The notes under the pieces are model-generated. The model searched no databases, had not been told where the DNA came from, and saw nothing but the letters and a program-made list of their open reading frames with translations. 64,000 nucleotides of DNA, from NCBI GenBank assembly GCA_019057385.1, contig JAHQJS010000005.1:256799-320798 (forward strand), read 5' to 3'. Every line of letters begins with the position of its first letter. Within the stretch, counting starts at the first letter, position 1. The stretch is from Candidatus Borrarchaeum weybense (GTDB lineage Archaea > Asgardarchaeota > Sifarchaeia > Borrarchaeales > Borrarchaeaceae). Shown here one piece after another: positions 1 to 64,000 of the stretch. The translations under genes were made by a program, and so were the position numbers.

Positions 1-758
1 CATACAGTAAATGGAAACTTGATCAATCAGATCGCGTAATAAATGTTATAGGGAAGGAACAGACACTTCCACAACTTCAGATAAGAATAGCTTTGTATGT
101 ATTAGGTGAAGATGGTAGCAGACAGATTCATTATGCCTATGAACTTGTTAAACTTCCAGAATTCAAAATGTCAAGTCGAAGGGGACGTTATATTGGTTTT
201 GATGATCTAATAGATGAGGCGACAACGAGAGCTCTAGAGGAAGTTAACACCCGTTCACCGCATTTATCCGAAGATGAGAAAAGAAGTATTGCTGAAGTAG
301 TTGGGATTGGTGCTGTAAAGTATTCTATCTTAAACGCCGTGCCGACCAAAATTGTGACATTCACATGGAATAAAGTACTCGATTTTGAGCAGAATAGCGG
401 GCCTTTCATTCAATATGCACATGCAAGAGCATGTAATATTCTTAAAAAAGCAAAAAAAACTCCTAAAACAGCCAACTACAATTTGGTAGATGAAGAATTA
501 GAAAAACTTCTTGTCCAAAAACTTTCACTATTTCCAGAAATTATATCGAAAGTGGCTGAGGAATTACGTCCAGACATTGTATGTGAGTACGCAAACAACC
601 TAGCATCGATATTTAACTCATTTTATGCTTCTATACCGGTATTAGCAGCTGAAACCGATGAATTAAGGAATTTACGTTTATTAATTGTTAATAGTGTGCG
701 AATCGTGTTAAGAAATGCCTTGAAATTGATGGGAATTGTTGCCCCATCGAGAATGTGA
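1..758 (+). CDS. argS: Arginyl-tRNA synthetase, C-terminal part (begins before window)
   Basis: KMSSRRG (KMSKS-like) motif, GPFIQYAHARACNIL, DALR anticodon-binding domain; frame open from the window start. Confidence 0.95.
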   Translation, partial: YSKWKLDQSDRVINVIGKEQTLPQLQIRIALYVLGEDGSRQIHYAYELVKLPEFKMSSRRGRYIGFDDLIDEATTRALEEVNTRSPHLSEDEKRSIAEVVGIGAVKYSILNAVPTKIVTFTWNKVLDFEQNSGPFIQYAHARACNILKKAKKTPKTANYNLVDEELEKLLVQKLSLFPEIISKVAEELRPDIVCEYANNLASIFNSFYASIPVLAAETDELRNLRLLIVNSVRIVLRNALKLMGIVAPSRM

Positions 759-903
759 TATTCAAAAACAATCAGCGGGATTTTTTAGAAAAACTTGCAA
801 ATACTTCTTATGATATTGCAATCAGAACGATTTTGTAAAAAGATAATTTAAACCGCCACCTTTTAACTGATAATAAATTTCTGAGGAAATCTGGAGTCAT
901 AGC

Positions 904-1431
904 ATGAACCAAGAAAGAATTCACATTTTACGAAAGGGTATAAAGAAGACAGGTCCAGTTGTTTATTGGATGTGCCGAGACCAACGTGTAAATGATAACT
1001 GGGCGCTATTATTCTCTCAAGAGTTAGCATTAAAACACCCCTTGGCAGTTGTTTTTTGCTTAGTGCCTCAATTTCTAGGAACGACTATTAGGCAGGATGA
1101 TTTCATGCTTAAAGGTCTGCAAGAAGTAGAGAAAAACTTGAAAGAAAAAAATATCCCCTTTTACATGCTTACAGGGTCTCCAGAAGAAGAAATCCCCAAT
1201 TTTGTGTCAGAATATGAAATCGGCACGCTGATCACAGATTTTAGTCCCCTGCGCATTAAAAAAACGTGGAACAGAAGTGTTAAAGGTCATATTGATATCC
1301 CTTTTTTCGAAGTTTACGTTCATAATATTGTACCTTGCTGGATTGCATCGCCAAAACAGGAATATGCGGCTTACACTTTCCGACCAAAAATTCATCGTGC
1401 ACTAAAATTAATATTAACAATAGATAAATAG
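904..1431 (+). pseudogene. Class II CPD photolyase, N-terminal half only (truncated)
   Basis: [35 protein letters not shown]; stops at 175 aa with no FAD-binding domain downstream. Confidence 0.85.
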
Positions 1432-1440
1432 CAGCGCTTA

Positions 1441-1531
1441 GTTATTTAAGCAAGAGGGAGACCCTTGTAAAAGTGAAGCAATTCATCGCAAACTATCCCT
1501 CATGTGTTGGGGGTCTTCTTGCGAATGGATT
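1441..1531 (-). mobile_element. Orphan left end of an IS200/IS605-type element
   Basis: Reverse complement reads TTTAT..TCGCAAGAAGACCCCC..GATGAATTGC..TTCACTTT..CTTAAATA, matching the left ends at 28699 and 52122. Confidence 0.75.
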
Positions 1532-1728
1532 ATAAACATCCTCACTCTATTACTCATACGCGTTAACAATTTTCTTATTAATAAACATCAATATTTAATA
1601 CCACCTTACTATTATTCGTGCTTATATTGAAAAACCCCATAAGAGTTTGAGAGTTGATCCAAAACGTTTTTCATTTGATTAAGGGTGCGGTATCACCTTA
1701 GCAACCATACACTGATGTTGGTGACCAA

Positions 1729-2505
1729 ATGGGTGAGCAATCGGCAAAAATCCACTATACAGCATTTGTTGATAAGAAGGTAAAATACGATGATGAAGTA
1801 ACCATTGGTCCTTTTTGTGTTCTCATAGGCAAAATCAAGTTAAACAAAAAGGTTCGCCTATGTCAGAATGTTGTGATTTATGAAAAAACCGAAATTGGAG
1901 ATGCCACTTATATTGGCGATAACGTCGTCATCGGTCATCCTGACGTAGCACAGCTAGATTTGATTATGAGATCAAGTGAAGTTTTCCATCGTGTTATGGG
2001 GGAAAAAGTTCAGATCGGAAAAAACGTCATAATCCGTTCTGGGGTTGTTATTTACTGCAGTGTGAAGATCGGAGATTATACTAAATTGGGTCATAACGTA
2101 ATGCTTAGAGAAGAAACAGAAGTAGGTGAACATAGCCTAATCGGGACAGGGACAATTGTTGATGGAAACGTAAAAATTGGAAATCGTGTTTCCATACAAA
2201 GTGGCGTGTATATCCCTACATACACCACTATTGAAGATAATGTATTCTTAGGACCTCGTTGTACGCTTACCAATGATAAATACGTCATGAGAAAGGAATA
2301 TGATCTAACGGGGCCTACTATTGAAGCAGGTTCGAGTATAGGCGCCAACGCTACAATTCTCCCTGGGATCAGGGTAGGTAAAGGAGCTATTGTTGGTGCT
2401 GGTGCTGTTGTTACAAAAGATGTACCGCCAAGGACGATTGTGACGGGTGTTCCTGCTAAGACATTCAAAGAAGTTCCTGATGACTTCAAAATTCCAAAGG
2501 AATAG
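1729..2505 (+). CDS. Hexapeptide-repeat sugar N-acetyltransferase (WbpD-like)
   Basis: Left-handed beta-helix repeats, [20 protein letters not shown] motifs. Confidence 0.85.
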
Positions 2506-2629
2506 TTTTGCTACAGCGTTTTTTATAAATCAGATGATGTTAGTGTTATTTCATTATGTTACGAAATGTTTTTAATTACAAAACTGAGAACTAATCCACT
2601 AATTAAACCTAAAGCGGACGTGTAAATGG

Positions 2630-4417
2630 GTGAGACTGAGAAGAATTCTCATTATGTTTATCTTAGTGACTTTCGTTTTTTCAATCATCTGCACTCTTCC
2701 ATCAACGGCATCTCCCGTAACAAAAGAGGTTTCTATTGCCGCCAGCGAAGATTTAATCAATAAAAATGTTGAGCGGGAAGTCACAATCACACAATATGGT
2801 TTAATTGTTATAAAGGATAATTATACGATAGAGGCAAAGAAGGCAATCAACGGGAGTGAAATAGTCTTTTTAAATGAAGATTCTAATAATATATTCCATT
2901 TATCAGCTTATGATGCAAACCGCACAGCTTTAGCTATGGGAAATAGGACAACCGAAGGAAATTTCATTTATCAGCCCCTCATCTATACTAAATCTGTTGA
3001 ATCATCCGAGTCATATTCTTTTGTAGTTGTAACTGCGCTCGCTAATTCGATTAAGCCAGACAAAATAGGAAGTACTACTACGACCCAGTATCTCCAAGCT
3101 ACATTTCGTCTTTACCCTATGTCCCCCTATTTTACAGAAGATGCAACGGTAAATGTCAAGTTTTTCGATGGTATTAATGTGCCTGGTACTCTCGAATTTA
3201 ATCCAATGCCTGACGAAATTACAGGTGGTAAACTCATTTATTCAAAGCAAGACATAAAGGAACTTGCATTAAGTGAACTATTCTTTGTGAGGTACCAAAG
3301 CAACAATCCACTATTAAGATTCATTACTGCTCAAAGAGAATTAGAAATCGATCCGTGGGGCTATATCTATGTAAGAGAGGCACAAACTCTAAAAAATATT
3401 GGTTTAAATCAAACGAATGTAGAGGCTATCAAAATCTCACTCCCACCAGGTGCTGATCAGATTCGTGCTCACGATTCTGTAGGTAACCTTTCAATCAGTA
3501 CAATTGAATCTGTAGATCTTGAAAAGCCTGTAAACATCACATTAAACCTGAGATATCGTGTAGGTGGAGGAGGCGAGGAATATTCATACTGGTTAAATTA
3601 TCGCGTCGGTCTTGAGAATTACACCCAAATTGAGAATGGAAGGTACGTCCTCAAAACATGGAGTTATTCAGCTAGTGATATTCCTGTGGATTCCTTAAAG
3701 TTAACAGTTATTCTTCCACAAGGCAGTTCCTTTAAAACAGCTCGACCTTATAATATTAATTCAACCTATCAAACTAACGGTAAAACAGCATATGTTTTAC
3801 AAGCCAGCGGGCAAAACGCTGCGATCGCATTCGGATATATATGTGTCGAGTATACTTTCCCTGAGATATTCATGTATTCACGCGGTTTTCTTCTCTCTTT
3901 TATTGTAGGAATTATTGCTTTGCTTTATGTAGTAAGTAGTAGGTATATACGACCTTTTCTATTGCCAAGTACCCGGCTTGAAGTGCTCCCTGCACCTGCG
4001 ATACCTATTGTAAAGACATTCTGTAGTCTTTACGACGAAAAAACGGCACTTCAATTGGAACTAAGACAGATAGCCAACGATTTAAAGCGAAAGAAGATCA
4101 AAAAATTCGATTATGCCAAACGTAAGAAACTCTATGAAGATAAACTTAAAGAAATTACACAGAAATTACTTAACTCGAAACGTGAAATGATCAATCTTGG
4201 CGGACGATATGCTGATGCTGTCAATAAAATCGAAATAAAAGAAACTGAGATAGATTCAGTGCGCGAAAACACTAAGCGTTTAATTGAACGCTATAGAAGC
4301 AAGAAAATCACACGTACTACTTATGAACGCCTTAGAAAGGATTATGCACGCGATTTACAAAAGTCAATGCGAGAAATAGACCGAATAATTCTAGAATTGC
4401 GTGAAGAGATACGATAG
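2630..4417 (+). CDS. Ribophorin I (OST1)-like oligosaccharyltransferase subunit
   Basis: Signal peptide, RELEIDPWGYI and HDSVGNLS segments resembling ribophorin I, single TM helix, C-terminal coiled coil. Confidence 0.7.
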   Translation: MRLRRILIMFILVTFVFSIICTLPSTASPVTKEVSIAASEDLINKNVEREVTITQYGLIVIKDNYTIEAKKAINGSEIVFLNEDSNNIFHLSAYDANRTALAMGNRTTEGNFIYQPLIYTKSVESSESYSFVVVTALANSIKPDKIGSTTTTQYLQATFRLYPMSPYFTEDATVNVKFFDGINVPGTLEFNPMPDEITGGKLIYSKQDIKELALSELFFVRYQSNNPLLRFITAQRELEIDPWGYIYVREAQTLKNIGLNQTNVEAIKISLPPGADQIRAHDSVGNLSISTIESVDLEKPVNITLNLRYRVGGGGEEYSYWLNYRVGLENYTQIENGRYVLKTWSYSASDIPVDSLKLTVILPQGSSFKTARPYNINSTYQTNGKTAYVLQASGQNAAIAFGYICVEYTFPEIFMYSRGFLLSFIVGIIALLYVVSSRYIRPFLLPSTRLEVLPAPAIPIVKTFCSLYDEKTALQLELRQIANDLKRKKIKKFDYAKRKKLYEDKLKEITQKLLNSKREMINLGGRYADAVNKIEIKETEIDSVRENTKRLIERYRSKKITRTTYERLRKDYARDLQKSMREIDRIILELREEIR

Positions 4418-4507
4418 GTTCGCGAACTTACTTCTTATGTACCTAAACTCATTTCAACTAGACGAGATGCGCATATATCTTCTTAGACACATTCGCGCCA
4501 TTTCAGA

Positions 4508-5389
4508 TCATTCATTTATTTTCTTGATTGAATCTAGGTAAAGTTTTTGCATTGTACGGAGATTTTTTAGATCGGCATCGATCCCTAGATCGTTCCTGGG
4601 GGTTTCTAAGATAAAAGGAAGTCCTTTTAGAACAGGATTACCTAAGATGGCTTTAAAACCCTTTATTCCGATATGACCTTCACCTATATGTTCATGTCGA
4701 TCACGATGGGATCCTTTCTTATATTTCGCATCGTTGGCATGAATCAGTTTCAAACGACCTGGGCCTATTGTATCTAAAATTTCAAGAACGAGTTTGTCAA
4801 CTTCCTTAGATTCTCTTAATTCGTAACCTGAAACAAAAGCATGACAGGTATCAAAACATAAACCAATCATCTGACTTGTCGGATTGTTTAAAGATTCGAT
4901 AATCCTTCTTAATTCATTAAAATTGTTACCCATGCTTGATTTGCTGCTGCCTGTGTTTTCCAGTAGAAGTTTTGTTCTACTCTTACTTTGTTCATACGCA
5001 TCTTCAATTGCGTTGCAGATTTGTCGGAGGCCAATCTCAAACCCTTTTCCTTTATGACTGCCACAATGTGTTACAAGATAGGGAATATTAAGAACGTCAC
5101 AACGCTTAAGCTCCTCTATTAAAACTTGAACTGATTTTTGATATATTTCATCTTCTGGGCTGCTTATATTGGGTAAATATGGCATGTGAGCAAACACAAG
5201 ACCAATGTTAGCGTCTTTGCATTTTTTAATAAAGGCTTGTGTAACTTTAGTATCTAATTCTTTGAAGATCCATGACCGAGGATTGCGAGTGAAAATCTGG
5301 AAAGTCGTACAACCTATCTTTAAAGCGCGATCAACCGACTTATCAATACCACCCGCAATGCTTACATGGAATCCTATTTTGAAAGACAT
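4508..5389 (-). CDS. nfo: Endonuclease IV
   Basis: GFHVSIAGG, HMPYLPN, LLEN, CFDTCH, HANDAK, DRHEHIG, LETP. Confidence 0.95.
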   Translation of the reverse strand: MSFKIGFHVSIAGGIDKSVDRALKIGCTTFQIFTRNPRSWIFKELDTKVTQAFIKKCKDANIGLVFAHMPYLPNISSPEDEIYQKSVQVLIEELKRCDVLNIPYLVTHCGSHKGKGFEIGLRQICNAIEDAYEQSKSRTKLLLENTGSSKSSMGNNFNELRRIIESLNNPTSQMIGLCFDTCHAFVSGYELRESKEVDKLVLEILDTIGPGRLKLIHANDAKYKKGSHRDRHEHIGEGHIGIKGFKAILGNPVLKGLPFILETPRNDLGIDADLKNLRTMQKLYLDSIKKINE

Positions 5390-5528
5390 TATTATAACAT
5401 CAAACTTCCATTCTCTTATTTTTTCGCTTCTAAAAAAGTTAATTTAAGATCAAACAATGACCTTTCACAACATTTTTAAATAACTGTAAAAGAAGAAAAA
5501 TCTTACACTGCCTTTTTATGATACGAAT

Positions 5529-5667
5529 AGCCCGGTGGTGTAGCGATGTGGATGATTTTTATCCCATTGCAAATTGGCCAAGCATAGTGGGCTTTGGACT
5601 CGCTGAGAATTATCTAACCTTATTACGATAATTCGCGGAAACCCCAGTTCGAATCTGGGCCGGGCTA
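5529..5667 (+). tRNA. tRNA-Gln(UUG) with two non-canonical introns (16/17: 5545-5573; 45/46: 5606-5640)
   Basis: Acceptor AGCCCGG/CCGGGCT, anticodon loop CT-TTG-GA (5594-5596), T arm CCCAG-TTCGAAT-CTGGG; both inserts fold as 4-bp helices flanked by 3-nt bulges. Confidence 0.9.
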
Positions 5668-5784
5668 TCACTTTTTCAAGCAATGTAAAACCATATGAAT
5701 AAATTAAAAAAAAGTTATCTAAATCACAATAGAAATCCGCATCTCAGAAAGGCTACACTTATTATATGAGTGACACGAAACGCT

Positions 5785-6054
5785 CTAAATATGGAAGGGC
5801 TTTCCTTTTTCAAGCGTTTCCCCTGGAATTTTGTCCTTAAATTTCTTCATAAATTCAAGATCGTCTTTTTCCTCGCGTAAATCGTCTGGAAGCATGTGAG
5901 GAATAGTTTCAATTATAGGGTACCATCTACTGCAATTGGAACAAATAAGAACTCCCTTTTCAATTTCATCATTTTCTTCGAATACATGCAAATCAAGTGG
6001 ATGATGTTTGCATATCGGACAGGCGAGGATCTCCATAAGTTTTCTTCTCATCAT
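5785..6054 (-). CDS. trm112: Trm112 family methyltransferase activator
   Basis: LMEILACPIC..G.LICSNC.RWYPI...IP.MLP. Confidence 0.9.
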   Translation of the reverse strand: MMRRKLMEILACPICKHHPLDLHVFEENDEIEKGVLICSNCSRWYPIIETIPHMLPDDLREEKDDLEFMKKFKDKIPGETLEKGKPFHI

Positions 6055-6155
6055 AGAACCTCCTAATACTTTCAAGAATAGTCTACTGAAATCCTTTAAA
6101 AATTATGCGTGCGTGTAATTATTAATTAGGAATAACAAATTTGTGTGGTAGCTCA

Positions 6156-7247
6156 ATGAATTTATCAGTTTGGGTCGACTATCTTACGCCAAAACAAGTA
6201 TTATTTTTCAGAAGCATTACTGAAAAACTCGAAAAAGATGGTTTCGAAATAATAAGAACAACGCGTGAGTATAGCGAAGTTATTCGAATGCTTGAATTAA
6301 CTGGCACTGAGGCAAGAATTATAGGACGACATGGAGGTCGTTCTCTAAAAGGGAAACTTATTGCAAGTGCGGAACGCATTATTGAATTGGCTAAATACAT
6401 TTCAACTAAAAAAATTGCATGTGCATTAGGTTTTGGCTCACCTGAATTGTCTCGTGTGGCTTTAGGTCTGGCAATCCCTCATTTTACGGTGAATGACTCA
6501 CCTCATTCTATTGCAGTAGCACGGCTTACAAGTCCACCTTTATCAGAACGATTGTTTACTCCAGAACAAATTCCAATAAGTGCATGGTTAAAAATAGGTG
6601 TACCACAGGATCAAATAACTCAATACAATGGACTTGATCCAATTGCATGGTTAAAAGGATTTACGCCCAATAATCATATTATTGAAGAATTAGGCCTCAA
6701 CCAAGATCTACCCATTATAGTCGCTAGAACCGAAGAAAAAAAGGCCTCGTATTTGCTTGATTTAGATCCCCGCCAAATCTCAATAATTGTCCCAATTATA
6801 AAGAAGATTTCTCAGGAATATCCTGGCTATCAGATTGTAGTAATTCCTCGTTATGACAAGCAATATTTAGAATTAAGAAAAACATTAGACGAAGAAATTA
6901 AAATTTTAGATAAAGCAATAGATGGTGCCAGTTTACTTGCATTTTCATCACTTTTTATTGGCGCTGGAGGTACAATGAATGCTGAAGCAGCACTTTTAGG
7001 TGTTCCAACGATATCTTGCTATCCAAAAGAGACTACTTATGTTGAACAGTATTTGATAAATGAGGGCGCTATTTACAGGGCAAAAAATGAGAATAAGGTT
7101 ATGGAAAAAACAAAAGAGATTTTGTCTAGGCCTGAAGAGTTTAAGGAGCAACATAAATTGGTTGCAGAGCGCCTTTCAAATACTATGGACGATCCTGCTG
7201 AGGTAATTGTGGAGTATCTTGAGAAATTTCTTACTAAAAAGTCTTAG
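6156..7247 (+). CDS. DUF354 glycosyltransferase-like protein
   Basis: VWVDYLTPKQ, IGRHGG, GAGGTMNAEAALLGVP. Confidence 0.85.
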   Translation: MNLSVWVDYLTPKQVLFFRSITEKLEKDGFEIIRTTREYSEVIRMLELTGTEARIIGRHGGRSLKGKLIASAERIIELAKYISTKKIACALGFGSPELSRVALGLAIPHFTVNDSPHSIAVARLTSPPLSERLFTPEQIPISAWLKIGVPQDQITQYNGLDPIAWLKGFTPNNHIIEELGLNQDLPIIVARTEEKKASYLLDLDPRQISIIVPIIKKISQEYPGYQIVVIPRYDKQYLELRKTLDEEIKILDKAIDGASLLAFSSLFIGAGGTMNAEAALLGVPTISCYPKETTYVEQYLINEGAIYRAKNENKVMEKTKEILSRPEEFKEQHKLVAERLSNTMDDPAEVIVEYLEKFLTKKS

Positions 7248-7251
7248 AGAA

Positions 7252-7530
7252 TTATCCTAATGATGTAATCTCACTTTTTTTCATTGCTGTTTTGAAATAA
7301 TTTTTTGTAATATGATTCCAGACAAAAAGCCATGTTATAAATAGCCCAATTCCAGTTGCTGCTTTAATAATTCCCGTAATGACACGACCCACATATCCTA
7401 TAATTGGAAGTTGAAGCGGAATGATATAAACTTCAAGAAAAAGAAGAATTAATATGAAACTGAACCATACTACAAAGAGAATACTACCTATTTCTAATGC
7501 GCTTCTATACTTCCATCTCATGCTTATCAA
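7252..7530 (-). CDS. Small two-TM membrane protein
   Basis: Two hydrophobic helices; co-oriented with the aglH-like gene. Confidence 0.6.
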   Translation of the reverse strand: MISMRWKYRSALEIGSILFVVWFSFILILLFLEVYIIPLQLPIIGYVGRVITGIIKAATGIGLFITWLFVWNHITKNYFKTAMKKSEITSLG

Positions 7531-7540
7531 TCTCCAAATG

Positions 7541-8527
7541 TCATACTGGTGTAATTACAACAGATATTACCGCTAATATTGCTGCAAATAAACTAAGAAT
7601 TGCCAAAATCTTCACTATATCAATTTCTTCAAGAGCCCCCCTTGCAAGTATTAGACGCGTTAGTGTTAGGGGCGCCTCTTTGTCAGGGTTTGCAGCAAGT
7701 TTCCCATCAGGCAAAATTGTAACAGGACGTTTATTCAATTGTGTTCTTCCTTTCAATCCACCAACGCTGGCCAAGATATGAAATGAATTCATAATATGTG
7801 GCATAAGAGCAATTATTGCTGCAATTTCTAACCTACCAATAACCGCAATGCCTCCAATTGCTGCTCCTACTGTGAAACTTCCTACATTTCCCGAAAATAC
7901 TTTTGCGGGATATTTATTGAATATCAAAAATGCAACTAATGCACCTAGTAACAATAGACAAAAAAGAATACCTGTTATGGAGTCTAGAATTATTGCGCAA
8001 ATTAAGAGAGAGGCAGATGCAATTATACATGTAATTGGCATTGAGCCGTTATATACATCCAACATATTTACAGCATTGGCGGGTACAGTGATTGCTAATA
8101 GTAATGCCCCCCAATAAATAATCGTTAATCGAGTTCTACCAATAATCGGAAGTAAAGGACGTGGCGTGACTACTTCAAATAATAATAGTGGAATAATCGC
8201 AAAAACTAAAATAACTGCCTTTTTTCCTGGTGAAAGACCTTTTAGATCATCATAAATTCCAACAAATCCTGCAATAAGGATTATACAAACAAAAGCTAAA
8301 ATTTCCTGAAAGTATTGACCTAAAATAAATAGAATAAGCAGTGAAGCCAAAATTAATCCCGCTAGGATTGCGAGTCCGCCCATTTCCGGGATTTCTGGTT
8401 TATTTGGCTTATGGATGTCGATACCGATAATTCCTTTTTTCTTTAGATACTTCAATAAAAATGGTATAATAGCAAAGGTCAGACCAAACGAAACAAAAAA
8501 GGATAAGGCAATAAATTGAGTCTGCAT
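7541..8527 (-). CDS. aglH: UDP-GlcNAc:dolichyl-phosphate GlcNAc-1-P transferase (AglH/Alg7-like)
   Basis: GIDIHK..PEMGG, GIYDDL, NAVNMLD.YNG, FNKYPAKVF.GNVGS; multi-TM. Confidence 0.85.
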   Translation of the reverse strand: MQTQFIALSFFVSFGLTFAIIPFLLKYLKKKGIIGIDIHKPNKPEIPEMGGLAILAGLILASLLILFILGQYFQEILAFVCIILIAGFVGIYDDLKGLSPGKKAVILVFAIIPLLLFEVVTPRPLLPIIGRTRLTIIYWGALLLAITVPANAVNMLDVYNGSMPITCIIASASLLICAIILDSITGILFCLLLLGALVAFLIFNKYPAKVFSGNVGSFTVGAAIGGIAVIGRLEIAAIIALMPHIMNSFHILASVGGLKGRTQLNKRPVTILPDGKLAANPDKEAPLTLTRLILARGALEEIDIVKILAILSLFAAILAVISVVITPV

Positions 8528-8620
8528 CTCTCTAGCAACCTTCCTTAAAAGTTGAACTGATCAAAAAAACATTCTACTATTTTTTAATTCTTTTCATTTA
8601 ACTTACAGAAAAAGAATGTT

Positions 8621-10153
8621 CTAATTAGATAGTTGGCTCATTTGGAATAGTTCAACAGTATAGGGTTGGTCAGTAGCTATAATTGAATTAAATTGGTATC
8701 TCTCAGTAAGCAACTGCAAAACTAAGTCATGGATGTTACTATCTACATACGGATCATCAATGAAATAAACTGGTTTATCAGTTATCCAATTTTCGATAAA
8801 AGGTAGTAATTCTCCAGTTATTTCATTTTCAGTTAAAGCACTATAACGAAGATAATATCTTTCATCATATTCTCGTGAAAAATACGGATGAAATAATTTA
8901 TCCCATGTCGCGTCTCCAATTATGAGCGAGTCAGGTTGTGTATTTGTATAAAACAGATCTCTATAGTAGACCAACCTACCCTTAAATGAATAATATTGTG
9001 ACACCATTACAATATTCATAAGCCCTAAAGTTATGAACAATACTAAGAAGAAATAGTAAAACACTTTTTTTGTTTTAATAAAACCAGAAAACCACATAAC
9101 GGCATTAAAACATAAATATGGCAAGATAACAAGCAAATACCTTGAAGATTCGATGAATAGATGCTCTATGTCGAATCTAAGATAAGAGCCACCATAGAAG
9201 ACAAGAAATGTCAAAATCATAAAAAAGCTAATGAAATGGACATCTTCGCCGAACTTTTTCCTAGTATAGAGAAATGCAGTGATAAGTCCAAATGGTGGAA
9301 ATAGATTAAGGATCAAAAAATAGCGAGGTAAGTTGATTAAAAGGCGTAGTGGATTGAAAAAGACCTCTCCAGTTAATTGATAGCCAGTTACAAAAAAATT
9401 TCCAAAGAAATATGAGTTATAAAGCGCAATTATCGATAGGAAGGGAATTAATGGAATATAATGCAGATAAATAGATAATTCACCTAATTTTCTCGTTCTG
9501 ATTTGATTTAGAAGAAACGGAAGCATGAAAAGAATATTAACAAGCTTCAATAAAACTGCAAATCCAAGCGATAGGGAAGAAATCATAAAATAAAGATACT
9601 CATTCTTTTTAGATGCCCTTAGGTAAAAGAAAAAGGAAAGAAGAAGAAATGTTGCAGAAGTAAGGTCACTAAAAAGCGTTCTAGAATAAAAAACCATTGG
9701 AGGGCATAATCCAAGAAAAAAAGCCCCTATTAGACTACATAATCTGTCTTTTGATATTTCCAACACACAAAAATATGTCAAAATAACCGTAAATATTGCA
9801 AAAACTCCATTCATGTAATATATGAAGGGATATCCCCCTATCAAATAAAAAATTGCTATTAGTAGCGATTGTCCTATAGGATATTTTGAAATAAACACGT
9901 TTGGTTTTGTTGTAGGCACAAAATTTCCACTTAAGAGAGGAGATTCCAGTTGGATTGTTATGGGATTTCCTTCGGCAAGTTGAATTGCAGTGAAAATATA
10001 GTAATACTCATCAGGAGAGGTATAGAAGAAAATCTTGCTAACAAAATAAAAAGGAGCACATATCAGAGTTAATATCAGCATGTCTTTTATTCGGAAATCA
10101 ATCTTTGAGAGAGACCTCAAGTTAAATCCCTGTATTCCTTGAATACGCAACAA
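8621..10153 (-). CDS. GT-C fold (ArnT/PMT-like) membrane glycosyltransferase
   Basis: PDE motif in first loop, KYPIG, many TM helices, RYLL.ILP. Confidence 0.75.
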   Translation of the reverse strand: MLRIQGIQGFNLRSLSKIDFRIKDMLILTLICAPFYFVSKIFFYTSPDEYYYIFTAIQLAEGNPITIQLESPLLSGNFVPTTKPNVFISKYPIGQSLLIAIFYLIGGYPFIYYMNGVFAIFTVILTYFCVLEISKDRLCSLIGAFFLGLCPPMVFYSRTLFSDLTSATFLLLSFFFYLRASKKNEYLYFMISSLSLGFAVLLKLVNILFMLPFLLNQIRTRKLGELSIYLHYIPLIPFLSIIALYNSYFFGNFFVTGYQLTGEVFFNPLRLLINLPRYFLILNLFPPFGLITAFLYTRKKFGEDVHFISFFMILTFLVFYGGSYLRFDIEHLFIESSRYLLVILPYLCFNAVMWFSGFIKTKKVFYYFFLVLFITLGLMNIVMVSQYYSFKGRLVYYRDLFYTNTQPDSLIIGDATWDKLFHPYFSREYDERYYLRYSALTENEITGELLPFIENWITDKPVYFIDDPYVDSNIHDLVLQLLTERYQFNSIIATDQPYTVELFQMSQLSN

Positions 10154-10258
10154 GCATATTAATTTTTATAAATCTATATAAAATAACATCGTTTGATGCG
10201 ATGAATCTGGTATATACTGTGGGGTGATGTGCCATATTTGCTCTACGGGTGATTTCAA

Positions 10259-11371
10259 ATGAATATTAAGATTCTCACGGCAAATCTTAGGCGTATTGGA
10301 GGTGAACAGAGAGTAGCAATCGAAGAAATCATTGGGCTGAAAAATAAAGGATACAATGTTAAAGGTTACAGTTTTTTAGGCACAAAAGATTTCTGGATTC
10401 TTAAAGGAATACCTATTATCTTTTATCCAAATCTAAAACTTCCTCTCCTCAAACAATCGTTTAATTGCTGGCTCTCATGGTATCTTCCTCCAAAGACTAA
10501 GGGCGATATATTAATATGCCACGGTAATGCTACATTCCCAATAGGTCATAAAATAAAAAATAAACTCTCAAAAATAAAATATATTCCTTATTTTCATACT
10601 TTATATGGTTATGCGCATCCTCTCACATTATTTCGACCATTTAGAAATTTTGCCTTTCATAGAATGGAAAGAAAAATGCTATACAAGGATCTTGTAAATG
10701 CAGACCACATAATTACAAACTCCACGTTTATGACAGATAGATTACTTAATATACACCCAAATTTAACTGCAGAAATTACTGTAATACACCCTGGAGTAAA
10801 AGAACCTAAGAAACCTGAACTACATATACGACGAAAAAAGTTGGGTTTTACTCTCACTAGGATTCACAGAGGTAAACAGCTTGAATTCCTGCTCGAAGTC
10901 ATTAAAGAAATACCAGATATCAAATGGATAATTGCAGGGGCAATAACTCCTCATATAAGAATTATACGGAAAAAAATCTTAGATTTAAAATTAAAAGAAC
11001 GTGTAAAGATACTTCCTTCAATCTCTGAAGAATTATTGGAATATCTTTACTATAGTGCATGTGTTTTCGTCCATGCAAACGTAGAAACTTTTGGGATGCC
11101 TGCATTAGAGGCCCTCGTCCACGGATGTCCAATTGTTCATCCCTATCCTTCTGGCATATGGGATGTCGCTCAAGATGGTATACAAGGATATCAGGTAGAA
11201 CAAAACAATAGAGAAGATTTTGTAGATAAAATAAATAAAATACTAGAGAATCCGCCTCTAAGAGCAAAAATGAGTGAAAAAGGAAAGGATCTAATTAATA
11301 AAGTATCTTGGAACGCGCATTTGGATGCTCTTGAAGATTTAATAAATTCATCAATTTCACCTGCTTCATAA
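10259..11371 (+). CDS. GT4 glycosyltransferase
   Basis: GGEQRV, NS.F, ETFGMPALEAL. Confidence 0.9.
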   Translation: MNIKILTANLRRIGGEQRVAIEEIIGLKNKGYNVKGYSFLGTKDFWILKGIPIIFYPNLKLPLLKQSFNCWLSWYLPPKTKGDILICHGNATFPIGHKIKNKLSKIKYIPYFHTLYGYAHPLTLFRPFRNFAFHRMERKMLYKDLVNADHIITNSTFMTDRLLNIHPNLTAEITVIHPGVKEPKKPELHIRRKKLGFTLTRIHRGKQLEFLLEVIKEIPDIKWIIAGAITPHIRIIRKKILDLKLKERVKILPSISEELLEYLYYSACVFVHANVETFGMPALEALVHGCPIVHPYPSGIWDVAQDGIQGYQVEQNNREDFVDKINKILENPPLRAKMSEKGKDLINKVSWNAHLDALEDLINSSISPAS

Positions 11372-11389
11372 ATCAACAGAGGTGCTTTT

Positions 11390-12499
11390 TTGCGAATCGC
11401 AATCTTTCATGCGAATCTAAATATGGGAGGAGGAGGCGAAAAATGGGTCATGAATGTGGGAAACCTGTTAAAAAAAAGAGGACATGATTTAAGATATTTT
11501 ACGAACGAATATGACCCGGATCTAGCAATCTTTAAAGAATTTGATCGAGAACAAATCGAAATTGTAAAGAATTCACGGGGATTTCAAGGAAAATTCCGAT
11601 CTTTTAGAGAACTTAAATTAATGATGAATGTAGCTAAACGAATCGTAAAATTTAATCCAGAGACAATTATTCTCTCGACAGATCAACATTTGGCACGAAC
11701 ACTCAAAAAATATTGTAAAAAAATAATCATTTCTTATTTTCATACTATGAGCCCCAAAACTCGTGAAAAGTTTTTAACAAGGTTGTATTTGGCTATCCCT
11801 CGTCTTTTAGGATATCAAGATTATTTGTCATCTGATAAATTGATTGCTAACTCATTATATACCGCAAATTTAGTGCGAACGTTTTATCCGAATCTTAACA
11901 TTGAAGTAATATATCCGAGTGTGAATTCTAAAGAAATCACTCCTAATTTCTCGTATAGCCATAATCTTCTTTGTGTAGGAAGAATAGCTCCTTTCAAAAA
12001 CCAAATATTTCTGCTCAAAATATTACCTTATCTCCTTGAAAAACACCCGAATGTACGTTTAGTAATCGCTGGTTATTTTGATCAACAGTATATGAATTAT
12101 CTTGAAGAAATGAACAAGATTATTAAAAATTTAAGACTTGAAGATAATGTGGAAATAAGATTGAATTGTCCTCAAACTGAAATAGACAGTTTAATGAAAG
12201 ACTGTTCGATATTTCTTTCACCATCAATAAATGAATTTTTTGGGATGGTAGTTCTAGAGGCAATGGCTTATGGAAAATGTGTTATTGCACATAATTCTGG
12301 AGGCGTAAGAGAGATAATTACAAATGAATCAGGATTTCTTTTATCAGGGAACTCAAAGGATTGGGCTTTGAAAATGAATATGCTTTTGGAAGATAAAAAT
12401 CGATTGCTTAACATGGGTCATAGTGCAAGGAAACGAGCGGAATGTTTTACATGGGAAAAAACAGTAAATGATTTGGAAAAAATAATGGGCTCACTATAA
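11390..12499 (+). CDS. GT4 glycosyltransferase
   Basis: GGGEK, GRIAPFKN, EFFGMVVLEAMAYG. Confidence 0.9.
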   Translation: MRIAIFHANLNMGGGGEKWVMNVGNLLKKRGHDLRYFTNEYDPDLAIFKEFDREQIEIVKNSRGFQGKFRSFRELKLMMNVAKRIVKFNPETIILSTDQHLARTLKKYCKKIIISYFHTMSPKTREKFLTRLYLAIPRLLGYQDYLSSDKLIANSLYTANLVRTFYPNLNIEVIYPSVNSKEITPNFSYSHNLLCVGRIAPFKNQIFLLKILPYLLEKHPNVRLVIAGYFDQQYMNYLEEMNKIIKNLRLEDNVEIRLNCPQTEIDSLMKDCSIFLSPSINEFFGMVVLEAMAYGKCVIAHNSGGVREIITNESGFLLSGNSKDWALKMNMLLEDKNRLLNMGHSARKRAECFTWEKTVNDLEKIMGSL

Positions 12500-12586
12500 C
12501 GTGAATAACTGTCTTTGTCTTTATCGATGGAGATTGTAAGATATGAATTGTAATATTAGACTACTTAAAACTCATAATAGCACAGG

Positions 12587-13891
12587 ATGAAACTTATGGT
12601 GTGGCGTATTTTCCGCCAATTCATTTTTGGCTCAACAAGTAATGTACTTAATCGGGTAATAGGACTTATTGGTGCGATTATTACCGCGCGACTTTTAGGT
12701 CCAGAGGCTTATGGGCTGCTAGGGATTGTTTTTGCACTAACTCTAACCCTTAATATGCTTGCAGATAGCGGAATTGAACAAGCAATAGTTCATTACGCGG
12801 CAGGCGAAGAAAACGACCTAATGATCGTTTGGTCGGGTTTTATAATTGATTTTTTTATTACCAGTTCTGCCTTTTTGGTTAATGTACTATTTGCAGGCTG
12901 GTTTGCAGTTCAGACACAAAATCCTATAAAGTCACTTACGATACTTGCGGCACTTTACCTGATTCCAAGTGCCTTCGATACATGGAAATCAAGATTGCAT
13001 GCTAAAAAACGAATTGAACTGCTTTCTACAATTTCAGTTGTTAGCACAATAATGCAGACATCCTTCTCCATCGCTTTGATTATTCTAGGTTTTGGTGTTC
13101 AGGGGGCAGTACTAGGCTTCGTAGTTGCAAGGGTAGGCCATACACTACTTTATATGAACTATGGCTTTGGTAAAGGTGAATTTGATCTTAAAATCGTCAA
13201 ACAATTACTCAAATATGGAATACCAAATGGTTTGAGAAATCTGTCTCTGTATACTGTAGGTCGCATAGACCGACTTATACTTGCGTTTTTTGTCACTGCA
13301 TCAGATATTGCGTTTTACGGAATTGCAAATATGATTGGTAGTATGATTCAATTACTTCCTGCAAGCTTTTCTCTAATTATGCTTCCCTACATCTCCGAAG
13401 CGTATAAAAACAACGATTCTCATAAAATTCATGGTAGTTATGCTGCAGGTTTAGTAATTTTTAGCATATGGGGCATTGTTTCGAGCATAGCCGTCTTGAT
13501 TATAGCTGAACCCTTAATTCTGACCGTCTTAGGGCCTGAGTTTCTCCCAGCTATTATTATTTTGAGAATCAGTATATTTGCAGATTTGATGTATTGCCTA
13601 TTTTATGTTATGACTACTACTTTAGATGGTATTCGCCAACCGAAAATAACTTTAATTATAACAGGGGCACAGGCATTAACTACAATCTCATTACTTACAC
13701 TTATCATTCCGTCTTTAGGGATTATTGGAGCAGCATATGTTGATGTTATTGTAAGCATTATTGGTGTCATTTTAGGTTATTTCTATGTCAGAAAACAAAC
13801 ATCTGTTAAGATAAGTCAAAATTTGGGGTATATTAAAGAATTGCTGACGGTTTTAAAGAAAGGGATAAAAATAAATTCTCATGTAGATTGA
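12587..13891 (+). CDS. Wzx-type oligosaccharide flippase
   Basis: ARLLGPEAYG, about 12 TM helices, LIIPSLGIIGAA. Confidence 0.9.
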   Translation: MKLMVWRIFRQFIFGSTSNVLNRVIGLIGAIITARLLGPEAYGLLGIVFALTLTLNMLADSGIEQAIVHYAAGEENDLMIVWSGFIIDFFITSSAFLVNVLFAGWFAVQTQNPIKSLTILAALYLIPSAFDTWKSRLHAKKRIELLSTISVVSTIMQTSFSIALIILGFGVQGAVLGFVVARVGHTLLYMNYGFGKGEFDLKIVKQLLKYGIPNGLRNLSLYTVGRIDRLILAFFVTASDIAFYGIANMIGSMIQLLPASFSLIMLPYISEAYKNNDSHKIHGSYAAGLVIFSIWGIVSSIAVLIIAEPLILTVLGPEFLPAIIILRISIFADLMYCLFYVMTTTLDGIRQPKITLIITGAQALTTISLLTLIIPSLGIIGAAYVDVIVSIIGVILGYFYVRKQTSVKISQNLGYIKELLTVLKKGIKINSHVD

Positions 13892-13902
13892 GGAACTAAA
13901 TA

Positions 13903-14874
13903 ATGCATGAAGATCCTTTTGTGACTATTGGCGTTCCGATTAGAAACGCGATAAACTATCTCGAACGATTTCTAGATGCGCTATATACCATATCATATCC
14001 GAAAAAGTTACAACGTATTGTTTTCGTTGATGCTTCTGATGATGAAACCTATCAACGCTTAATTCAATTTAAAAATAATCATTATCAAGAATACGAATCA
14101 CTTTTAGTAATCCAAGAAAAAGAATATCCCGGTTTTCAACCATATCCTTTAGCTTTACAAAGACTTTCTCAAGCACGCAATATATGTGTAGAAAATGCTA
14201 TTGGAGAATATTTTCTCAGTTTAGATTGCGATGTCATTGTAGAATCTGATGTCATAACAAAATTACTCTCGTATTTTAGTACACCTACTAGAATTGGTGC
14301 AATAGGTATCTCCTATTACAGAAAAAACCTATCATTTTTTGACAGAATAGCGCTTCATCAAGGGAAAAAGGATCTTAGACACGTGGATGCGACTGGTTTG
14401 GGGTGTACAATGTTTAGGATGGACGTTCTCAAATTAGTTGGCAAATTTGATGAGACTAGGTGGGGCATAGATGTCGAAATCTATCAAAGAATTAAGAAAA
14501 AAGGATTTGAAACTTATCTTGATTTTGCTACAATTTATGAACATATTAAGTTGGCAGAGGGGATAGATAATACCTTTGTAGGACTAGTAAAAGACTCTGG
14601 ACGCATATATTCTGAAATAAAGAAAAATAGACCCTTTAATTACATTCGACAGGTTGCATTTTTTTCAATTTATTTAGTAGCGATAGCCTTCGTAATTATA
14701 TCTTACGTTCCGCTGTTGATACTCACAATAATTGGTTTTAGCTTTTATTTCTTAAGAGCACGAGGCATCTTTAGATTGATTAATCCATTCTATTGCTTCT
14801 CAATGGGAATCCTACTAACGTTTTCTTTTTATTATCATTTCCTACTTGATATACTTAATTTTGAAGAATATTAG
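13903..14874 (+). CDS. GT2 glycosyltransferase
   Basis: VTIGVPIRN, ARN, LDCD (DxD), C-terminal TM helices. Confidence 0.9.
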   Translation: MHEDPFVTIGVPIRNAINYLERFLDALYTISYPKKLQRIVFVDASDDETYQRLIQFKNNHYQEYESLLVIQEKEYPGFQPYPLALQRLSQARNICVENAIGEYFLSLDCDVIVESDVITKLLSYFSTPTRIGAIGISYYRKNLSFFDRIALHQGKKDLRHVDATGLGCTMFRMDVLKLVGKFDETRWGIDVEIYQRIKKKGFETYLDFATIYEHIKLAEGIDNTFVGLVKDSGRIYSEIKKNRPFNYIRQVAFFSIYLVAIAFVIISYVPLLILTIIGFSFYFLRARGIFRLINPFYCFSMGILLTFSFYYHFLLDILNFEEY

Positions 14875-14896
14875 ATATTTAGAGGTTTATAAACGA

Positions 14897-15871
14897 ATGA
14901 ATGGTCAAAAAACTATTCCCTTAGTAACCATCGCAATGCCTATAAAAAATCGTGAATGGTGTATAGATAGTGTACTAGACGCAATAGTGAAAGATGAGTA
15001 TCCAAAAAAGAGAATACGCTTTGTATTCGTCGATAATATAAGCTCGGACAACACATATGCTATGTTATTAGAATTCAAAAATAATTTTGCTCACGAATAT
15101 GAGGATGTTATTTTATTAAAAGACGACGGCAATCTTCCACAATTAAGAAATATCTGTATTGATAAGAGTTCAGAGTCGGATTTCCTCCTTTTTCTTGACT
15201 CTGATGTGATTGTTAAAGGAAGCAATACAATAAAAAGAATGATTTCGCTCTTTGAAGATGAAACAGTCGGGATGGTATTTATCCCATATCTGCCCAAAGG
15301 TGGAATCACGGAACTACATGATAGAATATGGGCACTAAAAGAAAAAAAAATCCAAAATGTCCAAGAGGTAGGCATGGGACTCACTATGATAAGAACCTCA
15401 GTTATTCCTACAGTTGGTATATTTGACAAAGATTACCATATGACAGAAGATTGCGAATTCTCATCACGGGTTATAGCAAAAGGCTATAAGATTGTTAAGA
15501 TTTCAGAAGATCCAGCAATTCACCTTCATGTTGAACCAATAGATTATTTTCAAAAACTTTTTATGAATATGGCACCTTTTAGGTGGAAAGTCATCAAGAA
15601 GACATACCCTAAGAGATACATCTACAGACTGATATTGTATTCCCTGTTGATTACAAGTATTTTAATAATTCCAATACAATTCCCCCTCACGCTTATTCCT
15701 TTCATCCTAATATTTAGTACAATCTATGTTTTTCATTTAGTTAGAATGCAAACAATATACGGGAAATTGATTGCCCCTCCATTTTTCATTGTTTCAGGCA
15801 TAATACTGACACTTGGAATTTACCGGGTCATGTTAATCGATTTAAAGAACAAGATAAAAGGCGGATTTTAA
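14897..15871 (+). CDS. GT2 glycosyltransferase
   Basis: VDNISSDNT, FLDSD, TED, C-terminal TM helices. Confidence 0.9.
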   Translation: MNGQKTIPLVTIAMPIKNREWCIDSVLDAIVKDEYPKKRIRFVFVDNISSDNTYAMLLEFKNNFAHEYEDVILLKDDGNLPQLRNICIDKSSESDFLLFLDSDVIVKGSNTIKRMISLFEDETVGMVFIPYLPKGGITELHDRIWALKEKKIQNVQEVGMGLTMIRTSVIPTVGIFDKDYHMTEDCEFSSRVIAKGYKIVKISEDPAIHLHVEPIDYFQKLFMNMAPFRWKVIKKTYPKRYIYRLILYSLLITSILIIPIQFPLTLIPFILIFSTIYVFHLVRMQTIYGKLIAPPFFIVSGIILTLGIYRVMLIDLKNKIKGGF

Positions 15872-15931
15872 CTCTATCAAAATCTAAGTACTACGGGTAA
15901 GTGTGAATATCTTTGATGCGGATTTGAGAAA

Positions 15932-16410
15932 TTAATATTTTTTTATTGTGAAAGATATTTCATGTGGTCTAACAAAAGGAAGAGCAAAATAACCGATTTT
16001 AATTGGTTCTAGACTCACTGTTACGCAATATTTTTTTACTTTAGGATTTAATAACTTACACGCCTTATTAAACCAGGTCTTATTAAAGTATGAAAATGGT
16101 AAGGCGCTTTAGCCGTCCCCGACAATTTATGAGGGCATTTTACCTCAATTTCATCTTTACTAACTCTAACTAACTCTTTTATAAACTTAAATGGAGTTTT
16201 AGTATGTTCTATCACATGATAGGAGATAACTTTATCAAAAGTGTCTGCTCTGAAAGGTAAATAGTTACCATCGGCAACAATATCCGCCTTGGTTTTTGTT
16301 ACATCTTTATTCCGTAAGTAGACACCAGCAGGCAAATGGCACGTTTTAATAAACAAATCTACATTAATGTCACCTTTCGGCTCGTCGCCACAGCCAACAT
16401 CAAGTATCAT
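15932..16410 (-). pseudogene. Class I SAM methyltransferase, apparently frameshifted near 16090
   Basis: LDVGCG, LPFR..TFD, HVIEH; a plausible continuation YFNKTWF...KKY* lies in another frame, ending at 15932. Confidence 0.6.
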
Positions 16411-16468
16411 ATAGATCAACAATTATTTGTTTTGTGTGAATATTAGTGAGCATGATATATACTCATTT

Positions 16469-17623
16469 TCAGAGTCTTAAGGTCATTAGTTCTAGAATCT
16501 GTTCCCTAAAATTTACTTCATCGTAAATCTGTGCTCTTTTTATAACTGAGTCGCTCTTTTTCCTAAAGAAATCCTCGTCACCAATAACCTTGTCGATATA
16601 TGTGGCTATTTCTGATATATGATTAAATAAAAACCCATATTTTCCTCTTTCCAATATTTCGATTGATCCTCCAGAATTATGATTGATAGGTATGCAACCG
16701 CTTGCCATTGCCTCTACAGTACTAATGCCAAAGTGTTCATTTTGCATTGGATGTACAAATACCTTAGATTGCCCTAGTATTTTTTTCACAGTTTTGAAGG
16801 GTGCATTAGGATAGAATCGAACTCTATTGTCGACTCCAAGTTCCTTACATAGCCTCTTTAGTCTTAGAAAGTAAGTATTCATGGCGGGAATCAATCCACC
16901 TATCAAATTTAATCGAACTTTCGTTTCGCATTCGCTTATTGCTTGTATTGCCAGTTCAAACCTTTTTTCTGGTGTAAACCTTCCTAAAGAAACTACTATA
17001 TCTTCTTTACTAGATCCTGGAGAATACTCAGAGACAGAAACTGGTGGATACACAACCTTGACATCTTTTCTATGCCAAACTTTTTCGACAAATCTTTTAG
17101 TAAACATGCTATTTGCACACACTATATCTGAGAAATCACCGTCAGCAGGTAATACAACTCTTCTTTGAAACAGAAGGTAAAGTTTCCAGTATATGTTATA
17201 TGGAAAACGAAAATATTTCTCAGGAAGAAGTTCTTTTATAGATGTTTCTGCGACGGTGGGAAAATGAACGTATCTTAAAACTTTAGCATTGTATTTTTTA
17301 ACATCGCTCTGTAATGGTTTGATAAATTCCATATCTAGAAAGACACTTTCCGGATGAAATTTCTTTATAGCCTTTCTTATAGGTAAATATGTAATAAGTC
17401 GGTGAAAGATTCCGAAGAGGTTTATATATTTTTTAAGAAGATAAAATTGTTGCGGCTCTTCAATTAAACTTATGCCAAAATTCTTTTCGAAAGTTGCTTT
17501 CGCATTGAATTGAGATGTTGTAGCAATCGCTACATTATGCGCTTTTTGTAAGGCTTCATCGACAACAATTGCACATAACCTTTCTCCTCCACCTTTCGAT
17601 TCGAAAAGATGATGTGCCACCAA
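16469..17623 (-). CDS. GT4 glycosyltransferase (Alg11-like mannosyltransferase)
   Basis: GGGER, YVHFP, GRFTPEK, EHFGISTVEAMASG. Confidence 0.85.
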   Translation of the reverse strand: MVAHHLFESKGGGERLCAIVVDEALQKAHNVAIATTSQFNAKATFEKNFGISLIEEPQQFYLLKKYINLFGIFHRLITYLPIRKAIKKFHPESVFLDMEFIKPLQSDVKKYNAKVLRYVHFPTVAETSIKELLPEKYFRFPYNIYWKLYLLFQRRVVLPADGDFSDIVCANSMFTKRFVEKVWHRKDVKVVYPPVSVSEYSPGSSKEDIVVSLGRFTPEKRFELAIQAISECETKVRLNLIGGLIPAMNTYFLRLKRLCKELGVDNRVRFYPNAPFKTVKKILGQSKVFVHPMQNEHFGISTVEAMASGCIPINHNSGGSIEILERGKYGFLFNHISEIATYIDKVIGDEDFFRKKSDSVIKRAQIYDEVNFREQILELMTLRL

Positions 17624-17730
17624 TATTCTCAGCTAATAATGCCTCCTTAATTAGGAATATCCCATTAATGCTTATTCAGAATTCCTACTTAAGATAATTA
17701 AAGTATTTCTAAGAGAATTTGAGGTTAAAA

Positions 17731-17745
17731 GAGAAACTTTAAATA
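17731..17745 (+). promoter_or_regulatory. BRE/TATA promoter of the rps13 operon
   Basis: GAGAAAC-TTTAAATA about 100 nt upstream of rps13. Confidence 0.55.
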
Positions 17746-17844
17746 GTCAACTACATTAAGTATTCTCCCTTACTTTCTGGGATAAATATCCCATCAGAAA
17801 TGTTTTATGAACATTTATGGCTAATCAAATAAAAAAGGAACTAG

Positions 17845-18312
17845 GTGTCGTTATTGTCATCGTCTTTCAGACATATTATTCGTATAATAGGTACAGATAT
17901 CGATGGAAATAAACGGTTAGACATGGGCTTAACTGATATTCCAGGTGTTGATATTCGGTTATCCCATGCAATATTACATGTAGCTGATATGGACCAAACT
18001 TCAAGAGTTGGTTTTCTTAGCGATCGTGATGTGAAAAAACTTGAAGATATCATTACAGATCCCTCAAATAATGGTATTCCAAAATGGTTGTTAAATCGTC
18101 AAAAGGATCCACACACTGGCGAGGATATACATTTATTAGGCGCTCGACTAAGACTGATGACAAAAACTGATATTGATTTACTGATGAAACTCAAAACATA
18201 TAAAGGTATACGCCATTCGCAAGGACTAAAAGTGAGAGGACAAAGAACAAGGACTACTGGACGGAAAGGCAGAGTTGTTGGAGTGCGCTTGAAGAAAAGA
18301 AGCGGCAGATAA
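17845..18312 (+). CDS. rps13: 30S ribosomal protein S13 (uS13)
   Basis: IP.WLLNRQKD, GIRH..GLKVRGQRTRTTGR. Confidence 0.97.
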   Translation: MSLLSSSFRHIIRIIGTDIDGNKRLDMGLTDIPGVDIRLSHAILHVADMDQTSRVGFLSDRDVKKLEDIITDPSNNGIPKWLLNRQKDPHTGEDIHLLGARLRLMTKTDIDLLMKLKTYKGIRHSQGLKVRGQRTRTTGRKGRVVGVRLKKRSGR

Positions 18313-18324
18313 AGGTGATGCGTT

Positions 18325-18864
18325 ATGGGTGATCCAAAAAAACCTAAGAAAAAGTATAAGAAACCCTTTCATCCGTGGGGAAAAAATCGAATGGCTATAG
18401 AGCTCGAATTAATCGGTAAGTATGGTCTTCGTAATAAGAAGGAATACTTACGGCATGAGGCGTATCTGAGAAAGATTAGAGAACAAGCTAGGCAAATTTT
18501 AGCTATTCTAGAAACTGATAAAAGAGAGAAAGTAGAAAAGGAAATATTATCAAGATTAGAACGCCTTGGATTGATTCAAACAGAGGCAGTTATTGATGAT
18601 GTCCTTAGTTTAACAACTGAAGATCTTTTAAAACGTCGACTTCAAACTATAGTTTTTAGACAAGGCTTTGCAAAATCTATTCATCATGCGAGACAACTTC
18701 TTCTTCATGGTCACATAGCACTTCGAGGTCAAAAAATAACTTCTCCAAGTCGTCTATTGCTTAAGGAAGAAGCAAAAGAGTTAACGTATGCATCTTCGAG
18801 TCCATATATGGAAGATAGTCACCCAGAACGTCCATCTACACCAATTCCTGAATCAACTGAATAA
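18325..18864 (+). CDS. rps4: 30S ribosomal protein S4 (uS4)
   Basis: [27 protein letters not shown]. Confidence 0.97.
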
Positions 18865-18890
18865 AAATAGTTTTTCTTGAGGTTAATTAT

Positions 18891-19289
18891 ATGAGTCACA
18901 GAAAAGAACAGAAATGGGGCGTTGCCCATATTTATTCTTCTTATAATGATACAATTGTTCATATAACGGACCTTACTGGTGCTGAAACTATTGCGCGATA
19001 TAGCGGAGGTATGATCGTTAAGGCAGATCGAGAAGAAAGCAGTCCTTACGCTGCCATGCAAGCCGCTTTTAGGGCTGCAAATGAAGCAAGAGATAAGGGT
19101 ATTTCAGCTCTTCATATAACTGTAAGAGCACCGGGTGGTCATGGCGCAAAAACACCAGGCCCAGGCGCACAAGCAGCAATCCGTGCTCTAGCCCGTGCAG
19201 GTATGCGGATTGGTAGAATTGAAGAAGTCACACCAGTTCCTCATGATGGAACTAGACGCCCAGGCGGTCGTCGTGGAAGACGCGTTTAA
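18891..19289 (+). CDS. rps11: 30S ribosomal protein S11 (uS11)
   Basis: [29 protein letters not shown]. Confidence 0.97.
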
Positions 19290-19421
19290 GAATTTTTTGT
19301 TTTCTAATTACTATTATACTGTAAACACTCTCGAAAATGGAAATACAATTTCCATTCTTGTGTTCTACAAAATGACAATAGTTAATGCAACGATTTTTTA
19401 ATTCTTTAAAGAGAATTAGAA

Positions 19422-19548
19422 TGGCGCCGGGGGAGGGATTTGAACCCTCGAGCTCCAATGGAGCACAGGCTCTCAGATCTGGTTTCCAGGCATGAGCTGC
19501 AATGAATGACGCTTGCATCTGCTCCCTACCAGGCTAAGATACCCCGGC
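19422..19548 (-). tRNA. tRNA-Ser (most likely GGA) with two introns (29/30: 19492-19518; 37/38: 19472-19483), CCA encoded
   Basis: Acceptor GCCGGGG/CCCCGGC-G-CCA, long variable arm GCTCC/GGAGC, TTCAAAT loop; intron 1 has a GAGC/GCTC helix with AGA and ATG bulges; intron 2 has a relaxed helix. Confidence 0.85.
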
Positions 19549-19656
19549 ATATTCAGCATTGGATACCCAAAATCGATTGGTTTCTAGAAGGCACCTTTGT
19601 TTAAATATTTATAGGCTAGGTGCTAAAGCCCCCTGTACGAATTAAAAATTATATAA

Positions 19657-20256
19657 CTATATTAATGACTTATATACATGATATCCTGCCTTTTTTCCAA
19701 TTTCTAAGACCGTATTAAACACGTTATTCAATTTTTCATATACTCTATTGTGTCCCCTTCTTATGACTAATTGAAGAGAGCCTTGTGATGTAAGATGAAG
19801 AGGAGCCTCTTCAATAATTTGGAAGACAGTTTTCATGCCGCTTGAAACTGGAGGATTTGTCACAATAATATCGAATGTTTCCTTATCTCCTTGAATAGGC
19901 TCATAAAGGTCGCCCCATCTTGCCTCTGCATTTTTAATGTAATTTTTTTTAAGATTACTCTTCGTAAGATTGATGGCTCGTCTATTAATGTCTGTCAGAA
20001 CAACTTTACTATTAGGAGATATTATTGATGCTGCTACGATACCAATTACTCCTATTCCACAACCAAGATCCAAAACCCTGTCCGAGTTGGTCAAATCCAT
20101 TTTCTCGATAAGCAATTGCGTGCCTTTATCGATTTTGGATTGTGAAAAAACGTCTGGAGCAGAAACGAACTCAAACAATTTACCTCGTAGATACACAGAA
20201 ATTGTTTTCGTTTTTAACGAGGATGTGGGCATTTTAGACGAATATGGCTTTGGCAT
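19657..20256 (-). CDS. RsmC/MJ0882-like SAM-dependent methyltransferase
   Basis: VFS..KID.GT.LL, LDLGCG.G, TNPP. Confidence 0.9.
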   Translation of the reverse strand: MPKPYSSKMPTSSLKTKTISVYLRGKLFEFVSAPDVFSQSKIDKGTQLLIEKMDLTNSDRVLDLGCGIGVIGIVAASIISPNSKVVLTDINRRAINLTKSNLKKNYIKNAEARWGDLYEPIQGDKETFDIIVTNPPVSSGMKTVFQIIEEAPLHLTSQGSLQLVIRRGHNRVYEKLNNVFNTVLEIGKKAGYHVYKSLI

Positions 20257-20280
20257 TTTTCTCAGGGACCTTATCTTTTA

Positions 20281-21317
20281 CTATTGTTTAAAGGATTTCC
20301 ACTCTGGATACGTTGAGCGTGGCATTATGACTTTCTTTGTATTAGCAACTATGCCATGATCTATTTCAAGAATCTCTTTACTTAACATAGTAGCCTCAGC
20401 AATACCAATTGCTTCGCCTTTCTGAGTAAATATGGCTACAGTACCACCTGGTTTGATATTATCGCTTAACTTTAATACACCAGGCGCCGTTAATTTTGCC
20501 CCATGGCATATTGCATCGACTGCAGAGTCTCGAATCACCAGCTTTGGAAGATGAACTAAGCCTTCTTCCACAGGTTGTATTACCTTACGCAGATACTGTT
20601 CCTTTCCATCCTCTTTCCAATAGTGATATGCATCGTTTACTTCAAGAAGTGTAACAAGAGTGTCATCCTCCTTGAATGGACCTGCACGCGTTCTCCTTAG
20701 TTCTAACATATGAGCCCCCGTGCCCAACACTTCGCCAATATCATGTACCAGCTTCCTCATATAGAATCCCGCTTCGCAACCGACTCGAATGAGCACGTCT
20801 TTTCCTAAAATTTCTAATACATTTGTATAATATACTCTACGGATTCTTAAGCGTCTTTTTACAGAAGATCTTAGTGGAGGACGCTGATAAAGTGGGCCTG
20901 TAAACTCTTGACATATTGTCTCTATTTTTTCGTGATCTACTTCTTTGTGAAGACGCATTATGCAGATGTATTCTTTCCCAGCAGGAAGCCAACTTTGTAC
21001 AACCTTTGTTGCACGTTCTAAAGCAACTGGAAGAATTCCTGTTACGCCGGGATTACTCTATTCTGAAGATTAACTCACCTTCAGAACTCTAGAGTCCCTC
21101 CATGTCCTGCTTTCTTTAATTCCAGAATTCTTTTGATCCATGCTACAACTTCATGACTTGTTGGTCCAGCAGGTTTATCTAAATTGATTATTCCAAAGGC
21201 TAAATGCTTTTCAATAGGACGTTCAGCAGGCTTATAACCCCATTCAGGATTTGTCGCCTCCTGTGCTTTAGTGATTAATTCTCCCCGCACGTCACTAGGT
21301 AGGCGGCCTCTTTCCAT
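20281..21317 (-). CDS. cbf5: H/ACA pseudouridine synthase Cbf5, two exons (21317-21089 and 21053-20281; 333 aa after splicing)
   Basis: [17 protein letters not shown]|DPGVTG restored by removing 35 nt, PUA domain. Confidence 0.95.
21054..21088 (-). other. 35-nt BHB intron in cbf5 at the catalytic Asp codon
   Basis: mRNA GGGA-CUCU-AG|A-GUUCUGAAG...CUUCAGAAU-AGAG-UA|A-UCCC forms a strict BHB; splicing gives CTA GAT CCC (L-D-P). Confidence 0.95.
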
Positions 21318-21388
21318 TTTTTCACCTTCTCATTTTTGGAAATCCCAAAAAGTTATTTATATTACAATAAAATAAGTAAAATTAAAAA

Positions 21389-21673
21389 TTAGGGCAGAAC
21401 GATTTTAACCCGTTCTTTTAATGCATCAGTCATCCCCGCAGCCTCAATTGCTTTAAGAACTGCTTCATCATCTGATCCTCGTCCGATTTCAATTTTTTCC
21501 GTTGTTGGTTCGATGTGTCGTATTGATGCACGTCGTCTTTTTACACCGTTTAATTCTTTAGGACCAGTTATTTCCACAGTTTTTGGGTCAACAATATCTA
21601 GGATCACACATTTTCTTCCGACTTCTCTCCCAGCCGTTTTTACGCAAATTCGTCCAATTTCTATCGCAGGCAT
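21389..21673 (-). CDS. rpl14e: 50S ribosomal protein L14e
   Basis: IEIGRICVKTAGRE.G, GVKRRR. Confidence 0.95.
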   Translation of the reverse strand: MPAIEIGRICVKTAGREVGRKCVILDIVDPKTVEITGPKELNGVKRRRASIRHIEPTTEKIEIGRGSDDEAVLKAIEAAGMTDALKERVKIVLP

Positions 21674-21674
21674 T

Positions 21675-22241
21675 TCATTTTTCACCTCCTATGAATTCTT
21701 GTATTGCTGTTTTTAAGATATTTGTTATTGAATCAATTGACCATTTGTCAGTATTAAGGATGATATCAAAGATGCTCAGGTCTTGAACGTCAATATTATA
21801 AATTTTTTTGTACCTCTTTCTTTCGCTTGTTTCACGCTTTGTCGTTTCGCCTAAAGCGTATTCATAAGGATCTCCGTCTCTTTGAGCAATTCTTTCGACA
21901 CGTACTTCTAATGGTGCGGTCACAAAGATGTTAAGATCAACAAAATCTTTACACATCCAGGCAGTCAAATGTCCATCTAACACTACATTTCCTTTTTTTG
22001 CTGCATCTATACTTCTTTCATCAATTTCTTTATCAATATGAATATTCTTCTCTGCAAATGTGCTAAAAGTGCTTAAATCCATTTCTCTTTGTTGAGCCAT
22101 TTGCCTAAAGATTTTTCCCGCAGAGATATGTTCTAATTCAAAGGCTTCCGCAATGTGTTTAGCAAAAGTGGATTTTCCAGCACCAGCTGTTCCAGAAATC
22201 GCTATTGTAAGACCCTTATTTTGGGGCAAACTATTCACCAA
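21675..22241 (-). CDS. cmk: Cytidylate kinase (archaeal)
   Basis: ISGTAGAGKST, SAG.IFR, conserved operon position. Confidence 0.92.
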   Translation of the reverse strand: MVNSLPQNKGLTIAISGTAGAGKSTFAKHIAEAFELEHISAGKIFRQMAQQREMDLSTFSTFAEKNIHIDKEIDERSIDAAKKGNVVLDGHLTAWMCKDFVDLNIFVTAPLEVRVERIAQRDGDPYEYALGETTKRETSERKRYKKIYNIDVQDLSIFDIILNTDKWSIDSITNILKTAIQEFIGGEK

Positions 22242-22275
22242 TATAAGAAAAAGAAATCAGTTTAAAAAAATGTTG

Positions 22276-22542
22276 CTAAATTCTTGCCGCCTGTTTTGTG
22301 AGTTCTTGCAGGCATTGAGGACAAAGATGCCCGCCATAAGGTCTTTCTGGACGGCGCTGCGTCTTTGGCAACTTTCTTATTTCTGCGGCGGAAAGGCGAG
22401 GAACACCTGATAACAATTTTCCGCAGTTTGCACACTTACTTTTTCTCACTTTTTTCTTCTTATAATGTGTAGTTGTTCGACCACCTGGCAATTTCATTTT
22501 TCGTTTTTTAATTAACCGAGTACGATAACGTGGTGCTGGCAT
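22276..22542 (-). CDS. rpl34e: 50S ribosomal protein L34e
   Basis: PGGR, C..CG..L.G, RPERPYGG.LC..C. Confidence 0.95.
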   Translation of the reverse strand: MPAPRYRTRLIKKRKMKLPGGRTTTHYKKKKVRKSKCANCGKLLSGVPRLSAAEIRKLPKTQRRPERPYGGHLCPQCLQELTKQAARI

Positions 22543-22600
22543 CTTGTTTTTCACCTACTTTTAACTGTTTTTAGTTACTTTTAACTCATCTGTATTTACT

Positions 22601-23194
22601 TCAGCTCGTCTGGAAAGCAGAAAGACCTCCCATACCGATATTTATACCAAAGATCCTCTGGACTATTGCACCAAATGCAAAGCTCGTCATGGCGTACCAC
22701 CAAACGAAGAGTAGCGCGTATAGGTTCTCTGCTCCAACATTCGCTCCAAAGAACGCAATTGGGAAGCTGAACGGAAGTATTACCACGTATCTAGCCCCTT
22801 CACCCGCAATAAGTGGTAAGTAACCATTGAAGAATCCATTTATTATCCAGAAAAGCGCAAAGAACCCTGGCATGTAAATGAACATTGGTTTAAACCTTTC
22901 CATCATTACTCTGCTTTGAATCTTCTGTATATAATTTTCTTTACGTTTCACCTTTCGATAAAGTCGCTTGTTAGCGGTTTTTTGAGCCTCAGCCTTTGCC
23001 TTATTCCAAGTTGCGATTTCCTTCTGGTAGCGATTAAGCTTGTCCATGTCCATTACGAAGCGACTAACAAGGCTAATCACTACGGAGAGTAGAATGGACA
23101 ACGATAGAATAAATAGAGTGGACCCTGGACGCTGGCCTATACCAACGTTATATAACCACTGATAAAATGGAATTAAGATGTTCCACCATGCCAT
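22601..23194 (-). CDS. EMC3/TMCO1 (DUF106) Oxa1-superfamily insertase
   Basis: TM, coiled coil, KPM, TM, WWY; conserved position after adk. Confidence 0.85.
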   Translation of the reverse strand: MAWWNILIPFYQWLYNVGIGQRPGSTLFILSLSILLSVVISLVSRFVMDMDKLNRYQKEIATWNKAKAEAQKTANKRLYRKVKRKENYIQKIQSRVMMERFKPMFIYMPGFFALFWIINGFFNGYLPLIAGEGARYVVILPFSFPIAFFGANVGAENLYALLFVWWYAMTSFAFGAIVQRIFGINIGMGGLSAFQTS

Positions 23195-23197
23195 TTT

Positions 23198-23794
23198 TTA
23201 ATTCACACCCTTTAATACGACTGCTAATTCTTCTGCAGTCTCATCAACCATACCTTCCTTATTTTTTACGATTTTGACAGTGGCTCCTGTCAAAACTGAA
23301 ATTGCAGTCGCAGCTGCCCGACATAGGTTTTGATGAGTGTTGATTTCTATCGTAGAATCTTGATCACGAGTTCTAGTTTCATCCTTTGAACGTCTACTAA
23401 AGATAAATTCTGGTTCTGCTTCAACAAGTACAATTACATCTGGTTTAAGTGTAGTGATAACCCATTCGGGTAATCCTGCTAGATAACCTTCTGGAGTTGC
23501 GATCAACATATGAGTATCGACTATTAATAGCTTTCCCTGTGCTGCTTTTTTTGCTATGATCTCTGCTGCATTCTTTTGAATTTCCCGTTGTTTTTCAGGT
23601 GGGAGTAGACGCATTTGATCTCTGTTTTCCACAAATCCTGAATTTACTGCCGCGTCAAACATCACAGATCCGTAATTTACGATCTCTACGGTATACTCTT
23701 GTCTAGCAATATCCGCCGCTTTATTCAAGACTGTTGTTTTCCCAACTCCGGGAATTCCAGTAACGATGACAATGCGTTTACTAGCCACACTCAT
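23198..23794 (-). CDS. adkA: Adenylate kinase (archaeal)
   Basis: TGIPGVGKTT, NYG..M, DTH, GYLAGLP. Confidence 0.95.
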   Translation of the reverse strand: MSVASKRIVIVTGIPGVGKTTVLNKAADIARQEYTVEIVNYGSVMFDAAVNSGFVENRDQMRLLPPEKQREIQKNAAEIIAKKAAQGKLLIVDTHMLIATPEGYLAGLPEWVITTLKPDVIVLVEAEPEFIFSRRSKDETRTRDQDSTIEINTHQNLCRAAATAISVLTGATVKIVKNKEGMVDETAEELAVVLKGVN

Positions 23795-23813
23795 GAATTA
23801 TCGCTCCGTTAAA

Positions 23814-25262
23814 TCATCCAAATCCTAAGAAATCTCTGAGGGATGGATGTATATCTGCTAATCGCTCTTTAGCTATGATCTCATAATATTGTGATATTAT
23901 CATAGTAGCTAACAGAATCCCCATGCCTGTACCAAGTGCTCCAAGATAATCTGCAAAAGCGGCTATAAGCGCAATCGCCACACCACCCCATATAGAGGCG
24001 GGACCAATGTAACGCTTCAGTAATTTTTCAAGTATCTTTGGACTACTTCTAAATCCAGGAACCATCATTCCTGCATCTAAAAGTTGCCTTGCCACATCTT
24101 TTGGAGCCATTCCTCCAACTTCAATCCATGTTACTGAGAAAATGGTGCACGCAACAATTAATACTAATAGATAAACTACAGCCCTCAAGGGATCCGCTGT
24201 CACCACTTCAATGCCTCGTGGAGGCGTCAAATAGTAGACAAGACCTCCTACAGGTTTCAATCCTGCATCTGTCGACTCGAAAGTACCAATTAAATTGTAC
24301 CAGAAGTTAGAGTTGCTCTTATTGTAACGTGACCATAATAACTGCCCAATAAGGTAAACATTAGCGAAGAAAGCCGCTGCAAGAATCACAGGAATATTCG
24401 AAGCGTAAAAGAATTTGATAGGATATCTTCCTTTAAAACCACGATATTTGGCATACGTAAGTGGTACTTCTATGCGAATAGCCTGCATGTAAATAACGAT
24501 AACAAACACAACTGCTGTGGCAATGAATCCTGTCATGTCTGGAAGGCTGCCTGGACGATCAAATGCGGTCATGGCATCTCCTTCAGCAATATATTGTCCA
24601 AGAGCTATGAGCGCACCATGATATTTACCGTCATCTGAAATTACAAGTCCTAAAGAGTTCCATGCTACCTGTTCGGCTACACCAGCAGCAATAAAGAGAG
24701 AAATTCCTGAGCCAAGACCCCATCCTTTCTGCAATAATTCGTCCATTAGCATGAGGACTATACCGGCAGCTATAAGCTGAATGAATATAAGAATTGTGAT
24801 ATCGATGGATAAGGTTCCAAACGCACCTCCGATAAGATATGCTAACGCCTGAAACACTGTCATTATTACACTTAACACTTTTTGAGCAGCAGTAAATAGA
24901 GAACGGTCTTCTGGATCCGAGAAGTCTACGTCAATGATCTGACTGCCAGATAATAACTGCATAACCAGCCCTGCAGTTACTATTGGGCCGATCCCCAACT
25001 CCATGAGTGTTCCTCTAGAACTCGCAAGAATGGTTCGCATCCAGAATTCCGCGAGCTATCTAAGTGATAGTTCTCTAAACGGGTCTGGACCGATATTCTT
25101 TGGAAGTCCATATAGAGGAATTTGTGCCATAACTAAATATAAGAGAAGACAAAGTACCGTATAAACTGCCTTTTCTTTGAAAGACACATCTCGATCTGGT
25201 TTCCCGACCTCTGGTATAACTCTCGATAATGGAGAGAAAATGCGTAAAAATGTACCTGTCAA
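23814..25262 (-). CDS. secY: Protein translocase SecY/Sec61alpha, two exons (25262-25077 and 25046-23814; 472 aa after splicing)
   Basis: PEV.KP, QIPLYG, DPF|FWMRTILASSRGTLMELGIGPIVT, KGWGLGSGISLFI, YPIKFFYASNIP, GTGMGILL. Confidence 0.93.
25047..25076 (-). other. 30-nt BHB/BHL-type intron in secY containing an in-frame TAG
   Basis: mRNA CCAGA-C-CCGU-UU|A-GAG-AA-CUAUC-acuua-GAUAG-CUC-GCGG-AA|U-UCUGG; splicing gives GAC CCG TTT TTC TGG ATG (DPFFWM). Confidence 0.85.
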
Positions 25263-25296
25263 CGATTTTCACCTAATATTTAACGATTGTTTTGCC

Positions 25297-25746
25297 TTAG
25301 TCTTTTGCAATAGGGACGATCTTACCCCCTACTGCCTCTATTTTTTCTATTGCTTTTTCTGAAAAACTATAAGCCTTTACATTCATTATTCTAGTGATTT
25401 TGCCCCCACCCAGAATCTTGTTATATCCGAACAGTGTCACATCAATTTCTACCGATTGATCACTAAACTGAACACCTTCCGTATCTTCTGGAAGAGTCTC
25501 AATTAATTCTTCTAATTTACTAATATTGATGGATTTGTCAGGCTTTCTCAATTTAACCGGTCTCTTGAAACCAAAAGAACCTATTGTTGCTCTTTCAGCT
25601 TCAGTTAAACCTGACTTAAGATGTTTATTTTTACCTGCCCAGCCCTTGCCGCCGCGCATTCCTGCTTTTCTATGCTGACCAACCCTTCCAAATCCATGGA
25701 CGCGTGATCCTCGGTATTTTCTTGTTTTTCGCCTTTTTCGAATCAA
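25297..25746 (-). CDS. rpl15: 50S ribosomal protein L15 (uL15)
   Basis: RK.RGSR.HG.G, KILGGG, A.EKIEA.GG. Confidence 0.95.
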   Translation of the reverse strand: MIRKRRKTRKYRGSRVHGFGRVGQHRKAGMRGGKGWAGKNKHLKSGLTEAERATIGSFGFKRPVKLRKPDKSINISKLEELIETLPEDTEGVQFSDQSVEIDVTLFGYNKILGGGKITRIMNVKAYSFSEKAIEKIEAVGGKIVPIAKD

Positions 25747-25767
25747 TTTTAGTTCTTCCTATTAGAA

Positions 25768-26247
25768 TTATATCATCTTCTGGATCAGCTCGATGATCGC
25801 CAACCCTCTATATCCAAGATCTCCTCCTTCTGTGAAGGACGCTTTAATGCCCTTAAGTCCTTTTCTCGGAGGGTGTAAACGAAACACTTTTTTTAATGAA
25901 GGTAAATCCGAAAATTCGGCTTTAAAACCACAAACAGACTGTGCAAATTCAGAAACAGATGAAAAAGACGTTTTTCTTTTAATAAGGTCATCTGTGATCT
26001 TCTTTTTGGTTTCAGCCATTTCGCCTCTCTTTGTTAACAGAAGTTCAACTGTGTCTGAATCTATTTCGCCCCATGTTACCCAGTCTTTAATTTTTTGCAA
26101 CATACCTTGATATGAAGAGCGGTCATCGATGATAACGCAGTTAAACCTACGAAACAGTTTAAGCATTTGTAGTGTGTCCTCTGTGGTTTTTCTTACATTT
26201 ACCCTGCCTCTCATCCGGATAACTGCTAATCGTTTTCTTTCTTCCAC
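25768..26247 (-). CDS. rpl30: 50S ribosomal protein L30 (uL30)
   Basis: AVIR.RG, VTWGE, FRLHPPRKG, GG.LGYRG. Confidence 0.95.
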   Translation of the reverse strand: MEERKRLAVIRMRGRVNVRKTTEDTLQMLKLFRRFNCVIIDDRSSYQGMLQKIKDWVTWGEIDSDTVELLLTKRGEMAETKKKITDDLIKRKTSFSSVSEFAQSVCGFKAEFSDLPSLKKVFRLHPPRKGLKGIKASFTEGGDLGYRGLAIIELIQKMI

Positions 26248-26258
26248 TTACATCAGCC

Positions 26259-26915
26259 TCAAGCCCAATCTTGTGGAGTCATAATCTTGTTGGTTTCTCG
26301 TAAAGCATCATAAACTGCATATGCATAATTGACTGTCGTGCGAGTATTACCTCGTGCTTTGCACCAAACATCTTCTATGCCTCCCAATCGCAACATAGTT
26401 TTTCCAACTTCACCAATTGCCAATCCTGTACCTTTGGGTGCTGGAAACAAATTAACTTGAACACTTCCAGCCTTTCCCATTACTTTAAAGGGAATAGTAT
26501 GACCTAATCCACATGCACATTCCCAACTCCCACATGAACGCCTTATTGGGATGATATTAAGTTTTGCTACAAGGATAGCCTTTCGTATGGCAGGACCAAT
26601 TTCTTTAGCTTTCGCAGTGCCTATTCCAACATATCCATCTTTATTGCCAACAACAACTGTTGCTTTGAATCGACTTTTTTCACCAGCATCTGTTTGTTTT
26701 TGAACGAGATTAATATCAAGAACTTCCTCTTGTAGATTAGGAAGTAGAGTATCGATTATTTGAGACTCTTTGATGGGTAAACTCAGTTTAAATAACTCAT
26801 CAACTGATGTTATTCTTCCTTCCTGCACCCATCGCCCTACTCGTGTTCTAGGTATCCAGCCTTCGGTAGGATCTTTTTCCTGTCTTCTAGGTTTTCTACG
26901 TCTACGTCTGGACAT
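26259..26915 (-). CDS. rps5: 30S ribosomal protein S5 (uS5)
   Basis: W.PRT..GR, VQKQTDAG, CGSWEC, PAPKGTGL. Confidence 0.97.
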   Translation of the reverse strand: MSRRRRRKPRRQEKDPTEGWIPRTRVGRWVQEGRITSVDELFKLSLPIKESQIIDTLLPNLQEEVLDINLVQKQTDAGEKSRFKATVVVGNKDGYVGIGTAKAKEIGPAIRKAILVAKLNIIPIRRSCGSWECACGLGHTIPFKVMGKAGSVQVNLFPAPKGTGLAIGEVGKTMLRLGGIEDVWCKARGNTRTTVNYAYAVYDALRETNKIMTPQDWA

Positions 26916-26917
26916 AT

Positions 26918-27535
26918 CTAATTAGCCTCCTTGTCAAAAGAATTTACTATTTTATTCTTAATTTCATCAAAATGTTCTGGAAGATTTTGGGGTTGTAATC
27001 CTCTTTTTGCTACTAATGTGAAAACCTGAGTCTGTTTTTTGTCTTCATCTTCCTCAGCCTCCGATAGTAGCTTTGCGTAGTTTGCTATGTCTTCTCCTCG
27101 TATACGCGATTCATCTGGTAAGACATCTTCACTATGTGGTATTGAAAGTCCAGCGTCTAATGCACCTTTCAGTGCTGCAAAGATTTTAGCACCTTTAATT
27201 GGGGCAACAATCCCAATATCTAAAACAGCATTTTCTAATCCCGCTTTTGTTGCGCGAAAACCTGCCAGTAATCCTGTAAGATATGTTGCAGGTATATTTC
27301 CACAATTACCTTTCCAGTCAAATTTTTCCTGCAATTCTTTAGAATGAGCGGAAACAATAACATGATCCCCATCCAGATGGGGCTTAAGAATTTGAACTGT
27401 AATATAACGATTAGACCTTCTAATTACGAAACGAAGCCGATTAGAAAGTAATAATTTTCTTCGAAGAAGATAATTTGTTTTTCCTTCTCTTCGTCTTCTG
27501 AAAACGACTCTGTATCTAGGGCCATGCCCTCTCAT
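26918..27535 (-). CDS. rpl18: 50S ribosomal protein L18 (uL18)
   Basis: GPRYRV.FRRRREGKTNY, YLTGLLAG, GALDAGL.IPHS. Confidence 0.97.
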   Translation of the reverse strand: MRGHGPRYRVVFRRRREGKTNYLLRRKLLLSNRLRFVIRRSNRYITVQILKPHLDGDHVIVSAHSKELQEKFDWKGNCGNIPATYLTGLLAGFRATKAGLENAVLDIGIVAPIKGAKIFAALKGALDAGLSIPHSEDVLPDESRIRGEDIANYAKLLSEAEEDEDKKQTQVFTLVAKRGLQPQNLPEHFDEIKNKIVNSFDKEAN

Positions 27536-27540
27536 TTAAT

Positions 27541-27990
27541 TCACCGCCGATATAAATCATGATCTTCTATCCATGTGTCCAGATGTGCTTTGCTGCGAAA
27601 ACTGTTGCCTTTTGCTTTTCGATACAACAAGCGATACGTTGAAGATGTGATCATCCTCCGAGCACGCAGCTTTTTGAGATGTCGCCTGATTGGTCGAATC
27701 TTTTGGATCCATTTACGTTTTCTAGGCAATCTTGCAGTTTTTCTACCCGCACGACTTCCGTACCCACGTTTGCGACCGAGTTTCTTTTGTTTATGCTTCT
27801 TTTTAGCTCGACCATGACTTATACCTGTCTCTGGCTTCTTTTTAATAAAGCCATCGTGAATCAATCTTCTTATATCTTCACGACGGATTGCCATTGAAAC
27901 TTCTTCAAGGCGTGTGGGGTTGATCCAGACTCTTGAAATACCTACTTTAAGTATGTCCGCTGCAAGTTCTTTTTGATTTTTCAGATCCAT
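27541..27990 (-). CDS. rpl19e: 50S ribosomal protein L19e
   Basis: QKELAADILKVG..RVW, GRKRGYGSRAG, YR.LYRKAKGN.F. Confidence 0.97.
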   Translation of the reverse strand: MDLKNQKELAADILKVGISRVWINPTRLEEVSMAIRREDIRRLIHDGFIKKKPETGISHGRAKKKHKQKKLGRKRGYGSRAGRKTARLPRKRKWIQKIRPIRRHLKKLRARRMITSSTYRLLYRKAKGNSFRSKAHLDTWIEDHDLYRR

Positions 27991-28098
27991 TTTCAGCACA
28001 TCCGTGAACTAGGTTTTTCACGGTTCATAATTTGGAAATATTGTAAGTACTACAGATAACCTCTTCAATTCTGATCTTGAGGAATAGTGTTTCTAATT

Positions 28099-28566
28099 CT
28101 AGATTTCTTCCTCAAAATCTTCTAATTCGAAATCTTCTAATTCTATATCTTCGAATCTTTCCGTTTCTGAAAGTTCAGCAAGTTCTAAAGGTACTTGTGG
28201 GTTTATTATAGTTATACCTAGGGTTTCTGCGTTATCTATAATTTGTGATCTTTTTCTTGCACCAACTGTATGGGCTATTCTTACAATTTCCTCATCAGGA
28301 TTAATCATACCTACTTCCTTTAGATTGTGAACAAGAACTTCCCTGTATCCTAAAGGATGAAGATTTCGAGTTTCTCTTGGTCCTTTGTAACCTACATTCA
28401 CAGATTTTGGAAGTCCTTTCTTTTTTTGACGCATTCTTGAGTCAATTCCACTTGGTCTCCTCCAAGATTTCTTAACTCGTTTATAGCGCCAACTTTCCTG
28501 CCTTCGGAACTTAGGTTTTTTTAATTTCTTCTTTTTACGTTCCCGAAGGAGTTTTCCTTCAATCAT
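28099..28566 (-). CDS. rpl32e: 50S ribosomal protein L32e with acidic C-terminal tail
   Basis: PKFRRQESWRYKR...WRRP.GID, HP.GY.EVLVHN. Confidence 0.95.
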   Translation of the reverse strand: MIEGKLLRERKKKKLKKPKFRRQESWRYKRVKKSWRRPSGIDSRMRQKKKGLPKSVNVGYKGPRETRNLHPLGYREVLVHNLKEVGMINPDEEIVRIAHTVGARKRSQIIDNAETLGITIINPQVPLELAELSETERFEDIELEDFELEDFEEEI

Positions 28567-28842
28567 TACTTCTCCTCCAATTAATTGGATGATTTGAATG
28601 TCTAACTTATCTAAACCTATTTTAAGCGTCATTTAGCTTAGTAATTGAAATTGTAAACGGGGCAGCATAGAGAAGGTTAGTATATTTTTTAAGTTTATCT
28701 CTATCGCAAGAAGACCCCTCAACTTATTGGGGGGATGAATTGCGGTTTCACTTTCACCGTAGTGTCCCCAATCTTTAAATAAGTTTTTGCGTCTACTACA
28801 CCCCATAAAATGAATAGTAGGGGGATAACAGGGATAGGTGTG

Positions 28843-30018
28843 ATGAAACGAACTTACCAATATCGTCTGTACCCGACCACACAACAGGCGACCACGTTAA
28901 CGCAATGGCTGACTACCTGTCGTCTGTTGTACAACAACGGTCTTGCCGAGCGGAAAAAAGTATGGGCGACTCATAAAAAATCAGTTACCTATGGTGAGCA
29001 AGCTAACCAACTGAAAGACGCTAAAAAGACCAACCAGTTTTTGAAGGCGGTTCATTCTCAGGTACTTCAGGACGTGCTGAGACGACTGGATAAGACCTTT
29101 ACCAACTTTTTTCGGCGCATCAAGAAGGGGGAAAACGCAGGCTATCCACGATTCAAAGGCAAATACCGGTATGACTCCTTTACCTACCCACAAAGTGGAT
29201 TCGCCCTCGATTACCACCACAAGAAGAAGACACTCCGCCTCTCGAAAATTGGAGGTATCAACATTAAACTCCACCGTCCTATCCCGTCTGAAGGCGTGAT
29301 CAAGACCTGTACCATCAAACGGGATGTCGACCACTGGTATGCCTGTTTTGTAGTAGCACTGCCTGACCCCGCTCTTGACTCTCAGCAGAGAGCCATAAAG
29401 AAGGCAATAGGGGTAGATGTGGGGCTGAAGAGTTTACTGACGTTAAATAACGGAGACACCATAGATAACCCCCGCTGGTTGAGATACTCGGAGAAGCAAC
29501 TAGCCAAAACGCAGCGAAGGAAAGATAGGAAGGTTAAGGGCTCACATAACCGCCATAAGCAGAACAGGAAGGTGGCAAAGCTACACCGGAAGATCCGCAA
29601 CCAGCGGAAGGACTTTCATCACAAGCTCAGTCGACAGCTGGTCGATATGTATGACCTGATTGTGTATGAGCAGCTTACCATCACCAACATGGTGAAGAAC
29701 CATCGTCTCGCCAAGTCGATTAGTGACGCCGGATGGGGGCAACTCATGTGTTTTACCGAGTACAAAGCGGAGGAAGCTGGTACTCTGGTAGAGTATGTGA
29801 GTACCAATAACACTACACAACTGTGTAGTGGTTGTGGGAAGATTGTTCCGAAGACACTGGCAACCCGGATCCACAGTTGCCCTTACTGTGGACTGGTGTT
29901 AGCGAGAGATCATAATTCAGCCATCACAATTTTAAGCCGATCAACCTACTATTTGGAATCACAGTCATCATCACTCTCATCATCACAAGGGCAGGGACTG
30001 CTCGTAGAGCCTGTTTGA
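28843..30018 (+). CDS. tnpB: RNA-guided endonuclease TnpB
   Basis: YQYRLYPT, RuvC GVDVG / YEQL / RDHNSA, Zn finger CSGC..CPYC. Confidence 0.95.
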   Translation: MKRTYQYRLYPTTQQATTLTQWLTTCRLLYNNGLAERKKVWATHKKSVTYGEQANQLKDAKKTNQFLKAVHSQVLQDVLRRLDKTFTNFFRRIKKGENAGYPRFKGKYRYDSFTYPQSGFALDYHHKKKTLRLSKIGGINIKLHRPIPSEGVIKTCTIKRDVDHWYACFVVALPDPALDSQQRAIKKAIGVDVGLKSLLTLNNGDTIDNPRWLRYSEKQLAKTQRRKDRKVKGSHNRHKQNRKVAKLHRKIRNQRKDFHHKLSRQLVDMYDLIVYEQLTITNMVKNHRLAKSISDAGWGQLMCFTEYKAEEAGTLVEYVSTNNTTQLCSGCGKIVPKTLATRIHSCPYCGLVLARDHNSAITILSRSTYYLESQSSSLSSSQGQGLLVEPV

Positions 30019-30079
30019 CATGTCCCGTTGGGGAATGGATGATTCAGGAAGCCAGCCTACTTGTAGGGTGGTAGTTCAC
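29988..30079 (+). ncRNA. omega-RNA (reRNA) scaffold core at the right end; guide would be the flank from 30080
   Basis: Overlaps the tnpB 3' end; three hairpins conserved with covariation in the copy at 52281-52372. Confidence 0.7.
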
Positions 30080-30241
30080 CTATCTCTTAGTAAGTTCCAA
30101 CTATACTCTTCAAAACACTTAAATCTTTTAGGAAAGTGCGAGTTCTTCTTTGTACAAATAAAAGAGGTTCATCAAACAGCGAGAATGTGAATTAGTCTTT
30201 CAAGATTCCAAAAAAAATTGGTGGAAAACAGAAGGATGTTA

Positions 30242-33001
30242 TTAACTGTGCTGGCGTTCAATATTGATCATTTTAACCACTTGTTCTGCTAAGTCTCTGG
30301 GAAGCCCTGGTACACTTAAGATATCTTCATCTGTTAATTCACCCAATTTTCTTCCATTTTTTAATGCCCATTCAGTAATATACACAAGTCCGCGTGTTGC
30401 AATTATAGTGTCAGGATTTAGTGACATACTGTTGATTCCAGTTTCAACGAGGAAGGCTGCAATGCTTGGAAAGTCTGAAGGCGCTTGACCGCATATGCCA
30501 ATTTTGCGTCCCTTTTGGTTGGCTATTTTTATCACCTGCGCTAATAAACGCTTGACCGCTTGATCTCTTTCATCGAAAATATGCGCTACCAACTCACTAT
30601 CTCTATCTAAGCCGAGTGTTAGCTGAGTTAAATCATTAGATCCAATGCTAAAACCGTCAAATACATCTGCGAACTCCTCAGCTAAAATCACATTGCTTGG
30701 AATTTCAGCCATAACATAAATTTCCAGTCCGTCTTCTCCCTGTATTAAGTCATTTTCGCTCATCACCTTTATGACATTTCGCCCTTCTTCAGGAGTACGA
30801 CAGAATGGAACCATTGCTTTGACATTCTTTAGCCCCATTACCTTTCTGACTTTAACTAGGGCTTTACACTCAAGAGCAAACGCATCTTTAAAATCAGGAG
30901 CATAGTATCGGCTCGCGCCTCGCCAACCAAGCATAGGATTATTTTCATGTGGTTCGTAAAATTCACCGCCGATGAGATTGGCGTACTCGTTGGTCTTAAA
31001 ATCCGACAAGCGGACAATTACATCATAAGGATAGAAGGCGGCACCGATTCGAGCAATACCTTGAGCTAGTTTATCAACAAAATAATCCGCTTTGTTGTCG
31101 TAGTTTGCTGTCTTTTCCTCAATGAGTCGAACTAATTCACGTAAGTCCTTTAGTTTCTCTCGTGCTACCTCTCCTTTATACATATCATCGATAAGTTCAA
31201 CAGTTTGCTTAAAGCGAGGGTAATCAATAAGAGCTTTAGGATGGAACTGGATATGGTCGTTGATGATAAACTCTAATCGCGCCAGACCAACCCCATGGTG
31301 AGGTAGTTGTCCATACACAAAAGCTGAATCAGGAACCCCTAAATTCATCATTACCTGTGTTTCTGTTGGTGGAATATCCGCTAAGTCTATCTCCTCAATC
31401 TCGAATTTTTTAAGACCTCTGATGATGCGGCCGATCCCTTCACTGCAGTCGACAGTTACCTCGTCACCATCTTTTAATAATTTAGTTGCATTGAGTGTGC
31501 CGATAATACAGGGAAGACCAAGTTCGCGCGATACAATAGCAGCATGGCTTGTTCGTCCTCCGCGTTCAGTAATGAGAGCAGAAGCAATGCGCATTGCTGG
31601 TTCCCAATCTGGGTTTGTTTGCTCTGTGATTAGGACTTCTCCGGGTTTAAATTCGCTGAGGCGTGAAACATCTTCAATAACGTTTGCAATGCCTTGACCT
31701 ATCATGCTTCCTACAGGTTCACCCATAAGTATGATGTCATTTGCCTCTATAGATTCAGATATTTTATATGTTCTCAAAACATTGGCTGCTTTAATCTCGT
31801 GTACAGTTTCAGGACGAGCCTGAACGATATAGAGATTACCCGTGACGCCATCTTTTGCCCATTCGATATCCATCGCACGTCCATAATGTTCTTCTATTAG
31901 CATTGACCATTTAGCTAATTGAACTACTTCCTCATCAGAAAGAACGAATTTAACCTGATCTTCTGGAAGAACCTGTTGTTCCACAGTTCCTCCTCGTTTG
32001 TTATACACTAGTTTTTTATCTTTATTGCCAACCTTTTTATCGATAACGGCATTATAGCCCATTTTTGCAGTAGGTTTAAAGACATAGAACTGATCAGGAT
32101 TTACGGTGCCCTGTACGACATACTCGCCTAGACCCCATGTTCCTGTGATGTAAACCACGTCTCTGAATCCAGAATCTGTGTCTAAGGTAAAAATAACTCC
32201 ACTGGAAGCAAGATCAGAACGAGCCATCTGTTGTACACCGACCGATAGAGCTATGGAAAAGTGATCAACGGCATTTATAATATGTTTATGATATTCTGCT
32301 TTTTCTAAATTGCCTTGTCTTTCGGCTTCTAAACTTTTAAGTCTCTGTAAGTGCATTTGATCCTCTCGATAAGAGATGGCACGATTAGTGAAAAGACTAG
32401 CGAAGCATTCTTTTACTTTTTCAAGGATATTATCTTCTTTTGTGACATTAAGGAACGTTTCCTGTTGGCCAGCAAATGACGCTTCTGGGAGATCTTCAGC
32501 AGTTGCGGATGATCTAACCGCGCAGTCAACATTAGTAGTTCCTAGTGTTGCATTTAGTTTTTTGTACGCTTCAGCAATAGCGTATTTGATGTCATCAGGT
32601 ATTTCTGATTGAATAATTCTCAAGCGGATATTATGTCCAACTTCTTGAAGCGTTTCAACGAACTCTTTCTGCTTTTCTTGGAAGATCACAGTGAGAAGTT
32701 TAACCTCGCCAAAATCTTCATCAGCTTCGGCTTCTTTGATTTTCGACTCTACATCGTCTTTAGCTTCGAGTGTTACTTGAACTCTCTTAATTTCTGAGGC
32801 AATGAAATCTTTAAGACCTGTGGATTCAATAAAGGTTCGATATGCGTGTGATGTGACTGCAAAGCCTGGAGGTATAGGGACATTAACTTTTTGAATCATT
32901 TCTCCAAGGCTAGCATTTTTACCACCCACAAGAGCGAGATCTTCATTTGTTATTTCATTGAAAAAGAGAACATAACGTTTTTCTTTATCAGTCATAGTCA
33001 T
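30242..33001 (-). CDS. ppsA: Phosphoenolpyruvate synthase (with helical insertions)
   Basis: VGGKNASLGE, RSSATAEDLP.ASFAGQQET, GGRTSHAAIVSRE, SIGSNDLTQ, ICGQAPSD. Confidence 0.96.
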   Translation of the reverse strand: MTMTDKEKRYVLFFNEITNEDLALVGGKNASLGEMIQKVNVPIPPGFAVTSHAYRTFIESTGLKDFIASEIKRVQVTLEAKDDVESKIKEAEADEDFGEVKLLTVIFQEKQKEFVETLQEVGHNIRLRIIQSEIPDDIKYAIAEAYKKLNATLGTTNVDCAVRSSATAEDLPEASFAGQQETFLNVTKEDNILEKVKECFASLFTNRAISYREDQMHLQRLKSLEAERQGNLEKAEYHKHIINAVDHFSIALSVGVQQMARSDLASSGVIFTLDTDSGFRDVVYITGTWGLGEYVVQGTVNPDQFYVFKPTAKMGYNAVIDKKVGNKDKKLVYNKRGGTVEQQVLPEDQVKFVLSDEEVVQLAKWSMLIEEHYGRAMDIEWAKDGVTGNLYIVQARPETVHEIKAANVLRTYKISESIEANDIILMGEPVGSMIGQGIANVIEDVSRLSEFKPGEVLITEQTNPDWEPAMRIASALITERGGRTSHAAIVSRELGLPCIIGTLNATKLLKDGDEVTVDCSEGIGRIIRGLKKFEIEEIDLADIPPTETQVMMNLGVPDSAFVYGQLPHHGVGLARLEFIINDHIQFHPKALIDYPRFKQTVELIDDMYKGEVAREKLKDLRELVRLIEEKTANYDNKADYFVDKLAQGIARIGAAFYPYDVIVRLSDFKTNEYANLIGGEFYEPHENNPMLGWRGASRYYAPDFKDAFALECKALVKVRKVMGLKNVKAMVPFCRTPEEGRNVIKVMSENDLIQGEDGLEIYVMAEIPSNVILAEEFADVFDGFSIGSNDLTQLTLGLDRDSELVAHIFDERDQAVKRLLAQVIKIANQKGRKIGICGQAPSDFPSIAAFLVETGINSMSLNPDTIIATRGLVYITEWALKNGRKLGELTDEDILSVPGLPRDLAEQVVKMINIERQHS

Positions 33002-33015
33002 TAGGGTTTTCCTCC

Positions 33016-33047
33016 AGTTAGAAGGGATGAAAGTTAGAAGGGATGAA
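33016..33047. repeat. 16-bp perfect tandem duplication in the ppsA leader
   Basis: AGTTAGAAGGGATGAA x2. Confidence 0.9.
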
Positions 33048-33138
33048 AGATGAAAATAAAGAAGACCTTTAATTACTTATATATTTTTTATCCAAAAAAA
33101 ATAGTCTGAAGTAATTAAGTGGATTTTAGGGAGGTTTT

Positions 33139-33540
33139 TTGTTGAATAAGGAAAACAACCTAGATTTCGAAACCAAACATCTCCCCATCAATTACGATAC
33201 ATTAGCACCTGATAGATCGGAAATTCGACTTCTACTAACAATGAGAGGTGGAAGTATAGTGCATTGTACACTACCACCACAAGAAATATCAGTGGCTGTA
33301 TGTCATAAAACCGTTGAAGAAGTCTGGTATTTTATCGAAGGTCACGGCGAAGTTTGGCGGAAACAGGGACAACGAGAGGAAATTGTCGAAGTCAAGAATG
33401 GCGTCTGTATTACAATCCCCACAGGCACCCATTTTCAGTTCCGCAACACAAGAAGTGAACCATTAAAATTTTTAATAACAACTATGCCGCCTTGGCCGGG
33501 CGAAAATGAAGCTGTTAGAGTTAAAAATCATTGGAAATAA
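33139..33540 (+). CDS. Cupin-domain protein
   Basis: H.TVEEVWYF..G.G, IP.GTHFQFRN, MPPWPG. Confidence 0.85.
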   Translation: MLNKENNLDFETKHLPINYDTLAPDRSEIRLLLTMRGGSIVHCTLPPQEISVAVCHKTVEEVWYFIEGHGEVWRKQGQREEIVEVKNGVCITIPTGTHFQFRNTRSEPLKFLITTMPPWPGENEAVRVKNHWK

Positions 33541-33572
33541 CATCTGATTTTAAATAAAAAAAATAAAAGGAG

Positions 33573-33935
33573 TTATTTATTGAAAGACTCGTGAAGAGTC
33601 TTAAGCAACTCATATGCTCTAAAGAAATACTCGAAGATTGTTTCGAGTTGATGATGTTCAGCCATCCAGAACACTGTTTGCCATGCTAAAACTACGTCAT
33701 GAAGCGCTAGTTCAGGAAATTTCGACCGATACTTTGCTACATTTTCGAAGAGCGGATATAGCTTGAGTATAGGAAATTTAACGGCAAAACACTTCCGTTC
33801 AGATGCTGTAAACTGTGCAGCAGGCGATGTGAGTTGTTTTCTTACGCGCTCAACTGCAGAATAGAATTGCGATAACGTTGTAAAGAAATCAAGATGATCA
33901 ACGTTATGGTTTTCTTGCATTTGAGATTCTATCAT
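33573..33935 (-). CDS. Hypothetical protein
   Basis: 120-aa ORF filling an intergenic gap; no recognisable motif. Confidence 0.5.
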   Translation of the reverse strand: MIESQMQENHNVDHLDFFTTLSQFYSAVERVRKQLTSPAAQFTASERKCFAVKFPILKLYPLFENVAKYRSKFPELALHDVVLAWQTVFWMAEHHQLETIFEYFFRAYELLKTLHESFNK

Positions 33936-34157
33936 TATAGATCCTTACCATTAATTGTTTTTATTCTCTGAAAATTGAATTCCGAAAACATTTATTTTCT
34001 TTTTGATGTTTGAGCATTTAAGAATACCCAATTTGGCATCTTTTTTATTAAATAAAGAAAATGATTTATGCTTGATATATATTATGGAACTTCAATACGT
34101 ATGTCTATATAGGCATATAGATTCGTTGAGATATCTTGAACTCTAAGACAGATATTT

Positions 34158-35486
34158 TTAATGGTATCGTTTATAAGCAGTTCCAAAATTCTTACCAGCG
34201 TATTCTGAATTTTCTTTAAGTTCATCTTCGATTCGAAGCAGTTGATTGTACTTAGCTGTTCTATCACTTCTGCATGGTGCACCTGTTTTAATTTGACCAC
34301 ACGAGAGCGCAGTACAGAGATCTGCGATGAAAGAATCTTCTGTTTCTCCGGATCGATGGCTTACAACTACACCCCAATTATTCTCATAAGACATTTTAGC
34401 TGCAGCTATAGCTTCGGAAAGTGTACCTATTTGATTTACTTTAAGAAGAAGGCAGTTTCCAGCATCAAGATCAATTGCTGTTTTAAGTCGTTTTAGGTTT
34501 GTAACCGTTAGGTCGTCAGTAACTACTTGAAGGGATGGTTGTGCTTTAGATAGTTCAGCAAAGCTATTATAGTCATTTTCATCAAAAGGATCCTCAAGGC
34601 TAGCTATAGGATAAGTTTCTACAAGTTCTGAATAGATTTCCAACAATTCCACTGCTGTTAGGTTCTTTTCATCGATCTGATATACACCATTTTCGAAGAA
34701 CTCACTAGCAGCCGCGTCCATGGCTAAAACAAAATCGGATTTTGGCCTATATCCTGCTTCTTCAATGGCAGTAATAAGGGCATCTAGGGCATCAGTTGTA
34801 AATGTCATAGGTGGAGCCATACCACCTTCATCACCAACATTGCGAGCGATTGGTCCGTATTTTTTCGTCAGAACTACTTTAAGTGCCTGATATACTTCGC
34901 TTACGCCTTGAATTGCGTTTCTAAACGTCTTGAAATTAATAGGCATAATCATGAATTCTTGAATGGCTAAGTCATTGCCAGCGTGCTCTCCTCCATTAAT
35001 TACATTCGAGAGTGGGGTGGGTAACAAGAATTGTCCTTCCGTTTCAGAACTTGAAGTCTTTATGAGTTCTTTAAGATAGACGTAAAGTGGCTTAGAGTAA
35101 GAAAGTGCAGCAACACGACTTACTGCCATAGACACTGCAAGAATGGCGTTTGCTCCTAAATTTCCTTTATTTTCAGACCCATCTAACTCTATCATTATGT
35201 CATCAATCGTTTCTTGTTCTCTAGCGTCCATACCAATGACTTTTGGAGCTATGATTTCGTTTATGTTCTTTAGGGCTTTTAGAACCCCTTTTCCTCTAAA
35301 CGCTTTTTCCTTATCACGTAGTTCGACGGCTTCATGTTCACCTGTCGACGCTCCAGAAGGAACTGCACCTCTTCCAACGGATCCGTCACGAGTAATTACA
35401 TCAACTTCAACAGTTGGATTCCCCCTTGAGTCAAGAATCCATCTTGCTTTAATATCGCTAACTATAAATGCATCCATTTTATTCAC
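34158..35486 (-). CDS. eno: Enolase
   Basis: DSRGNPTVEV, PSGASTG, GDEGG, SHRSGETED, QIKTGAP. Confidence 0.98.
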   Translation of the reverse strand: MNKMDAFIVSDIKARWILDSRGNPTVEVDVITRDGSVGRGAVPSGASTGEHEAVELRDKEKAFRGKGVLKALKNINEIIAPKVIGMDAREQETIDDIMIELDGSENKGNLGANAILAVSMAVSRVAALSYSKPLYVYLKELIKTSSSETEGQFLLPTPLSNVINGGEHAGNDLAIQEFMIMPINFKTFRNAIQGVSEVYQALKVVLTKKYGPIARNVGDEGGMAPPMTFTTDALDALITAIEEAGYRPKSDFVLAMDAAASEFFENGVYQIDEKNLTAVELLEIYSELVETYPIASLEDPFDENDYNSFAELSKAQPSLQVVTDDLTVTNLKRLKTAIDLDAGNCLLLKVNQIGTLSEAIAAAKMSYENNWGVVVSHRSGETEDSFIADLCTALSCGQIKTGAPCRSDRTAKYNQLLRIEDELKENSEYAGKNFGTAYKRYH

Positions 35487-35789
35487 CTACAACAATTTTG
35501 CATTAATGGATTAATTGAGTTTTTAAAGAATATTAAAGTGCTTGTATAAAAGCTTGACCGAGAAATTTAAGAAAGATATTGGAGAAATTTTTTTATAAGG
35601 TAAGAGATCCTGTCATGCGACAATGATTTATGAGCCTTTAATAAGTGATTTGTCTATATACGTCTTTATTAATAAATTAAAAAAGAACATCTTACGGTAG
35701 ATGACTGAAGAGGATATTCAACTTCACATAATAAATGCTCCATCACAGCATGCATTTGTTTGAAAGTGTAAGGAGGCATTTTAGAACCT

Positions 35790-36317
35790 ATGAATCTGTT
35801 GCAGAACGATAAAAATGAAGGGGCTGAATCTGCAATTAAGGAAGAGGCTACAATAATTATACGCCCGTATACTCAAAAGGACCTTCCATCAATTTATGAA
35901 ATAGAAAAAAATTGCTTTTCAGAAAGTGAAAGATATACAAGACAGCATTTAGAAATGTTAGGAGATTTTAAACGTTATTTCTTTCTTGTAGCACAAGAAA
36001 ATGAAGGATCTTCTATTATAGGATACTGTATTGGAGTTCTTAAATCGTCTAGAGAAGGAACCGTAGGCCATATCATTTCTGTTGCGGTTCATCCAAATAA
36101 TAGACGTCTAGGTATAGGTTTAGAACTTATTAACGAACTTATTACACAATTAAAAAATGCTGGTGCTACCAGCTTTCGCTTAGAAGTGAAAATGACAAAC
36201 AAGGCTGCAAGGGAAATGTATCGTAAATTAGGGTTCAACTATGTACATATACTGCGCAATTACTACGGAGATGGAAAAGACGCTATTGTAATGAAGATGA
36301 TGGGGAATAATGGTTGA
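35790..36317 (+). CDS. rimI: RimI/Ard1-like N-terminal acetyltransferase
   Basis: GHIISVAV.P..RR.GIG, LEV, YY.DGKDA. Confidence 0.85.
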   Translation: MNLLQNDKNEGAESAIKEEATIIIRPYTQKDLPSIYEIEKNCFSESERYTRQHLEMLGDFKRYFFLVAQENEGSSIIGYCIGVLKSSREGTVGHIISVAVHPNNRRLGIGLELINELITQLKNAGATSFRLEVKMTNKAAREMYRKLGFNYVHILRNYYGDGKDAIVMKMMGNNG

Positions 36318-36769
36318 TAAAAATGAACATTGAGATAAAAAAGGCGGATGATGACGATAGAATAGGCCTAAGAGCAATTCTAAAATACTCATTTGATACT
36401 TTGAGTTCATTAGACACCTTAGAACTAGATTTGTATATAGATGGTCAAACCCGTCCTTGTCAATGGTTTGTAGCACGATCAAGTCAGGGACACGTAATTG
36501 GATGTATTAATGCGTCGACACGATCCAATGAAGGTTATATTAACTCACTTTCTGTTATAGAGGGATTTAGAGGACATGGTATTGGTTCAATGCTTGTGCA
36601 GGAAGCATGTGAATTTTTGAAAACTGATGGCTGCAATTCTGTTTTTCTTTATGTTCGTCCAACAAATGAAGGTGCTCAAGTTTTCTATGAGAAGCTTGGT
36701 TTCACTAATTGTGGCTTGACAAAAAGTCAGACACTTGAAGATGTAGTAATGTTACGTAAGATGATTTAA
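36314..36769 (+). CDS. GNAT acetyltransferase
   Basis: FRGHGIGS.L, N..A..FYEKLGF. Confidence 0.85.
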   Translation: MIKMNIEIKKADDDDRIGLRAILKYSFDTLSSLDTLELDLYIDGQTRPCQWFVARSSQGHVIGCINASTRSNEGYINSLSVIEGFRGHGIGSMLVQEACEFLKTDGCNSVFLYVRPTNEGAQVFYEKLGFTNCGLTKSQTLEDVVMLRKMI

Positions 36770-36778
36770 ATTATAGTT

Positions 36779-39400
36779 TCATACAAAATCAAGAAGTGTT
36801 GTTTTTTTCCCCCTCCCTCGTAACTCATCAAGACTAACATCAACACCAAATTTTGAAGCTGCCCCTAAAACTTCATTTATATATTGTTCTCTGTCTATTT
36901 CTTCACCATCTATCAGTGTCGGATGTCTAGCGCGCTTATATTGAGGTCCCTCTCCTTTGAGAACGATATAAGGAAATTTAGAAATCTTTCGCCACTCTTT
37001 TTCGGGATCAAGGCCATATGAATTACAATAATGCAAAAATGCGCCAACAGCTGGTGTGATTGATTTATACTTTTTTGGCGCTTTACTAATAGGAGCGTAT
37101 TGAATCAGATCATTTTTTATAACTTTGATTGGGCTTTCTAATAGGGTACGACACTCTTTCAAAACAAATTGTTTTGCTTTCTCCAAGGCCTCTGCCTCAC
37201 TACTACGAAGGAGAATATCAATTACATTAAGTTGAACTCTTTTCGCAAATTCTGTCCAATCCCCTCGAATCGCTTCAAAACCCTTGACCTTCAGTTCTCC
37301 ACTTAGAGCACTTACATAACCATAGGCTTTTTTTCGTTCAGCCTGAAATGCAATCCGAAATGCAATATCATCAAGTTCAAGTTGCATTCCTTTAGGCAAT
37401 TTAGAACCAAGAAAGTCTAGCAAATGATCAATACTTGTATAAGTATCTTTTTCTACAGATTTTAGTTCCTTGTGCGATATTTTTTCTTTTTTTGATCGCA
37501 TTGTAAGATTATAAAGCTGTTCAAATGATCTGTCGTCCCCAAAACTGACGAAAATAGAGTCCGTATCTCCATAGACAACTTCAAAGTGCGTTCCATTAAT
37601 TTCATTGTATTGCTTAATTAGTTCAACAAGATTTGTTAGATGTTGACGTCCGAGCGAAGTAATGGCCTTAGCAACATGGAGTATGTAAAACCTGCCGAAA
37701 ACTGATCCGATAGTACCATATAATGCATTTGCAACTAGTTTAAGCATAGATTGCCGTCGATCGATATTCTTAAGATCTTCTTGAAGATTGAAATACGTAT
37801 CAGTTTTATCCTTCTGCTCAATTTTCATTTCAATAAGCGTCTTTTCAAGTTCCTGTTTCTGTTGTTTAAGTTGATATCTATAAGAAAGAATATATTCTTC
37901 CATTTCAGCAAGAACTGATCTTGGTTTCTTCAAGAATTCAAAGGAGCCGTCAGATTTACTGCTGAATGTTTCGCCACCAACATTGTAAGAAATTATGATC
38001 GAAGGATATAGAGATCGAAAATCTAGAATTACAACATCTTTGAAGAAAGTTCCCTTAGGGTCAATAACCAAGCCACCCTTTAGACCGTCTTCTTCTTTCA
38101 TTTTTTGTCTTTGACGCGTTTCATCAGGCACAGAACTGTTAGGAATGAGAACATTTTTTTGAACACATTTACGCATGAGTTCAAGTTCACCTTGGTTTCT
38201 TTCGGTTGCGTACATAGCTTCTGCAGGGGGAAATCCGACAATTCGAATAAGCTCCAAAATATTTTCTAGTTCTAATTCCCACCAGAGTCTATAGGTAAGT
38301 ATTGAATCTGTTTCAGAATAGTCAGTAAAGGTCTTCAAGGATTCTTTATCGTTTTCTAAAACACCTTTTGCCCATAGTTGTCCAACAGATTCTTTAAGTT
38401 CAATTTTAGATGCTCCAAGTAATTTTTGAGCAACATCGCCTAGACCTCTTCGTCCTGAGTCGGTCGTAATTTTGCCTGTCTTTTTTATTATGTCACAAAC
38501 AACCCGACCTTTCATTCGGTGCGCTCTTATCCTTCCAGAATAACGGAGTGGATCATTATCAAGTAAAGATAGAGGGGTAGTAGAGAGTTTTAACTTCCCT
38601 GCACGATCAATGATGTATGGAAAGTCGAACGCATCTACATTATAACCGATCACTATATCTGGTTGAATTTCTCGGAAAAGTGTGAAAAACTCATTTAGCA
38701 GTTTTTTCTCTGCTTTATCAGAATCCTCCTTTAAACAAAAAACATGAGTCTTATAATTATCTTGGTTTGTGCCCCAGCATATGGAGATTGCGATAATCCG
38801 TCGATTTTTTTCTTTCAACTCATCAATTTCAACTATATTACGATCATCAACTTCAATATCAAGAGCAAGGTATGTGAGTTTCCTGAAACGCAATAGGTCA
38901 GTATCTGAAGGATGAATGTGTTTTGTTTGAGATCTGAGGATGTAACCTCCGGCCTTTTCATGATCTTTAATTGCTGAATCGATATGAATAATATTGAGAC
39001 CTCTTAAACTTGTGTCGATAAGAAAACGTTTGACAAAAGGAATATCAGATTCAAAATGCTCAATATTGTTTTTTTCGAGGAGTTCACGAATTTTGGGTAC
39101 TTCCCATGGGCGTTTTCCCACAAGTTTTAGAAGTTCAACTGCTTCTCCACCATCATATTTAATCTTAGTAAGCTTTTCAGTTGAAACCAGCCAATCATTG
39201 AGTAACTGATTTTCCTTCAAACTATCATACAACAGTCCTTTCTTCTCAAGAGGTATGAAGATGTACGGTAGAAAATCATCAATTTGAAGCAATACAGGAA
39301 TGCCTTCAGATGTTCTTCCAAAAATTCGCACCAAAGGTTTATCTTCAGCCTTTTCATAATCAATATCTGTCATATAAAGGTCAAAATCTTTCGTTTTCAT
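36779..39400 (-). CDS. polB: Family B DNA polymerase with 3'-5' exonuclease and C-terminal PIP box
   Basis: DIE, YNVDAFD, DFRSLYPSII, K..ANALYG, YGDTDS, TTLLDFV. Confidence 0.93.
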   Translation of the reverse strand: MKTKDFDLYMTDIDYEKAEDKPLVRIFGRTSEGIPVLLQIDDFLPYIFIPLEKKGLLYDSLKENQLLNDWLVSTEKLTKIKYDGGEAVELLKLVGKRPWEVPKIRELLEKNNIEHFESDIPFVKRFLIDTSLRGLNIIHIDSAIKDHEKAGGYILRSQTKHIHPSDTDLLRFRKLTYLALDIEVDDRNIVEIDELKEKNRRIIAISICWGTNQDNYKTHVFCLKEDSDKAEKKLLNEFFTLFREIQPDIVIGYNVDAFDFPYIIDRAGKLKLSTTPLSLLDNDPLRYSGRIRAHRMKGRVVCDIIKKTGKITTDSGRRGLGDVAQKLLGASKIELKESVGQLWAKGVLENDKESLKTFTDYSETDSILTYRLWWELELENILELIRIVGFPPAEAMYATERNQGELELMRKCVQKNVLIPNSSVPDETRQRQKMKEEDGLKGGLVIDPKGTFFKDVVILDFRSLYPSIIISYNVGGETFSSKSDGSFEFLKKPRSVLAEMEEYILSYRYQLKQQKQELEKTLIEMKIEQKDKTDTYFNLQEDLKNIDRRQSMLKLVANALYGTIGSVFGRFYILHVAKAITSLGRQHLTNLVELIKQYNEINGTHFEVVYGDTDSIFVSFGDDRSFEQLYNLTMRSKKEKISHKELKSVEKDTYTSIDHLLDFLGSKLPKGMQLELDDIAFRIAFQAERKKAYGYVSALSGELKVKGFEAIRGDWTEFAKRVQLNVIDILLRSSEAEALEKAKQFVLKECRTLLESPIKVIKNDLIQYAPISKAPKKYKSITPAVGAFLHYCNSYGLDPEKEWRKISKFPYIVLKGEGPQYKRARHPTLIDGEEIDREQYINEVLGAASKFGVDVSLDELRGRGKKTTLLDFV

Positions 39401-39658
39401 ATTAAACAGCCTCTTGAAACCAAGGAAATGGCTTTGCATGTATTATATGAGCATATACACAAGGATAAAAGCTGTGCTAACCTCAAGTCAAAAATATTTG
39501 ATATCCCCTCTTGTCATTAATTTATTCTCATTTTCTTTTAAAAAGTCAATTATGATATCACAAACTTGCAAAGATAAAAATAAAAAAAGAAATCTTTCCT
39601 GGATATTAAGCCCTGCTTAGAGTTTCAAGAATTTTCTATGACCTGCCAAGGCTTTCAA

Positions 39659-39871
39659 TTAGCATGAACTATGCTTAATAGCCTCGTTTGGACAGGATAC
39701 GACACAAGTGCAACACTCCGTGCAATCATCGATATTAGTTGGAACAGCTTTTTCATCTATTAATTCATATACCTCGACAGGACAGTTGTCAACGCAATCA
39801 CCAACACCAGCACACAAGTCATAATCAATTGTAATAGTTACACCTACTTCTTCGCTTTTCCATTCTGGCAT
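39659..39871 (-). CDS. 4Fe-4S dicluster ferredoxin
   Basis: CAGVGDCVDNCP and CTECCTCVVSCP. Confidence 0.9.
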   Translation of the reverse strand: MPEWKSEEVGVTITIDYDLCAGVGDCVDNCPVEVYELIDEKAVPTNIDDCTECCTCVVSCPNEAIKHSSC

Positions 39872-39963
39872 ATATACCACCCACTCTAATTCAACAGAAA
39901 CAAATATGTCGCGTATATCTATATATAGCTATTCAGTATCCATATCCCACAAATACACTATCG

Positions 39964-40662
39964 TTAAAGAGATAGCAGCTTTCGGAATACACCAAGTAAA
40001 GTATGGCACTCTCGTCCTGAAATGAATGCCCTTCCGATTATATTTCTGAATATTCTTTCTGCTATCGGACGTTTAGCATCCATAAATCTGATTTTCTCCA
40101 ATAACTTTGAGAAATACTCAAAGAGTTTATCTTTTTCAATTTGACTTGCTGCCCGAAATCGTGCGTTCTTTCGTCCCTTTTTTAATCGAAAAATAGAATA
40201 TAAAATAATGGCGGCGGCTTGTGCGATATTTAGTGTTGGGTATTCACTATCTGATGGAATTGTGACAACTACATCACAACTGTTTAGTTCTTCATTAGTA
40301 AGTCCTGTTCCCTCTCGCCCAAATATGATTGCTGTCTTTCCACTCAAGTCAATCATCAACTGTAACTCCTCAGGATGAACTGTTACTCTCAGGGGATTGG
40401 AGATTCCACTGGCAGCGATTGCTGTTGTTCCAACTACTGCATCAACATCAGTAAGCGCTTCTTCTAGACTTGTAGCGATTTTAATCTCCTTAAGAAGTTC
40501 TTTTGCGTGCATTGCGAATCCATACGCAGTCGTAAGTTTGTTTAAATCTAGCTTTGGATTCACTAAATAGAGTTCACGGAAACCAAAATTCCCCATTAGA
40601 CGACAAATCGAGCCAAGGTTGATTTCGCCCGCGATTTCGACGATTACGATTCTAATTTGCAT
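39964..40662 (-). CDS. trmJ: tRNA (C32/U32) 2'-O-methyltransferase, TrmJ family
   Basis: NLGSICR.M.NFG, FGREGTGLTNEEL, YPTLN. Confidence 0.9.
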   Translation of the reverse strand: MQIRIVIVEIAGEINLGSICRLMGNFGFRELYLVNPKLDLNKLTTAYGFAMHAKELLKEIKIATSLEEALTDVDAVVGTTAIAASGISNPLRVTVHPEELQLMIDLSGKTAIIFGREGTGLTNEELNSCDVVVTIPSDSEYPTLNIAQAAAIILYSIFRLKKGRKNARFRAASQIEKDKLFEYFSKLLEKIRFMDAKRPIAERIFRNIIGRAFISGRECHTLLGVFRKLLSL

Positions 40663-40667
40663 GAGCT

Positions 40668-41825
40668 TCACTTGATATAAACCTGGATGACATCTGCATC
40701 TTCTAACGTGTGTGTAAGTCCTACTTGTGTGCCTGAATGTTTTACCGATGTGCCCCAGACCTTAGCATGCTTGAAGTGTTGAAAAAAATCTTTATGAAGC
40801 ATTTTCGTTAGCCCTTCAACTGTTGTGTTTTTTCGCAAAACCATAGGTCTTTTAGCTACGCCCTTTTCATCTTTCGTATAGACTCTAATCAAGCCGAGGG
40901 AGTGAAATATTCTCGGAGGGAGAATCTTGACGTTTCTCATACCTTCTTCATTCATAACGCTAGTGGGTACAATCAACGGGAATCGTTTTGCAATCGGACG
41001 GTTTTTCAATCTGTCAAAATTCTCTGCAGATCCCTTTACATCACCCTTTGTACAAATAATAATACCAGTCAAGTAGATGATACTTCTATCGAGTGTTTCG
41101 ACGATATCTTCAAGCTTAATTTTTCCAGAGATCGTTACAACGGCATTATGGATCCCTTGTTCAAAGAGAAGTTGCACAACGTCCTGTTTTTCGTTTTCAA
41201 GAATGCCTATGATTTGGATCCCGCCTGAACCTGTCTTCTTGATTTCCACTGGAGGAGGAATTCTGTTTAGTTTTATTCCAGTGCTATCAAATTCATTTAA
41301 GATAAGTTTAAGCTGCTCAAGAGGGTCTCTCATAAGATCAATAATCAAAATCACTAGATCAGCATTTCTGACGGCTCCTAGAGTTTGTCGTCCCATTACA
41401 CTTTGATTGGCATCTTTAAAAATAGCTGGAACTTCTACGGCTTGAATTTGTACGCCTTCGTAGTCAATCATTCCTGGCGTCAACACAGAAGTTGGAACTC
41501 CGATCTCGGGCTTAGCTGATGTCAAAGCGGCAAGTATTGAACTTTTGCCAGAGGAAGATACTCCGACTAGCACTACTTGAGCATCGCCCTCCTTCTTCAA
41601 GTGAAATTGAACGCCCGTGCCTTTCCTTCTGAGGCGTGCCTCTTCTGATTCTGCCTTTAACTTGCTAAGTTTAGTTTTGAGGGTTTGACGAAGATTATCA
41701 GTTCCTTTGTGATCAGGGATAAGTGATAAATACTCTTGCAGAGTACGAATTTTTTCACTAAGAGTGATGGCATTTTCATACTGCTCTTTTGCTTGCATTG
41801 CTTCGTGGCTTAAGTTTATCGGCAT
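40668..41825 (-). CDS. DRG/OBG-family GTPase-like protein with TGS domain (degenerate G motifs)
   Basis: PDHKGT, GVSSSGKSS, IRVYTK, VWG.SVK..G.QVG..H.LED.DV. Confidence 0.85.
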   Translation of the reverse strand: MPINLSHEAMQAKEQYENAITLSEKIRTLQEYLSLIPDHKGTDNLRQTLKTKLSKLKAESEEARLRRKGTGVQFHLKKEGDAQVVLVGVSSSGKSSILAALTSAKPEIGVPTSVLTPGMIDYEGVQIQAVEVPAIFKDANQSVMGRQTLGAVRNADLVILIIDLMRDPLEQLKLILNEFDSTGIKLNRIPPPVEIKKTGSGGIQIIGILENEKQDVVQLLFEQGIHNAVVTISGKIKLEDIVETLDRSIIYLTGIIICTKGDVKGSAENFDRLKNRPIAKRFPLIVPTSVMNEEGMRNVKILPPRIFHSLGLIRVYTKDEKGVAKRPMVLRKNTTVEGLTKMLHKDFFQHFKHAKVWGTSVKHSGTQVGLTHTLEDADVIQVYIK

Positions 41826-41964
41826 TTTAATCAGCAGGCTTTTGGCTTTCAATTTGTGGATGTGATCTCAACTTATTAGTTGAAAAATTATTTATTTTCT
41901 AAAAATTATTTGGAGATGTCTTTTGGTTTCTTATAGACTAAAAGAAAATTTAAAATCTTGGTAT

Positions 41965-42456
41965 TTAGAGCGAGATTATCACTTTCTCAGCTTTTTTCCC
42001 AGACATATATTCAATATCGATCCTCCCTATTCCAACTCTTGCCACTGATTTGTCACTGATCTGTTCAGCCATTAGCTTCTCTGGGTTGTCGTCCAACGCT
42101 CTGATCATAACTTTCAGAGCACGCTCTTTCTCTTCTTTATCTTCGATGAAAGTTATCGTGCCCTTAAACTGTGTTGCTGCATAGAGATGGTCGCATGCTC
42201 CTTGAACATAGCCTTTGTCTAGCAAAGCTTGCCCCCAAACCACATTATTGCTGTTGAGAATGTCGATCTTTTTTCCTTCTTTAGCACAGTGGAAGTAGAT
42301 ACAGTGACGATCTCTGTCATAACCGTAACTAAGTGTAACAAGGTATGGTTCATTATCTTTGCACATCGCGATAGTTATGTATTGAGTTGTTTCAAGAATT
42401 TTAATCATCTCATCTGTGTCAGTGATCTCTTTCTCTTTTCTTCTAATGCCTCTCAT
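41965..42456 (-). CDS. Pyridoxamine 5'-phosphate oxidase-like (NimA family) flavoprotein
   Basis: RRKEKEI, PY.V, IYFHCAKEGKK. Confidence 0.85.
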   Translation of the reverse strand: MRGIRRKEKEITDTDEMIKILETTQYITIAMCKDNEPYLVTLSYGYDRDRHCIYFHCAKEGKKIDILNSNNVVWGQALLDKGYVQGACDHLYAATQFKGTITFIEDKEEKERALKVMIRALDDNPEKLMAEQISDKSVARVGIGRIDIEYMSGKKAEKVIISL

Positions 42457-42515
42457 TAAATAAGACCTCTTTTAGACAATTTAGATTGTCAATTTGAATT
42501 ATGAATTCTCAAGTA

Positions 42516-44144
42516 TCACTCAGATTCCATAAAAGGATATCTATAGTCAGTTGGAGGCAGAAAGTTCTCCTTGATGGTTCTAGCACTAACCCATCTTATG
42601 AGATTTAACCAACTGCCTGCTTTATCGTTCGTACCAGATGCACGGGCACCACCGAAAGGTTGCTGTCCAACTACAGCCCCTGTGGGTTTATCGTTGATAT
42701 AGAAGTTTCCAGCTGCATTTCTAAGGATTTTTATGGCTAAAACGATCGCCTTTCGATCCTGAGCGAATATAGACCCTGTAAGCCCATATGGGGAAATCTG
42801 ATCGCATAAATGCAATGTGTTTTCATACTTATCTGCAGGATAGACATAAACGGTCATTACAGGACCAAAGATTTCCTCACACATCATTAAGTGTCCAGGA
42901 TCCTCTGTGCGAATGATCGTTGGTTCAATGAAATAGCCCTTAGCATCGTCAGAATTGCCACCAACTACAAACTCCATACCTGCATTCTTTGCGGCGTCAA
43001 TATACCTCTTAATGTTATCAAACGACGCTTTGTCAATTACAGCATTGATAAAATTCGAAAAATCTTCCACACCACCCATTTTCATGCTTTTTATTCCTTC
43101 GACTAACATGGGCTTTATTTTTTCCCAGAGAGTGTCAGGAATGTAAGCACGGGACGATGCACTGCATTTCTGACCGGAATACTCGAAAGATCCTCGAAGG
43201 ATTGCCACAGCTAGTGCTTTGATATCAGCACTTTCATGAGCGAAAATGAAATCTTTGCCACCTGTTTCACCAACGATTCGCGGATATATATTGTAATTGG
43301 CAATATTTTCTCCTACGGTTCTCCACATACTTTGAAAAGTGCTAGTACTCCCAGTGAAGTGGATACCCGCCAGATGAGGATTCTTCAAAATAATTGAACC
43401 GACTCCTGTCCTACTTTTGAAAGGAACGAAGTTGATGACTCCTCCGGGTAGTCCTGCTTCTTCCAGTATTTCCATGAAGAAATAAGCTGAATATATCGAA
43501 GTAGAGGCGGGTTTGAACAAGACCACATTGCCCATGATAGCAGGGGCTGTAGGTAAGTTGCCAGTAATCGAAGTAAAGTTGAAGGGAGTTACAGCAAAGA
43601 TGAAACCTTCTAAGGGGCGGTATTCCATCCGATTCCATTGATTTCTAGCTGAAAATGGCTGTTCATTGTAAATTTGCCACATAAAATATGTGTTGAATCG
43701 AAGAAAGTCAACTAACTCACAGGCGGAATCAATTTCTGCCTGAAATACGTTTTTACTTTGTCCAAGCATTGTAGCAGCATTAAGTAACATGCGATGTGGA
43801 CCTGCAAGCAGATCTGCAGCTTTCAAGAAAATAGCGGCTCTATCCTCCCAAGACCATTCACTCCATTCTTTCCAAGTCTCTATAGCCGTTTCTATAACTT
43901 GTTTGATCTCTTGCTCACCTGCCTGATGATATCGCCCTAAGAGATGTTGATGATCATGGGGAACTCGAATCTCTCCTAATTTATCAGTCTTTATTCGCTT
44001 TCCGCCTATAATTAAAGGAATTTCTACTTCTTTGCTCCTAAGTTCCTGAATTTTTTTCTTCAGAACTTCGCGTTCAGGTGTTCCTGGACCATAACTAAAA
44101 ACTGGTTCATTAACCGGTTTTGGTACTTTAAAAGAACCTAACAT
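42516..44144 (-). CDS. pruA: L-glutamate gamma-semialdehyde (P5C) dehydrogenase
   Basis: NEP, QAEIDSACE, PFNFT, FTGST, GETGGK, GQKCSA, EEIFGP, GQQPFGG. Confidence 0.95.
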   Translation of the reverse strand: MLGSFKVPKPVNEPVFSYGPGTPEREVLKKKIQELRSKEVEIPLIIGGKRIKTDKLGEIRVPHDHQHLLGRYHQAGEQEIKQVIETAIETWKEWSEWSWEDRAAIFLKAADLLAGPHRMLLNAATMLGQSKNVFQAEIDSACELVDFLRFNTYFMWQIYNEQPFSARNQWNRMEYRPLEGFIFAVTPFNFTSITGNLPTAPAIMGNVVLFKPASTSIYSAYFFMEILEEAGLPGGVINFVPFKSRTGVGSIILKNPHLAGIHFTGSTSTFQSMWRTVGENIANYNIYPRIVGETGGKDFIFAHESADIKALAVAILRGSFEYSGQKCSASSRAYIPDTLWEKIKPMLVEGIKSMKMGGVEDFSNFINAVIDKASFDNIKRYIDAAKNAGMEFVVGGNSDDAKGYFIEPTIIRTEDPGHLMMCEEIFGPVMTVYVYPADKYENTLHLCDQISPYGLTGSIFAQDRKAIVLAIKILRNAAGNFYINDKPTGAVVGQQPFGGARASGTNDKAGSWLNLIRWVSARTIKENFLPPTDYRYPFMESE

Positions 44145-44317
44145 GTAAGACCCCCTATATTTATTTGACAAATCAAATAGTTTCTTGGACAGAGATATTG
44201 TTTACTAGGGCATTTAGAACTATTCAAATTTTTGATACCATCAAAAAATCATGCAAAAAATCCAATCTTTTATCTTAATTAAAGCAATTCTTGCGAATTC
44301 ATTGAGAGGATTAATTT

Positions 44318-45910
44318 ATGAATAACATCGAGAAGTTTAATAGATTGGGCGGTGTTTGGACTCCCAAGGCTATATTGGGAGACGTTAAGAAAGTCGCCAA
44401 GGCTTTACCAGAAAATTTTGTAGATTGTATCATCACCTCTCCGCCCTATTGGATGCAAAGAGATTATGCCCATCCCGATCAGGTGGGTAGAGAGGAAACT
44501 CCAGAAGATTATGTTAATGAAATTGCTTCAGTATTCGAGATCTTAGCACCTAAACTGAAGAAAACGGGCACAATCTTCCTTAATGTTGGGTATAAGTATC
44601 TTAACGGAGAATTTATTTTAATCCCGGAAATGATAGCGCTGGAGATGAAAAAAAGAGGTTTTATGTTAAAAAATAAACTTATCTGGTTCAAACCAAACGC
44701 TATGCCCACACCTGCAAGAGATAGATTCAATGATGTATATGAGCCGGTCCTATACTTCATTAGATCAGAAGGGAAGGACGTTCACTATTTCAATCTTGAA
44801 CAAGTCTCCCAAAAGGCTAAGACATTTAATGATTATGAAAATTTACTGAAAATCCTGCCTGAAGAATTGATTGGGGCAAAGGTTATTGATTCCCTCTCAA
44901 TGCGAAAGAGTGCAGAAGGAAAAGTGATTGGTGTCCGCTATATATCAGACGATCCTACTGAAGTTCTAGTTATATGGGAGAATAACACTCAAGAGTGGAT
45001 ACCCTTTGGTAAAACAATGAAAAATTATCCAGAATCAGTGAATTTCAATTGTCCTAAATGTGGGGAAGTTATCAATTGTTGGAATATCAGACTCTCATTT
45101 GCAAATCTCGGAGAAATGGTATGCCCAGAATTTAAATCACTCCTCTGTGAGAGTTCAGAAACTTTTCCGACACCCGAACTTGAAAATACGACTAAATCGA
45201 AAGCTAAAATTCAGGAACTAGTTGATCCTAATACTGACGCAAAAAAGTATATTACAAAAAGTCCAAAAAGCAGCAAATTTTTGAAGGCAAATATGAAAAA
45301 AACCACTATGGCTTCGCCAGCAGGTCGGCTTGCTATTGAGGGCGAATATTTGACGATAAAACGTAGATGGGATGTTCCTCAACTGCTCATCGCAAAATAT
45401 CTAAGATATTGGAAGAACTATACGGGGATTACCATCGGAGATATAGATAAAAAATTGGGATATGCCCATACAGCAGGGCACTGGTTTAGACTTGATTTTG
45501 GATGGTGGGGAAAAGGAGGTTCTATACCACGACCTACAGACTGGAAACGTCTTAAAAAGTTATTAAAATTTGATGATATTTATGAAAAGTTAGTAACTGA
45601 GAAAGTAGCCGTCCTTCAAACTGTTAAACCCCACGAGGAGGGAAAAAATCCAGGTGATGTCTGGGAGATAATGCTTGAACAGTATCCTGAAGCGCATTTC
45701 TCGATTTTTCCTACCAAATTGGTCGAAACTGCGATGAAAGCAGGTTGTCCCTTAGGAGGAGTCGTGTTAGATCCATTTGCTGGCTCTGGAACTGTGGGAG
45801 AAGTAGCTATTAAACTGGGGAGAAAAGCAATATTAATAGAATTGGTTCCTCAGTTCTTAGAATTGATGAAGAAAAGATTTCAAGAACAAATCGAAATTAT
45901 ATCTCTTTAA
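44318..45910 (+). CDS. Beta-class N4-C/N6-A DNA methyltransferase with large internal insert
   Basis: TSPPY N-terminal, DPFAGSGT C-terminal, AHF..FP. Confidence 0.88.
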   Translation: MNNIEKFNRLGGVWTPKAILGDVKKVAKALPENFVDCIITSPPYWMQRDYAHPDQVGREETPEDYVNEIASVFEILAPKLKKTGTIFLNVGYKYLNGEFILIPEMIALEMKKRGFMLKNKLIWFKPNAMPTPARDRFNDVYEPVLYFIRSEGKDVHYFNLEQVSQKAKTFNDYENLLKILPEELIGAKVIDSLSMRKSAEGKVIGVRYISDDPTEVLVIWENNTQEWIPFGKTMKNYPESVNFNCPKCGEVINCWNIRLSFANLGEMVCPEFKSLLCESSETFPTPELENTTKSKAKIQELVDPNTDAKKYITKSPKSSKFLKANMKKTTMASPAGRLAIEGEYLTIKRRWDVPQLLIAKYLRYWKNYTGITIGDIDKKLGYAHTAGHWFRLDFGWWGKGGSIPRPTDWKRLKKLLKFDDIYEKLVTEKVAVLQTVKPHEEGKNPGDVWEIMLEQYPEAHFSIFPTKLVETAMKAGCPLGGVVLDPFAGSGTVGEVAIKLGRKAILIELVPQFLELMKKRFQEQIEIISL

Positions 45911-46065
45911 GTTGCCAATTTTGGGAGGAATAATGATAAATCCATAGACGTTGAGTTGCATGAATGATACGTTTAACGCAACTCATGTTTCCTAAACAAA
46001 AGAACTCACGAGATTCAGAACTCAAATGTTTTACAATGGCGACACACGCAAGTTTCACAGATCGT

Positions 46066-46491
46066 TCAGACGCGCTCCCAGATCAGATGGGCAGTCTGCT
46101 GTATGCTGGCCGCTAGAAAAGGGGGTGTACTTAATGATAATCTATCCTCTTCAAATTCAAAGAAACGGAACTGATCCACACCACTCCAGTTAGGAAAGAA
46201 ACTGACTTCAATGTTATGAATGACTTTGTCTCCTTGAACTTTATACTTTCCACAATAGGAGACATAGGTATCGGCGGCTGCTACCTTCTCTTCAGTTGTT
46301 CCTCCCCGGAAGTCTCCAGAAGCAAATTTGGGACGGTTACCACTCATGATGGCTACGGACATATATCCGTCCTCATTATACATGATATACCCAACAAAGT
46401 CTCGGCCGAATGGGTAGCTAACTTGGCCATCCGCTCTTCTATATTCCAATGATATGAGTCTCCAAGTCCCGACAAAAGGGTTTTGTGTCAT
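46066..46491 (-). CDS. Lipocalin-like domain protein
   Basis: FVGTWRL.S, G.IMY..DG.MS, SFFPNW.G. Confidence 0.8.
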   Translation of the reverse strand: MTQNPFVGTWRLISLEYRRADGQVSYPFGRDFVGYIMYNEDGYMSVAIMSGNRPKFASGDFRGGTTEEKVAAADTYVSYCGKYKVQGDKVIHNIEVSFFPNWSGVDQFRFFEFEEDRLSLSTPPFLAASIQQTAHLIWERV

Positions 46492-46897
46492 TCTCTCACC
46501 TATTTCAATTTTAATATTTGTTATACAAATGCAGTAATTTAAACATTAATAATTGAATTTTCAAAGAATAAAAAGGTAAAATAAACGTCAATTCGCGGTA
46601 AAATATAATATCCGTAAACGTCGATATGAAGCACTATACAAAACATATACCCCAATGATACCTTTTATGAGACACTCACAAAGTTCCTTACAATATCACT
46701 CGCGATGGAATTAAATGGACTTCAGATGGAATTGAGTTTGAGAAATTCGCAGATCTAGTTGATGCATACATTGTATACCAAATTATATGTATTATGTAGT
46801 TTTAACAAATCATAATTCTTATCAAAAAGAGTGTTTTTAATTCTAATAAGACTAATTTTGCTCAACAAACTAATTATTTAGCGATGGATGATTTCCG

Positions 46898-47167
46898 TCA
46901 TCTTTTCAAAACTTTTTGGATATGTTTCTCAAGGAATGGTAAGGCTAACCCTATCACAACTAAAATATCAATGATTATGAACCAAAAAAGGAACTGTGAC
47001 ATTCTAGCCAACATAATTAATTGCTGATAAATAATAACAGCAAAGAGCACTAATGTGACTAGTGGAACTATTGTTTTCAGTCTCTTGTCACTCAACAAGT
47101 GCTCGAGCTTCATGGTGAAATTTCTTGTTTTTGAATCATCTTCGGAGGGCTCTGCCATAATACTCAC
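46898..47167 (-). CDS. Small two-TM membrane protein
   Basis: Two hydrophobic segments. Confidence 0.5.
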   Translation of the reverse strand: MSIMAEPSEDDSKTRNFTMKLEHLLSDKRLKTIVPLVTLVLFAVIIYQQLIMLARMSQFLFWFIIIDILVVIGLALPFLEKHIQKVLKR

Positions 47168-47346
47168 ATGAAAATTCTTAACTATTCTTTGGATTCATAT
47201 TGTGATTCAGATATTGCTTTGAATCATAAGCACGAATATAATAAACCGAGTATTCTTCATTATAATGTGTCGAACGTTAAATTAAAATTCTTTCCGATAG
47301 AATTCTTTAAAGATCACGTAATCGCAATGCAATAAGAGTGAATCAG

Positions 47347-47634
47347 ATGTCAACTATAAAAGTGAAATTCTTTGCACGTATCAGAGAGATAGTCAAAACA
47401 CCAAAAGCCGAGATAAGCGTAAATGATAAGATCAAATTAATCGATTTTATGAATCTATTGGCAGAGAAATATGGACCTGAATTTAGAGAATACGTGTTTA
47501 AGGCAGATCAAATTGCTAGTCATATTATGCTCATGATTAATGGAAATGCAGCGAAAAATCATGATGTATTCCTTGAAGAAAATGATACTTTGGCAATCTT
47601 ACCCCCAGTAGGTGGTGGGAACAATTATCATTAG
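47347..47634 (+). CDS. Ubiquitin-like SAMP/MoaD family protein with element-derived NNYH extension after GGG
   Basis: IKVKFFA..RE, INGN, LAILPPVGGG. Confidence 0.9.
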   Translation: MSTIKVKFFARIREIVKTPKAEISVNDKIKLIDFMNLLAEKYGPEFREYVFKADQIASHIMLMINGNAAKNHDVFLEENDTLAILPPVGGGNNYH

Positions 47635-49097
47635 TTTAATTAAACTTCATAAAACTTCATATATTTGGGCATGTATTCTTTGTTTTACGCTGATAGTCCC
47701 TTTAAGACGGACTTCGATACTTTAAAAAAGGATCTCGTAGCAAGATTATACAGGGTGTCTTAATGGGCGCGATAACCATTCCTGGGGCGATCATCACCTT
47801 AGATGATAGTGCGTTATTGGACGACCTTATGAAACGTTTCGGTAACGCCCGTAGGCGCGCTTTTTCCATGAAACGCAAAGGCTTGACGACATCCTGTATC
47901 GAAACTATTCTTCAACAAGATATTAAACTCAACGCTAGATATATTAAGGACGCTTATTACTCCATCAATAATTTACCCTGCAATACCACCTTTGGCGGCT
48001 TGAAGAACCAGCGGTTGCGCGAGAACGGCAAAATCACCAAAGAAGAATATAAAAAACGCCGAAATGCGATCCTGCTTTCACGTGGGGAGCGGTCTAAGAA
48101 TGGCAACCTTAACCTCAGAATCGACCTTGACACCATGCAACTGCGTATCAATACCTGTTGCCACGATAAGAATAAAAAGTGGATATTTGTGAGGATTTTA
48201 ATCCCGCAGAAATACCTCGACAAATATGGTAGGTATCTGGACGGTTCAAACTCTTATACCGTGCAGATTAAGCGACGCAACTTTGACCGGGGCTACGACC
48301 TGCGCATCAGCATCAAACTATCCTGTATGCTTCGGGAGTCCTCGCGGGTGATGTCTTTAGATATAAACGCAGGACATACTGATTTCGCAGTGATGAACAA
48401 AAGCGATGATATGCTTGTAGCGATAGGAAAGTTCAACCATCACGAGACACAGCATACCCGATGGGGAAAGCGCGACTGTCTGTTGAATAAATTGGTGAAC
48501 AAGATCGGCAATCTGGCACGACATTATGATGCGGAGGTAGTGGTGGGACATCTCAATACGGGAAAGTTTTGGAGTTACAACAAGAAGGCTACGCGGAAGA
48601 TCCGCCAACTGCCGCAGTATCAATTTCGGCAATTGCTGAAACGGTTGGAGTTGCAGGGAATAAAGGTGAGTGAAAGGTCGGAGGCCTATACCAGCAAGTT
48701 AGGTGACGTCATCTCTCAACTAATAGGATATGACATCCACAAATGTGCGGCGATGATGTTCGCCCTTAAGGTCATCAACTATGACTTATTCAAGCAGTTG
48801 AAGACGTTTCTCTTCGGAGTTCCGTCATATGAGGCTTATGGAAGGCGGAGGCGCGGGCAAAGGAGAGAAAGCGGGCTAACTGCCCCCATCCAGTACCAAA
48901 AGTTTCTAAAAAGTATGAAGTTCTGGATGGCGATGAACTCCTCGATAATAAATGAGGAGAGAGGCTACCTCCCGACTCCAGGTAGGGAGGGATTGTGCAA
49001 TAGGACAATGATGTCCTTTCTGGACAATTTAAAAGCGGACTTCCCATGTCACACTCTCAAGATATATTAAGAAATATGAAGATATGGTAAGATACCG
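47620..49097 (+). mobile_element. IS607-like element (tnpA deleted, tnpB-like gene retained)
   Basis: Follows TGGG; 10-bp phased repeats at both ends (AAACTTCATA left; AAGATAT-type right); DLVARLYRVS* tnpA-like remnant coupled to the tnpB ATG; removal restores the SAMP stop codon. Confidence 0.7.
47763..49070 (+). CDS. tnpB: TnpB-related protein (IS607-associated type), RuvC-II Glu absent
   Basis: FGG, SRGE.SKNGN.N.R, SLDINAGH, EAYTSK.G, H..AA. Confidence 0.8.
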   Translation: MGAITIPGAIITLDDSALLDDLMKRFGNARRRAFSMKRKGLTTSCIETILQQDIKLNARYIKDAYYSINNLPCNTTFGGLKNQRLRENGKITKEEYKKRRNAILLSRGERSKNGNLNLRIDLDTMQLRINTCCHDKNKKWIFVRILIPQKYLDKYGRYLDGSNSYTVQIKRRNFDRGYDLRISIKLSCMLRESSRVMSLDINAGHTDFAVMNKSDDMLVAIGKFNHHETQHTRWGKRDCLLNKLVNKIGNLARHYDAEVVVGHLNTGKFWSYNKKATRKIRQLPQYQFRQLLKRLELQGIKVSERSEAYTSKLGDVISQLIGYDIHKCAAMMFALKVINYDLFKQLKTFLFGVPSYEAYGRRRRGQRRESGLTAPIQYQKFLKSMKFWMAMNSSIINEERGYLPTPGREGLCNRTMMSFLDNLKADFPCHTLKIY

Positions 49098-49204
49098 TGA
49101 CCTGGTGGGTGTATCTACATACTCATTTAGTTTTTAGAAGTCTGTTAGTTCTCCCTCTATCCTTAGAGGATCCCTGTTCGTTATAAAAATAAGAGGCAAA
49201 CTAT

Positions 49205-50500
49205 TTGAAAATTTATATGGACACATACGGGTGTAGTGCAAACCAAGCAGCATCTGAGATTATGTTAGGCCTTCTTTCAAATAAATTTCAAATAATTTCA
49301 AAGAAAGATGAGGCAGATGTAATAATCATCAATTCGTGTATAGTGAAATCACCTACAGAAGCAAAAATTCTTTTTCAAATTAAAAAAATCGTGCAAGAAT
49401 ACCCTCACAAAAAACTAATTGTTGCAGGATGCATGCCTGAAGTGTATTCCATGAAAATTAGAAAAACTGCGCCAAATGCAAGTATGATTGGAATACATCA
49501 TCTTTCAGAAATTGAGAATGTCGTTGACGACACTTTACGAGGAAAACAAAGAATTGAAATTGGGCATAATTCCAGTCCAAAGTTAGGATATCCTCGAATA
49601 AGGATTGATGATAGGATTGGAATTGTACAGATTGCCCAGGGTTGTATTTCAAATTGTACTTATTGTATTGTAAAGCGAGTCATGGGCCCATTAGTATCAT
49701 ATCCTGAAGAACTGATACTTGACGAAGTAAAAAGGTGCGTTCTTCAAGGATGTAAAGAGATTTGGCTAACTGCACAAGATACAACCGCATATGGATTAGA
49801 TAGAGGCAGCACCCTACCTTCCCTTTTACAGTCGATTATGCAAATCGATGGCAATTTTATGGTCAGAGTCGGTATGATGAACCCTGCCACAGCATATCCT
49901 TTAGTAGATGACTTGATTGAGGTTTTCAAGCATTCTAAACTCTATAAATTCATACATTTACCTCTTCAATCTGGTAGCAATGCAATTTTACGTCAAATGA
50001 AAAGAAATTATACCGTTGAACAGTACTTTGAGATTATAAAAAAATTTAGAACAGTCTTCCAGGACATTACACTATCTACAGACGTTATTGTAGGATTCCC
50101 TACCGAAACCGAGGCACAATTTAATGAATCGCTTAATGTAATAACACTGCTTCAACCCAGTTTAACAAATATTTCAAAATTCGGTCCAAGGGAAAAAACA
50201 CCTGCTGCAAAATTACCCCCTCTTTCAAGTCAAACGATAAAAGACCGCTCAAGAAAAATGACAGTACTTTGCCAAAAGATAACACGTGAGAAAAACAATG
50301 AATGGATAGGAAGAGAAGAAACCATTCTAATCGTAAGTAGAGGAAAAAAAGGCGGTTTAGAAGGACGAACCTATACCTATAAACCGGTTATCATTGATAC
50401 ACGAAACCACGAACTTATTGGTAAATTCGTAAATGTGAGTATAGTTGATGCAAAATATAGTCATCTACTTGGAACTCTCACTGAGGAATTTATTCGCTGA
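49205..50500 (+). CDS. mtaB: tRNA t6A37 methylthiotransferase (MtaB/CDKAL1-like)
   Basis: TYGCSAN, NSC.VK, GC...CTYC, H.PLQSGS, GFPTET, TRAM domain. Confidence 0.9.
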   Translation: MKIYMDTYGCSANQAASEIMLGLLSNKFQIISKKDEADVIIINSCIVKSPTEAKILFQIKKIVQEYPHKKLIVAGCMPEVYSMKIRKTAPNASMIGIHHLSEIENVVDDTLRGKQRIEIGHNSSPKLGYPRIRIDDRIGIVQIAQGCISNCTYCIVKRVMGPLVSYPEELILDEVKRCVLQGCKEIWLTAQDTTAYGLDRGSTLPSLLQSIMQIDGNFMVRVGMMNPATAYPLVDDLIEVFKHSKLYKFIHLPLQSGSNAILRQMKRNYTVEQYFEIIKKFRTVFQDITLSTDVIVGFPTETEAQFNESLNVITLLQPSLTNISKFGPREKTPAAKLPPLSSQTIKDRSRKMTVLCQKITREKNNEWIGREETILIVSRGKKGGLEGRTYTYKPVIIDTRNHELIGKFVNVSIVDAKYSHLLGTLTEEFIR

Positions 50501-50645
50501 GTATCGAATAAACTCATTTTCTAAGGCGTATTTGTGGAATCATATGAGGGTAACATGAGCGTAGTAAAAAGCCTTTTTATTAATAAAACGACATTTTTCA
50601 TTTTAACTGAAATCATTTCGACATAAATCCCCTTACTGACCTGTC

Positions 50646-50653
50646 TTTAAATA
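50646..50653 (+). promoter_or_regulatory. TATA box upstream of cdrS-ftsZ
   Basis: TTTAAATA about 90-110 nt upstream of the RHH gene. Confidence 0.45.
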
Positions 50654-50742
50654 TACCGTTTCAATGACATTGTCCTAAAATCCCCAATCTATAGGATCTG
50701 TAACAGGGCAAGGAGACGTCGTTAACTTGACAAGTTGGCAGG

Positions 50743-50964
50743 GTGCGAAAGGGAACCGAGAGGAGGTTGATAAGAATTAAGCTCGTTACTGTCCACCTCC
50801 CAGCTGGGTTTATCTCTGGATTAGATAGACTAGTTGAGGAGGAAAAATACCCTAATCGATCGGAAGTAATCAGAATAGCTATCCGTGATCTATTGAAAAA
50901 GGAATTATGGGAAAGTCTAGGTTTTCCAGGTTTTCCGAACCCTACTCCGTTAGAAATAAGATGA
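50743..50964 (+). CDS. cdrS: Ribbon-helix-helix regulator (CdrS-like)
   Basis: VTVHLP..LD.LV....YPNRSEVIR.AIRDLL, directly upstream of ftsZ. Confidence 0.8.
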   Translation: MRKGTERRLIRIKLVTVHLPAGFISGLDRLVEEEKYPNRSEVIRIAIRDLLKKELWESLGFPGFPNPTPLEIR

Positions 50965-51002
50965 ATTTTTATTGACATTAAGGTGACATGGAGATCATGC
51001 CA

Positions 51003-52094
51003 ATGAAATTATTAATTGAGAATGCAAAGAAGCATATACTTGAAACAAAAGATCTACACAATGGCTTAAGAGAGCCTGGTCGTGCAAGGATTGTAGTTAT
51101 GGGATGTGGAGGCGGAGGATGTAATACCGTAGATCGTTTAATGAAATTAGGTATTGAAGGTGCAGAATGTATTGCTGTGAATACAGATCAACAGCATCTT
51201 AGTCAAGTGCAAGCAAATCAACATATCCTTATAGGGCGGCATATTACACGCGGCTTAGGGGCAGGAGGATATCCTGAAATTGGAGCTGCGTCAGCAGAAG
51301 AGTCTAGAAGAGAATTAACGGAATTTTTAAGAGATGCAGATCTGGTTTTTGTTTCAGCTGGTCTAGGTGGAGGTACTGGTACGGGAGCCGCACCTACTGT
51401 TGCTGAAATTGCTAAAGAGAATGATGCAATAGTGGTAGGTGTTGTTACTACACCATTTGAAGTAGAACGTGCACGGAATGAAAAGGCACGAGAAGGATTA
51501 AGAAATCTACGAAGACACGCTGATACCGTTATTGTGATTGACAATAATAAACTACTTGATATTGCGCCTCAACTTCCAATTGATGCAGCATTTAGCGTTG
51601 CTGATGAAGTTTTAGCTCGCTTTGTAAAGGGCATTACAGAGACCATATCATTGCCGAGCCTCATTAATCTTGATTATGCTGATGTCCGAACCGTTATGAC
51701 GGATGGGGGCGTCGCAATGGTCGGAGTTGGAGAATCAGGAGAAAAGAATCGAGTAGAAGACGCTGTTAATGCAGCATTAAAGTGTCCGCTGCTTGAGTTG
51801 GATATCACTGGTGCTACCGCTGCCTTGATTCACGTGAGCGGTGGAACTGATATGACGCTTGAGGAGGCAACAAAAGCTGCAGATATCGTTGCAAAAAGAT
51901 TAGCGAGCAATGCAATGGTGATTTGGGGTGCACGTCAAGATCCTGAACTGAGAGATATGATTCGAGTTATGTTAATTGTCACTGGTGTACAGAGCCCTCA
52001 AGTATTTGGACCTCAAGAAAACCATTTCTGGAATCAAAAAGGACCAAGAGATTTTTCTGATTTTGATTTGCCGGGCGATATTCCAAAACTTTAG
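51003..52094 (+). CDS. ftsZ: Cell division protein FtsZ
   Basis: GCGGGGCN, NTD, GLGAGG.PE, GLGGGTGTG, NLDYAD. Confidence 0.97.
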   Translation: MKLLIENAKKHILETKDLHNGLREPGRARIVVMGCGGGGCNTVDRLMKLGIEGAECIAVNTDQQHLSQVQANQHILIGRHITRGLGAGGYPEIGAASAEESRRELTEFLRDADLVFVSAGLGGGTGTGAAPTVAEIAKENDAIVVGVVTTPFEVERARNEKAREGLRNLRRHADTVIVIDNNKLLDIAPQLPIDAAFSVADEVLARFVKGITETISLPSLINLDYADVRTVMTDGGVAMVGVGESGEKNRVEDAVNAALKCPLLELDITGATAALIHVSGGTDMTLEEATKAADIVAKRLASNAMVIWGARQDPELRDMIRVMLIVTGVQSPQVFGPQENHFWNQKGPRDFSDFDLPGDIPKL

Positions 52095-52121
52095 CTAAAC
52101 TCCCCCTTCTATTTTTTTTAT

Positions 52122-52372
52122 AGATGTCTCGCAAGAAGACCCCCCCAACTAGTTGGGGGATGAAGTGCGTTTGTTCACTTTCACAATGGTCTACAATCCT
52201 TAAATAGGTATGTGCACCTAGAGAGTAAGTAGAATTGAGCTGAGGTCACACTCGCCAGTTCTCAAATTAACATCAAGTTCAGGGCAGGAACTGCCCGTTG
52301 AGCCTGTTTGACATGCTCCGCTGGGAGATGAATGATTCAGGAAGCCATTCAACTTGTTGGATGGTAGTTCAC
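52122..52372 (+). mobile_element. 251-bp non-autonomous IS200/IS605 derivative carrying promoter plus omega-RNA scaffold, no ORF
   Basis: Left end, CTTAAATA box and 92-nt right-end scaffold homologous to 28699-30079; ends GGTAGTTCAC. Confidence 0.88.
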
Positions 52373-52549
52373 AATTCGATACAGGCGCTCTACAAACACT
52401 TAGTGAGATTAAGCCAATTTCCTAGGTTCATCAAAGGTATCAAGCTATTTTTGAGGAAAGATATTTGAATCAAAACCTATTTGCTAAGAACGTCTGATAA
52501 GAAAGTAAATCTATTTTTCATATAGTACATTTTTTCAGGTAGTTAAGAA

Positions 52550-53269
52550 ATGAAAATTGATCTTCATGTGCATACACATCTTTCGTCAGATGCCTGGATC
52601 CCTCTAAATAAAGATCTTGTACGCGTATTAAAAAAACGAGGTATTCAAGGTATAGCAATTACGGATCACAATACCTTTAAGGGTGTGGTTAAAGCTAAAA
52701 AACTTCTGGAAAAAGAGGGAATTTTTGTTATTCCAGGTGAAGAAGTTAAAACAACTAAAAAAGGAGAGTTATTGTGCCTTTTTATAAATGAAGAAATATG
52801 TTCCCCAGGATTGAAAAAATATAGGTTTCTTGAAGTGGTGGATAAAGTCAAAGAACAAGATGGCTTAGTTGGATTGAGTCATCCTTTAGATTTTTCACGA
52901 AAGAACTGGATTAGTGAAATGCAGATTGATTGGATTAACAAATATATTGACATAATAGAAGCATATAACGCAAGGTGTAATCTGCATTTAATGAATAAAA
53001 GGGCGTATTCCTTCTGCATCAATCATAATATACCTTTTACTGCAGGAAGCGATGCACATTTTTTGATGGAAATTGGTCGCGGATGTCTTGTGCTTGATGA
53101 ACAAGAAGAAACCATAGAAGCGATACGACGTCAAATTATGTCTGGCAATAGTTGTAAGTTATGGAATAGTAACTCATTACCCTTTGTTAATGTCTCAAGT
53201 ATTTGCCTTCATGCACTTACAGGCATTTCACAAGCTTTTTGGCCAATCGGCCGATATTTTTCAACCTGA
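52550..53269 (+). CDS. PHP-domain metallophosphoesterase
   Basis: DLHVHT, ITDHN, GEEV, SHP, GSDAH. Confidence 0.9.
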   Translation: MKIDLHVHTHLSSDAWIPLNKDLVRVLKKRGIQGIAITDHNTFKGVVKAKKLLEKEGIFVIPGEEVKTTKKGELLCLFINEEICSPGLKKYRFLEVVDKVKEQDGLVGLSHPLDFSRKNWISEMQIDWINKYIDIIEAYNARCNLHLMNKRAYSFCINHNIPFTAGSDAHFLMEIGRGCLVLDEQEETIEAIRRQIMSGNSCKLWNSNSLPFVNVSSICLHALTGISQAFWPIGRYFST

Positions 53270-53290
53270 GGGTATATTGTTAGAGATGGT

Positions 53291-53755
53291 TCATTTGTAT
53301 TTCACTATTTCGATATCAGCTTCTGTGAGTAATTTCAAGGACAATTCATCGGTATAATGATCTCTATAAACAATTTTTTTGATCCCAGCATTAATAAGCA
53401 TCTTGGCACAAATTGAGCATGGGAAATTCGTAACAAATAGTGTAGAGTCCTTAATATTGACCCCATGTCTTGCCGCTTGAATAATAACATTTTGTTCAGC
53501 ATGTACGCCGCGACAGAGTTCGGCTCTTTCGCCAGAAGGAACTTTTAGCTCTTCTCGCAAACATGTTTTACAATGTGGCAACCCTCTTGGTGCACCATTA
53601 TATCCTGTAGCTAGCACTTGACCATCTTTGACGAGCACTGCGCCAACAGCCCGTCGGAGACAGGTACTTCTTTTTCTTACCACATCACATATATCAAGAA
53701 AGGTTTCGTCGGCGGTTGGTCTTTTTTTTGGGTCTCTTTTAGAATTTGTGGTCAA
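53291..53755 (-). CDS. dCMP deaminase family protein
   Basis: RSTC.RR.VGA, TGYNG, HAEQN, PCSICAK. Confidence 0.92.
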
Positions 53756-53967
53756 TTGATTCTACCCCGTTAAGTCTCTAATCGATGGTTTTATGCATTG
53801 TGTTTTTAGCAATTACTTTGTCGAACTTGAATGTTTTCAATATTTCAGCTTATTGATATTAAAAATCATTTATTTTTGATTCTCTAACGATAATTTCTTT
53901 TCACCAGAGGTCCCAAGTTTCCAAAATCTTAATAGCTTTAAAAAATAAGTGAGGAGATCAGGTTAGT

Positions 53968-55425
53968 TCATTCATTCGAAGATCGATATTGAAGCTCTCC
54001 ACAATCATTACAATATTTTGCATTCTTAGGCAGAAAACGGCCGCAATTAATACAGTGTTTTGATTCGAGAGGGTCACTCGATGAAAATGTGTCTGATTCC
54101 AATTTTTCTCTGTCAAGTTTCTTGCTTTTTGATTCTGACGGCTCATTATCTTCTAAAACTCGCATAGATCTCTCTATTTCATTTCTGATATCAGAATTGA
54201 TGATGTTTCGCATTCTTTCGTCCGGTCCAAACACATTAAACTTAAGGGCAAAGTACTTTGCATTGTCATGGTCGGTTAATGGTCCTAAAATATTAAGCTG
54301 CGCTGCATAAATCTGTCTGTGTATTGTTCCTTCAGTTAGGCCTTTAATTGCGCCGGTAAAAAAGTCTGACACGACTTCAGATTCCTCGTGGACTACATGA
54401 ATATTTAGTAATTCTAATGACTTTTTTATGCGCGAAAACACATCTTCTCCAACCTTGTGCTGTGCAAGAATATAGAGTTCAATATGATGCCCATGTTCAT
54501 TTTTTGTTTTGTATTCCTCAAAAAACTCCAAAGACTTGTCTAATTTTCTGAGAAACTTATATGCGGAATGAACGCGATATGAATCATTTGAGATCGTTTG
54601 AATTACATTTTTTGGATCAAGAAAAGAGATAGTTGAAAAGAAAGAGCCATCTAAAAAGTCTTGTGTGCTTTTAAACATGAATTCATAATCGGAAATAGTT
54701 TTTGAAAACACTTGCGTTCTTTGTTGCATTAATGGTTGCTCAGGTTGTAAGCTAGGTGGATGACTAATTATGACAACAACTACTTCGGAAATATCTGATG
54801 AAAAATCATTGCATAAAGAAAGTCGATAGTGTACTTTATTTTTAAGCACAGTAATTCTTTGGCTAATTGAGATCTCATCAGTAATGTTTTTTGGTTCATA
54901 TTTGTCAGGAATAGCTTTTTTCATTAAGGTTGGATCTTTCACTTTTTTAGTTCTGGTTGGAGCGACGCGAGGTTTTCCAGCAACAATATTTTGTTGAATC
55001 TTTTCGACTGCAATTCTTACGTCGATTAAAGGATCTTCTAATGCCTTTGCTAAGGTTGGCGTCAGAACCTTTACATGGTTCGAATATTCTCTGGATATCT
55101 CAACTAATGTATTTGCTGCATAACGGCGAACGTTTGCGTCATTGTCTAACAATGCATTTCCGATCTCGTCCAGTAGTGGTAATAGAGCGTAGGAATCCTT
55201 GATAGAAAGAGTATATAATGTCCAAGCAATAAGCCCTCGAACACCAGGCGCGGGGTCAGATAAGTAACCGCCGAGATCATCGATTCGACCGCTAAGGGCG
55301 TCAGGTTCGCTTATGCTAATATTCCAAATGGTAGACGCTGCCTCTATTCGTTCTTCGGTGTTCTTGCTATTTTCCAGTTCATCAAAAGCAGTTCTAAGGA
55401 TTTCATGAAGTTGATTTCCCTTCAC
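53968..55425 (-). CDS. HEAT-repeat plus Ig-like/platform (adaptin/COP appendage-like) plus zinc-ribbon protein
   Basis: L.D....VR..AA..L repeats, beta-rich middle region, C-terminal CINC..CNDC. Confidence 0.6.
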   Translation of the reverse strand: MKGNQLHEILRTAFDELENSKNTEERIEAASTIWNISISEPDALSGRIDDLGGYLSDPAPGVRGLIAWTLYTLSIKDSYALLPLLDEIGNALLDNDANVRRYAANTLVEISREYSNHVKVLTPTLAKALEDPLIDVRIAVEKIQQNIVAGKPRVAPTRTKKVKDPTLMKKAIPDKYEPKNITDEISISQRITVLKNKVHYRLSLCNDFSSDISEVVVVIISHPPSLQPEQPLMQQRTQVFSKTISDYEFMFKSTQDFLDGSFFSTISFLDPKNVIQTISNDSYRVHSAYKFLRKLDKSLEFFEEYKTKNEHGHHIELYILAQHKVGEDVFSRIKKSLELLNIHVVHEESEVVSDFFTGAIKGLTEGTIHRQIYAAQLNILGPLTDHDNAKYFALKFNVFGPDERMRNIINSDIRNEIERSMRVLEDNEPSESKSKKLDREKLESDTFSSSDPLESKHCINCGRFLPKNAKYCNDCGELQYRSSNE

Positions 55426-55512
55426 CAGCAGCCTCTCTTCACAAGTAGTTCTTGATTTTATTGCTAGCTATATACTATGAAACTTCACATATTTTATGAT
55501 TTTCATAGTGTT

Positions 55513-57309
55513 TTAACTATTCTTCATTCCTGAAACATAATAGTATTCGCCTTCCTCTTTCTGAAGACGATCCAGTTTTGAGCCTTCTTTATTTACACGA
55601 GGCCTTCCTGTTTGTGGATCACGTCTAAAAGTTATCCCCATCAATTTTAAAAATTTATTCATCCCTGAACGTAAATCAACTGGCTTCATTGCGTATCCTT
55701 CAACAGCTGGTTGACCAGAGAAAATCATGAGACGATCTGATATAAAATCAATGGTTACGATGTCGTGCTCAACAACAAATGCCACAACATCTCTGCTCTC
55801 AGCTATTTTCTTAATGGCACGCGCTGCTGCTAGTCTTTGCTCTACATCAAGAAATGCACTTGGTTCGTCTAAAAGGTAAATATCAGCTGGACGTGCTAAA
55901 CACAAAGCTATCGCAACACGCTGTAGTTCTCCACCACTTAAACTATCTATAGAACAGTCAAGCAATGGGTCGATTGTTAATGGTCTGTTCACTTCTGATT
56001 TGAACCATTCTGTATTGATAACTTTGCCTATTTCTTCGCGAAACAGTTCTTTAACGCTACCATCAAACTTAGGAGAGATATATTGAGGTTTATGACTCAC
56101 TTTTAAATCTTCAGATGGCACTTCGCCTTTATCTGGTTCTTCTATTCCAGCTAATAATTTAATGAAAGTGCTCTTTCCAAGTGCGTTGGCGCCAAGAATT
56201 CCTATTACTTCTCCGATAAATACTTTTCCTCCCTCTGTGGTGAGTTTAAATCCATCATAACGTTTCTCCATCTCTTCAAAATCGAAAAGTGCCTTACCGA
56301 CAGGTTTGGATCTTGGTGGTCTCAAATGAAATTGAATTGCATCCTTCCTAAATCTCATATTCTCAGATGGAAGATAGCCATCAAGAAATATATTGATACC
56401 TTCACGTACTCCATGCGGATGACTGACTACACCAAAGACAGCAGGTTCACCGTATAGCACGCAAACATATTCAGAGAGATAATCTAAAATTGCCAAGTCG
56501 TGTTCGACCACAATAACTGTTTTTCCTTCTTTTGCTAGTCTTTGAATGACTTTGGCAACTTCTACACGCTGGTAAATATCCAGATAAGATGAGGGTTCAT
56601 CAAACAAATAGACATCTGCATCTTTCAAAATCACCGCCGCGATAGCAACTCTTTGGAGTTCCCCGCCAGAGATCACACTAAGTTCTCTGTCCATTATCTT
56701 ATCTATCCGCAAGTCTTCAATAATGCTTTTTAACATATTTCGTTCGTTTACTTTTTCAAGCAGTTCAGATACGACCCCTTTTGTTACATTGGGTATTTTG
56801 TCCACGTATTGAGGTTTTTGAACAACACGTATAGACTCTGTTGAAAGTTTCTCAAAATAAGATTGTAACTCAGAGCCTCTGTAAGCAGTAATTATCTCAT
56901 CCCATTCAGGTGGTTCATCATAGAGGCCGAAATTTGGTTTGAAATCTCCTGAAAGGATTTTTAATGCAGTTGATTTACCAGTACCATTCTGCCCGATAAG
57001 TCCAGTCACTTTCTCTGGTCTCGGAATCGGTAAGCGGTATAATACAAATCTATTAGCTCCATAACGATATGAAACATCCTTTTCCAGTTCTGCAGGTAAA
57101 TTCACGACGTGTATTGCCCCAAATGGGCATTTCTTTACACAGATTCCAGTGCCAGTGCATAGATTCTCTGCGATTCTAGCTTTACCGGTTTCTGGATCAA
57201 GTGTAATCGTTTCTTCGCCCATGCGGACTCCTGGGCAATATTTTATGCACACGAGTCCACAATCTTTTGGTTTACATCGATCAGGTTCTACAATTGCGAT
57301 TCTTGGCAT
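55513..57309 (-). CDS. rli: Ribosome recycling ATPase ABCE1/Rli1
   Basis: N-terminal FeS Cys cluster, two ABC domains (GQNGTGKST, SGGELQR), TFRRD, RPRVNK. Confidence 0.97.
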   Translation of the reverse strand: MPRIAIVEPDRCKPKDCGLVCIKYCPGVRMGEETITLDPETGKARIAENLCTGTGICVKKCPFGAIHVVNLPAELEKDVSYRYGANRFVLYRLPIPRPEKVTGLIGQNGTGKSTALKILSGDFKPNFGLYDEPPEWDEIITAYRGSELQSYFEKLSTESIRVVQKPQYVDKIPNVTKGVVSELLEKVNERNMLKSIIEDLRIDKIMDRELSVISGGELQRVAIAAVILKDADVYLFDEPSSYLDIYQRVEVAKVIQRLAKEGKTVIVVEHDLAILDYLSEYVCVLYGEPAVFGVVSHPHGVREGINIFLDGYLPSENMRFRKDAIQFHLRPPRSKPVGKALFDFEEMEKRYDGFKLTTEGGKVFIGEVIGILGANALGKSTFIKLLAGIEEPDKGEVPSEDLKVSHKPQYISPKFDGSVKELFREEIGKVINTEWFKSEVNRPLTIDPLLDCSIDSLSGGELQRVAIALCLARPADIYLLDEPSAFLDVEQRLAAARAIKKIAESRDVVAFVVEHDIVTIDFISDRLMIFSGQPAVEGYAMKPVDLRSGMNKFLKLMGITFRRDPQTGRPRVNKEGSKLDRLQKEEGEYYYVSGMKNS

Positions 57310-57333
57310 TTAAGTCACTTGTAACGTGATTTG

Positions 57334-58578
57334 TTAGAGATAAAAACGAATATGTTCTGGCAAGGCGAGTTCGGTTTCTTCTAATCTTCTTTTCACTTCA
57401 TTCTCAATGATTGATGGAGTCAAAGTGCGAATTTGTTCGGGGCTGAAAGCACCAATATCAGTGATTATCAGATCGATGAGATTTGCTGGAGTTATGTCAA
57501 ATGCGGGATTATATAGCACAAATTTTCCTTTTTCAGGCTTAGACACTATTGTTTCGCTAGGTGGCCACTCGTCCAAAGCGTTTTGGGATAGTATTCCCTT
57601 TCGTTTCTTCTCCTGAGCGTCAAGCTTGTAGGGTTCAGACATTTCGTCAATAGAGCGTTCTTCTATTGTTATATCACTTCCCGGTGTTTCTAGGTCAATA
57701 GTGCTGTACGAAGTGGCATAATAAAAGTGTACGTCATCATAAAATCGTGCAATACGTGCAATATCAGAAGAACCTATCTTATTTGCAACACCACCATCAC
57801 TACCGACTCTATCAACTCCTAAAATTATTTTATTGACCTTAAAGCGCTTAAACGCTTGTGTTATCATATTATCTGTAATAATAACTACAGGCACGCCTGC
57901 TCTATTCAATTCCCATGTCGTAAGACGATATCCCTGACTTCGGGGTCGAGTTTCTTTGGAGACTACTGTAAGATCAACACCCTTCGTATATGCTTCTTCT
58001 AACATGCCTAATGCATGACCCCCATATGTGGAACTTAGTGATCCTCCATTACAATGAGTCATTATAACATCGCCATCTTCAAGGTACTTCATTCCTTCTT
58101 CTCTGAGGTAATTGCCTAAGATCAGATCAGAAGCAAGGATATAATCTGCAGTTTCTTTAACTGCATTGACAACCGAATTAACATCAGCAGTTATATCAAA
58201 CGCTTTAATCGCAGCGTGCATTGTAAGATCAACAGCCCAGAAAAGAGGGGCTGCTGTAGGTCTGCTACTTTTCACAAATTTCGCAGCTTCCTCCATATTC
58301 TTGATCATTTCGCGTCCTGTCGATTGAAATTGCTTTGCTGCTAAAACCATACAATATGCGGCACATACACCTAGGGCCTGACTACCTCGAATACGCATTT
58401 CTTTGATCCCTTGAATAGCGCCTACCTTGTAATCAGTTGTTGACCAATGTGTCATCTCATATGGGAGTTTTAACTGATCTAAAAGGACCATTTCATCCTT
58501 CTCTTCGTTCCAATATACAGTTAGTGGGATTTTTGTATGTTTGTGGACATATAACTCATCTTCAAATGCAAAATTCAT
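57334..58578 (-). CDS. mtnA: Methylthioribose-1-phosphate isomerase / eIF2B-family protein
   Basis: LLDQ.KLP, MRIRGS, SRPTA, THCNGG, ETRP..QG.RLT, ANKIG, NPAFD.TP. Confidence 0.8.
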   Translation of the reverse strand: MNFAFEDELYVHKHTKIPLTVYWNEEKDEMVLLDQLKLPYEMTHWSTTDYKVGAIQGIKEMRIRGSQALGVCAAYCMVLAAKQFQSTGREMIKNMEEAAKFVKSSRPTAAPLFWAVDLTMHAAIKAFDITADVNSVVNAVKETADYILASDLILGNYLREEGMKYLEDGDVIMTHCNGGSLSSTYGGHALGMLEEAYTKGVDLTVVSKETRPRSQGYRLTTWELNRAGVPVVIITDNMITQAFKRFKVNKIILGVDRVGSDGGVANKIGSSDIARIARFYDDVHFYYATSYSTIDLETPGSDITIEERSIDEMSEPYKLDAQEKKRKGILSQNALDEWPPSETIVSKPEKGKFVLYNPAFDITPANLIDLIITDIGAFSPEQIRTLTPSIIENEVKRRLEETELALPEHIRFYL

Positions 58579-58716
58579 TTTAAATAATAGTTGTGTAATA
58601 TTGACTGTCATCTTTGGTTTCCCTCATCCACCAATTTTAAGAGAGTGTAGTTTTTAATCAATCGATTAACTTAAAAAGTTCCCTATTAAACAAGACAATG
58701 GAGAGTCAATATTAAA

Positions 58717-59490
58717 ATGCTTCACGCAATCTTCCTTTTAGATGCTAAGAGCGGCATTGAATACTTAAGCAAACAATTCTATGAAGATAAGTCCGAAAAT
58801 GAGACGGTTATTGATCCAACTTTAATTGCTGGTTTTCTCAATGCCATATTTAGTTTCTCAAGAGAAGCAAGAATAGGAAGACTATCAGAAGTCCAAGCAG
58901 AAGACTTGACTTTTGTGTATAGGGTTGACCAAGACGGACAGGTCCTCATTGTAGCATTAGTTGATTCTGAAACCGACAAAAATTTGTTAGAGGATATTTT
59001 ATCTAGTATTTCTACTCATTTTCGCGAACAATATCCAACAGTCGGTGCACAGTGGGCTTATGATTCTGTGTTTTTTGAGGATTTCGAAGTTGTTCTTGAT
59101 CAGATTTTTTACAAAGAGGTTACCGAATTTCTTTTAGAAGACTATCCTGATAAATTGGTTGCGCGAGTCCTTAAACTGTATCCTCTCTATTCTCTCAATA
59201 CTATTGAAGTACTTGGCGTGAACGCAGGTGCGTCTATTCGGGAAAAGGAAGGAAAAACAGACTTAAATAAGGAGCTTTCACAGTTTTCTGTTTCTGAAGT
59301 AAGCAAGGAAAAAGACAAAGTAGATCTAATTATGTGTCCTTTTTGCAGAGGAAAAAAACGCAGAAAACCGATGTGTAACTTTGTTACGGGATTCATCAAA
59401 GGATTTCTAGATTTGCCAGAAAATGCCGTTAAAGAGACTCATTGTTTTGCATGTGGGGATAATGTTTGCTCCTTTAAGGTTACTATTTAA
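58717..59490 (+). CDS. Longin-like domain fused to V4R (Bet3-like) domain
   Basis: AIFLL..KSG, DPTLIAGFLNAI; C-terminal CPFC, C.FV.GFI.G, ETHC...GD..C.F. Confidence 0.7.
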   Translation: MLHAIFLLDAKSGIEYLSKQFYEDKSENETVIDPTLIAGFLNAIFSFSREARIGRLSEVQAEDLTFVYRVDQDGQVLIVALVDSETDKNLLEDILSSISTHFREQYPTVGAQWAYDSVFFEDFEVVLDQIFYKEVTEFLLEDYPDKLVARVLKLYPLYSLNTIEVLGVNAGASIREKEGKTDLNKELSQFSVSEVSKEKDKVDLIMCPFCRGKKRRKPMCNFVTGFIKGFLDLPENAVKETHCFACGDNVCSFKVTI

Positions 59491-59647
59491 TAAGTAATAA
59501 AATATCTTTAATAAGGTTTAAATTAGTTTCAAACCGATTTCTTTTGTCTACAACTGCTTTAAATTCTGTAAAGCGTTTTATATTCAAATTTCGTTATCAT
59601 ATAAATTTTAATTAACATAAAATCATTAATTTCATTTTAATATTATT

Positions 59648-60199
59648 TTAGAGGTATCTTCTGCAGGCAGCATTAATTAATTCTGTTCTCTTGGGTCCTA
59701 AACCTCTTATTTTGTCAATTGGCAATGTTCCATTGTCATAAAGTCGACAGTAGTCTTGAGCAGTCGCAATTGAGTTATTTACTAATCCTTCCAAAACTGA
59801 ATAGGGCACTCGTCCGAGATCTCCTAGAACAAGTTCAATAGGAATCGCTTTTTCCTCTATTTTCTCCTCTAATTCTTTGATCTTGATAGTTTCCTTTCCG
59901 TTGTCTATCAATTTCTTAGCCAATCGAGAATAACTCTCATAGTGCTCAATTTTTATAGACTTATTTAGGAATACTGCCAATAAATCTAAGCCTTTTGAAA
60001 ACGCTAATACATCGAAATCTTCGAAAAGTAAAGCCATCGGTTTTTGGTTTCCTCCCATGAAGTTCATATAAAAGTTAACAGCGAAGTCCTCAAAATTAAG
60101 TGAGGATCCATTCCCATTGTCCCGTTGCTTTTGCCATTCAACCACAGGGCCGCGATCATAATCGAATCGGATCTTAAATATTGCAAGGATGTCGTTCAT
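59648..60199 (-). CDS. uDENN/longin-like protein with C-terminal HhH motif
   Basis: IF.IRFDYDRGP.VEWQ; IRGLGPKRTELI. Confidence 0.55.
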   Translation of the reverse strand: MNDILAIFKIRFDYDRGPVVEWQKQRDNGNGSSLNFEDFAVNFYMNFMGGNQKPMALLFEDFDVLAFSKGLDLLAVFLNKSIKIEHYESYSRLAKKLIDNGKETIKIKELEEKIEEKAIPIELVLGDLGRVPYSVLEGLVNNSIATAQDYCRLYDNGTLPIDKIRGLGPKRTELINAACRRYL

Positions 60200-60200
60200 T

Positions 60201-60749
60201 TCATTCCACCTTAACAACTTGTTCGATATTTGTTTTCAATATTTCTATGACATTCTCTCTTTGCAGCGGATCAATCGCTACTACTGGATAAGTGTCACAA
60301 CGCAACACGTTTGCTACTCTTTCAGCTGTCATAACTCCAGGTAAATCCTGTTTATTTGCCAGAGCGATTATTCTCATCTTGTCCCCGCCATTGTCGTCCC
60401 TTTTATTTAGCCAATCAATGATCATTTTTGTTTTTAAAACTCCTGTAGGCGTAGAATCCGTTACAACTATACATAATCTAGTATTTAGAAGATAAGAATT
60501 ATACATTGGCCAGAAGTTTTTCTGTCCTCCGAAATCCCAAAGATTAAGCTCATGCTCCCCGAGCATGCTTTTAATCATTTTCTGTCCGAAATTAAGTCCT
60601 ATAGTCGGCCTATATTCTAACTGAGGTGCCTTTCCTAATAAAAGATTGATCATGGATGTTTTACCCACTTTAGGATAACCGATAAAGGCCACTTTCATTT
60701 GCGACGTAGTCTGAGTTATTTGAGAGAAAATTGATACCCCCTTTAGCAA
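60201..60749 (-). CDS. Small Ras-superfamily GTPase (Arf-like motifs)
   Basis: GYPKVGKT, PTIG, WDFGGQ, NKQD. Confidence 0.9.
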   Translation of the reverse strand: MLKGVSIFSQITQTTSQMKVAFIGYPKVGKTSMINLLLGKAPQLEYRPTIGLNFGQKMIKSMLGEHELNLWDFGGQKNFWPMYNSYLLNTRLCIVVTDSTPTGVLKTKMIIDWLNKRDDNGGDKMRIIALANKQDLPGVMTAERVANVLRCDTYPVVAIDPLQRENVIEILKTNIEQVVKVE

Positions 60750-60867
60750 AGTAAAAAGAGAATTACGATGTTTTTAAAGACGCGTATTATCTACATATTG
60801 TCGAAATATCGCCGACAAAAAACCTTTTTGCTAAGATACATTATAAAAAAGTGAATAAAAGGTGTAT

Positions 60868-62061
60868 TCACAAATTTTTTTCTAGTTTTTCTATGAAATC
60901 AGTTGGTACTTTAGGAAATAGTTTTGGTAACCGTTCTAACAATTGCTCTTTGTTAAGCATACCCTCTTGGACGCCAGATACTTCCCATATACTAGACATT
61001 ACTGTCATACCTGCATAGATTGACTCCACTAAATCAAATCCTCTTTGATACAGTGAAAGAAATCCTGCAGCAATTCCATCACAGCAACCAATCGAATTTC
61101 CTGATTTATTCAATTTGATTGGTCCAATCCTAATAGAATCTGCATTCCTTTGAAGAATTTGCGCCGTTCCAGTAATTTTATCTTCAACAATAATCACACG
61201 TGGCTTGTTGGTACCGGTAACATCAAATATCTGTTCAGGTACTTTGATTTTATATGCATCCAGAATTTGTTTGATCTCAGAGGGGTTGCCAAATACAATT
61301 TCTGTTAGAGGAACAATGGTCTTAAGATAATTTGGTGTTACACCATACGATCCCACGTCGATTACTACTTCTTTACCGAGATAAGCGGCTTCCTTTGCAC
61401 AACCTGTCATAAATGCTTCTTCTGCAGAAGTGATAAAAACAATATCTGTTTTCTTATCTAGAATACCTATTGGAATTGGCCTTCCCTCTTCTACTGGTGA
61501 TGCGCCATTAATGTCATCAATGAAGAACCAGTCTATCCCTTTTGCATCTTTGTTACATACGATTGTCATCGTTTCTTTGTCTTTAACAACTAGGGTGTCT
61601 GCATTAAGGATTTCTGGCGAATAATTCGAATTAAGATGTTCTCGTACCTTATCCCATTTCCCCCATAGTTTCTGGGGAACTTCAACTTCTAAGAGCTTCA
61701 TATCCACACCTGTCTTTTTCAGATGATCGTAATAGGGTCCTCCAAAAAAGCCAGGGTACTGTTTATTGTAATCTTCGCCAAAAGTTGTGAGGAGGCGTAC
61801 ATCTCCTCCTAATAGGGCAAGTTGGTACGCGATGTGCCCACAACGACCTCCGTAGTTATAAGTGATGGGTTCTATCACTTTGGAGCGCAAATACTCTAAA
61901 GCCTTCTCTACATTCCATTCTTCGCCGTAAAACTCTGGTATAAGCGAGTAGGGAATAGATTTCTTCAAATACTTCTGAAATGAGGCAGGAAGCGTTCTTG
62001 TAGATTCTATTTTTATCTGTTCGTCTTTTCCAATTGTTCCTACTACAGCTATTGTTTTCAT
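60868..62061 (-). CDS. PfkB family carbohydrate/nucleoside kinase
   Basis: VGTI..D, GG..G.IAY.LA.LG, FGNP.E, NSIGCCDG.AAGF. Confidence 0.75.
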   Translation of the reverse strand: MKTIAVVGTIGKDEQIKIESTRTLPASFQKYLKKSIPYSLIPEFYGEEWNVEKALEYLRSKVIEPITYNYGGRCGHIAYQLALLGGDVRLLTTFGEDYNKQYPGFFGGPYYDHLKKTGVDMKLLEVEVPQKLWGKWDKVREHLNSNYSPEILNADTLVVKDKETMTIVCNKDAKGIDWFFIDDINGASPVEEGRPIPIGILDKKTDIVFITSAEEAFMTGCAKEAAYLGKEVVIDVGSYGVTPNYLKTIVPLTEIVFGNPSEIKQILDAYKIKVPEQIFDVTGTNKPRVIIVEDKITGTAQILQRNADSIRIGPIKLNKSGNSIGCCDGIAAGFLSLYQRGFDLVESIYAGMTVMSSIWEVSGVQEGMLNKEQLLERLPKLFPKVPTDFIEKLEKNL

Positions 62062-62324
62062 TTACTCCAGCTCTCCTTGATAACACGTTTTATTTAAGAA
62101 ATGAAGGCATATGGCATTTAGTATAAAATAATGATAAATTCACAGATTCTCACAGTTCCTTTAAATATCTTACACAAATTTTCTTTCTAAACTCCACCTA
62201 ATTCAACTTAGTTTTATGTCAAATAAGCTAACCAAGAATAAATCTCCTATTAACTGATGTTTTTTTCCAAAAAATTTATGTGTAAGGATTACGGGCCCCT
62301 CATAAAGAAAAAGATGTGGTGTAT

Positions 62325-63041
62325 ATGCCTTTTTGTAGTCAATGTGGGACTTCTATTGAACCTACTGCGAAATTTTGTGCTAATTGTGGTACACCTGTAG
62401 TCTCTGGATCGCCAGTAGCACCGCCTCCAATCCCATCAACTGCTCCTACTATGACACACAATGGATTATTTGACCCAATGCGAACTGGTTACGTAATCAA
62501 TGAAAACAGTTGGGACATGGGAGCTGGAGACATCTTGGATGAACAAGGGCAAAAGATAGGGTATATGGATCGAAAAATACTTAGTTTGAGAGCAGAGATT
62601 AAATTGACAGAAGCTGATGGCACAGTTGCAGCCACAATTCATAGGAAAATAGTTGCTGTTAAACCGACATACTTCATTAAGGATTCTAATGATCAACTAG
62701 TTGGCAAGATAGAAAAAGCGCTCCTTAGTCTCCGTCCAAAATTGGAAGTTAAAGACGGCAATGGAAATAAACTACTAGAGATAAAAGGTAATTTTAAGGC
62801 GTGGGACTTCATAATTAAGGATATGAATGGACATGAAATTGGAACCGTGAAAAAACTTGATCGATGGAAGGATGAATTGTTTGGAGGCGGAATGTTCGAT
62901 CGAAGCGATAAATACGCTCTTAAAATTAACGGAGATATAGATAGGCGGCTAGTTGTCGGAGCTGTTATAGCAATAGACAATATGTTCCACGACGATACCG
63001 ATCACGACGACGACTATGACGACCGATTTGACCGGTTTTAA
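62325..63041 (+). CDS. Zinc-ribbon plus Pro-rich linker plus LURP-one/scramblase-like protein (copy 1)
   Basis: CSQCG..FCANCG; repeated I.D..G..IG; GNF.AWDF.I; AIAID-like terminal helix. Confidence 0.75.
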   Translation: MPFCSQCGTSIEPTAKFCANCGTPVVSGSPVAPPPIPSTAPTMTHNGLFDPMRTGYVINENSWDMGAGDILDEQGQKIGYMDRKILSLRAEIKLTEADGTVAATIHRKIVAVKPTYFIKDSNDQLVGKIEKALLSLRPKLEVKDGNGNKLLEIKGNFKAWDFIIKDMNGHEIGTVKKLDRWKDELFGGGMFDRSDKYALKINGDIDRRLVVGAVIAIDNMFHDDTDHDDDYDDRFDRF

Positions 63042-63103
63042 TAACTCCTTCTTTTTTTTGAGTTTTCTTTCTCAAAAAATCAATTAATTTACTATGAATA
63101 CGC

Positions 63104-63139
63104 CAGAAAGCACCACCGCTTGAGCGTGAGGTAGTTTAC
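63104..63139 (+). mobile_element. Degenerate IS200/IS605 right-end remnant
   Basis: CAGAAAGC-hairpin-GGTAGTTTAC resembles CAGGAAGCC-hairpin-GGTAGTTCAC of the other elements. Confidence 0.5.
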
Positions 63140-63393
63140 GCATAAGCCTACATAATTTAACTAATTTTGATTCAAATTGGTTTGTGGTAACTCTGGATTA
63201 TAATTGAAAAGATTTATTAATTTGTTTAACGTTATTAATATGAACTTTCAGAGTAAATTTCGCTGTTTTACTCTTCTCTCTCTAAAGAAACGCCTTTATT
63301 ATTTCTAAATAAACTCTCAAAGATCATTTCCTAACATTAAAAACCTTACATTTCCTGGAGAGGAAAGACAAACACTCGTATGGATGTGATGAG

Positions 63394-64000
63394 ATGCCTT
63401 TTTGTGGAAACTGTGGCAATCCAGTTGATCCTGGCAAGATGAGATTCTGTCCTAGGTGTGGTACACCAATAGAAGCAGAATTTACCACAACCCCTCCTCC
63501 TGTACCACCATCGTATCCTACAACAACAAGCTCTCCGCCCCCTACATCTACAATACCTTCGCCACCAGCTCCTATGATACCAGGTGGGTTGTTTGATCCA
63601 AGGCGTAATGGGTATGTGATTCATGAGAAGACTTGGGACTGGGGAGGAGGAGACATCTTGGATGAACAAGGGCAGAAGATAGGGTATATGGACAGGAAAA
63701 TTCTGAGTTTAAGGGCTGAAATCAAGCTCACAGAATTGGACGGCACGATGGCAGCCAAAATTCATAGGAAAATAGTCGCGATACGCCCAACTTACGAAAT
63801 TAAGAACGCTAATGATCAACTCATCGGCAAGATTGAAAAAAAACTCCTTAGTATCCGCCCAAAACTCTTTGTTCTCGATCCAAGTGGAAACAAATTATTA
63901 GAGATTCGCGGTAATTTTATGGCATGGGATTTCACAATTAAAGATGCACAAAGTGGACGAGAAGTCGGAACCGTGCAAAAACTGGATCGATGGAAGGATG
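63394..64000 (+). CDS. Zinc-ribbon plus Pro-rich plus LURP-one/scramblase-like protein (copy 2; runs off window)
   Basis: Manual translation MPFCGNCG..FCPRCG..PPVPPSYP..GLFDP.R.GYVI..WDWGGGDILDEQGQKIGYMDRK; paralog of 62325-63041. Confidence 0.85.
   Translation, partial: MPFCGNCGNPVDPGKMRFCPRCGTPIEAEFTTTPPPVPPSYPTTTSSPPPTSTIPSPPAPMIPGGLFDPRRNGYVIHEKTWDWGGGDILDEQGQKIGYMDRKILSLRAEIKLTELDGTMAAKIHRKIVAIRPTYEIKNANDQLIGKIEKKLLSIRPKLFVLDPSGNKLLEIRGNFMAWDFTIKDAQSGREVGTVQKLDRWKD

Follow-up and report, generated by a model that had tools for sequence, protein, structure and literature searches.

A short intron in secY of a Borrarchaeota archaeon resembles a tRNA-Gln intron of the same genome and probably shares its origin

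In the 64,000-nucleotide stretch of the Candidatus Borrarchaeum weybense genome analysed here (the window), the hairpin and 3' tail of a short intron in secY appear to be homologous to those of the position 45/46 intron in a tRNA-Gln(UUG) gene 19 kb away. secY is an essential gene, and judged by its sequence and predicted fold, its 30-nt insert is a true bulge-helix-bulge (BHB) intron of the archaeal type. Since both elements are genuine BHB introns, resemble each other in excess of expectation and are restricted to the same genus, the data are best read as a common origin through one old transposition, which in our view is also probable. We infer this common ancestry from the observed intron status, the patterns of presence, absence and conservation, the statistical excess of similarity and the restriction to one genus; given that the case consists of a single short pair, it should be taken as a lead and not as proof.

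Results

The secY intron and its fold

The secY gene lies on the reverse strand of the window and comprises the following features:

25077..25262, minus strand: secY exon 1, from the N-terminus to ...GPDPF; start codon uncertain
25047..25076, minus strand: secY BHB intron, 30 nt, with TAG inside and the frame kept
23814..25046, minus strand: secY exon 2 (FWMRTILASSRGTLMELGIGP... up to the stop codon)
25079..25090, minus strand: exon-1 side of the secY BHB
25039..25046, minus strand: exon-2 side of the secY BHB

Exon 1 contributes the outer-helix strand GUCCAGA (25090-25084), a bulged C (25083) and the central-helix strand CCGU (25082-25079), and exon 2 the third bulge nucleotide U (25046) and the outer-helix strand UCUGGAU (25045-25039). 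The intron itself is composed, in order, of A, GAG, an AA bulge, CTATC, the loop ACTTA, GATAG, CTC, GCGG and AA. Folded without constraints, the sequence adopts this BHB as its MFE structure (-22.4 kcal/mol, 54% of the ensemble, z = -3.6), with a central helix of 4 bp (CCGU/GCGG), 3-nt bulges (UUA and AAU) on opposite strands, an outer helix of 7 bp in a relaxed form with one bulged C beside the central helix, and an inner helix of 3 + 5 bp separated by the AA bulge. From this motif, the 5' cut is predicted at 25077/25076 and the 3' cut at 25047/25046, i.e., between the second and third nucleotide of each bulge, which joins DPF to FWMR precisely as in the intron-less orthologues of three related genomes (G003, G004 and G005). 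Genome-wide, the secY intron ranks third of 15,951 ORF-restoring BHB candidates, with the cbf5 intron in first place; this strict scan has cbf5 and secY at its top, missed rfcS (whose bulge is not exactly 3 nt) as well as, in its first pass, short-exon cases, and is not a census. The genome encodes two EndA genes (PF01974) and RtcB (on contig C5), and EndA would presumably cut the intron from the pre-mRNA with RtcB presumably joining the exons, probably by the route that the tRNA introns and the cbf5 intron of this genome also take. The sole RNA run with any match, a metatranscriptome with few words in common, covers positions 25260-25400, outside the secY intron.

Comparison with relatives revealed that the secY intron is polymorphic between close relatives, including two congeners that lack exactly these 30 nt; in G003, G004 and G005, secY reads DPFFWMR with precisely the intron absent. 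In a 41-genome Asgard sample, no insert was found where the secY junction was read in G003, G004, G005 and G028, and no orthologue showed an interrupted frame besides those of the three intron-bearing genomes. Between the two clades of the genus, stems and tail of the intron are identical at 25/25 nt at an exon 2 identity of 79%, and all variation is confined to the 5-nt loop (ACTTA, ATTCA, GCCTA or GCTTA), where three of four variants alter the amino acid (L, F, P) and the fourth (A to G at 25065) is synonymous. The intron is older than the earliest divergence within the genus. The bulged C is part of a GAC codon in every intron-bearing secY allele, with GAT in the intron-less ones.

The tRNA-Gln(UUG) gene and its introns

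Standard tools (ARAGORN, Rfam) miss interrupted tRNAs or mis-call the tRNA-Gln gene, and interrupted tRNAs were found with a purpose-built T-arm/acceptor finder, BHB enumeration and a cloverleaf scorer. The tRNA-Gln gene is organized as follows:

5529..5666, plus strand: tRNA-Gln(UUG) gene with two introns; cloverleaf after intron removal, score 16
5545..5573, plus strand: tRNA-Gln intron 1, in the D-loop, 29 nt, unrelated to the secY intron
5606..5640, plus strand: tRNA-Gln intron 2, at position 45/46, 35 nt

Without 5545-5573 and 5606-5640, the gene yields a perfect cloverleaf with anticodon TTG, and the variable region then reads TG/AC, which places the second intron at 45/46. This intron runs from exon UCGC UG across the 5' cut into A, an 8-bp hairpin (GAATTATC/GATAATTC) with a 12-nt loop, GCGG AA and, beyond the 3' cut, A. 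Orthologues are present in G004 (loop TAACTGTGTTAC) and G002, and of the two genus clades, only one has the 45/46 intron documented so far. No tRNA-Gln(UUG) was found in G001 and G003 of clade B (69-76% complete), where the only tRNA-Gln detected was the CUG isoacceptor, without a 45/46 intron. Both introns of the pair occur in a single genus (g1) only; secY and tRNA-Gln(UUG) of G005, from the sister family, are devoid of them.

Resemblance of the two introns

At their 3' ends, the secY intron and tRNA-Gln intron 2 match at 12 of 14 positions, and at 13 of 14 with the tRNA-Gln intron of the sister species G004, compared to 7 of 14 for the next-best of the 78 pairs among 13 real introns and 5 of 14 for the secY intron and tRNA-Gln intron 1. 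The sequence-only reading from which this analysis started had both introns exactly right in position and sequence, as well as the 12/14 figure, the match of 8 of 9 in AGAA(T/C)TATC (albeit with a 2-nt offset in secY) and the use of GCGG as central-helix strand, with UCGC (tRNA) and CCGU (secY) as its partners. With the stems aligned by their 3' arms, 6 of 8 base pairs are common, and what sets the stems apart is two compensatory double-transition pairs and the AA bulge of 2 nt in secY. The CTTA present in both loops, which the sequence-only reading had also listed, carries no meaning as loops vary freely among species.

This similarity exceeds that among unrelated BHB introns also over the full length, with a Needleman-Wunsch global score of 11.5 compared to 1.5 for the next-best pair among the 13 real introns, and of 167,525 genome segments with a BHB shape, tRNA-Gln intron 2 is the only one that reaches at least 12/14 matches to secY. 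A position-specific null was derived from the 13 real introns and is small, as no more than 11 tRNA introns could be curated confidently; under it, the probability of at least 12/14 is 3.3e-5 per pair and that of 13/14 is 1.9e-6. The chance expectation is ~0.005 for secY against all introns and ~0.005-0.03 after genome-wide correction for ~150 tRNA/rRNA and ~5 mRNA introns; with all intron pairs of the genome taken into account, it stands at some 1-3%, rising up to ~10% if alignment freedom is allowed. The shuffled-hairpin control suggested at the outset gave p = 0.015 for the hairpin core alone. The central 4-mer GCGG is seen in none of the other introns (15 examined), and the initial A and G, the closing G-C pair and the AA bulge and tail each occur in ~40-55% of these 15, so that part of the identity is lineage consensus. 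Across the whole length, identity is ~62% (23 matches in 37 columns) with loops of 12 nt in tRNA-Gln and 5 nt in secY, and ~87% outside the loops, where ~23 aligned positions offer short information and stem halves are not independent; family definitions use 70-80% or more.

The 5' exon flanks (GACUCGCUG versus GACCCGUUU) are alike at 6 of 9 positions, but we did not count this as evidence of homology because four of these positions form the central helix and the C of GAC more likely reflects a constraint on bulge size: the 3' bulge has to stay at 3 nt, and a U in place of this C could pair with the bulge A.

Search for further copies

A third copy of the intron pair was found neither in the genome, the genus or 400 Asgard genomes nor in a 185,579-species genome collection or JGI metagenome contigs. 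Four pattern matches among the 400 Asgard genomes sit inside uninterrupted ORFs and were dismissed as chance; 13 matches in bacterial genomes and 10 in metagenome contigs represent unrelated hairpins. Searching the intron sequences with blastn-short, which cannot see an interrupted match, returned only chance words of 11-14 nt. A segment at C4:781426-781465, minus strand, matches secY at 11/14 and tRNA-Gln at 12/14 with exon TCGT; we rejected it as a third member because an ORF naturally ends there (...SRKDLTVEFLER, followed by the stop codon) and would be destroyed by splicing, and because its MFE structure lacks the BHB. As plain coding sequence, it indicates that near-matches do arise by chance.

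Besides heavily interrupted tRNAs, the genome contains further mRNA introns in cbf5, rfcS and nifU, none of which showed similarity to the secY/tRNA-Gln pair or to the examined tRNA introns, and the genome, estimated to be complete, yielded no reverse transcriptase (RVT_1). The initial proposal of a tRNA-to-mRNA transposition within a mobile micro-intron system is thus borne out in part: the genuine BHB introns, their excess resemblance and their occurrence in the same genus favor transposition, whereas the mobile system gains no support from two loci without a third copy, unrelated introns in cbf5, rfcS and nifU, and no RVT_1 found.

Discussion

Alternative explanations

The most serious alternative, possible yet clearly less probable than a common origin, is that ordinary BHB introns were gained separately in an intron-rich lineage and owe their resemblance to chance and shared constraints, i.e., bulges rich in A, AT-rich hairpins closed by a G-C pair, and central helices made GC-rich by exons that both happen to read YCGY. 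That an initial AG, a terminal AA and a closing C each recur in roughly half of the 15 introns would fit such an account, as would the limitation to two loci, the unconserved loop match and the C4 look-alike; in addition, Asgard tRNA introns are often gained, and copying between genes is no general route (bioRxiv 10.64898/2026.10.13.758758). It is harder to reconcile with the per-pair probability under a null that already holds the positional preferences of the lineage, the low chance expectation against all introns, the status of the pair as an outlier among all real-intron pairs, the otherwise absent GCGG and stem differences of the compensatory-transition kind expected of diverged homologous hairpins. 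An active, general mobile system in which tRNA introns repeatedly seed protein-coding genes appears improbable: several mRNA BHB introns (secY, cbf5, rfcS, nifU), heavily interrupted tRNAs and polymorphism between close relatives speak for it, but the other mRNA introns are unlike the pair and the examined tRNA introns, and neither further copies in any of the collections searched nor a reverse transcriptase in the genome were found.

We consider it very improbable that the insert is no intron and is translated in frame with TAG as pyrrolysine, creating a 10-residue insert in a SecY loop. PylS (C7:142596-143312) is encoded beside a tRNA-Pyl(CUA) called at C7:143743-143811, and the insert length is a multiple of three. 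However, the 25 stem and tail nucleotides hold no synonymous change despite 21% exon divergence and are invariant at every codon position, most loop variants alter the amino acid, the cut sites of a textbook BHB fold restore the universal DPFFWMR, and Asgard SecY of G003, G004, G005 and G028 has no insert.

A possible history of the intron pair

If the two introns do share their origin, a single event in the ancestor of this Borrarchaeota genus, or earlier, would have copied one intron from the other or both from one progenitor. The new site would have been usable because the exon carries YCGY 2 nt before the point of insertion, and pairing of this 4-mer with GCGG of the intron rebuilds a 4-bp central helix. 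Transfer from mRNA to tRNA, or from a common third source, is as possible as transfer from tRNA to mRNA because the secY intron was in place before the two clades of the genus parted and the tRNA-Gln intron is so far documented in one clade only. Since its arrival, the copy in essential secY may have been frozen by selection for splicing, as its invariant stems and tail suggest, while the tRNA-Gln copy would have drifted. Two lineages would later have lost the secY intron precisely, or intron-less alleles would have replaced it by recombination. More speculatively, and with considerable doubt on our side, Borrarchaeota BHB introns might move between tRNA and protein-coding genes at the RNA level, with RtcB ligating an excised or circular intron into a transcript that EndA has cut where it can pair with the 3' GCGG of the intron, followed by fixation in DNA.

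Relation to known introns and significance

To our knowledge, cbf5 is the only protein gene with published BHB introns in the literature that we searched, and the origin of these introns is not known. The crenarchaeal cbf5 pre-mRNA intron (Watanabe 2002; Yokobori 2009, PMC2738675) is, like that of secY, a short BHB intron of an essential protein-coding gene that must be removed to make the protein and shows patchy gain and loss among relatives; the cbf5 intron in our window (21054-21088) splits the catalytic Asp codon at the very site described for Crenarchaeota. The secY intron differs in its host gene, its Asgard (Borrarchaeota) lineage, its in-frame length with an internal TAG, an outer helix with a 1-nt bulge and its tRNA-intron look-alike, which has never been reported for cbf5.

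By which route archaeal introns of the endonuclease-spliced kind reach new sites is a question left unanswered by a 2026 census of Asgard tRNA introns, a study of tRNA introns only that found no arrival route (bioRxiv 10.64898/2026.10.13.758758). It reports copying between Asgard tRNA genes near shuffle level (1.5% vs 0.6%), ~2.1 intervening sequences per tRNA gene in Borrarchaeaceae and repeated gains at BHB-competent sites. Transposition among tRNA genes, the sole route proposed, is based on families in Thermoproteales (Sugahara 2008; Fujishima 2010, as cited in the census), where 28% of introns belong to multi-member families of at least 80% identity. Going by that account, our case is alike in that similar BHB introns occupy non-homologous, BHB-compatible sites of one genome, and differs in being a single pair with one member in an mRNA, ~62% whole-length identity and transfer possible in either direction.

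Asgard archaea are the closest prokaryotic relatives of eukaryotes. The secY/tRNA-Gln pair, from the same phylum as the census, would be a candidate donor-recipient case, and under RNA-level movement, if true, it would be the first identifiable one and would explain the arrival of the lineage's mRNA introns (secY, rfcS, nifU). If of common ancestry, the pair would offer a target-site rule to test, i.e., 4-nt complementarity to the intron 3' end, and the intron polymorphism among congeners is a natural experiment on gain and loss. Common ancestry of a tRNA and an mRNA intron, if true, would link two intron classes.

A predicted BHB intron in secY

The metagenome-assembled genome of Candidatus Borrarchaeum weybense (G000; 4.18 Mb, 37% GC), on whose contig C5 the window lies, carries two small introns that are compared here:

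23814-25262, - strand: secY, its frame running through a 30-nt TAG-containing segment
25047-25076, - strand: that segment, the 30-nt secY intron
5529-5666, + strand: tRNA-Gln(UUG) gene, a perfect cloverleaf after removal of both introns
5545-5573, + strand: tRNA-Gln(UUG) intron 1, in the D-loop, from cloverleaf reconstruction
5606-5640, + strand: tRNA-Gln(UUG) intron 2, at position 45/46, from cloverleaf reconstruction

Fold, genome-wide rank, presence and absence, conservation and encoded enzymes together indicate that the secY insert is a genuine bulge-helix-bulge (BHB) intron. After its removal, the protein reads ...GPDPF/FWMRTILASSRGTLMELGIGP... (slashes mark junctions), and when a 67-nt stretch around it is folded without constraint, the structure of lowest energy is the bulge-helix-bulge itself (-22.4 kcal/mol, 54% of the ensemble, z = -3.6), composed of a 7-bp exon-exon helix with a single bulged C, a central helix CCGU/GCGG, 3-nt bulges UUA and AAU and an inner hairpin of 3 + 5 bp. 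A genome-wide scan for BHB-shaped segments whose removal fuses two open frames gave 15,951 loose candidates, among which the secY insert ranked third after cbf5 and a repeated non-coding element, and G000 encodes two EndA splicing endonuclease genes as well as the ligase RtcB. Because PylS and tRNA-Pyl are also encoded, a pyrrolysine reading of the secY TAG had to be weighed, and it was rejected since the conservation pattern and the BHB contradict it. The PylS gene adjoins an ARAGORN-called tRNA-Pyl(CUA) (C7:142596-143811), so that some UAG codons are probably read as pyrrolysine in this Asgard lineage.

Among the four other genomes of the genus, the insert is present in G002 and G001; in G004 and G003, precisely these 30 nt are missing and the junction reads DPFFWMR, which is also the sequence in the insert-free secY of the sister-family genome G005. 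No interrupted frame was found near the secY N-terminus among the other Asgard orthologues listed from a 41-genome sample, and the insert is absent from G028, the sole more distant Asgard with the junction sequence read. By secY exon-2 DNA, the genus splits into clade A (G000, G004 and G002; 91-95% identical) and clade B (G001 and G003; 83% identical), with 79% identity between them. Stem and tail of the intron, 25 nucleotides in all, are nevertheless identical across both clades, and variation is confined to the 5-nt loop (ACTTA, ATTCA, GCCTA, and GCTTA in independent sediment assemblies), where three of the four variants change the residue (L, F, P) and GCTTA is synonymous. This conservation reflects constraint on RNA structure and not on protein. 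The distribution is most simply explained if the intron was gained before clades A and B diverged and was then precisely lost twice or replaced by intron-less alleles. One codon is GAC in all intron-bearing alleles and GAT in intron-less ones, a synonymous difference that looks like selection for the BHB, since a U in this position could base-pair with the first bulge A, leaving a smaller 3' bulge.

Likeness to the tRNA-Gln(UUG) 45/46 intron

The interrupted tRNA-Gln(UUG) gene was detected by neither ARAGORN nor Rfam; its second intron lies between TG and AC of the 4-nt variable region, which is position 45/46. A sequence-only reading had proposed that this intron was transposed into secY, and both intron sequences that it quoted are found exactly at 5606-5640 and 25047-25076. 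Alignment bears out the 12/14 match that it saw between the 3' ends, which rises to 13/14 when the G004 orthologue of the tRNA-Gln intron is compared. When the hairpins are aligned by their 3' arms, six of eight base pairs are common and the other two differ by A-U to G-C double transitions, in agreement with the compensatory change claimed, while two additional As are bulged in the 5' arm of the secY intron. The two introns share the tail C-GCGG-AA and start with the same nucleotide, A, and the GCGG strand indeed pairs with an exon partner in each case (UCGC in tRNA-Gln, CCGU in secY). The common loop word CTTA, also put forward as similarity, has to be discounted because the loops vary in both lineages.

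G000, G004 and G002 carry the 45/46 intron in their tRNA-Gln(UUG), with just the tail and the outer 5 bp retained in G002; the tRNA-Gln(UUG) of G005 lacks it. In the clade-B genomes (69-76% complete), the CUG isoacceptor is the only tRNA-Gln found and has no 45/46 intron. Both introns recur in sister genomes (tRNA-Gln in G004 and G002, secY in G002 and G001), and their presence and absence across the genus and G005 mark both of them as innovations of the genus. A further recent, lineage-specific gain within the genus is the extra T-loop intron of the G000 tRNA-Gln(CUG) (C4:207550-207742, - strand), which the clade-B orthologues (L125, L126) lack.

Other mRNA introns and the search for further copies

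No third member of the secY/tRNA-Gln family was found in G000, the genus, 400 Asgard genomes or a 185,579-species genome collection, nor in JGI metagenome contigs, where the archaeal matches are secY itself only. An apparent third member at C4:781426-781465 proved to be ordinary coding sequence. Other mRNA introns or candidates in G000 are:

21054-21088, - strand: cbf5 BHB intron, 35 nt, textbook hBHBh', phase 1, splitting the catalytic Asp codon (GGTL/DPGVTG)
C3:113732-113761, - strand: rfcS insert, 30 nt, in frame, two stop codons, within the Walker A motif GPPGT/GKTT
C7 ~307,700, + strand: BHB segment in nifU (Nfu-type), 32 nt, central helix UUAG/CUAA

Exon 1 of cbf5 encodes the DKCLD domain and exon 2 TruB_N (from profile position 17), TruB_C_2 and PUA; the intron occupies the same kind of site as in Crenarchaeota (Yokobori 2009, PMC2738675), the present host being an Asgard genome. 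The rfcS insert, which like that of secY is exactly 30 nt and in frame, has a BHB-like fold in which one bulge seemingly must be 4 nt to restore the frame. The nifU frame breaks after CAGCPFS, and removal of the 32-nt segment restores …SQMTVKNYIE…. None of these three introns resembles the secY/tRNA-Gln pair, and no RVT_1 reverse transcriptase was detected in G000. The mobile micro-intron system that had been proposed therefore finds no support in the family size, the other mRNA introns or the RVT_1 search.

A GC-rich non-coding sequence of ~420 nt is repeated in four copies (L064:1300-1800, L065, L066 and L067, at C5:231.0k, C7:316.5k, C3:132.7k and C4:440.9k) with 79% mean column identity over a 576-column alignment including flanks, and higher identity in the ~420-nt core. 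Every copy holds a hairpin of 33-37 nt that is BHB-shaped and varies in its loop. The copies have unrelated genes as neighbours, and Rfam gave no match at E <= 0.01; the element may represent a structured RNA of unknown kind that bears an intron or circularisation motif of its own. Separately, the tRNA clusters on contig C1 (179 kb, 39% GC) are compact, free of introns and bacterial in style, and a second RtcB is encoded there, which suggests that this contig is contamination in the bin (estimated at 7% for G000).

Common origin or chance

We lean towards common ancestry as the best explanation of the resemblance, with chance plus shared constraint as a real rival that we consider rather unlikely. 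Among all pairs of the 13 verified introns of G000 (11 tRNA, cbf5 and secY), the secY/tRNA-Gln pair scores 12/14 and 11.5 in global Needleman-Wunsch alignment, the runner-up 7/14 and 1.5. Of 167,525 BHB-shaped segments in the genome (4-bp helix, two 3-nt bulges, inner helix of at least 5 bp), a single one, the tRNA-Gln 45/46 intron, matches the secY tail at 12/14, with one at 11 and 22 at 10. Shared constraint is partly built into a position-specific null from 13 real introns, which takes in the bias of the lineage towards A as first nucleotide, G-C as closing pair and AA as bulge and gives P = 3.3e-5 for 12/14 or better and 1.9e-6 for 13/14 or better. Beyond the tail, few hairpin-preserving shuffles of the tRNA-Gln intron with its tail removed, the kind of control that the sequence-only reading had suggested, reached the observed core score (1.5% of trials). 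Across 400 Asgard genomes, the joint pattern TATC-loop-GATARYTCGCGGA marks secY (three genomes) and tRNA-Gln (two genomes) in this genus only; four other matches lie within intact ORFs and are not family members.

Corrected for ~150 tRNA and rRNA introns, the probability of a chance match for secY is about 0.005, and also allowing ~five mRNA introns it is about 0.03, which alignment freedom could raise severalfold. Intron copying between tRNA genes of Asgard archaea was reported to be near shuffle level (2026 preprint, bioRxiv 10.64898/2026.10.13.758758). Under common ancestry, the evidence fits one old copying event and not an active element. The transposition proposal thus gains from the chance tests as far as a common origin goes; its direction from tRNA to mRNA is not established, the secY intron being demonstrably as old as the genus and the tRNA-Gln copy so far seen in clade A only.

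For the secY intron, of which the data demonstrate BHB geometry, frame restoration, purifying selection on structure and encoded enzymes, EndA would cut two nucleotides into each bulge and RtcB would ligate the exons. The site presumably became usable because exon CCGU complements intron GCGG, like UCGC in tRNA-Gln. The DNA copy could have arisen by RNA-level insertion and subsequent reverse transcription or by template switching at the DNA level, the two loci being separated by 19 kb. If the common origin is true, BHB-intron transposition would cross from the tRNA class to the mRNA class, which would be new relative to known cases.

What the first reader, a model, noticed from the sequence alone, without database searches (positions are those of the whole stretch)
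25047..25076. tRNA-type (BHB) intron inside secY/Sec61alpha mRNA
Seen: secY is broken by an in-frame TAG inside a 30-nt segment. It folds as outer helix CCAGA/UCUGG, a 4-bp central helix CCGU/GCGG with 3-nt bulges UUA and AAU (one extra C, so a relaxed BHB/BHL), and an inner hairpin GAG..CUAUC/GAUAG CUC. Cutting after the second nucleotide of each bulge, the EndA rule, gives exactly DPF-FWMR, matching eukaryotic Sec61alpha DPFYWMR. Established: cbf5 is the well-documented archaeal mRNA intron; I know of no secY case. Inference: production of the essential translocon depends on tRNA splicing endonuclease plus ligase (EndA/RtcB); unspliced RNA yields a 68-aa stub. Speculative: this parallels non-spliceosomal XBP1/HAC1 splicing by tRNA ligase that controls eukaryotic secretory capacity, here in a probable Asgard archaeon.
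Basis: partly seen in the sequence, partly recalled or inferred. Interest (0 to 1): 0.95.

Follow-up and report, generated by a model that had tools for sequence, protein, structure and literature searches.

The report
tRNA-type intron splitting archaeal secY
The only gene for the protein-export channel SecY in this Asgard archaeon (Sifarchaeia/Borrarchaeaceae) is interrupted by a 30-base intron of the kind normally cut out of tRNAs. Close relatives lack exactly those 30 bases, so the messenger RNA almost certainly has to be spliced, something confirmed so far in archaea for essentially one other gene (cbf5).

Summary
secY lies on the minus strand (25262..23814) and carries a 30-nt insert (25047-25076) with an in-frame TAG. 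It folds as its minimum-energy structure into a relaxed bulge-helix-bulge (BHB) motif.

- **Exact boundaries.** Cutting after the second nucleotide of each bulge gives DPF|FWMR. That is the sequence of relatives with 98% identical exons, which lack exactly these 30 nt.
- **RNA-level selection.** Five intron-bearing sequences (80-94% nt identity) vary at 4 of 5 loop positions and at 0 of 47 helix and bulge positions, against 56% of third codon positions elsewhere in the gene.
- **Second intron.** A sister species has a second, 28-nt BHB insert in secY. It shifts the frame, so only RNA splicing can rescue the gene.
- **Internal control.** cbf5, 4 kb away on the same strand, has a canonical 35-nt BHB intron at the known site.
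- **Machinery.** The genome encodes alpha- and beta-type EndA subunits and RtcB, and has a single secY.

No RNA data were available, so splicing is inferred. The genome also has PylS and tRNA-Pyl, so read-through of the TAG is a real but weaker rival. The intron is patchy among close relatives, which argues against a conserved HAC1/XBP1-like regulatory role. This scan has found similar mRNA introns in other archaeal genomes. Verdict: a new member of a known kind.

The parts
25077..25262 (-). secY exon 1: TTG start preceded by GGTGA, 62 codons, encoding TM1 and the first part of the plug
   Evidence: Pfam Plug_translocon matches profile positions 1-24 of 35. Among intron-bearing sequences the exon shows a coding-type substitution pattern: 9/57, 4/56 and 27/56 variable sites at codon positions 1, 2 and 3.
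25047..25076 (-). 30-nt BHB intron with an in-frame TAG that sits inside the inner stem
   Evidence: Exactly these 30 nt are absent from L001, L002, L003, L006, L025, L026 and L029. They are present in L004, L005, L027, L028 and L050, differing only in the loop.
23814..25046 (-). secY exon 2, including the stop codon. Gene callers report only the 408-aa ORF that starts at the M of FWMR.
   Evidence: Pfam SecY matches 1-306 of 306. NCBIfam SecY NF006341 matches profile 65-463 of 464, so the N-terminal 64 positions are missing from this ORF.
25039..25090 (-). Whole BHB motif. Outer helix 25090-25084 pairs with 25045-25039. Extra C at 25083. Central helix 25082-25079 pairs with 25052-25049. 5' bulge 25078-25076, cut between 25077 and 25076. 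3' bulge 25048-25046, cut between 25047 and 25046.
   Evidence: Minimum-energy fold. No variable columns among 22 exonic and 25 non-loop intronic positions in five sequences.
21054..21088 (-). Companion and internal control: a canonical 35-nt BHB intron in cbf5 (exon 1 21317-21089, exon 2 21053-20281). It splits the catalytic Asp codon as G|AT.
   Evidence: Splicing restores GHGGTL|DPGVTG. The intron is present in 4 species of the genus with bodies of different length (about 30-35 nt) and sequence but the same BHB core, and is absent in G005. The site is the same as in Crenarchaeota (PMC2738675).

Best explanation
The 30 nt are an archaeal bulge-helix-bulge (tRNA-type) intron in the pre-mRNA of the single secY gene. 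The proposed pathway is as follows. The transcript folds so that exon 1 and exon 2 sequences form the outer helix, and exon 1 pairs with intron sequence to form the 4-bp central helix. The heteromeric (alpha-beta)2-type splicing endonuclease cuts after the second nucleotide of each 3-nt bulge. RtcB joins the exons and probably circularises the intron. The product is an mRNA for a normal 472-aa SecY with an intact plug (DPF|FWMR). The following are shown here: the structure, the exact boundaries, selection on the structure, the machinery genes, and the same kind of intron in cbf5. Cleavage and ligation of this RNA are inferred. The intron is most likely a dispensable passenger kept spliceable by selection on an essential gene, not a regulator.
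For: 1. The relaxed BHB is the minimum-energy fold. 2. The EndA rule predicts unambiguous boundaries that coincide with the indel against intronless relatives, whose exons are up to 98% identical in nucleotides. 3. Five intron-bearing sequences show 0/25 variable non-loop intron columns, 4/5 variable loop columns and 0/22 variable exonic BHB columns (0/7 third positions). Elsewhere in secY 261/465 third positions vary. Intronless relatives vary at all five third positions of GGN CCN GAY CCN TTY. 4. L005 and L027 (G003) carry a second insert of 28 nt at codon 19. It folds with a 4-bp helix CGGG/CCUG and AAA bulges, and the same cut rule removes exactly 28 nt. Because it shifts the frame, it cannot be translated through. 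5. cbf5 in the same cluster has a strict BHB intron at the published site. 6. A third case is a 29-nt strict BHB insert at MGAAGRD|FHNFN of a GTPase-like gene, also present in G003. 7. The genome has two EndA paralogues. One aligns to the catalytic repeat and keeps Y..H..K. The other aligns to the structural repeat and beta-subunit models and lacks the His. RtcB is intact. 8. There is one secY in a genome scored 100% complete, and exon 1 is under coding selection. 9. Contigs from independent studies carry the insert unchanged. 10. Borrarchaeaceae are reported to carry about 2 introns per tRNA gene and (alpha-beta)2-type EndA (bioRxiv 10.64898/2026.10.13.758758).
Against: No spliced transcript was seen, because no usable RNA data exist for this organism. 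All stems are invariant, so there are no compensatory changes and therefore no covariation proof. The motif is not strict: one extra C lies opposite the 3' bulge. The insert is in frame, and the genome has PylS and tRNA-Pyl(CUA), so translation through the TAG is conceivable.
Confidence: 0.85

Rival explanations
1. The insert is translated. UAG is read as pyrrolysine, which this lineage can encode, giving a SecY with a 10-residue insertion (RELSLR-Pyl-LAE) in the plug. No RNA splicing is needed.
For: PylS scores 281 bits against a cut-off of 178, and tRNA-Pyl(CUA) lies next to it. Sifarchaeia are reported to recode UAG (PMC9723677). The insert is a multiple of three. PMC2738675 notes that in-frame BHB inserts might stay unspliced.
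Against: The substitution pattern is that of an RNA structure, not of codons. All 8 third positions outside the loop are invariant, while the single loop codon changes Leu/Phe/Pro. The insert breaks the Pfam plug domain: 57 bits over profile 1-35 in the intronless relative, against 34 bits over 1-24 in the read-through. No aligned homologue has an insert at this site, and across 400 Asgard genomes the interruption was seen only in this genus. TAG ends 23% of long ORFs in this genome. The 28-nt insert in the same gene of G003 and the phase-1 cbf5 intron cannot be rescued by recoding.
Confidence: 0.07
2. The ribosome hops over the insert by programmed translational bypassing, as in T4 gene 60, or the gene works as two separately translated pieces (the 68-aa stub plus the 408-aa ORF).
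For: Phe codons flank the 30-nt insert (TTT ... TTC), and AAA flanks the 28-nt insert. A hairpin sits in the gap. An ATG lies just after the insert.
Against: A hop from TTT to TTC would give DPFWMR, one residue shorter than every homologue. No stop follows the take-off codon. The cbf5 insert splits a codon and has no matching landing codon. Neither idea explains the conserved bulges and 4-bp helix. The two-piece model fails in G003, where exon 1 is itself broken by a frameshift. No Shine-Dalgarno-like sequence precedes the internal ATG.
Confidence: 0.03
3. It is an artefact or a decaying gene: an assembly error, or a secY pseudogene.
For: The genome is a metagenome assembly with 7% estimated contamination.
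Against: The same insert occurs in contigs from several independent studies and assemblers (L004, L005, L027, L028, L050, and runs X5 and X9). secY is single-copy. Both exons are under purifying selection.
Confidence: 0.01

Closest known systems
cbf5 pre-mRNA intron of Crenarchaeota (Watanabe 2002; Yoshinari 2006; Yokobori 2009, PMC2738675)
   Same: [quoted passage not shown] It is associated with hetero-oligomeric (alpha-beta)2 EndA and is patchily gained or lost among relatives. This genome carries that very intron at the same codon.
   Different: The host gene is different (secY, the translocon channel), the phylum is different (Asgard, Sifarchaeia/Borrarchaeaceae), and the intron is in frame with a TAG rather than splitting a catalytic codon. 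A second independent intron occurs in the same gene in a sister species. There is no cDNA confirmation here.
Archaeal tRNA and rRNA BHB introns
   Same: Same motif, same predicted enzymes (EndA, RtcB), and the same lineage-wide high intron load.
   Different: The substrate is an mRNA inside a ribosomal-protein/secY gene cluster. No tRNA body is available to help recognition, so the BHB alone must suffice.
HVO_1309 mRNA cleavage and splicing by EndA in Haloferax volcanii (as summarised in PMC10485636)
   Same: EndA acts on an mRNA outside cbf5.
   Different: Here the coding sequence of an essential gene is interrupted.
IRE1-dependent HAC1/XBP1 splicing in eukaryotes
   Same: It is non-spliceosomal, uses an endonuclease plus a tRNA ligase (RtcB in metazoa), and the mRNA is linked to secretion.
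   Different: The HAC1/XBP1 cut sites are, from my own knowledge, in 7-nt loops of twin hairpins, and I did not check this in a paper here. In secY the cut sites lie in 3-nt bulges flanking a 4-bp helix. I did not search for an IRE1 homologue. There is no evidence of regulation, and the intron is absent in near-identical relatives. The resemblance is one of analogy only.

Membership tests
Archaeal BHB (EndA-type) intron in a pre-mRNA | [quoted passage not shown] | tested here: met
   Minimum-energy fold. The form is relaxed: one extra unpaired C lies between the outer and central helix on the 5' strand. The 28-nt intron of L005 has an extra U at the same place.
Archaeal BHB (EndA-type) intron in a pre-mRNA | Cuts after the 2nd nucleotide of each bulge reproduce the uninterrupted coding sequence | tested here: met
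   Removing 25076..25047 gives CCGTTT|TTCTGG (DPF|FWMR), identical to the intronless relatives. The boundaries cannot slide, because the flanking bases differ.
Archaeal BHB (EndA-type) intron in a pre-mRNA | The host encodes a splicing endonuclease able to accept relaxed motifs, and an RNA ligase | tested here: met
   Two EndA paralogues are present: a catalytic-type one with Y..H..K and a structural, beta-like one lacking the His. RtcB matches its full profile with no stops. The subunit arrangement itself is inferred.
Archaeal BHB (EndA-type) intron in a pre-mRNA | Selection acts on the RNA structure rather than on codons | tested here: met
   0 of 47 helix and bulge columns vary and 4 of 5 loop columns vary, against 56% of third codon positions elsewhere in the gene.
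Archaeal BHB (EndA-type) intron in a pre-mRNA | Compensatory base-pair changes (covariation) | tested here: inconclusive
   All paired positions are invariant in the five secY sequences. In cbf5 the first inner pair switches between G-U and G-C among species.
Archaeal BHB (EndA-type) intron in a pre-mRNA | Spliced RNA and excised (circular) intron observed | not testable with these tools
   No RNA holder of this stretch was listed, and the one run labelled metatranscriptomic did not cover the site. No contig with the spliced junction and window-type flanks exists in the JGI metagenome contigs.
Pyrrolysine-recoded in-frame UAG | The Pyl machinery is present, and the UAG-containing segment evolves as coding sequence and is conserved in homologues | tested here: not met
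   The machinery is present, but the segment is absent from close relatives and from all other homologues examined. It also shows a structure-type, not codon-type, substitution pattern.
IRE1-type unconventional splicing (HAC1/XBP1) | Cut sites in 7-nt loops of twin stem-loops, with an IRE1 kinase/RNase sensor | tested here: not met
   The cut sites lie in 3-nt bulges flanking a 4-bp helix. An IRE1 homologue was not searched for.

The most novel reading that the evidence does not exclude
Splicing of secY is a rate-limiting, condition-dependent step that ties the supply of translocon to EndA/RtcB activity, which would be an archaeal counterpart of HAC1/XBP1 logic. The same may hold for cbf5 on what is probably the same polycistronic transcript. 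Alternatively, because this lineage has tRNA-Pyl, unspliced mRNA could be read through to give a second SecY isoform with a 10-residue plug insertion. A broader and more likely version is that Borrarchaeaceae carry an actively turning-over population of BHB introns in many protein genes: two in secY, one in cbf5, one in a GTPase-like gene, and further candidates noted elsewhere in this genome.
Probability: 0.07. Interest if true: 0.88.

Novelty: new member of a known kind. Interest (0 to 1): 0.62.

Why it matters
Reviews up to 2023 credit archaeal endonuclease-mediated mRNA splicing with two genes, cbf5 and HVO_1309, and expect more (PMC10485636). None of my searches of the held papers returned a secY case. 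Here the interrupted gene is the universally essential protein-conducting channel, in Asgard archaea, the closest prokaryotic relatives of eukaryotes. Species of one genus carry zero, one or two introns in it.

That gives a clean natural experiment on gain and loss of protein-gene introns. It also shows that gene callers truncate such genes: secY is annotated as a 408-aa fragment. Finally it offers a defined substrate (a 52-nt motif) for testing how alpha/beta EndA recognises relaxed BHB motifs outside a tRNA body. It does not by itself show regulation.

Tried and rejected
- **RNA evidence.** The look-up of sequencing runs listed no RNA holder. The one run labelled metatranscriptomic (X20, share 0.10) had no contig over 24898-25071, so it gave no verdict. 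In run X4, contigs stop at 25031 and 25078 on either side of the intron. This may reflect mixed strains and is not evidence.
- **Spliced junction in public contigs.** A pattern search of the JGI metagenome contigs for either form with window-type flanks found one contig, which is intron-bearing.
- **Known RNA families.** Rfam at gathering threshold found nothing in the window.
- **Repeated element.** The intron is not repeated. blastn-short against the genome found only itself.
- **Other Asgard genomes.** In a search of 400 genomes, the only stops inside the secY N-terminus were in this genus. Five genomes with weak or split matches turned out to be cut off at contig ends. 249 matches were not listed, so the absence is not complete.
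- **Genome-wide scan.** First passes gave 8,491 and then 1,791 candidates, mostly gene boundaries. Only the filter for agreement with the minimum-energy fold was useful. Deoxyhypusine synthase and a methyltransferase were false positives, because their domains are complete in one fragment. A glycosyltransferase candidate (C1:34167-34234) is unresolved.
- **TBP check.** My strict motif does not pick up the inserts in the TBP gene. An MFE-based cut at the first site removes 31 nt and breaks the frame, whereas 30 nt would restore GKLVCTGGKS. That case is therefore not confirmed here.

Full report
**What is there**

The window holds an archaeal ribosomal-protein cluster on the minus strand: L18, S5, L30, L15, secY, adenylate kinase, an EMC3/TMCO1-family gene, L34e, and further on cbf5. 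The secY frame runs from a TTG at 25262, preceded by GGTGA, to 23814. It reads NIGPDPF-RELSLR*LAE-FWMR. The ten extra codons are 25076..25047, exactly the coordinates given. Gene callers therefore report only a 408-aa ORF beginning at the M of FWMR. That ORF aligns to positions 65-463 of the 464-position NCBIfam SecY model. The 68-aa upstream ORF carries the first 24 of 35 positions of the Pfam plug domain.

**Structure**

- The outer helix is GUCCAGA/UCUGGAU.
- One unpaired C follows it on the 5' strand.
- The central 4-bp helix is CCGU/GCGG.
- The two 3-nt bulges are UUA and AAU.
- An inner hairpin closes the intron.
- For the 56-nt stretch z = -3.5, and for 126 nt z = -5.0.

The arrangement (helix strand first, then bulge, on each strand) is that of a BHB. 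The published rule, a cut between the 2nd and 3rd bulge nucleotides (PMC2738675), removes exactly 30 nt. The extra C makes it a relaxed motif.

**Comparison with relatives: the decisive evidence**

The nearest SecY proteins fall into two groups. One group is 472 aa long and has the plug domain. The other is about 408 aa long and lacks it. The 472-aa forms (P0002, P0003) read DPF|YWMR or DPF|FWMR and have no insert.

At the DNA level, the contigs split as follows.
- Seven contigs lack exactly the 30 nt: L001, L002, L003, L006, L025 (Ca. Borrarchaeum yapensis), L026 (Ca. Sifarchaeum marinoarchaea) and L029 (Ca. S. subterraneum).
- Five carry it besides the window: L004, L005, L027 (Promethearchaeota DZ3M.366), L028 (Borrarchaeota Yap75) and L050.

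The indel boundaries cannot slide, so the BHB rule predicts them exactly.

The five distinct intron-bearing sequences are only 80-94% identical in nucleotides. Their variation is distributed as follows.

| Region | Variable columns |
|---|---|
| Hairpin loop | 4 of 5 |
| Other intron positions | 0 of 25 |
| Exonic positions of the motif | 0 of 22 (including 0 of 7 third codon positions) |
| Third codon positions in the rest of the gene | 261 of 465 (56%) |

Intronless relatives vary at all five third positions of GGN CCN GAY CCN TTY. This is selection on an RNA structure, not on codons. No compensatory changes are available, because the stems never vary.

**A second intron in the same gene**

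L005 and L027 (species G003) carry a further 28-nt insert at codon 19 (PEVGK|PDR). Its fold has a 4-bp helix CGGG/CCUG flanked by AAA bulges, again with one extra nucleotide next to the outer helix. The same cut rule removes exactly 28 nt. Because 28 is not a multiple of three, recoding, read-through and a tolerated insertion all fail to rescue the gene. Only removal at the RNA level can.

**Internal controls**

A blind scan of the whole 4.18-Mb genome required a BHB motif, restoration of a broken reading frame and agreement with the minimum-energy fold. It returned eight loci.

The two best by energy were secY and a strict 35-nt BHB insert at window 21054-21088. That second insert splits cbf5 at G|AT of the catalytic Asp and restores GHGGTL|DPGVTG. 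This is the published cbf5 intron site. The intron is present in four species of the genus, with bodies of different length and sequence but an identical BHB core. It is absent in the outgroup G005.

A third hit is a strict 29-nt BHB insert at MGAAGRD|FHNFN of a GTPase-like gene (C7:592073-592101). It is also present in G003, where 3 of the 4 substitutions inside the insert fall in the hairpin loop.

**Machinery**

The genome has two EndA paralogues.
- One aligns to the catalytic repeat of the two-repeat enzymes and keeps the Y..H..K pattern.
- The other aligns to the structural repeat and to beta-subunit models, and lacks the His.

This fits the (alpha-beta)2 type that accepts relaxed motifs and was linked to cbf5 splicing. 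A full-length RtcB is present. A recent preprint reports about 2.1 introns per tRNA gene in Borrarchaeaceae and two EndA paralogues in most Asgard genomes.

**The gene is needed and is not an artefact**

- There is one secY in a genome scored 100% complete.
- Exon 1 keeps a coding substitution pattern.
- DNA contigs from independent studies span the insert unchanged.

**Rivals**

The most serious rival is pyrrolysine. The genome has PylS and an adjacent tRNA-Pyl(CUA), and Sifarchaeia are reported to recode UAG. Read-through would give a 10-residue insertion in the plug. Four points argue against it.
- The substitution pattern is structural, not codon-like.
- The insert breaks the plug domain: 57 bits over profile 1-35 without it, against 34 bits over 1-24 with it.
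- TAG ends 23% of long ORFs in this genome.
- The frame-shifting second intron and the phase-1 cbf5 intron cannot be explained this way.

Some read-through of unspliced mRNA cannot be excluded.

Translational bypassing would yield DPFWMR, one residue short of every homologue, and cannot restore the Asp codon of cbf5. A two-piece SecY fails in G003.

**Distribution and meaning**

The GTDB class holds six species. Three of the five species in the genus carry intron 1. Across 400 Asgard genomes no other interruption of this part of secY was seen in the listed matches.

On an exon-only tree the intron is patchy.
- The window's nearest sequence, L003, has 98% identical exons and lacks the intron.
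- L025 (no intron) groups with L004 and L005 (intron-bearing).
- L028 (intron) groups with L026 (no intron).

This implies at least three precise losses or gains. The intron is therefore dispensable. Its strict conservation is what one expects for any intron in an essential gene. The HAC1/XBP1 analogy remains speculation.

**What is missing**

There is no RNA evidence.

**Literature**

Within the library searched, archaeal mRNA splicing is documented for cbf5 and HVO_1309 only, and no secY case was returned by any of my searches. Other agents of this scan have reported BHB introns in EF-2, rtcB and Fe-S genes of other archaea. First-stage notes list further candidates in this same genome. Of these I confirmed only the GTPase-like one independently. 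The TBP case could not be confirmed with my rule.

**Verdict**

This is a real, well-supported BHB intron in secY. It is a new member of a known kind. I put the confidence that the mRNA is spliced at about 0.85.

Noticed in passing
window 20281-21317 (minus); intron 21054-21088: cbf5 carries a canonical 35-nt BHB intron at G|AT of the catalytic Asp, the same site as in Crenarchaeota, but here in an Asgard archaeon. It lies on the same strand as the secY intron and 4 kb downstream of it, probably in one gene cluster. It is present in four species of the genus, with bodies of about 30-35 nt, and absent in Ca. Sifarchaeum subterraneum.
   Followed up: yes
L005:1313-1340 and the corresponding site of L027 (species G003): A second, 28-nt frame-shifting BHB intron in secY at codon 19 (PEVGK|PDR). 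It is absent from the window and from L004, which is the sister of L005 on the tree.
   Followed up: yes
G000 C7:592073-592101 (minus); locus L012: A 29-nt strict BHB insert (UGGA/UCCA, CGUG/CACG, bulges AUA/AAU) lies at MGAAGRD|FHNFN of a 459-aa GTPase-like gene. It is also present in G003, where 3 of the 4 substitutions inside the insert fall in the hairpin loop.
   Followed up: partly
G000 C7:142596-143312 and C7:143743-143811: A PylS C-terminal domain gene (281 bits) lies next to a tRNA-Pyl(CUA). TAG nevertheless ends 23% of ORFs of 250 codons or more.
   Followed up: partly
G000 C6:542671-543199 (TBP gene): The second TBP repeat is split into pieces. Both repeats have hairpin-bearing inserts right after GKLVCT, and the first is in frame with no stop. 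Removing 30 nt would restore GKLVCTGGKS, but the minimum-energy BHB-like fold predicts a 31-nt cut, so this is not confirmed as a BHB intron.
   Followed up: partly
window 5528-5669 and 19422-19548: ARAGORN in intron mode calls tRNA-Lys(UUU) with a 57-nt insert and a tRNA-Gly with a 31-nt insert. ARAGORN in default mode and Rfam find no tRNA anywhere in the 64-kb window, so the tRNA genes here are masked by introns.
   Followed up: no
G000 C1:13917-15008: A second, shorter RtcB-like ORF (409 aa open frame) lacks profile positions 89-131.
   Followed up: no
window 25000-25125 (minus): The exon sequences flanking the BHB pair further, extending the outer helix by about 20 bp (z = -5.0). Whether this is selected or a by-product of the conserved codons was not tested.
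   Followed up: no

Follow-up and report, generated by a model that had tools for sequence, protein, structure and literature searches.

A probably IS607-derived, tnpA-less insertion sequence at the Gly-Gly codons of a MoaD/SAMP1-like gene in Candidatus Borrarchaeum weybense

The DNA analysed here (the window) is a stretch of 64,000 nt from Candidatus Borrarchaeum weybense, corresponding to positions 256,799-320,798 on the forward strand of contig JAHQJS010000005.1 (assembly GCA_019057385.1), and all the features described below lie on its plus strand. An open reading frame at 47338..47634, with a likely start at the ATG at 47347, encodes in its current reading a MoaD/SAMP1-like protein of the ubiquitin fold. 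The ThiS/MoaD fold is indicated by matches to Pfam ThiS (1.1e-10, 42.4 bits) and to the NCBIfam model moaD_arch, TIGR01687 (56.6 bits, above the cut-off of 49.5); the score against the SAMP1 equivalog, 55.1 bits, lies below its cut-off of 60. Orthologues in two other genomes, G004 and G001, are 85% and 78% identical, respectively. The protein ends PPVGGG-NNYH*, exactly as the earlier note on this DNA had read it, the glycine codons GGT GGT GGG at 47611-19 being followed by AAC AAT TAT CAT TAG, which are supplied by an inserted element of 1490 bp (47616..49105). Directly after the right end of the element comes GGG-CIYILI*, the SAMP gene's own native tail, now displaced (TGT ATC TAC ATA CTC ATT TAG, 49110..49130), which is collinear with element-free alleles in G004, G001 and metagenome run X4. 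The downstream gene (49205..50500) encodes a radical-SAM methylthiotransferase (UPF0004, Radical_SAM and TRAM domains); it lies ~25 nt past the SAMP stop codon in G004 and is 1.5 kb further off in the window, where a TATA-like box stands before it at ~49170.

The bounds of the element were set from the conservation of its copies, from element-free alleles and from the shift in G+C, which rises from ~0.32 to ~0.46 across the insert, and its length runs from the first base beyond the left GG core to the last base of the right one. Both junctions carry the 7-bp repeat TGGTGGG, recognized as microhomology on the left (47613..47619, including the flanking TGGG at 47616-19 that the earlier note had pointed out) and from the sequence on the right (49103..49109). 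The exact crossover point within the repeat is not distinguishable from the sequence, and it is a useful result that the element-free alleles fix the ends to within this microhomology. The left end (47620..47700), which can be aligned with the IS607 left end of another Asgard genome, G144, begins with AACAATT (family consensus AACAGTT) and continues with a AACTTCATA unit at 47643-51 and a second one 10 bp further on, at 47653-61, the phased repeats already observed in the earlier note. The right end (49060..49105), delimited by family comparison, consists of three 10-bp phased units, ATATATTAAG, AATATGAAG and ATATGGTAAG, which are inverted relative to the left-end units, and then the family-wide terminus GTGACCTGG, which finishes at 49105 with the right GG core at 49104-05. 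The two left and three right units, each set 10 bp apart, sit about 25 nt inside the ends, and an inverted repeat, I1, joins 47645-64 with 49062-81 (80% complementary). Terminal inverted repeats are absent, as AACAATT is not an inverted counterpart of GTGACCTGG. The element occurs in several copies whose loci are unrelated and whose transposon ends are intact. The three copies in the genome are 80-82% identical and, together with further copies in other genomes and metagenomes, can be aligned from AACA(A/G)TT through GTGACC(T/A)GG, that is to 49105, beyond which they diverge; a scan of genome contigs returned one locus, and of metagenome contigs two loci. This comparison places the right end at 49105 and not at 49086 or 49097, where the earlier note had sought it. 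The GG+TAA (49086-90) and G+TGA (49097-100) on which that proposal was based are indeed present, but neither is a junction, and the predicted empty joints, GGTGGTGGG+TGACCT or +TAAGAT, are absent from all the relatives and contigs examined.

The element contains a tnpB-like open reading frame of 435 aa (47763..49070), identified through TIGR01766 (33 bits against a cut-off of 32), PF27229 as precomputed on its homologues, alignment, an AF2 model and Foldseek. Pfam returned no family for the 435-aa sequence itself, and a 20-row profile searched against the sequences of PDB chains returned nothing. The best Foldseek matches of the AF2 model (pLDDT 75, with residues 353-435 predicted to be disordered) are Cas12f, Cas12k, ISFba1 TnpB and ISDra2 TnpB (top E 8e-10; TM ~0.5 for chain-A matches), and the protein as modelled has the bilobed Cas12f/TnpB fold with a split RuvC. 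An alignment of 20 sequences, reaching down to 45% identity (A2), shows no variation at residues D200, E307, D324 and H326. The RuvC-III motif, D324-x-H326-K-C-A-A, has His at the canonical Asp position, and there is no zinc finger, only 11 residues without CxxC pairs separating SEAYTSK from YDIHK. At the level of sequence the RuvC-III pattern matches the rearranged, presumed-active RIIIr-4 of PMC10691335. The lack of a C4 zinc finger, the invariant RuvC-III His and the mostly archaeal distribution are likewise features of the RIIIr-4/RHH(MazE)-TnpB clade (Altae-Tran et al. 2023, PMC10691335), to which the protein is tentatively assigned by these described features only. In ANME-1 homologues (~50% identity) a small RHH-like ORF lies just upstream, in virus- or plasmid-like contexts; unlike members of that clade, the Borrarchaeum copies lack an RHH gene, and their behaviour is that of insertion sequences.

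Overlapping the 3' end of tnpB is a conserved, covarying RNA structure (48871..49036), which we read as the omega/reRNA scaffold. Compensatory changes are seen in 21 of its 36 pairs, and 96% of cells are paired, compared with 36-50% when the partners are slid and 82% in shuffles; the window copy carries an 18-nt insert (48994-49011), which falls in a loop. Rfam searched at E up to 5 gave chance matches only, and none of its families, RAGATH-18 included, matches the RNA. By analogy with IS607 TnpB (10.1101/2023.11.20.567912), the TGGG at 49106-09 and the displaced tail at 49110-30, which follow the conserved terminus GTGACCWGG at the right end, are predicted to form the omega-RNA guide. It could be argued that such a flank-derived guide regulates the SAMP/methylthiotransferase locus, the protein being a domesticated or nuclease-dead TnpB of the TldR-like or RHH-TnpB toxin-antitoxin kind. 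The RuvC-III His in place of Asp, the missing zinc finger and the pairing of ANME-1 relatives with an RHH-like ORF, as in the RHH/MazE-TnpB clade (PMC10691335), would fit such a role. The four RuvC residues are, however, invariant over the 20 sequences, PMC10691335 argues that conserved rearrangements imply activity, the element has several copies with intact ends at unrelated loci, and no RHH partner is present in the window; we regard domestication as very unlikely.

Comparison of left junctions points to the reason for the site. The Val-Gly-Gly codons of the SAMP gene spell AGGTGG (47610..47615), a target/TAM-like motif with a presumed GG crossover core at 47614-15. The left flank reads (A/G)GG(A/T)GG, 3-6 nt before AACAGTT, exactly in seven of eight independent junctions and with one base different in the remaining one, and the genome background of this motif is 5.4e-4 per position. 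All the right ends seen finish with CC(A/T)GG, and GG is present in all the junction microhomologies (TGGTGGG, TGGT, AGG, AGGAT and GGTTGTAA). For two of the three in-genome copies, those at SAMP and iorA, element-free alleles join scarlessly: the SAMP alleles are from G004, a bridging contig of run X4 and G001, and the iorA allele is from G002, where the joint is ACAGGTGGT+GTTCAATAATGG (TGGVQ*, with iorB overlapping at TAATG) and TGGT is common to both junctions. A fixed target-site duplication is ruled out by repeat lengths of 7, 8, 5, 4, 3 and 1. From this anatomy we infer a GG crossover: an IS607 element would have integrated by GG-core recombination at AGGTGG, a sequence that the SAMP gene provides at its end through its Val-Gly-Gly codons. 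The target motif explains the position, and modifier biology is not needed. The striking position of the transposon, on the Gly-Gly codons of a ubiquitin-like modifier, thus has an ordinary cause, namely that the glycine codons spell the DNA target of the element, and this ordinary cause takes away the proposed genetic switch.

The spacer of 3-6 nt between GG and AACAGTT varies among copies in both sequence and length, and in three of the six fully bounded copies it repeats the start of the right flank (TGGG/TGGG, TTGTAA/TTGTAA and ATTT/ATGT). It should be emphasized that this correspondence is not predicted by a plain 2-bp crossover and counts against the explanation favoured here. One candidate left junction, AAGGAGG+AGTGCC before the tnpB start in G036, was rejected, as G144 shows these bases to be a tnpA 3' end and the tnpB ribosome site. 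The open reading frame upstream of another copy (L097) ends ...SGVGG, with no sign of a ubiquitin-like gene.

Elements of the IS607 family encode a serine transposase, TnpA_S (an N-terminal MerR-like HTH and a Resolvase domain), together with TnpB and an omega RNA, and IS607 is moved by TnpA_S via a circular double-stranded intermediate. The published features of the family are GG at the termini and target, subterminal repeats, and neither TIR nor TSD (PMC6188088). Similar to IS607, IS1535, ISC1926 and CboIStron, the window element has GG at both termini and in its target, and neither a target duplication nor terminal inverted repeats are present; it shares with the family short phased subterminal repeats and a tnpB with an RNA scaffold over its 3' end. 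As in IS607, moreover, the left-flank motif is similar, though not identical, to the final bases of the right end (GGWGG versus CCWGG here, TGGG versus TCGG in CboIStron). For CboIStron a TGGG TAM, a TCGG right end and donor-joint cleavage have been described (10.1101/2023.11.20.567912), and the pair (A/G)GG(A/T)GG and CC(A/T)GG mirrors the TAM and right-end logic of other IS607 elements. Unlike the family, the element has a target motif that is longer (AGGWGG), a spacer that varies from 3 to 6 nt before the conserved left-end start, a TnpB without a zinc finger and with His in RuvC-III, an RNA that matches no Rfam family and no tnpA, nor is there one of the IS607 type in the genome. The ORF list of 47616-49105 contains tnpB as its sole ORF and no serine recombinase. 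A genome-wide PF00239 search gave one match only, a 258-aa Resolvase+Recombinase protein that is not an IS607 TnpA, and this Resolvase-domain search thus found no IS607 TnpA in the 100%-complete genome.

The tie to IS607 comes through G144, in which a gene fragment upstream of TnpB matches the NCBIfam model 'IS607 family transposase', NF033518 (107.5 bits against a cut-off of 110). This tnpA is frameshifted and lies directly upstream of a TnpB 45% identical to that of the window; the G144 element has the left flank GGGAGG, the left-end start AACAGTT common to the family and the right end GGGACCAGG. Because this relative adjoins an IS607 transposase gene and has the same AACAGTT start, the window element is read as a tnpA-less IS607 derivative; the IS607 left end found in G001 has no evident motif in common with it. 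The earlier note's attribution to an IS607-like element is therefore borne out by the style of the ends, the phased repeats and the G144 link, but the serine recombinase is missing and only tnpB is present. We conclude with good confidence that 47616-49105 is an insertion sequence of the IS607 family, non-autonomous and with tnpA lost, that has kept tnpB, the omega-RNA scaffold and both ends, and entered AGGTGG by GG-core integration. Its value lies in a well-bounded TnpB that lacks a zinc finger, has an RNA scaffold showing covariation and AGGWGG as its predicted six-base TAM, and is tied to IS607 through a tnpA-bearing relative.

A lone tnpB between multi-copy ends, presumably moved in trans, is also the arrangement of IS1341-type elements (an ISfinder subgroup of IS200/IS605), and the genome does contain one IS605 with a Y1 TnpA. 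The window element could in principle be such a solo tnpB, moved as ssDNA by that enzyme 3' of a fixed tetra- or pentanucleotide, and solo TnpBs are often mobilized in trans (PMC10691335). Y1-driven elements, however, have hairpin ends and a fixed 4-5 nt target; here the ends have phased repeats, GG is at both junctions and the gap between flank motif and left-end start varies from 3 to 6 nt. Furthermore, a homologous element (G144) carries an IS607 tnpA, and the TnpB of the resident IS605 is of a different, zinc-finger-bearing clade. IS1341-type ancestry is accordingly extremely unlikely. For the IS607 derivative, an active serine transposase would give the circle junction GACCTGG+TGGGAACAATT, and excision the scarless joint AGGTGG+TGGGTGTATC. 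As no IS607 transposase was found in the genome, excision is unlikely and the element is probably now stuck at the SAMP gene.

The earlier note had proposed that the element lies precisely where the last Gly codon meets the stop, that it either inactivates the modifier or turns it into a pro-protein, and that excision is a reversible switch restoring GGG-stop. Element-free alleles contradict this, since 1-6 codons follow GGG in all three (up to 18-21 bases before the terminal stop): G004 has GGG-NILILT*, the X4 contig GGG-NNLILI* and G001 SGGGM*, ending neither in NNYH nor in GGG-stop. (Run X5 was rejected as a fourth such allele: its flanks match at ~95% identity and coverage is lacking over most of the element, but it provided no bridging contig.) A free C-terminal Gly-Gly is consequently absent from the primary product in the window and in the element-free orthologues alike. 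Because these alleles and the displaced window tail extend past GGG, the pro-protein state is native and not made by the insertion; the alignments indicate that the SAMP of this genus naturally carries, behind GGG, a short tail that evolves fast. The insertion exchanged the tail CIYILI for NNYH and otherwise left the SAMP frame intact. That the frame runs from GGG to NNYH*, that GG+TAA and G+TGA stand near the far end and that the family is IS607 all speak for the switch; with the right end at 49105, extra codons in three element-free alleles and no IS607 TnpA to excise the element, it is already contradicted, and we give it next to no credence.

Since any tail, native or foreign, has to be either taken off or disregarded, the insertion was probably near-neutral. 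A less benign outcome would be that the foreign NNYH is not removable and the SAMP is dead or dying, other MoaD/ThiS paralogues compensating. The tail sequence has been wholly changed, the methylthiotransferase has been uncoupled from the SAMP gene, and three other ThiS/MoaD-like genes in the genome stop right after GG. The frame, however, is unbroken, with 85% identity to the orthologue in G004, and the native tails (NILILT, NNLILI, CIYILI and M) are so variable that any processing would not be very specific for tail sequence. A knock-out is thus unlikely, although less so than the switch, domestication or IS1341-type ancestry.

Modifiers made with a C-terminal extension include QbsE with QbsD in Pseudomonas, CysO with Mec+ in Mycobacterium and the eukaryotic ubiquitin precursors. 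Like these, the SAMP is a beta-grasp modifier with residues after Gly-Gly that would have to be removed before adenylation, and Prok-JAB (JAMM) genes are present in the genome, on contig 6 at 385337-385669 and on contig 4 at 125070-125306. In contrast with these systems, no protease gene adjoins SAMP in the window locus, and the tails are hydrophobic, variable and 1-6 residues long. Across the phylum 7 of 18 homologues have a tail after GG, the other 11 stopping right after it. These variable native tails in Asgard MoaD/SAMP orthologues suggest a testable maturation step. A broader proposal, which we put forward tentatively and consider possible rather than probable, joins two readings: that this IS607 lineage is tuned to AGGWGG and homes to gene ends and starts, and that Asgard MoaD/SAMP modifiers are often pro-proteins with disposable tails. 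AGGWGG is both the Shine-Dalgarno core and a DNA spelling of Gly-Gly, and homing to gene starts and ends would therefore follow; where the right end CCAGG meets a TGA in the flank, AGGTGA is formed again as a ribosome-binding site of the next gene, and insertions would accordingly do little harm. If the second reading is true, the modifiers are tolerant landing sites and ubiquitin-like C-terminal maturation is implied in Asgard archaea. Finally, the G004 and X4 tails start with AACA, as does the left end of the element, and the displaced window tail starts with TGTA; we tentatively read this likeness as chance in a fast-evolving stretch.

The SAMP gene (47338-47634, forward strand) encodes a ThiS/MoaD-fold protein (Pfam ThiS, 42.4 bits) that scores above the cut-off of NCBIfam moaD_arch (56.6 bits) and slightly below that of the SAMP1 equivalog (55.1 bits against 60), and the translated ORF ends in PPVGGG-NNYH-stop, as described in the earlier note. 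From 47620 on the G+C content rises from ~0.32 to ~0.46, dropping again past ~49100, and the 10-bp phased repeats that had been noticed at the left end were confirmed as two units of AACTTCATA spaced 10 bp apart (47643-51 and 47653-61). The sole ORF of the insert (47763-49070, 435 aa) is tnpB-like; its only match is NCBIfam TIGR01766, 'TnpB-related', with no Pfam family matched in the local copy of that database. Two additional copies of the element (80-82% identity) are present in the window's genome, which is 100% complete and comprises 4.18 Mb in 8 contigs, and further copies were compared from G004, a genome of the same genus, and from metagenome contigs. All can be aligned from AACA(A/G)TT through GTGACC(T/A)GG and diverge outside these ends, a span corresponding to 47620-49105 in the window. 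As the copies are conserved to 49105, the right junctions previously proposed at 49086/87 and 49097 lie inside the conserved right end. The 7-bp direct repeat TGGTGGG occurs at both junctions (47613-19 and 49103-09), and thus the crossover cannot be positioned more finely than this repeat; measured between GG cores the element occupies 47616-49105 (1490 bp). A lone tnpB 5'-end fragment on contig 4 of the same genome (706228-706356, minus strand; 56% identity over 43 aa, one TGA) is probably a decayed fourth copy.

The earlier note placed the insertion exactly between the C-terminal Gly and the stop codon of the SAMP. Alleles that lack the element indicate otherwise. In G004 the SAMP orthologue (85% identity) is followed directly by the same methylthiotransferase gene, and reads GGT GGT GGG AAC ATC TTA ATA CTC ACT TAG, that is, GGG-NILILT-stop. 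A contig from the metagenome run X4, which belongs to the study that also yielded the probable source sample, bridges 47624 to 49122 via seven other letters and reads GGG-NNLILI-stop, while the element-free allele of a second relative, G001, ends SGGGM-stop. Directly past the right end of the element the window reads (GGG) TGT ATC TAC ATA CTC ATT TAG, a displaced CIYILI-stop collinear with the tails of the element-free alleles. The SAMP therefore possessed a six-codon tail prior to insertion, and the event exchanged this tail for NNYH, without separating Gly from stop. A second copy (L002:1276-2744; own genome, contig 4, ~1186410-1187875) offers a parallel. In the element-free allele of the relative G002, ACAGGTGGT+GTTCAATAATGG, iorA ends TGGVQ-stop and iorB starts in an overlapping TAATG; at the occupied locus the element is flanked by two copies of TGGT and iorA reads TGG-stop. 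This copy cuts the last two codons from the iorA-like gene and parts it from the translationally coupled iorB. Both insertions are scarless.

The SAMP frame is intact after insertion, the tail changing from six to four residues, and the methylthiotransferase gene, ~25 nt downstream of the SAMP in G004, is 1.5 kb away in the window. Tails past Gly-Gly are not rare among the SAMP homologues of the phylum, occurring in 7 of 18 (1-14 residues), with the stop directly at GG in the other 11; examples from other Asgard MoaD/SAMP homologues (L014, L016, L017, L018 and L022) include GGTDSNPFAGMLR and GGIDPKPLPVFRQNCE, each followed by a stop. Because native tails differ greatly between close relatives, any SAMP maturation cannot depend much on tail sequence. 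Prok-JAB genes are found elsewhere in the window's genome, with none in the neighbourhood of the SAMP. We judge the insertion to be near-neutral; its main rival, that the insertion knocked out the SAMP, seems rather improbable.

The GG position can be explained by the target of the element. Of eight independent left junctions, seven have the motif (A/G)GG(A/T)GG 3-6 nt ahead of AACAGTT, four of them as AGGAGG, two as AGGTGG and one as GGGAGG, and the remaining junction has AGGACG; this is far above chance given a background of 5.4e-4 per position in the window's genome. Right ends all terminate in CC(A/T)GG, except for CCAAG in one ANME-associated copy, and the junction microhomologies of individual copies (TGGTGGG, TGGT, AGG, AGGAT and GGTTGTAA) each include GG. 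IS607 elements carry GG at target and termini, have neither target duplication nor terminal inverted repeats, and contain short, repeated subterminal motifs (PMC6188088). The arrangement of GGWGG and CCWGG in the window's family is the same as that of an IS607 IStron, in which TGGG (target and target-adjacent motif, TAM) is closely similar to the right-end TCGG yet told apart from it (10.1101/2023.11.20.567912). The Gly codons GGT GGT GGG spell this target, which suffices to account for the element lying at the SAMP Gly-Gly and at the iorA Thr-Gly-Gly end. The spacer between GG and AACAGTT varies between copies (3-6 nt), and in three of six bounded copies (window 47616-47619/49106-49109 and the L097 and L056 junctions), but not in the other three, it recurs as the start of the right flank (TGGG/TGGG, TTGTAA/TTGTAA and ATTT/ATGT); the element-free tails of G004 and X4 also share their opening AACA with the left end of the element. 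Neither feature is accounted for by a simple 2-bp crossover.

A profile search detected the TnpB family in 12 of 400 genomes of the phylum. In another Asgard genome, G144, a TnpB of 45% identity (BLASTP E 9e-121) has a frameshifted gene immediately upstream, and a fragment of this gene matches NCBIfam 'IS607 family transposase' (107.5 bits) and Pfam Resolvase (70 bits). The left flank of this element is GGGAGG, its right end is GGGACCAGG, and its left end starts AACAGTT and can be aligned with the Borrarchaeum left ends over ~55 nt. Given the tnpA fragment and matching ends, the window element is a tnpA-less derivative of an IS607 lineage. The earlier designation as IS607-like therefore stands with respect to lineage, but not with respect to a serine recombinase, no gene for which is present within the insert. 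The only Resolvase-domain gene of the window's genome encodes a 258-aa Resolvase+Recombinase protein without an N-terminal HTH, and the genome also contains one unrelated IS605 with Y1 TnpA. No enzyme able to excise the element was found in the genome, which leaves the suggestion that excision would switch the SAMP back on without an agent. G001, of the same genus, has a complete IS607 arrangement with a TnpB of another clade (contig 178, L100:1-2046): a 187-aa TnpA (NF033518, 199 bits) precedes a zinc-finger TnpB that is interrupted by the contig end.

In the window TnpB, D200, E307, D324 and H326 are invariant among 20 homologues, down to 45% identity, and a zinc finger is absent, RuvC-II and RuvC-III lying just 11 residues apart. 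The AlphaFold model (pLDDT 75; residues 353-435 below 50) most closely matches Cas12f, Cas12k, ISFba1 TnpB and ISDra2 TnpB. The lack of a zinc finger and the His at the canonical RuvC-III Asp fit the description of RIIIr-4 and RHH/MazE-TnpB (PMC10691335), and, in a further likeness to the latter, ANME-1-associated homologues have a small RHH-like ORF upstream. On those contigs (L081-L092) homologues of ~50% identity lie behind an RHH-like ORF of 55-63 aa with many small ORFs around, and adjoin IS605 (Y1 TnpA and a TnpB-like gene); these contexts look virus- or plasmid-like. The DNA coding for the disordered TnpB C-terminus also contains a conserved RNA structure (48871-49036) of 36 pairs, 21 with compensatory changes; 96% of its cells are paired, versus 36-50% with partners slid and 82% in column shuffles. 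We infer that this is a predicted scaffold of the omega RNA, the TnpB guide RNA, with a predicted guide from 49106. An 18-nt insert confined to the window copy (48994-49011) encodes an extra CNRTMM in the disordered C-terminus and is within a loop of the structure.

Outside the element, just upstream of the methylthiotransferase gene, a 53-nt stretch (49146-49198) with a TATA-like TTATAAAAATA is missing from the G004 and X4 alleles and has a counterpart in G001. Further downstream, a small ribbon-helix-helix-like ORF (50743-50964), which by eye we take to be reminiscent of archaeal CdrS/CopG-type cell-division regulators, lies directly upstream of ftsZ (50988-52094).
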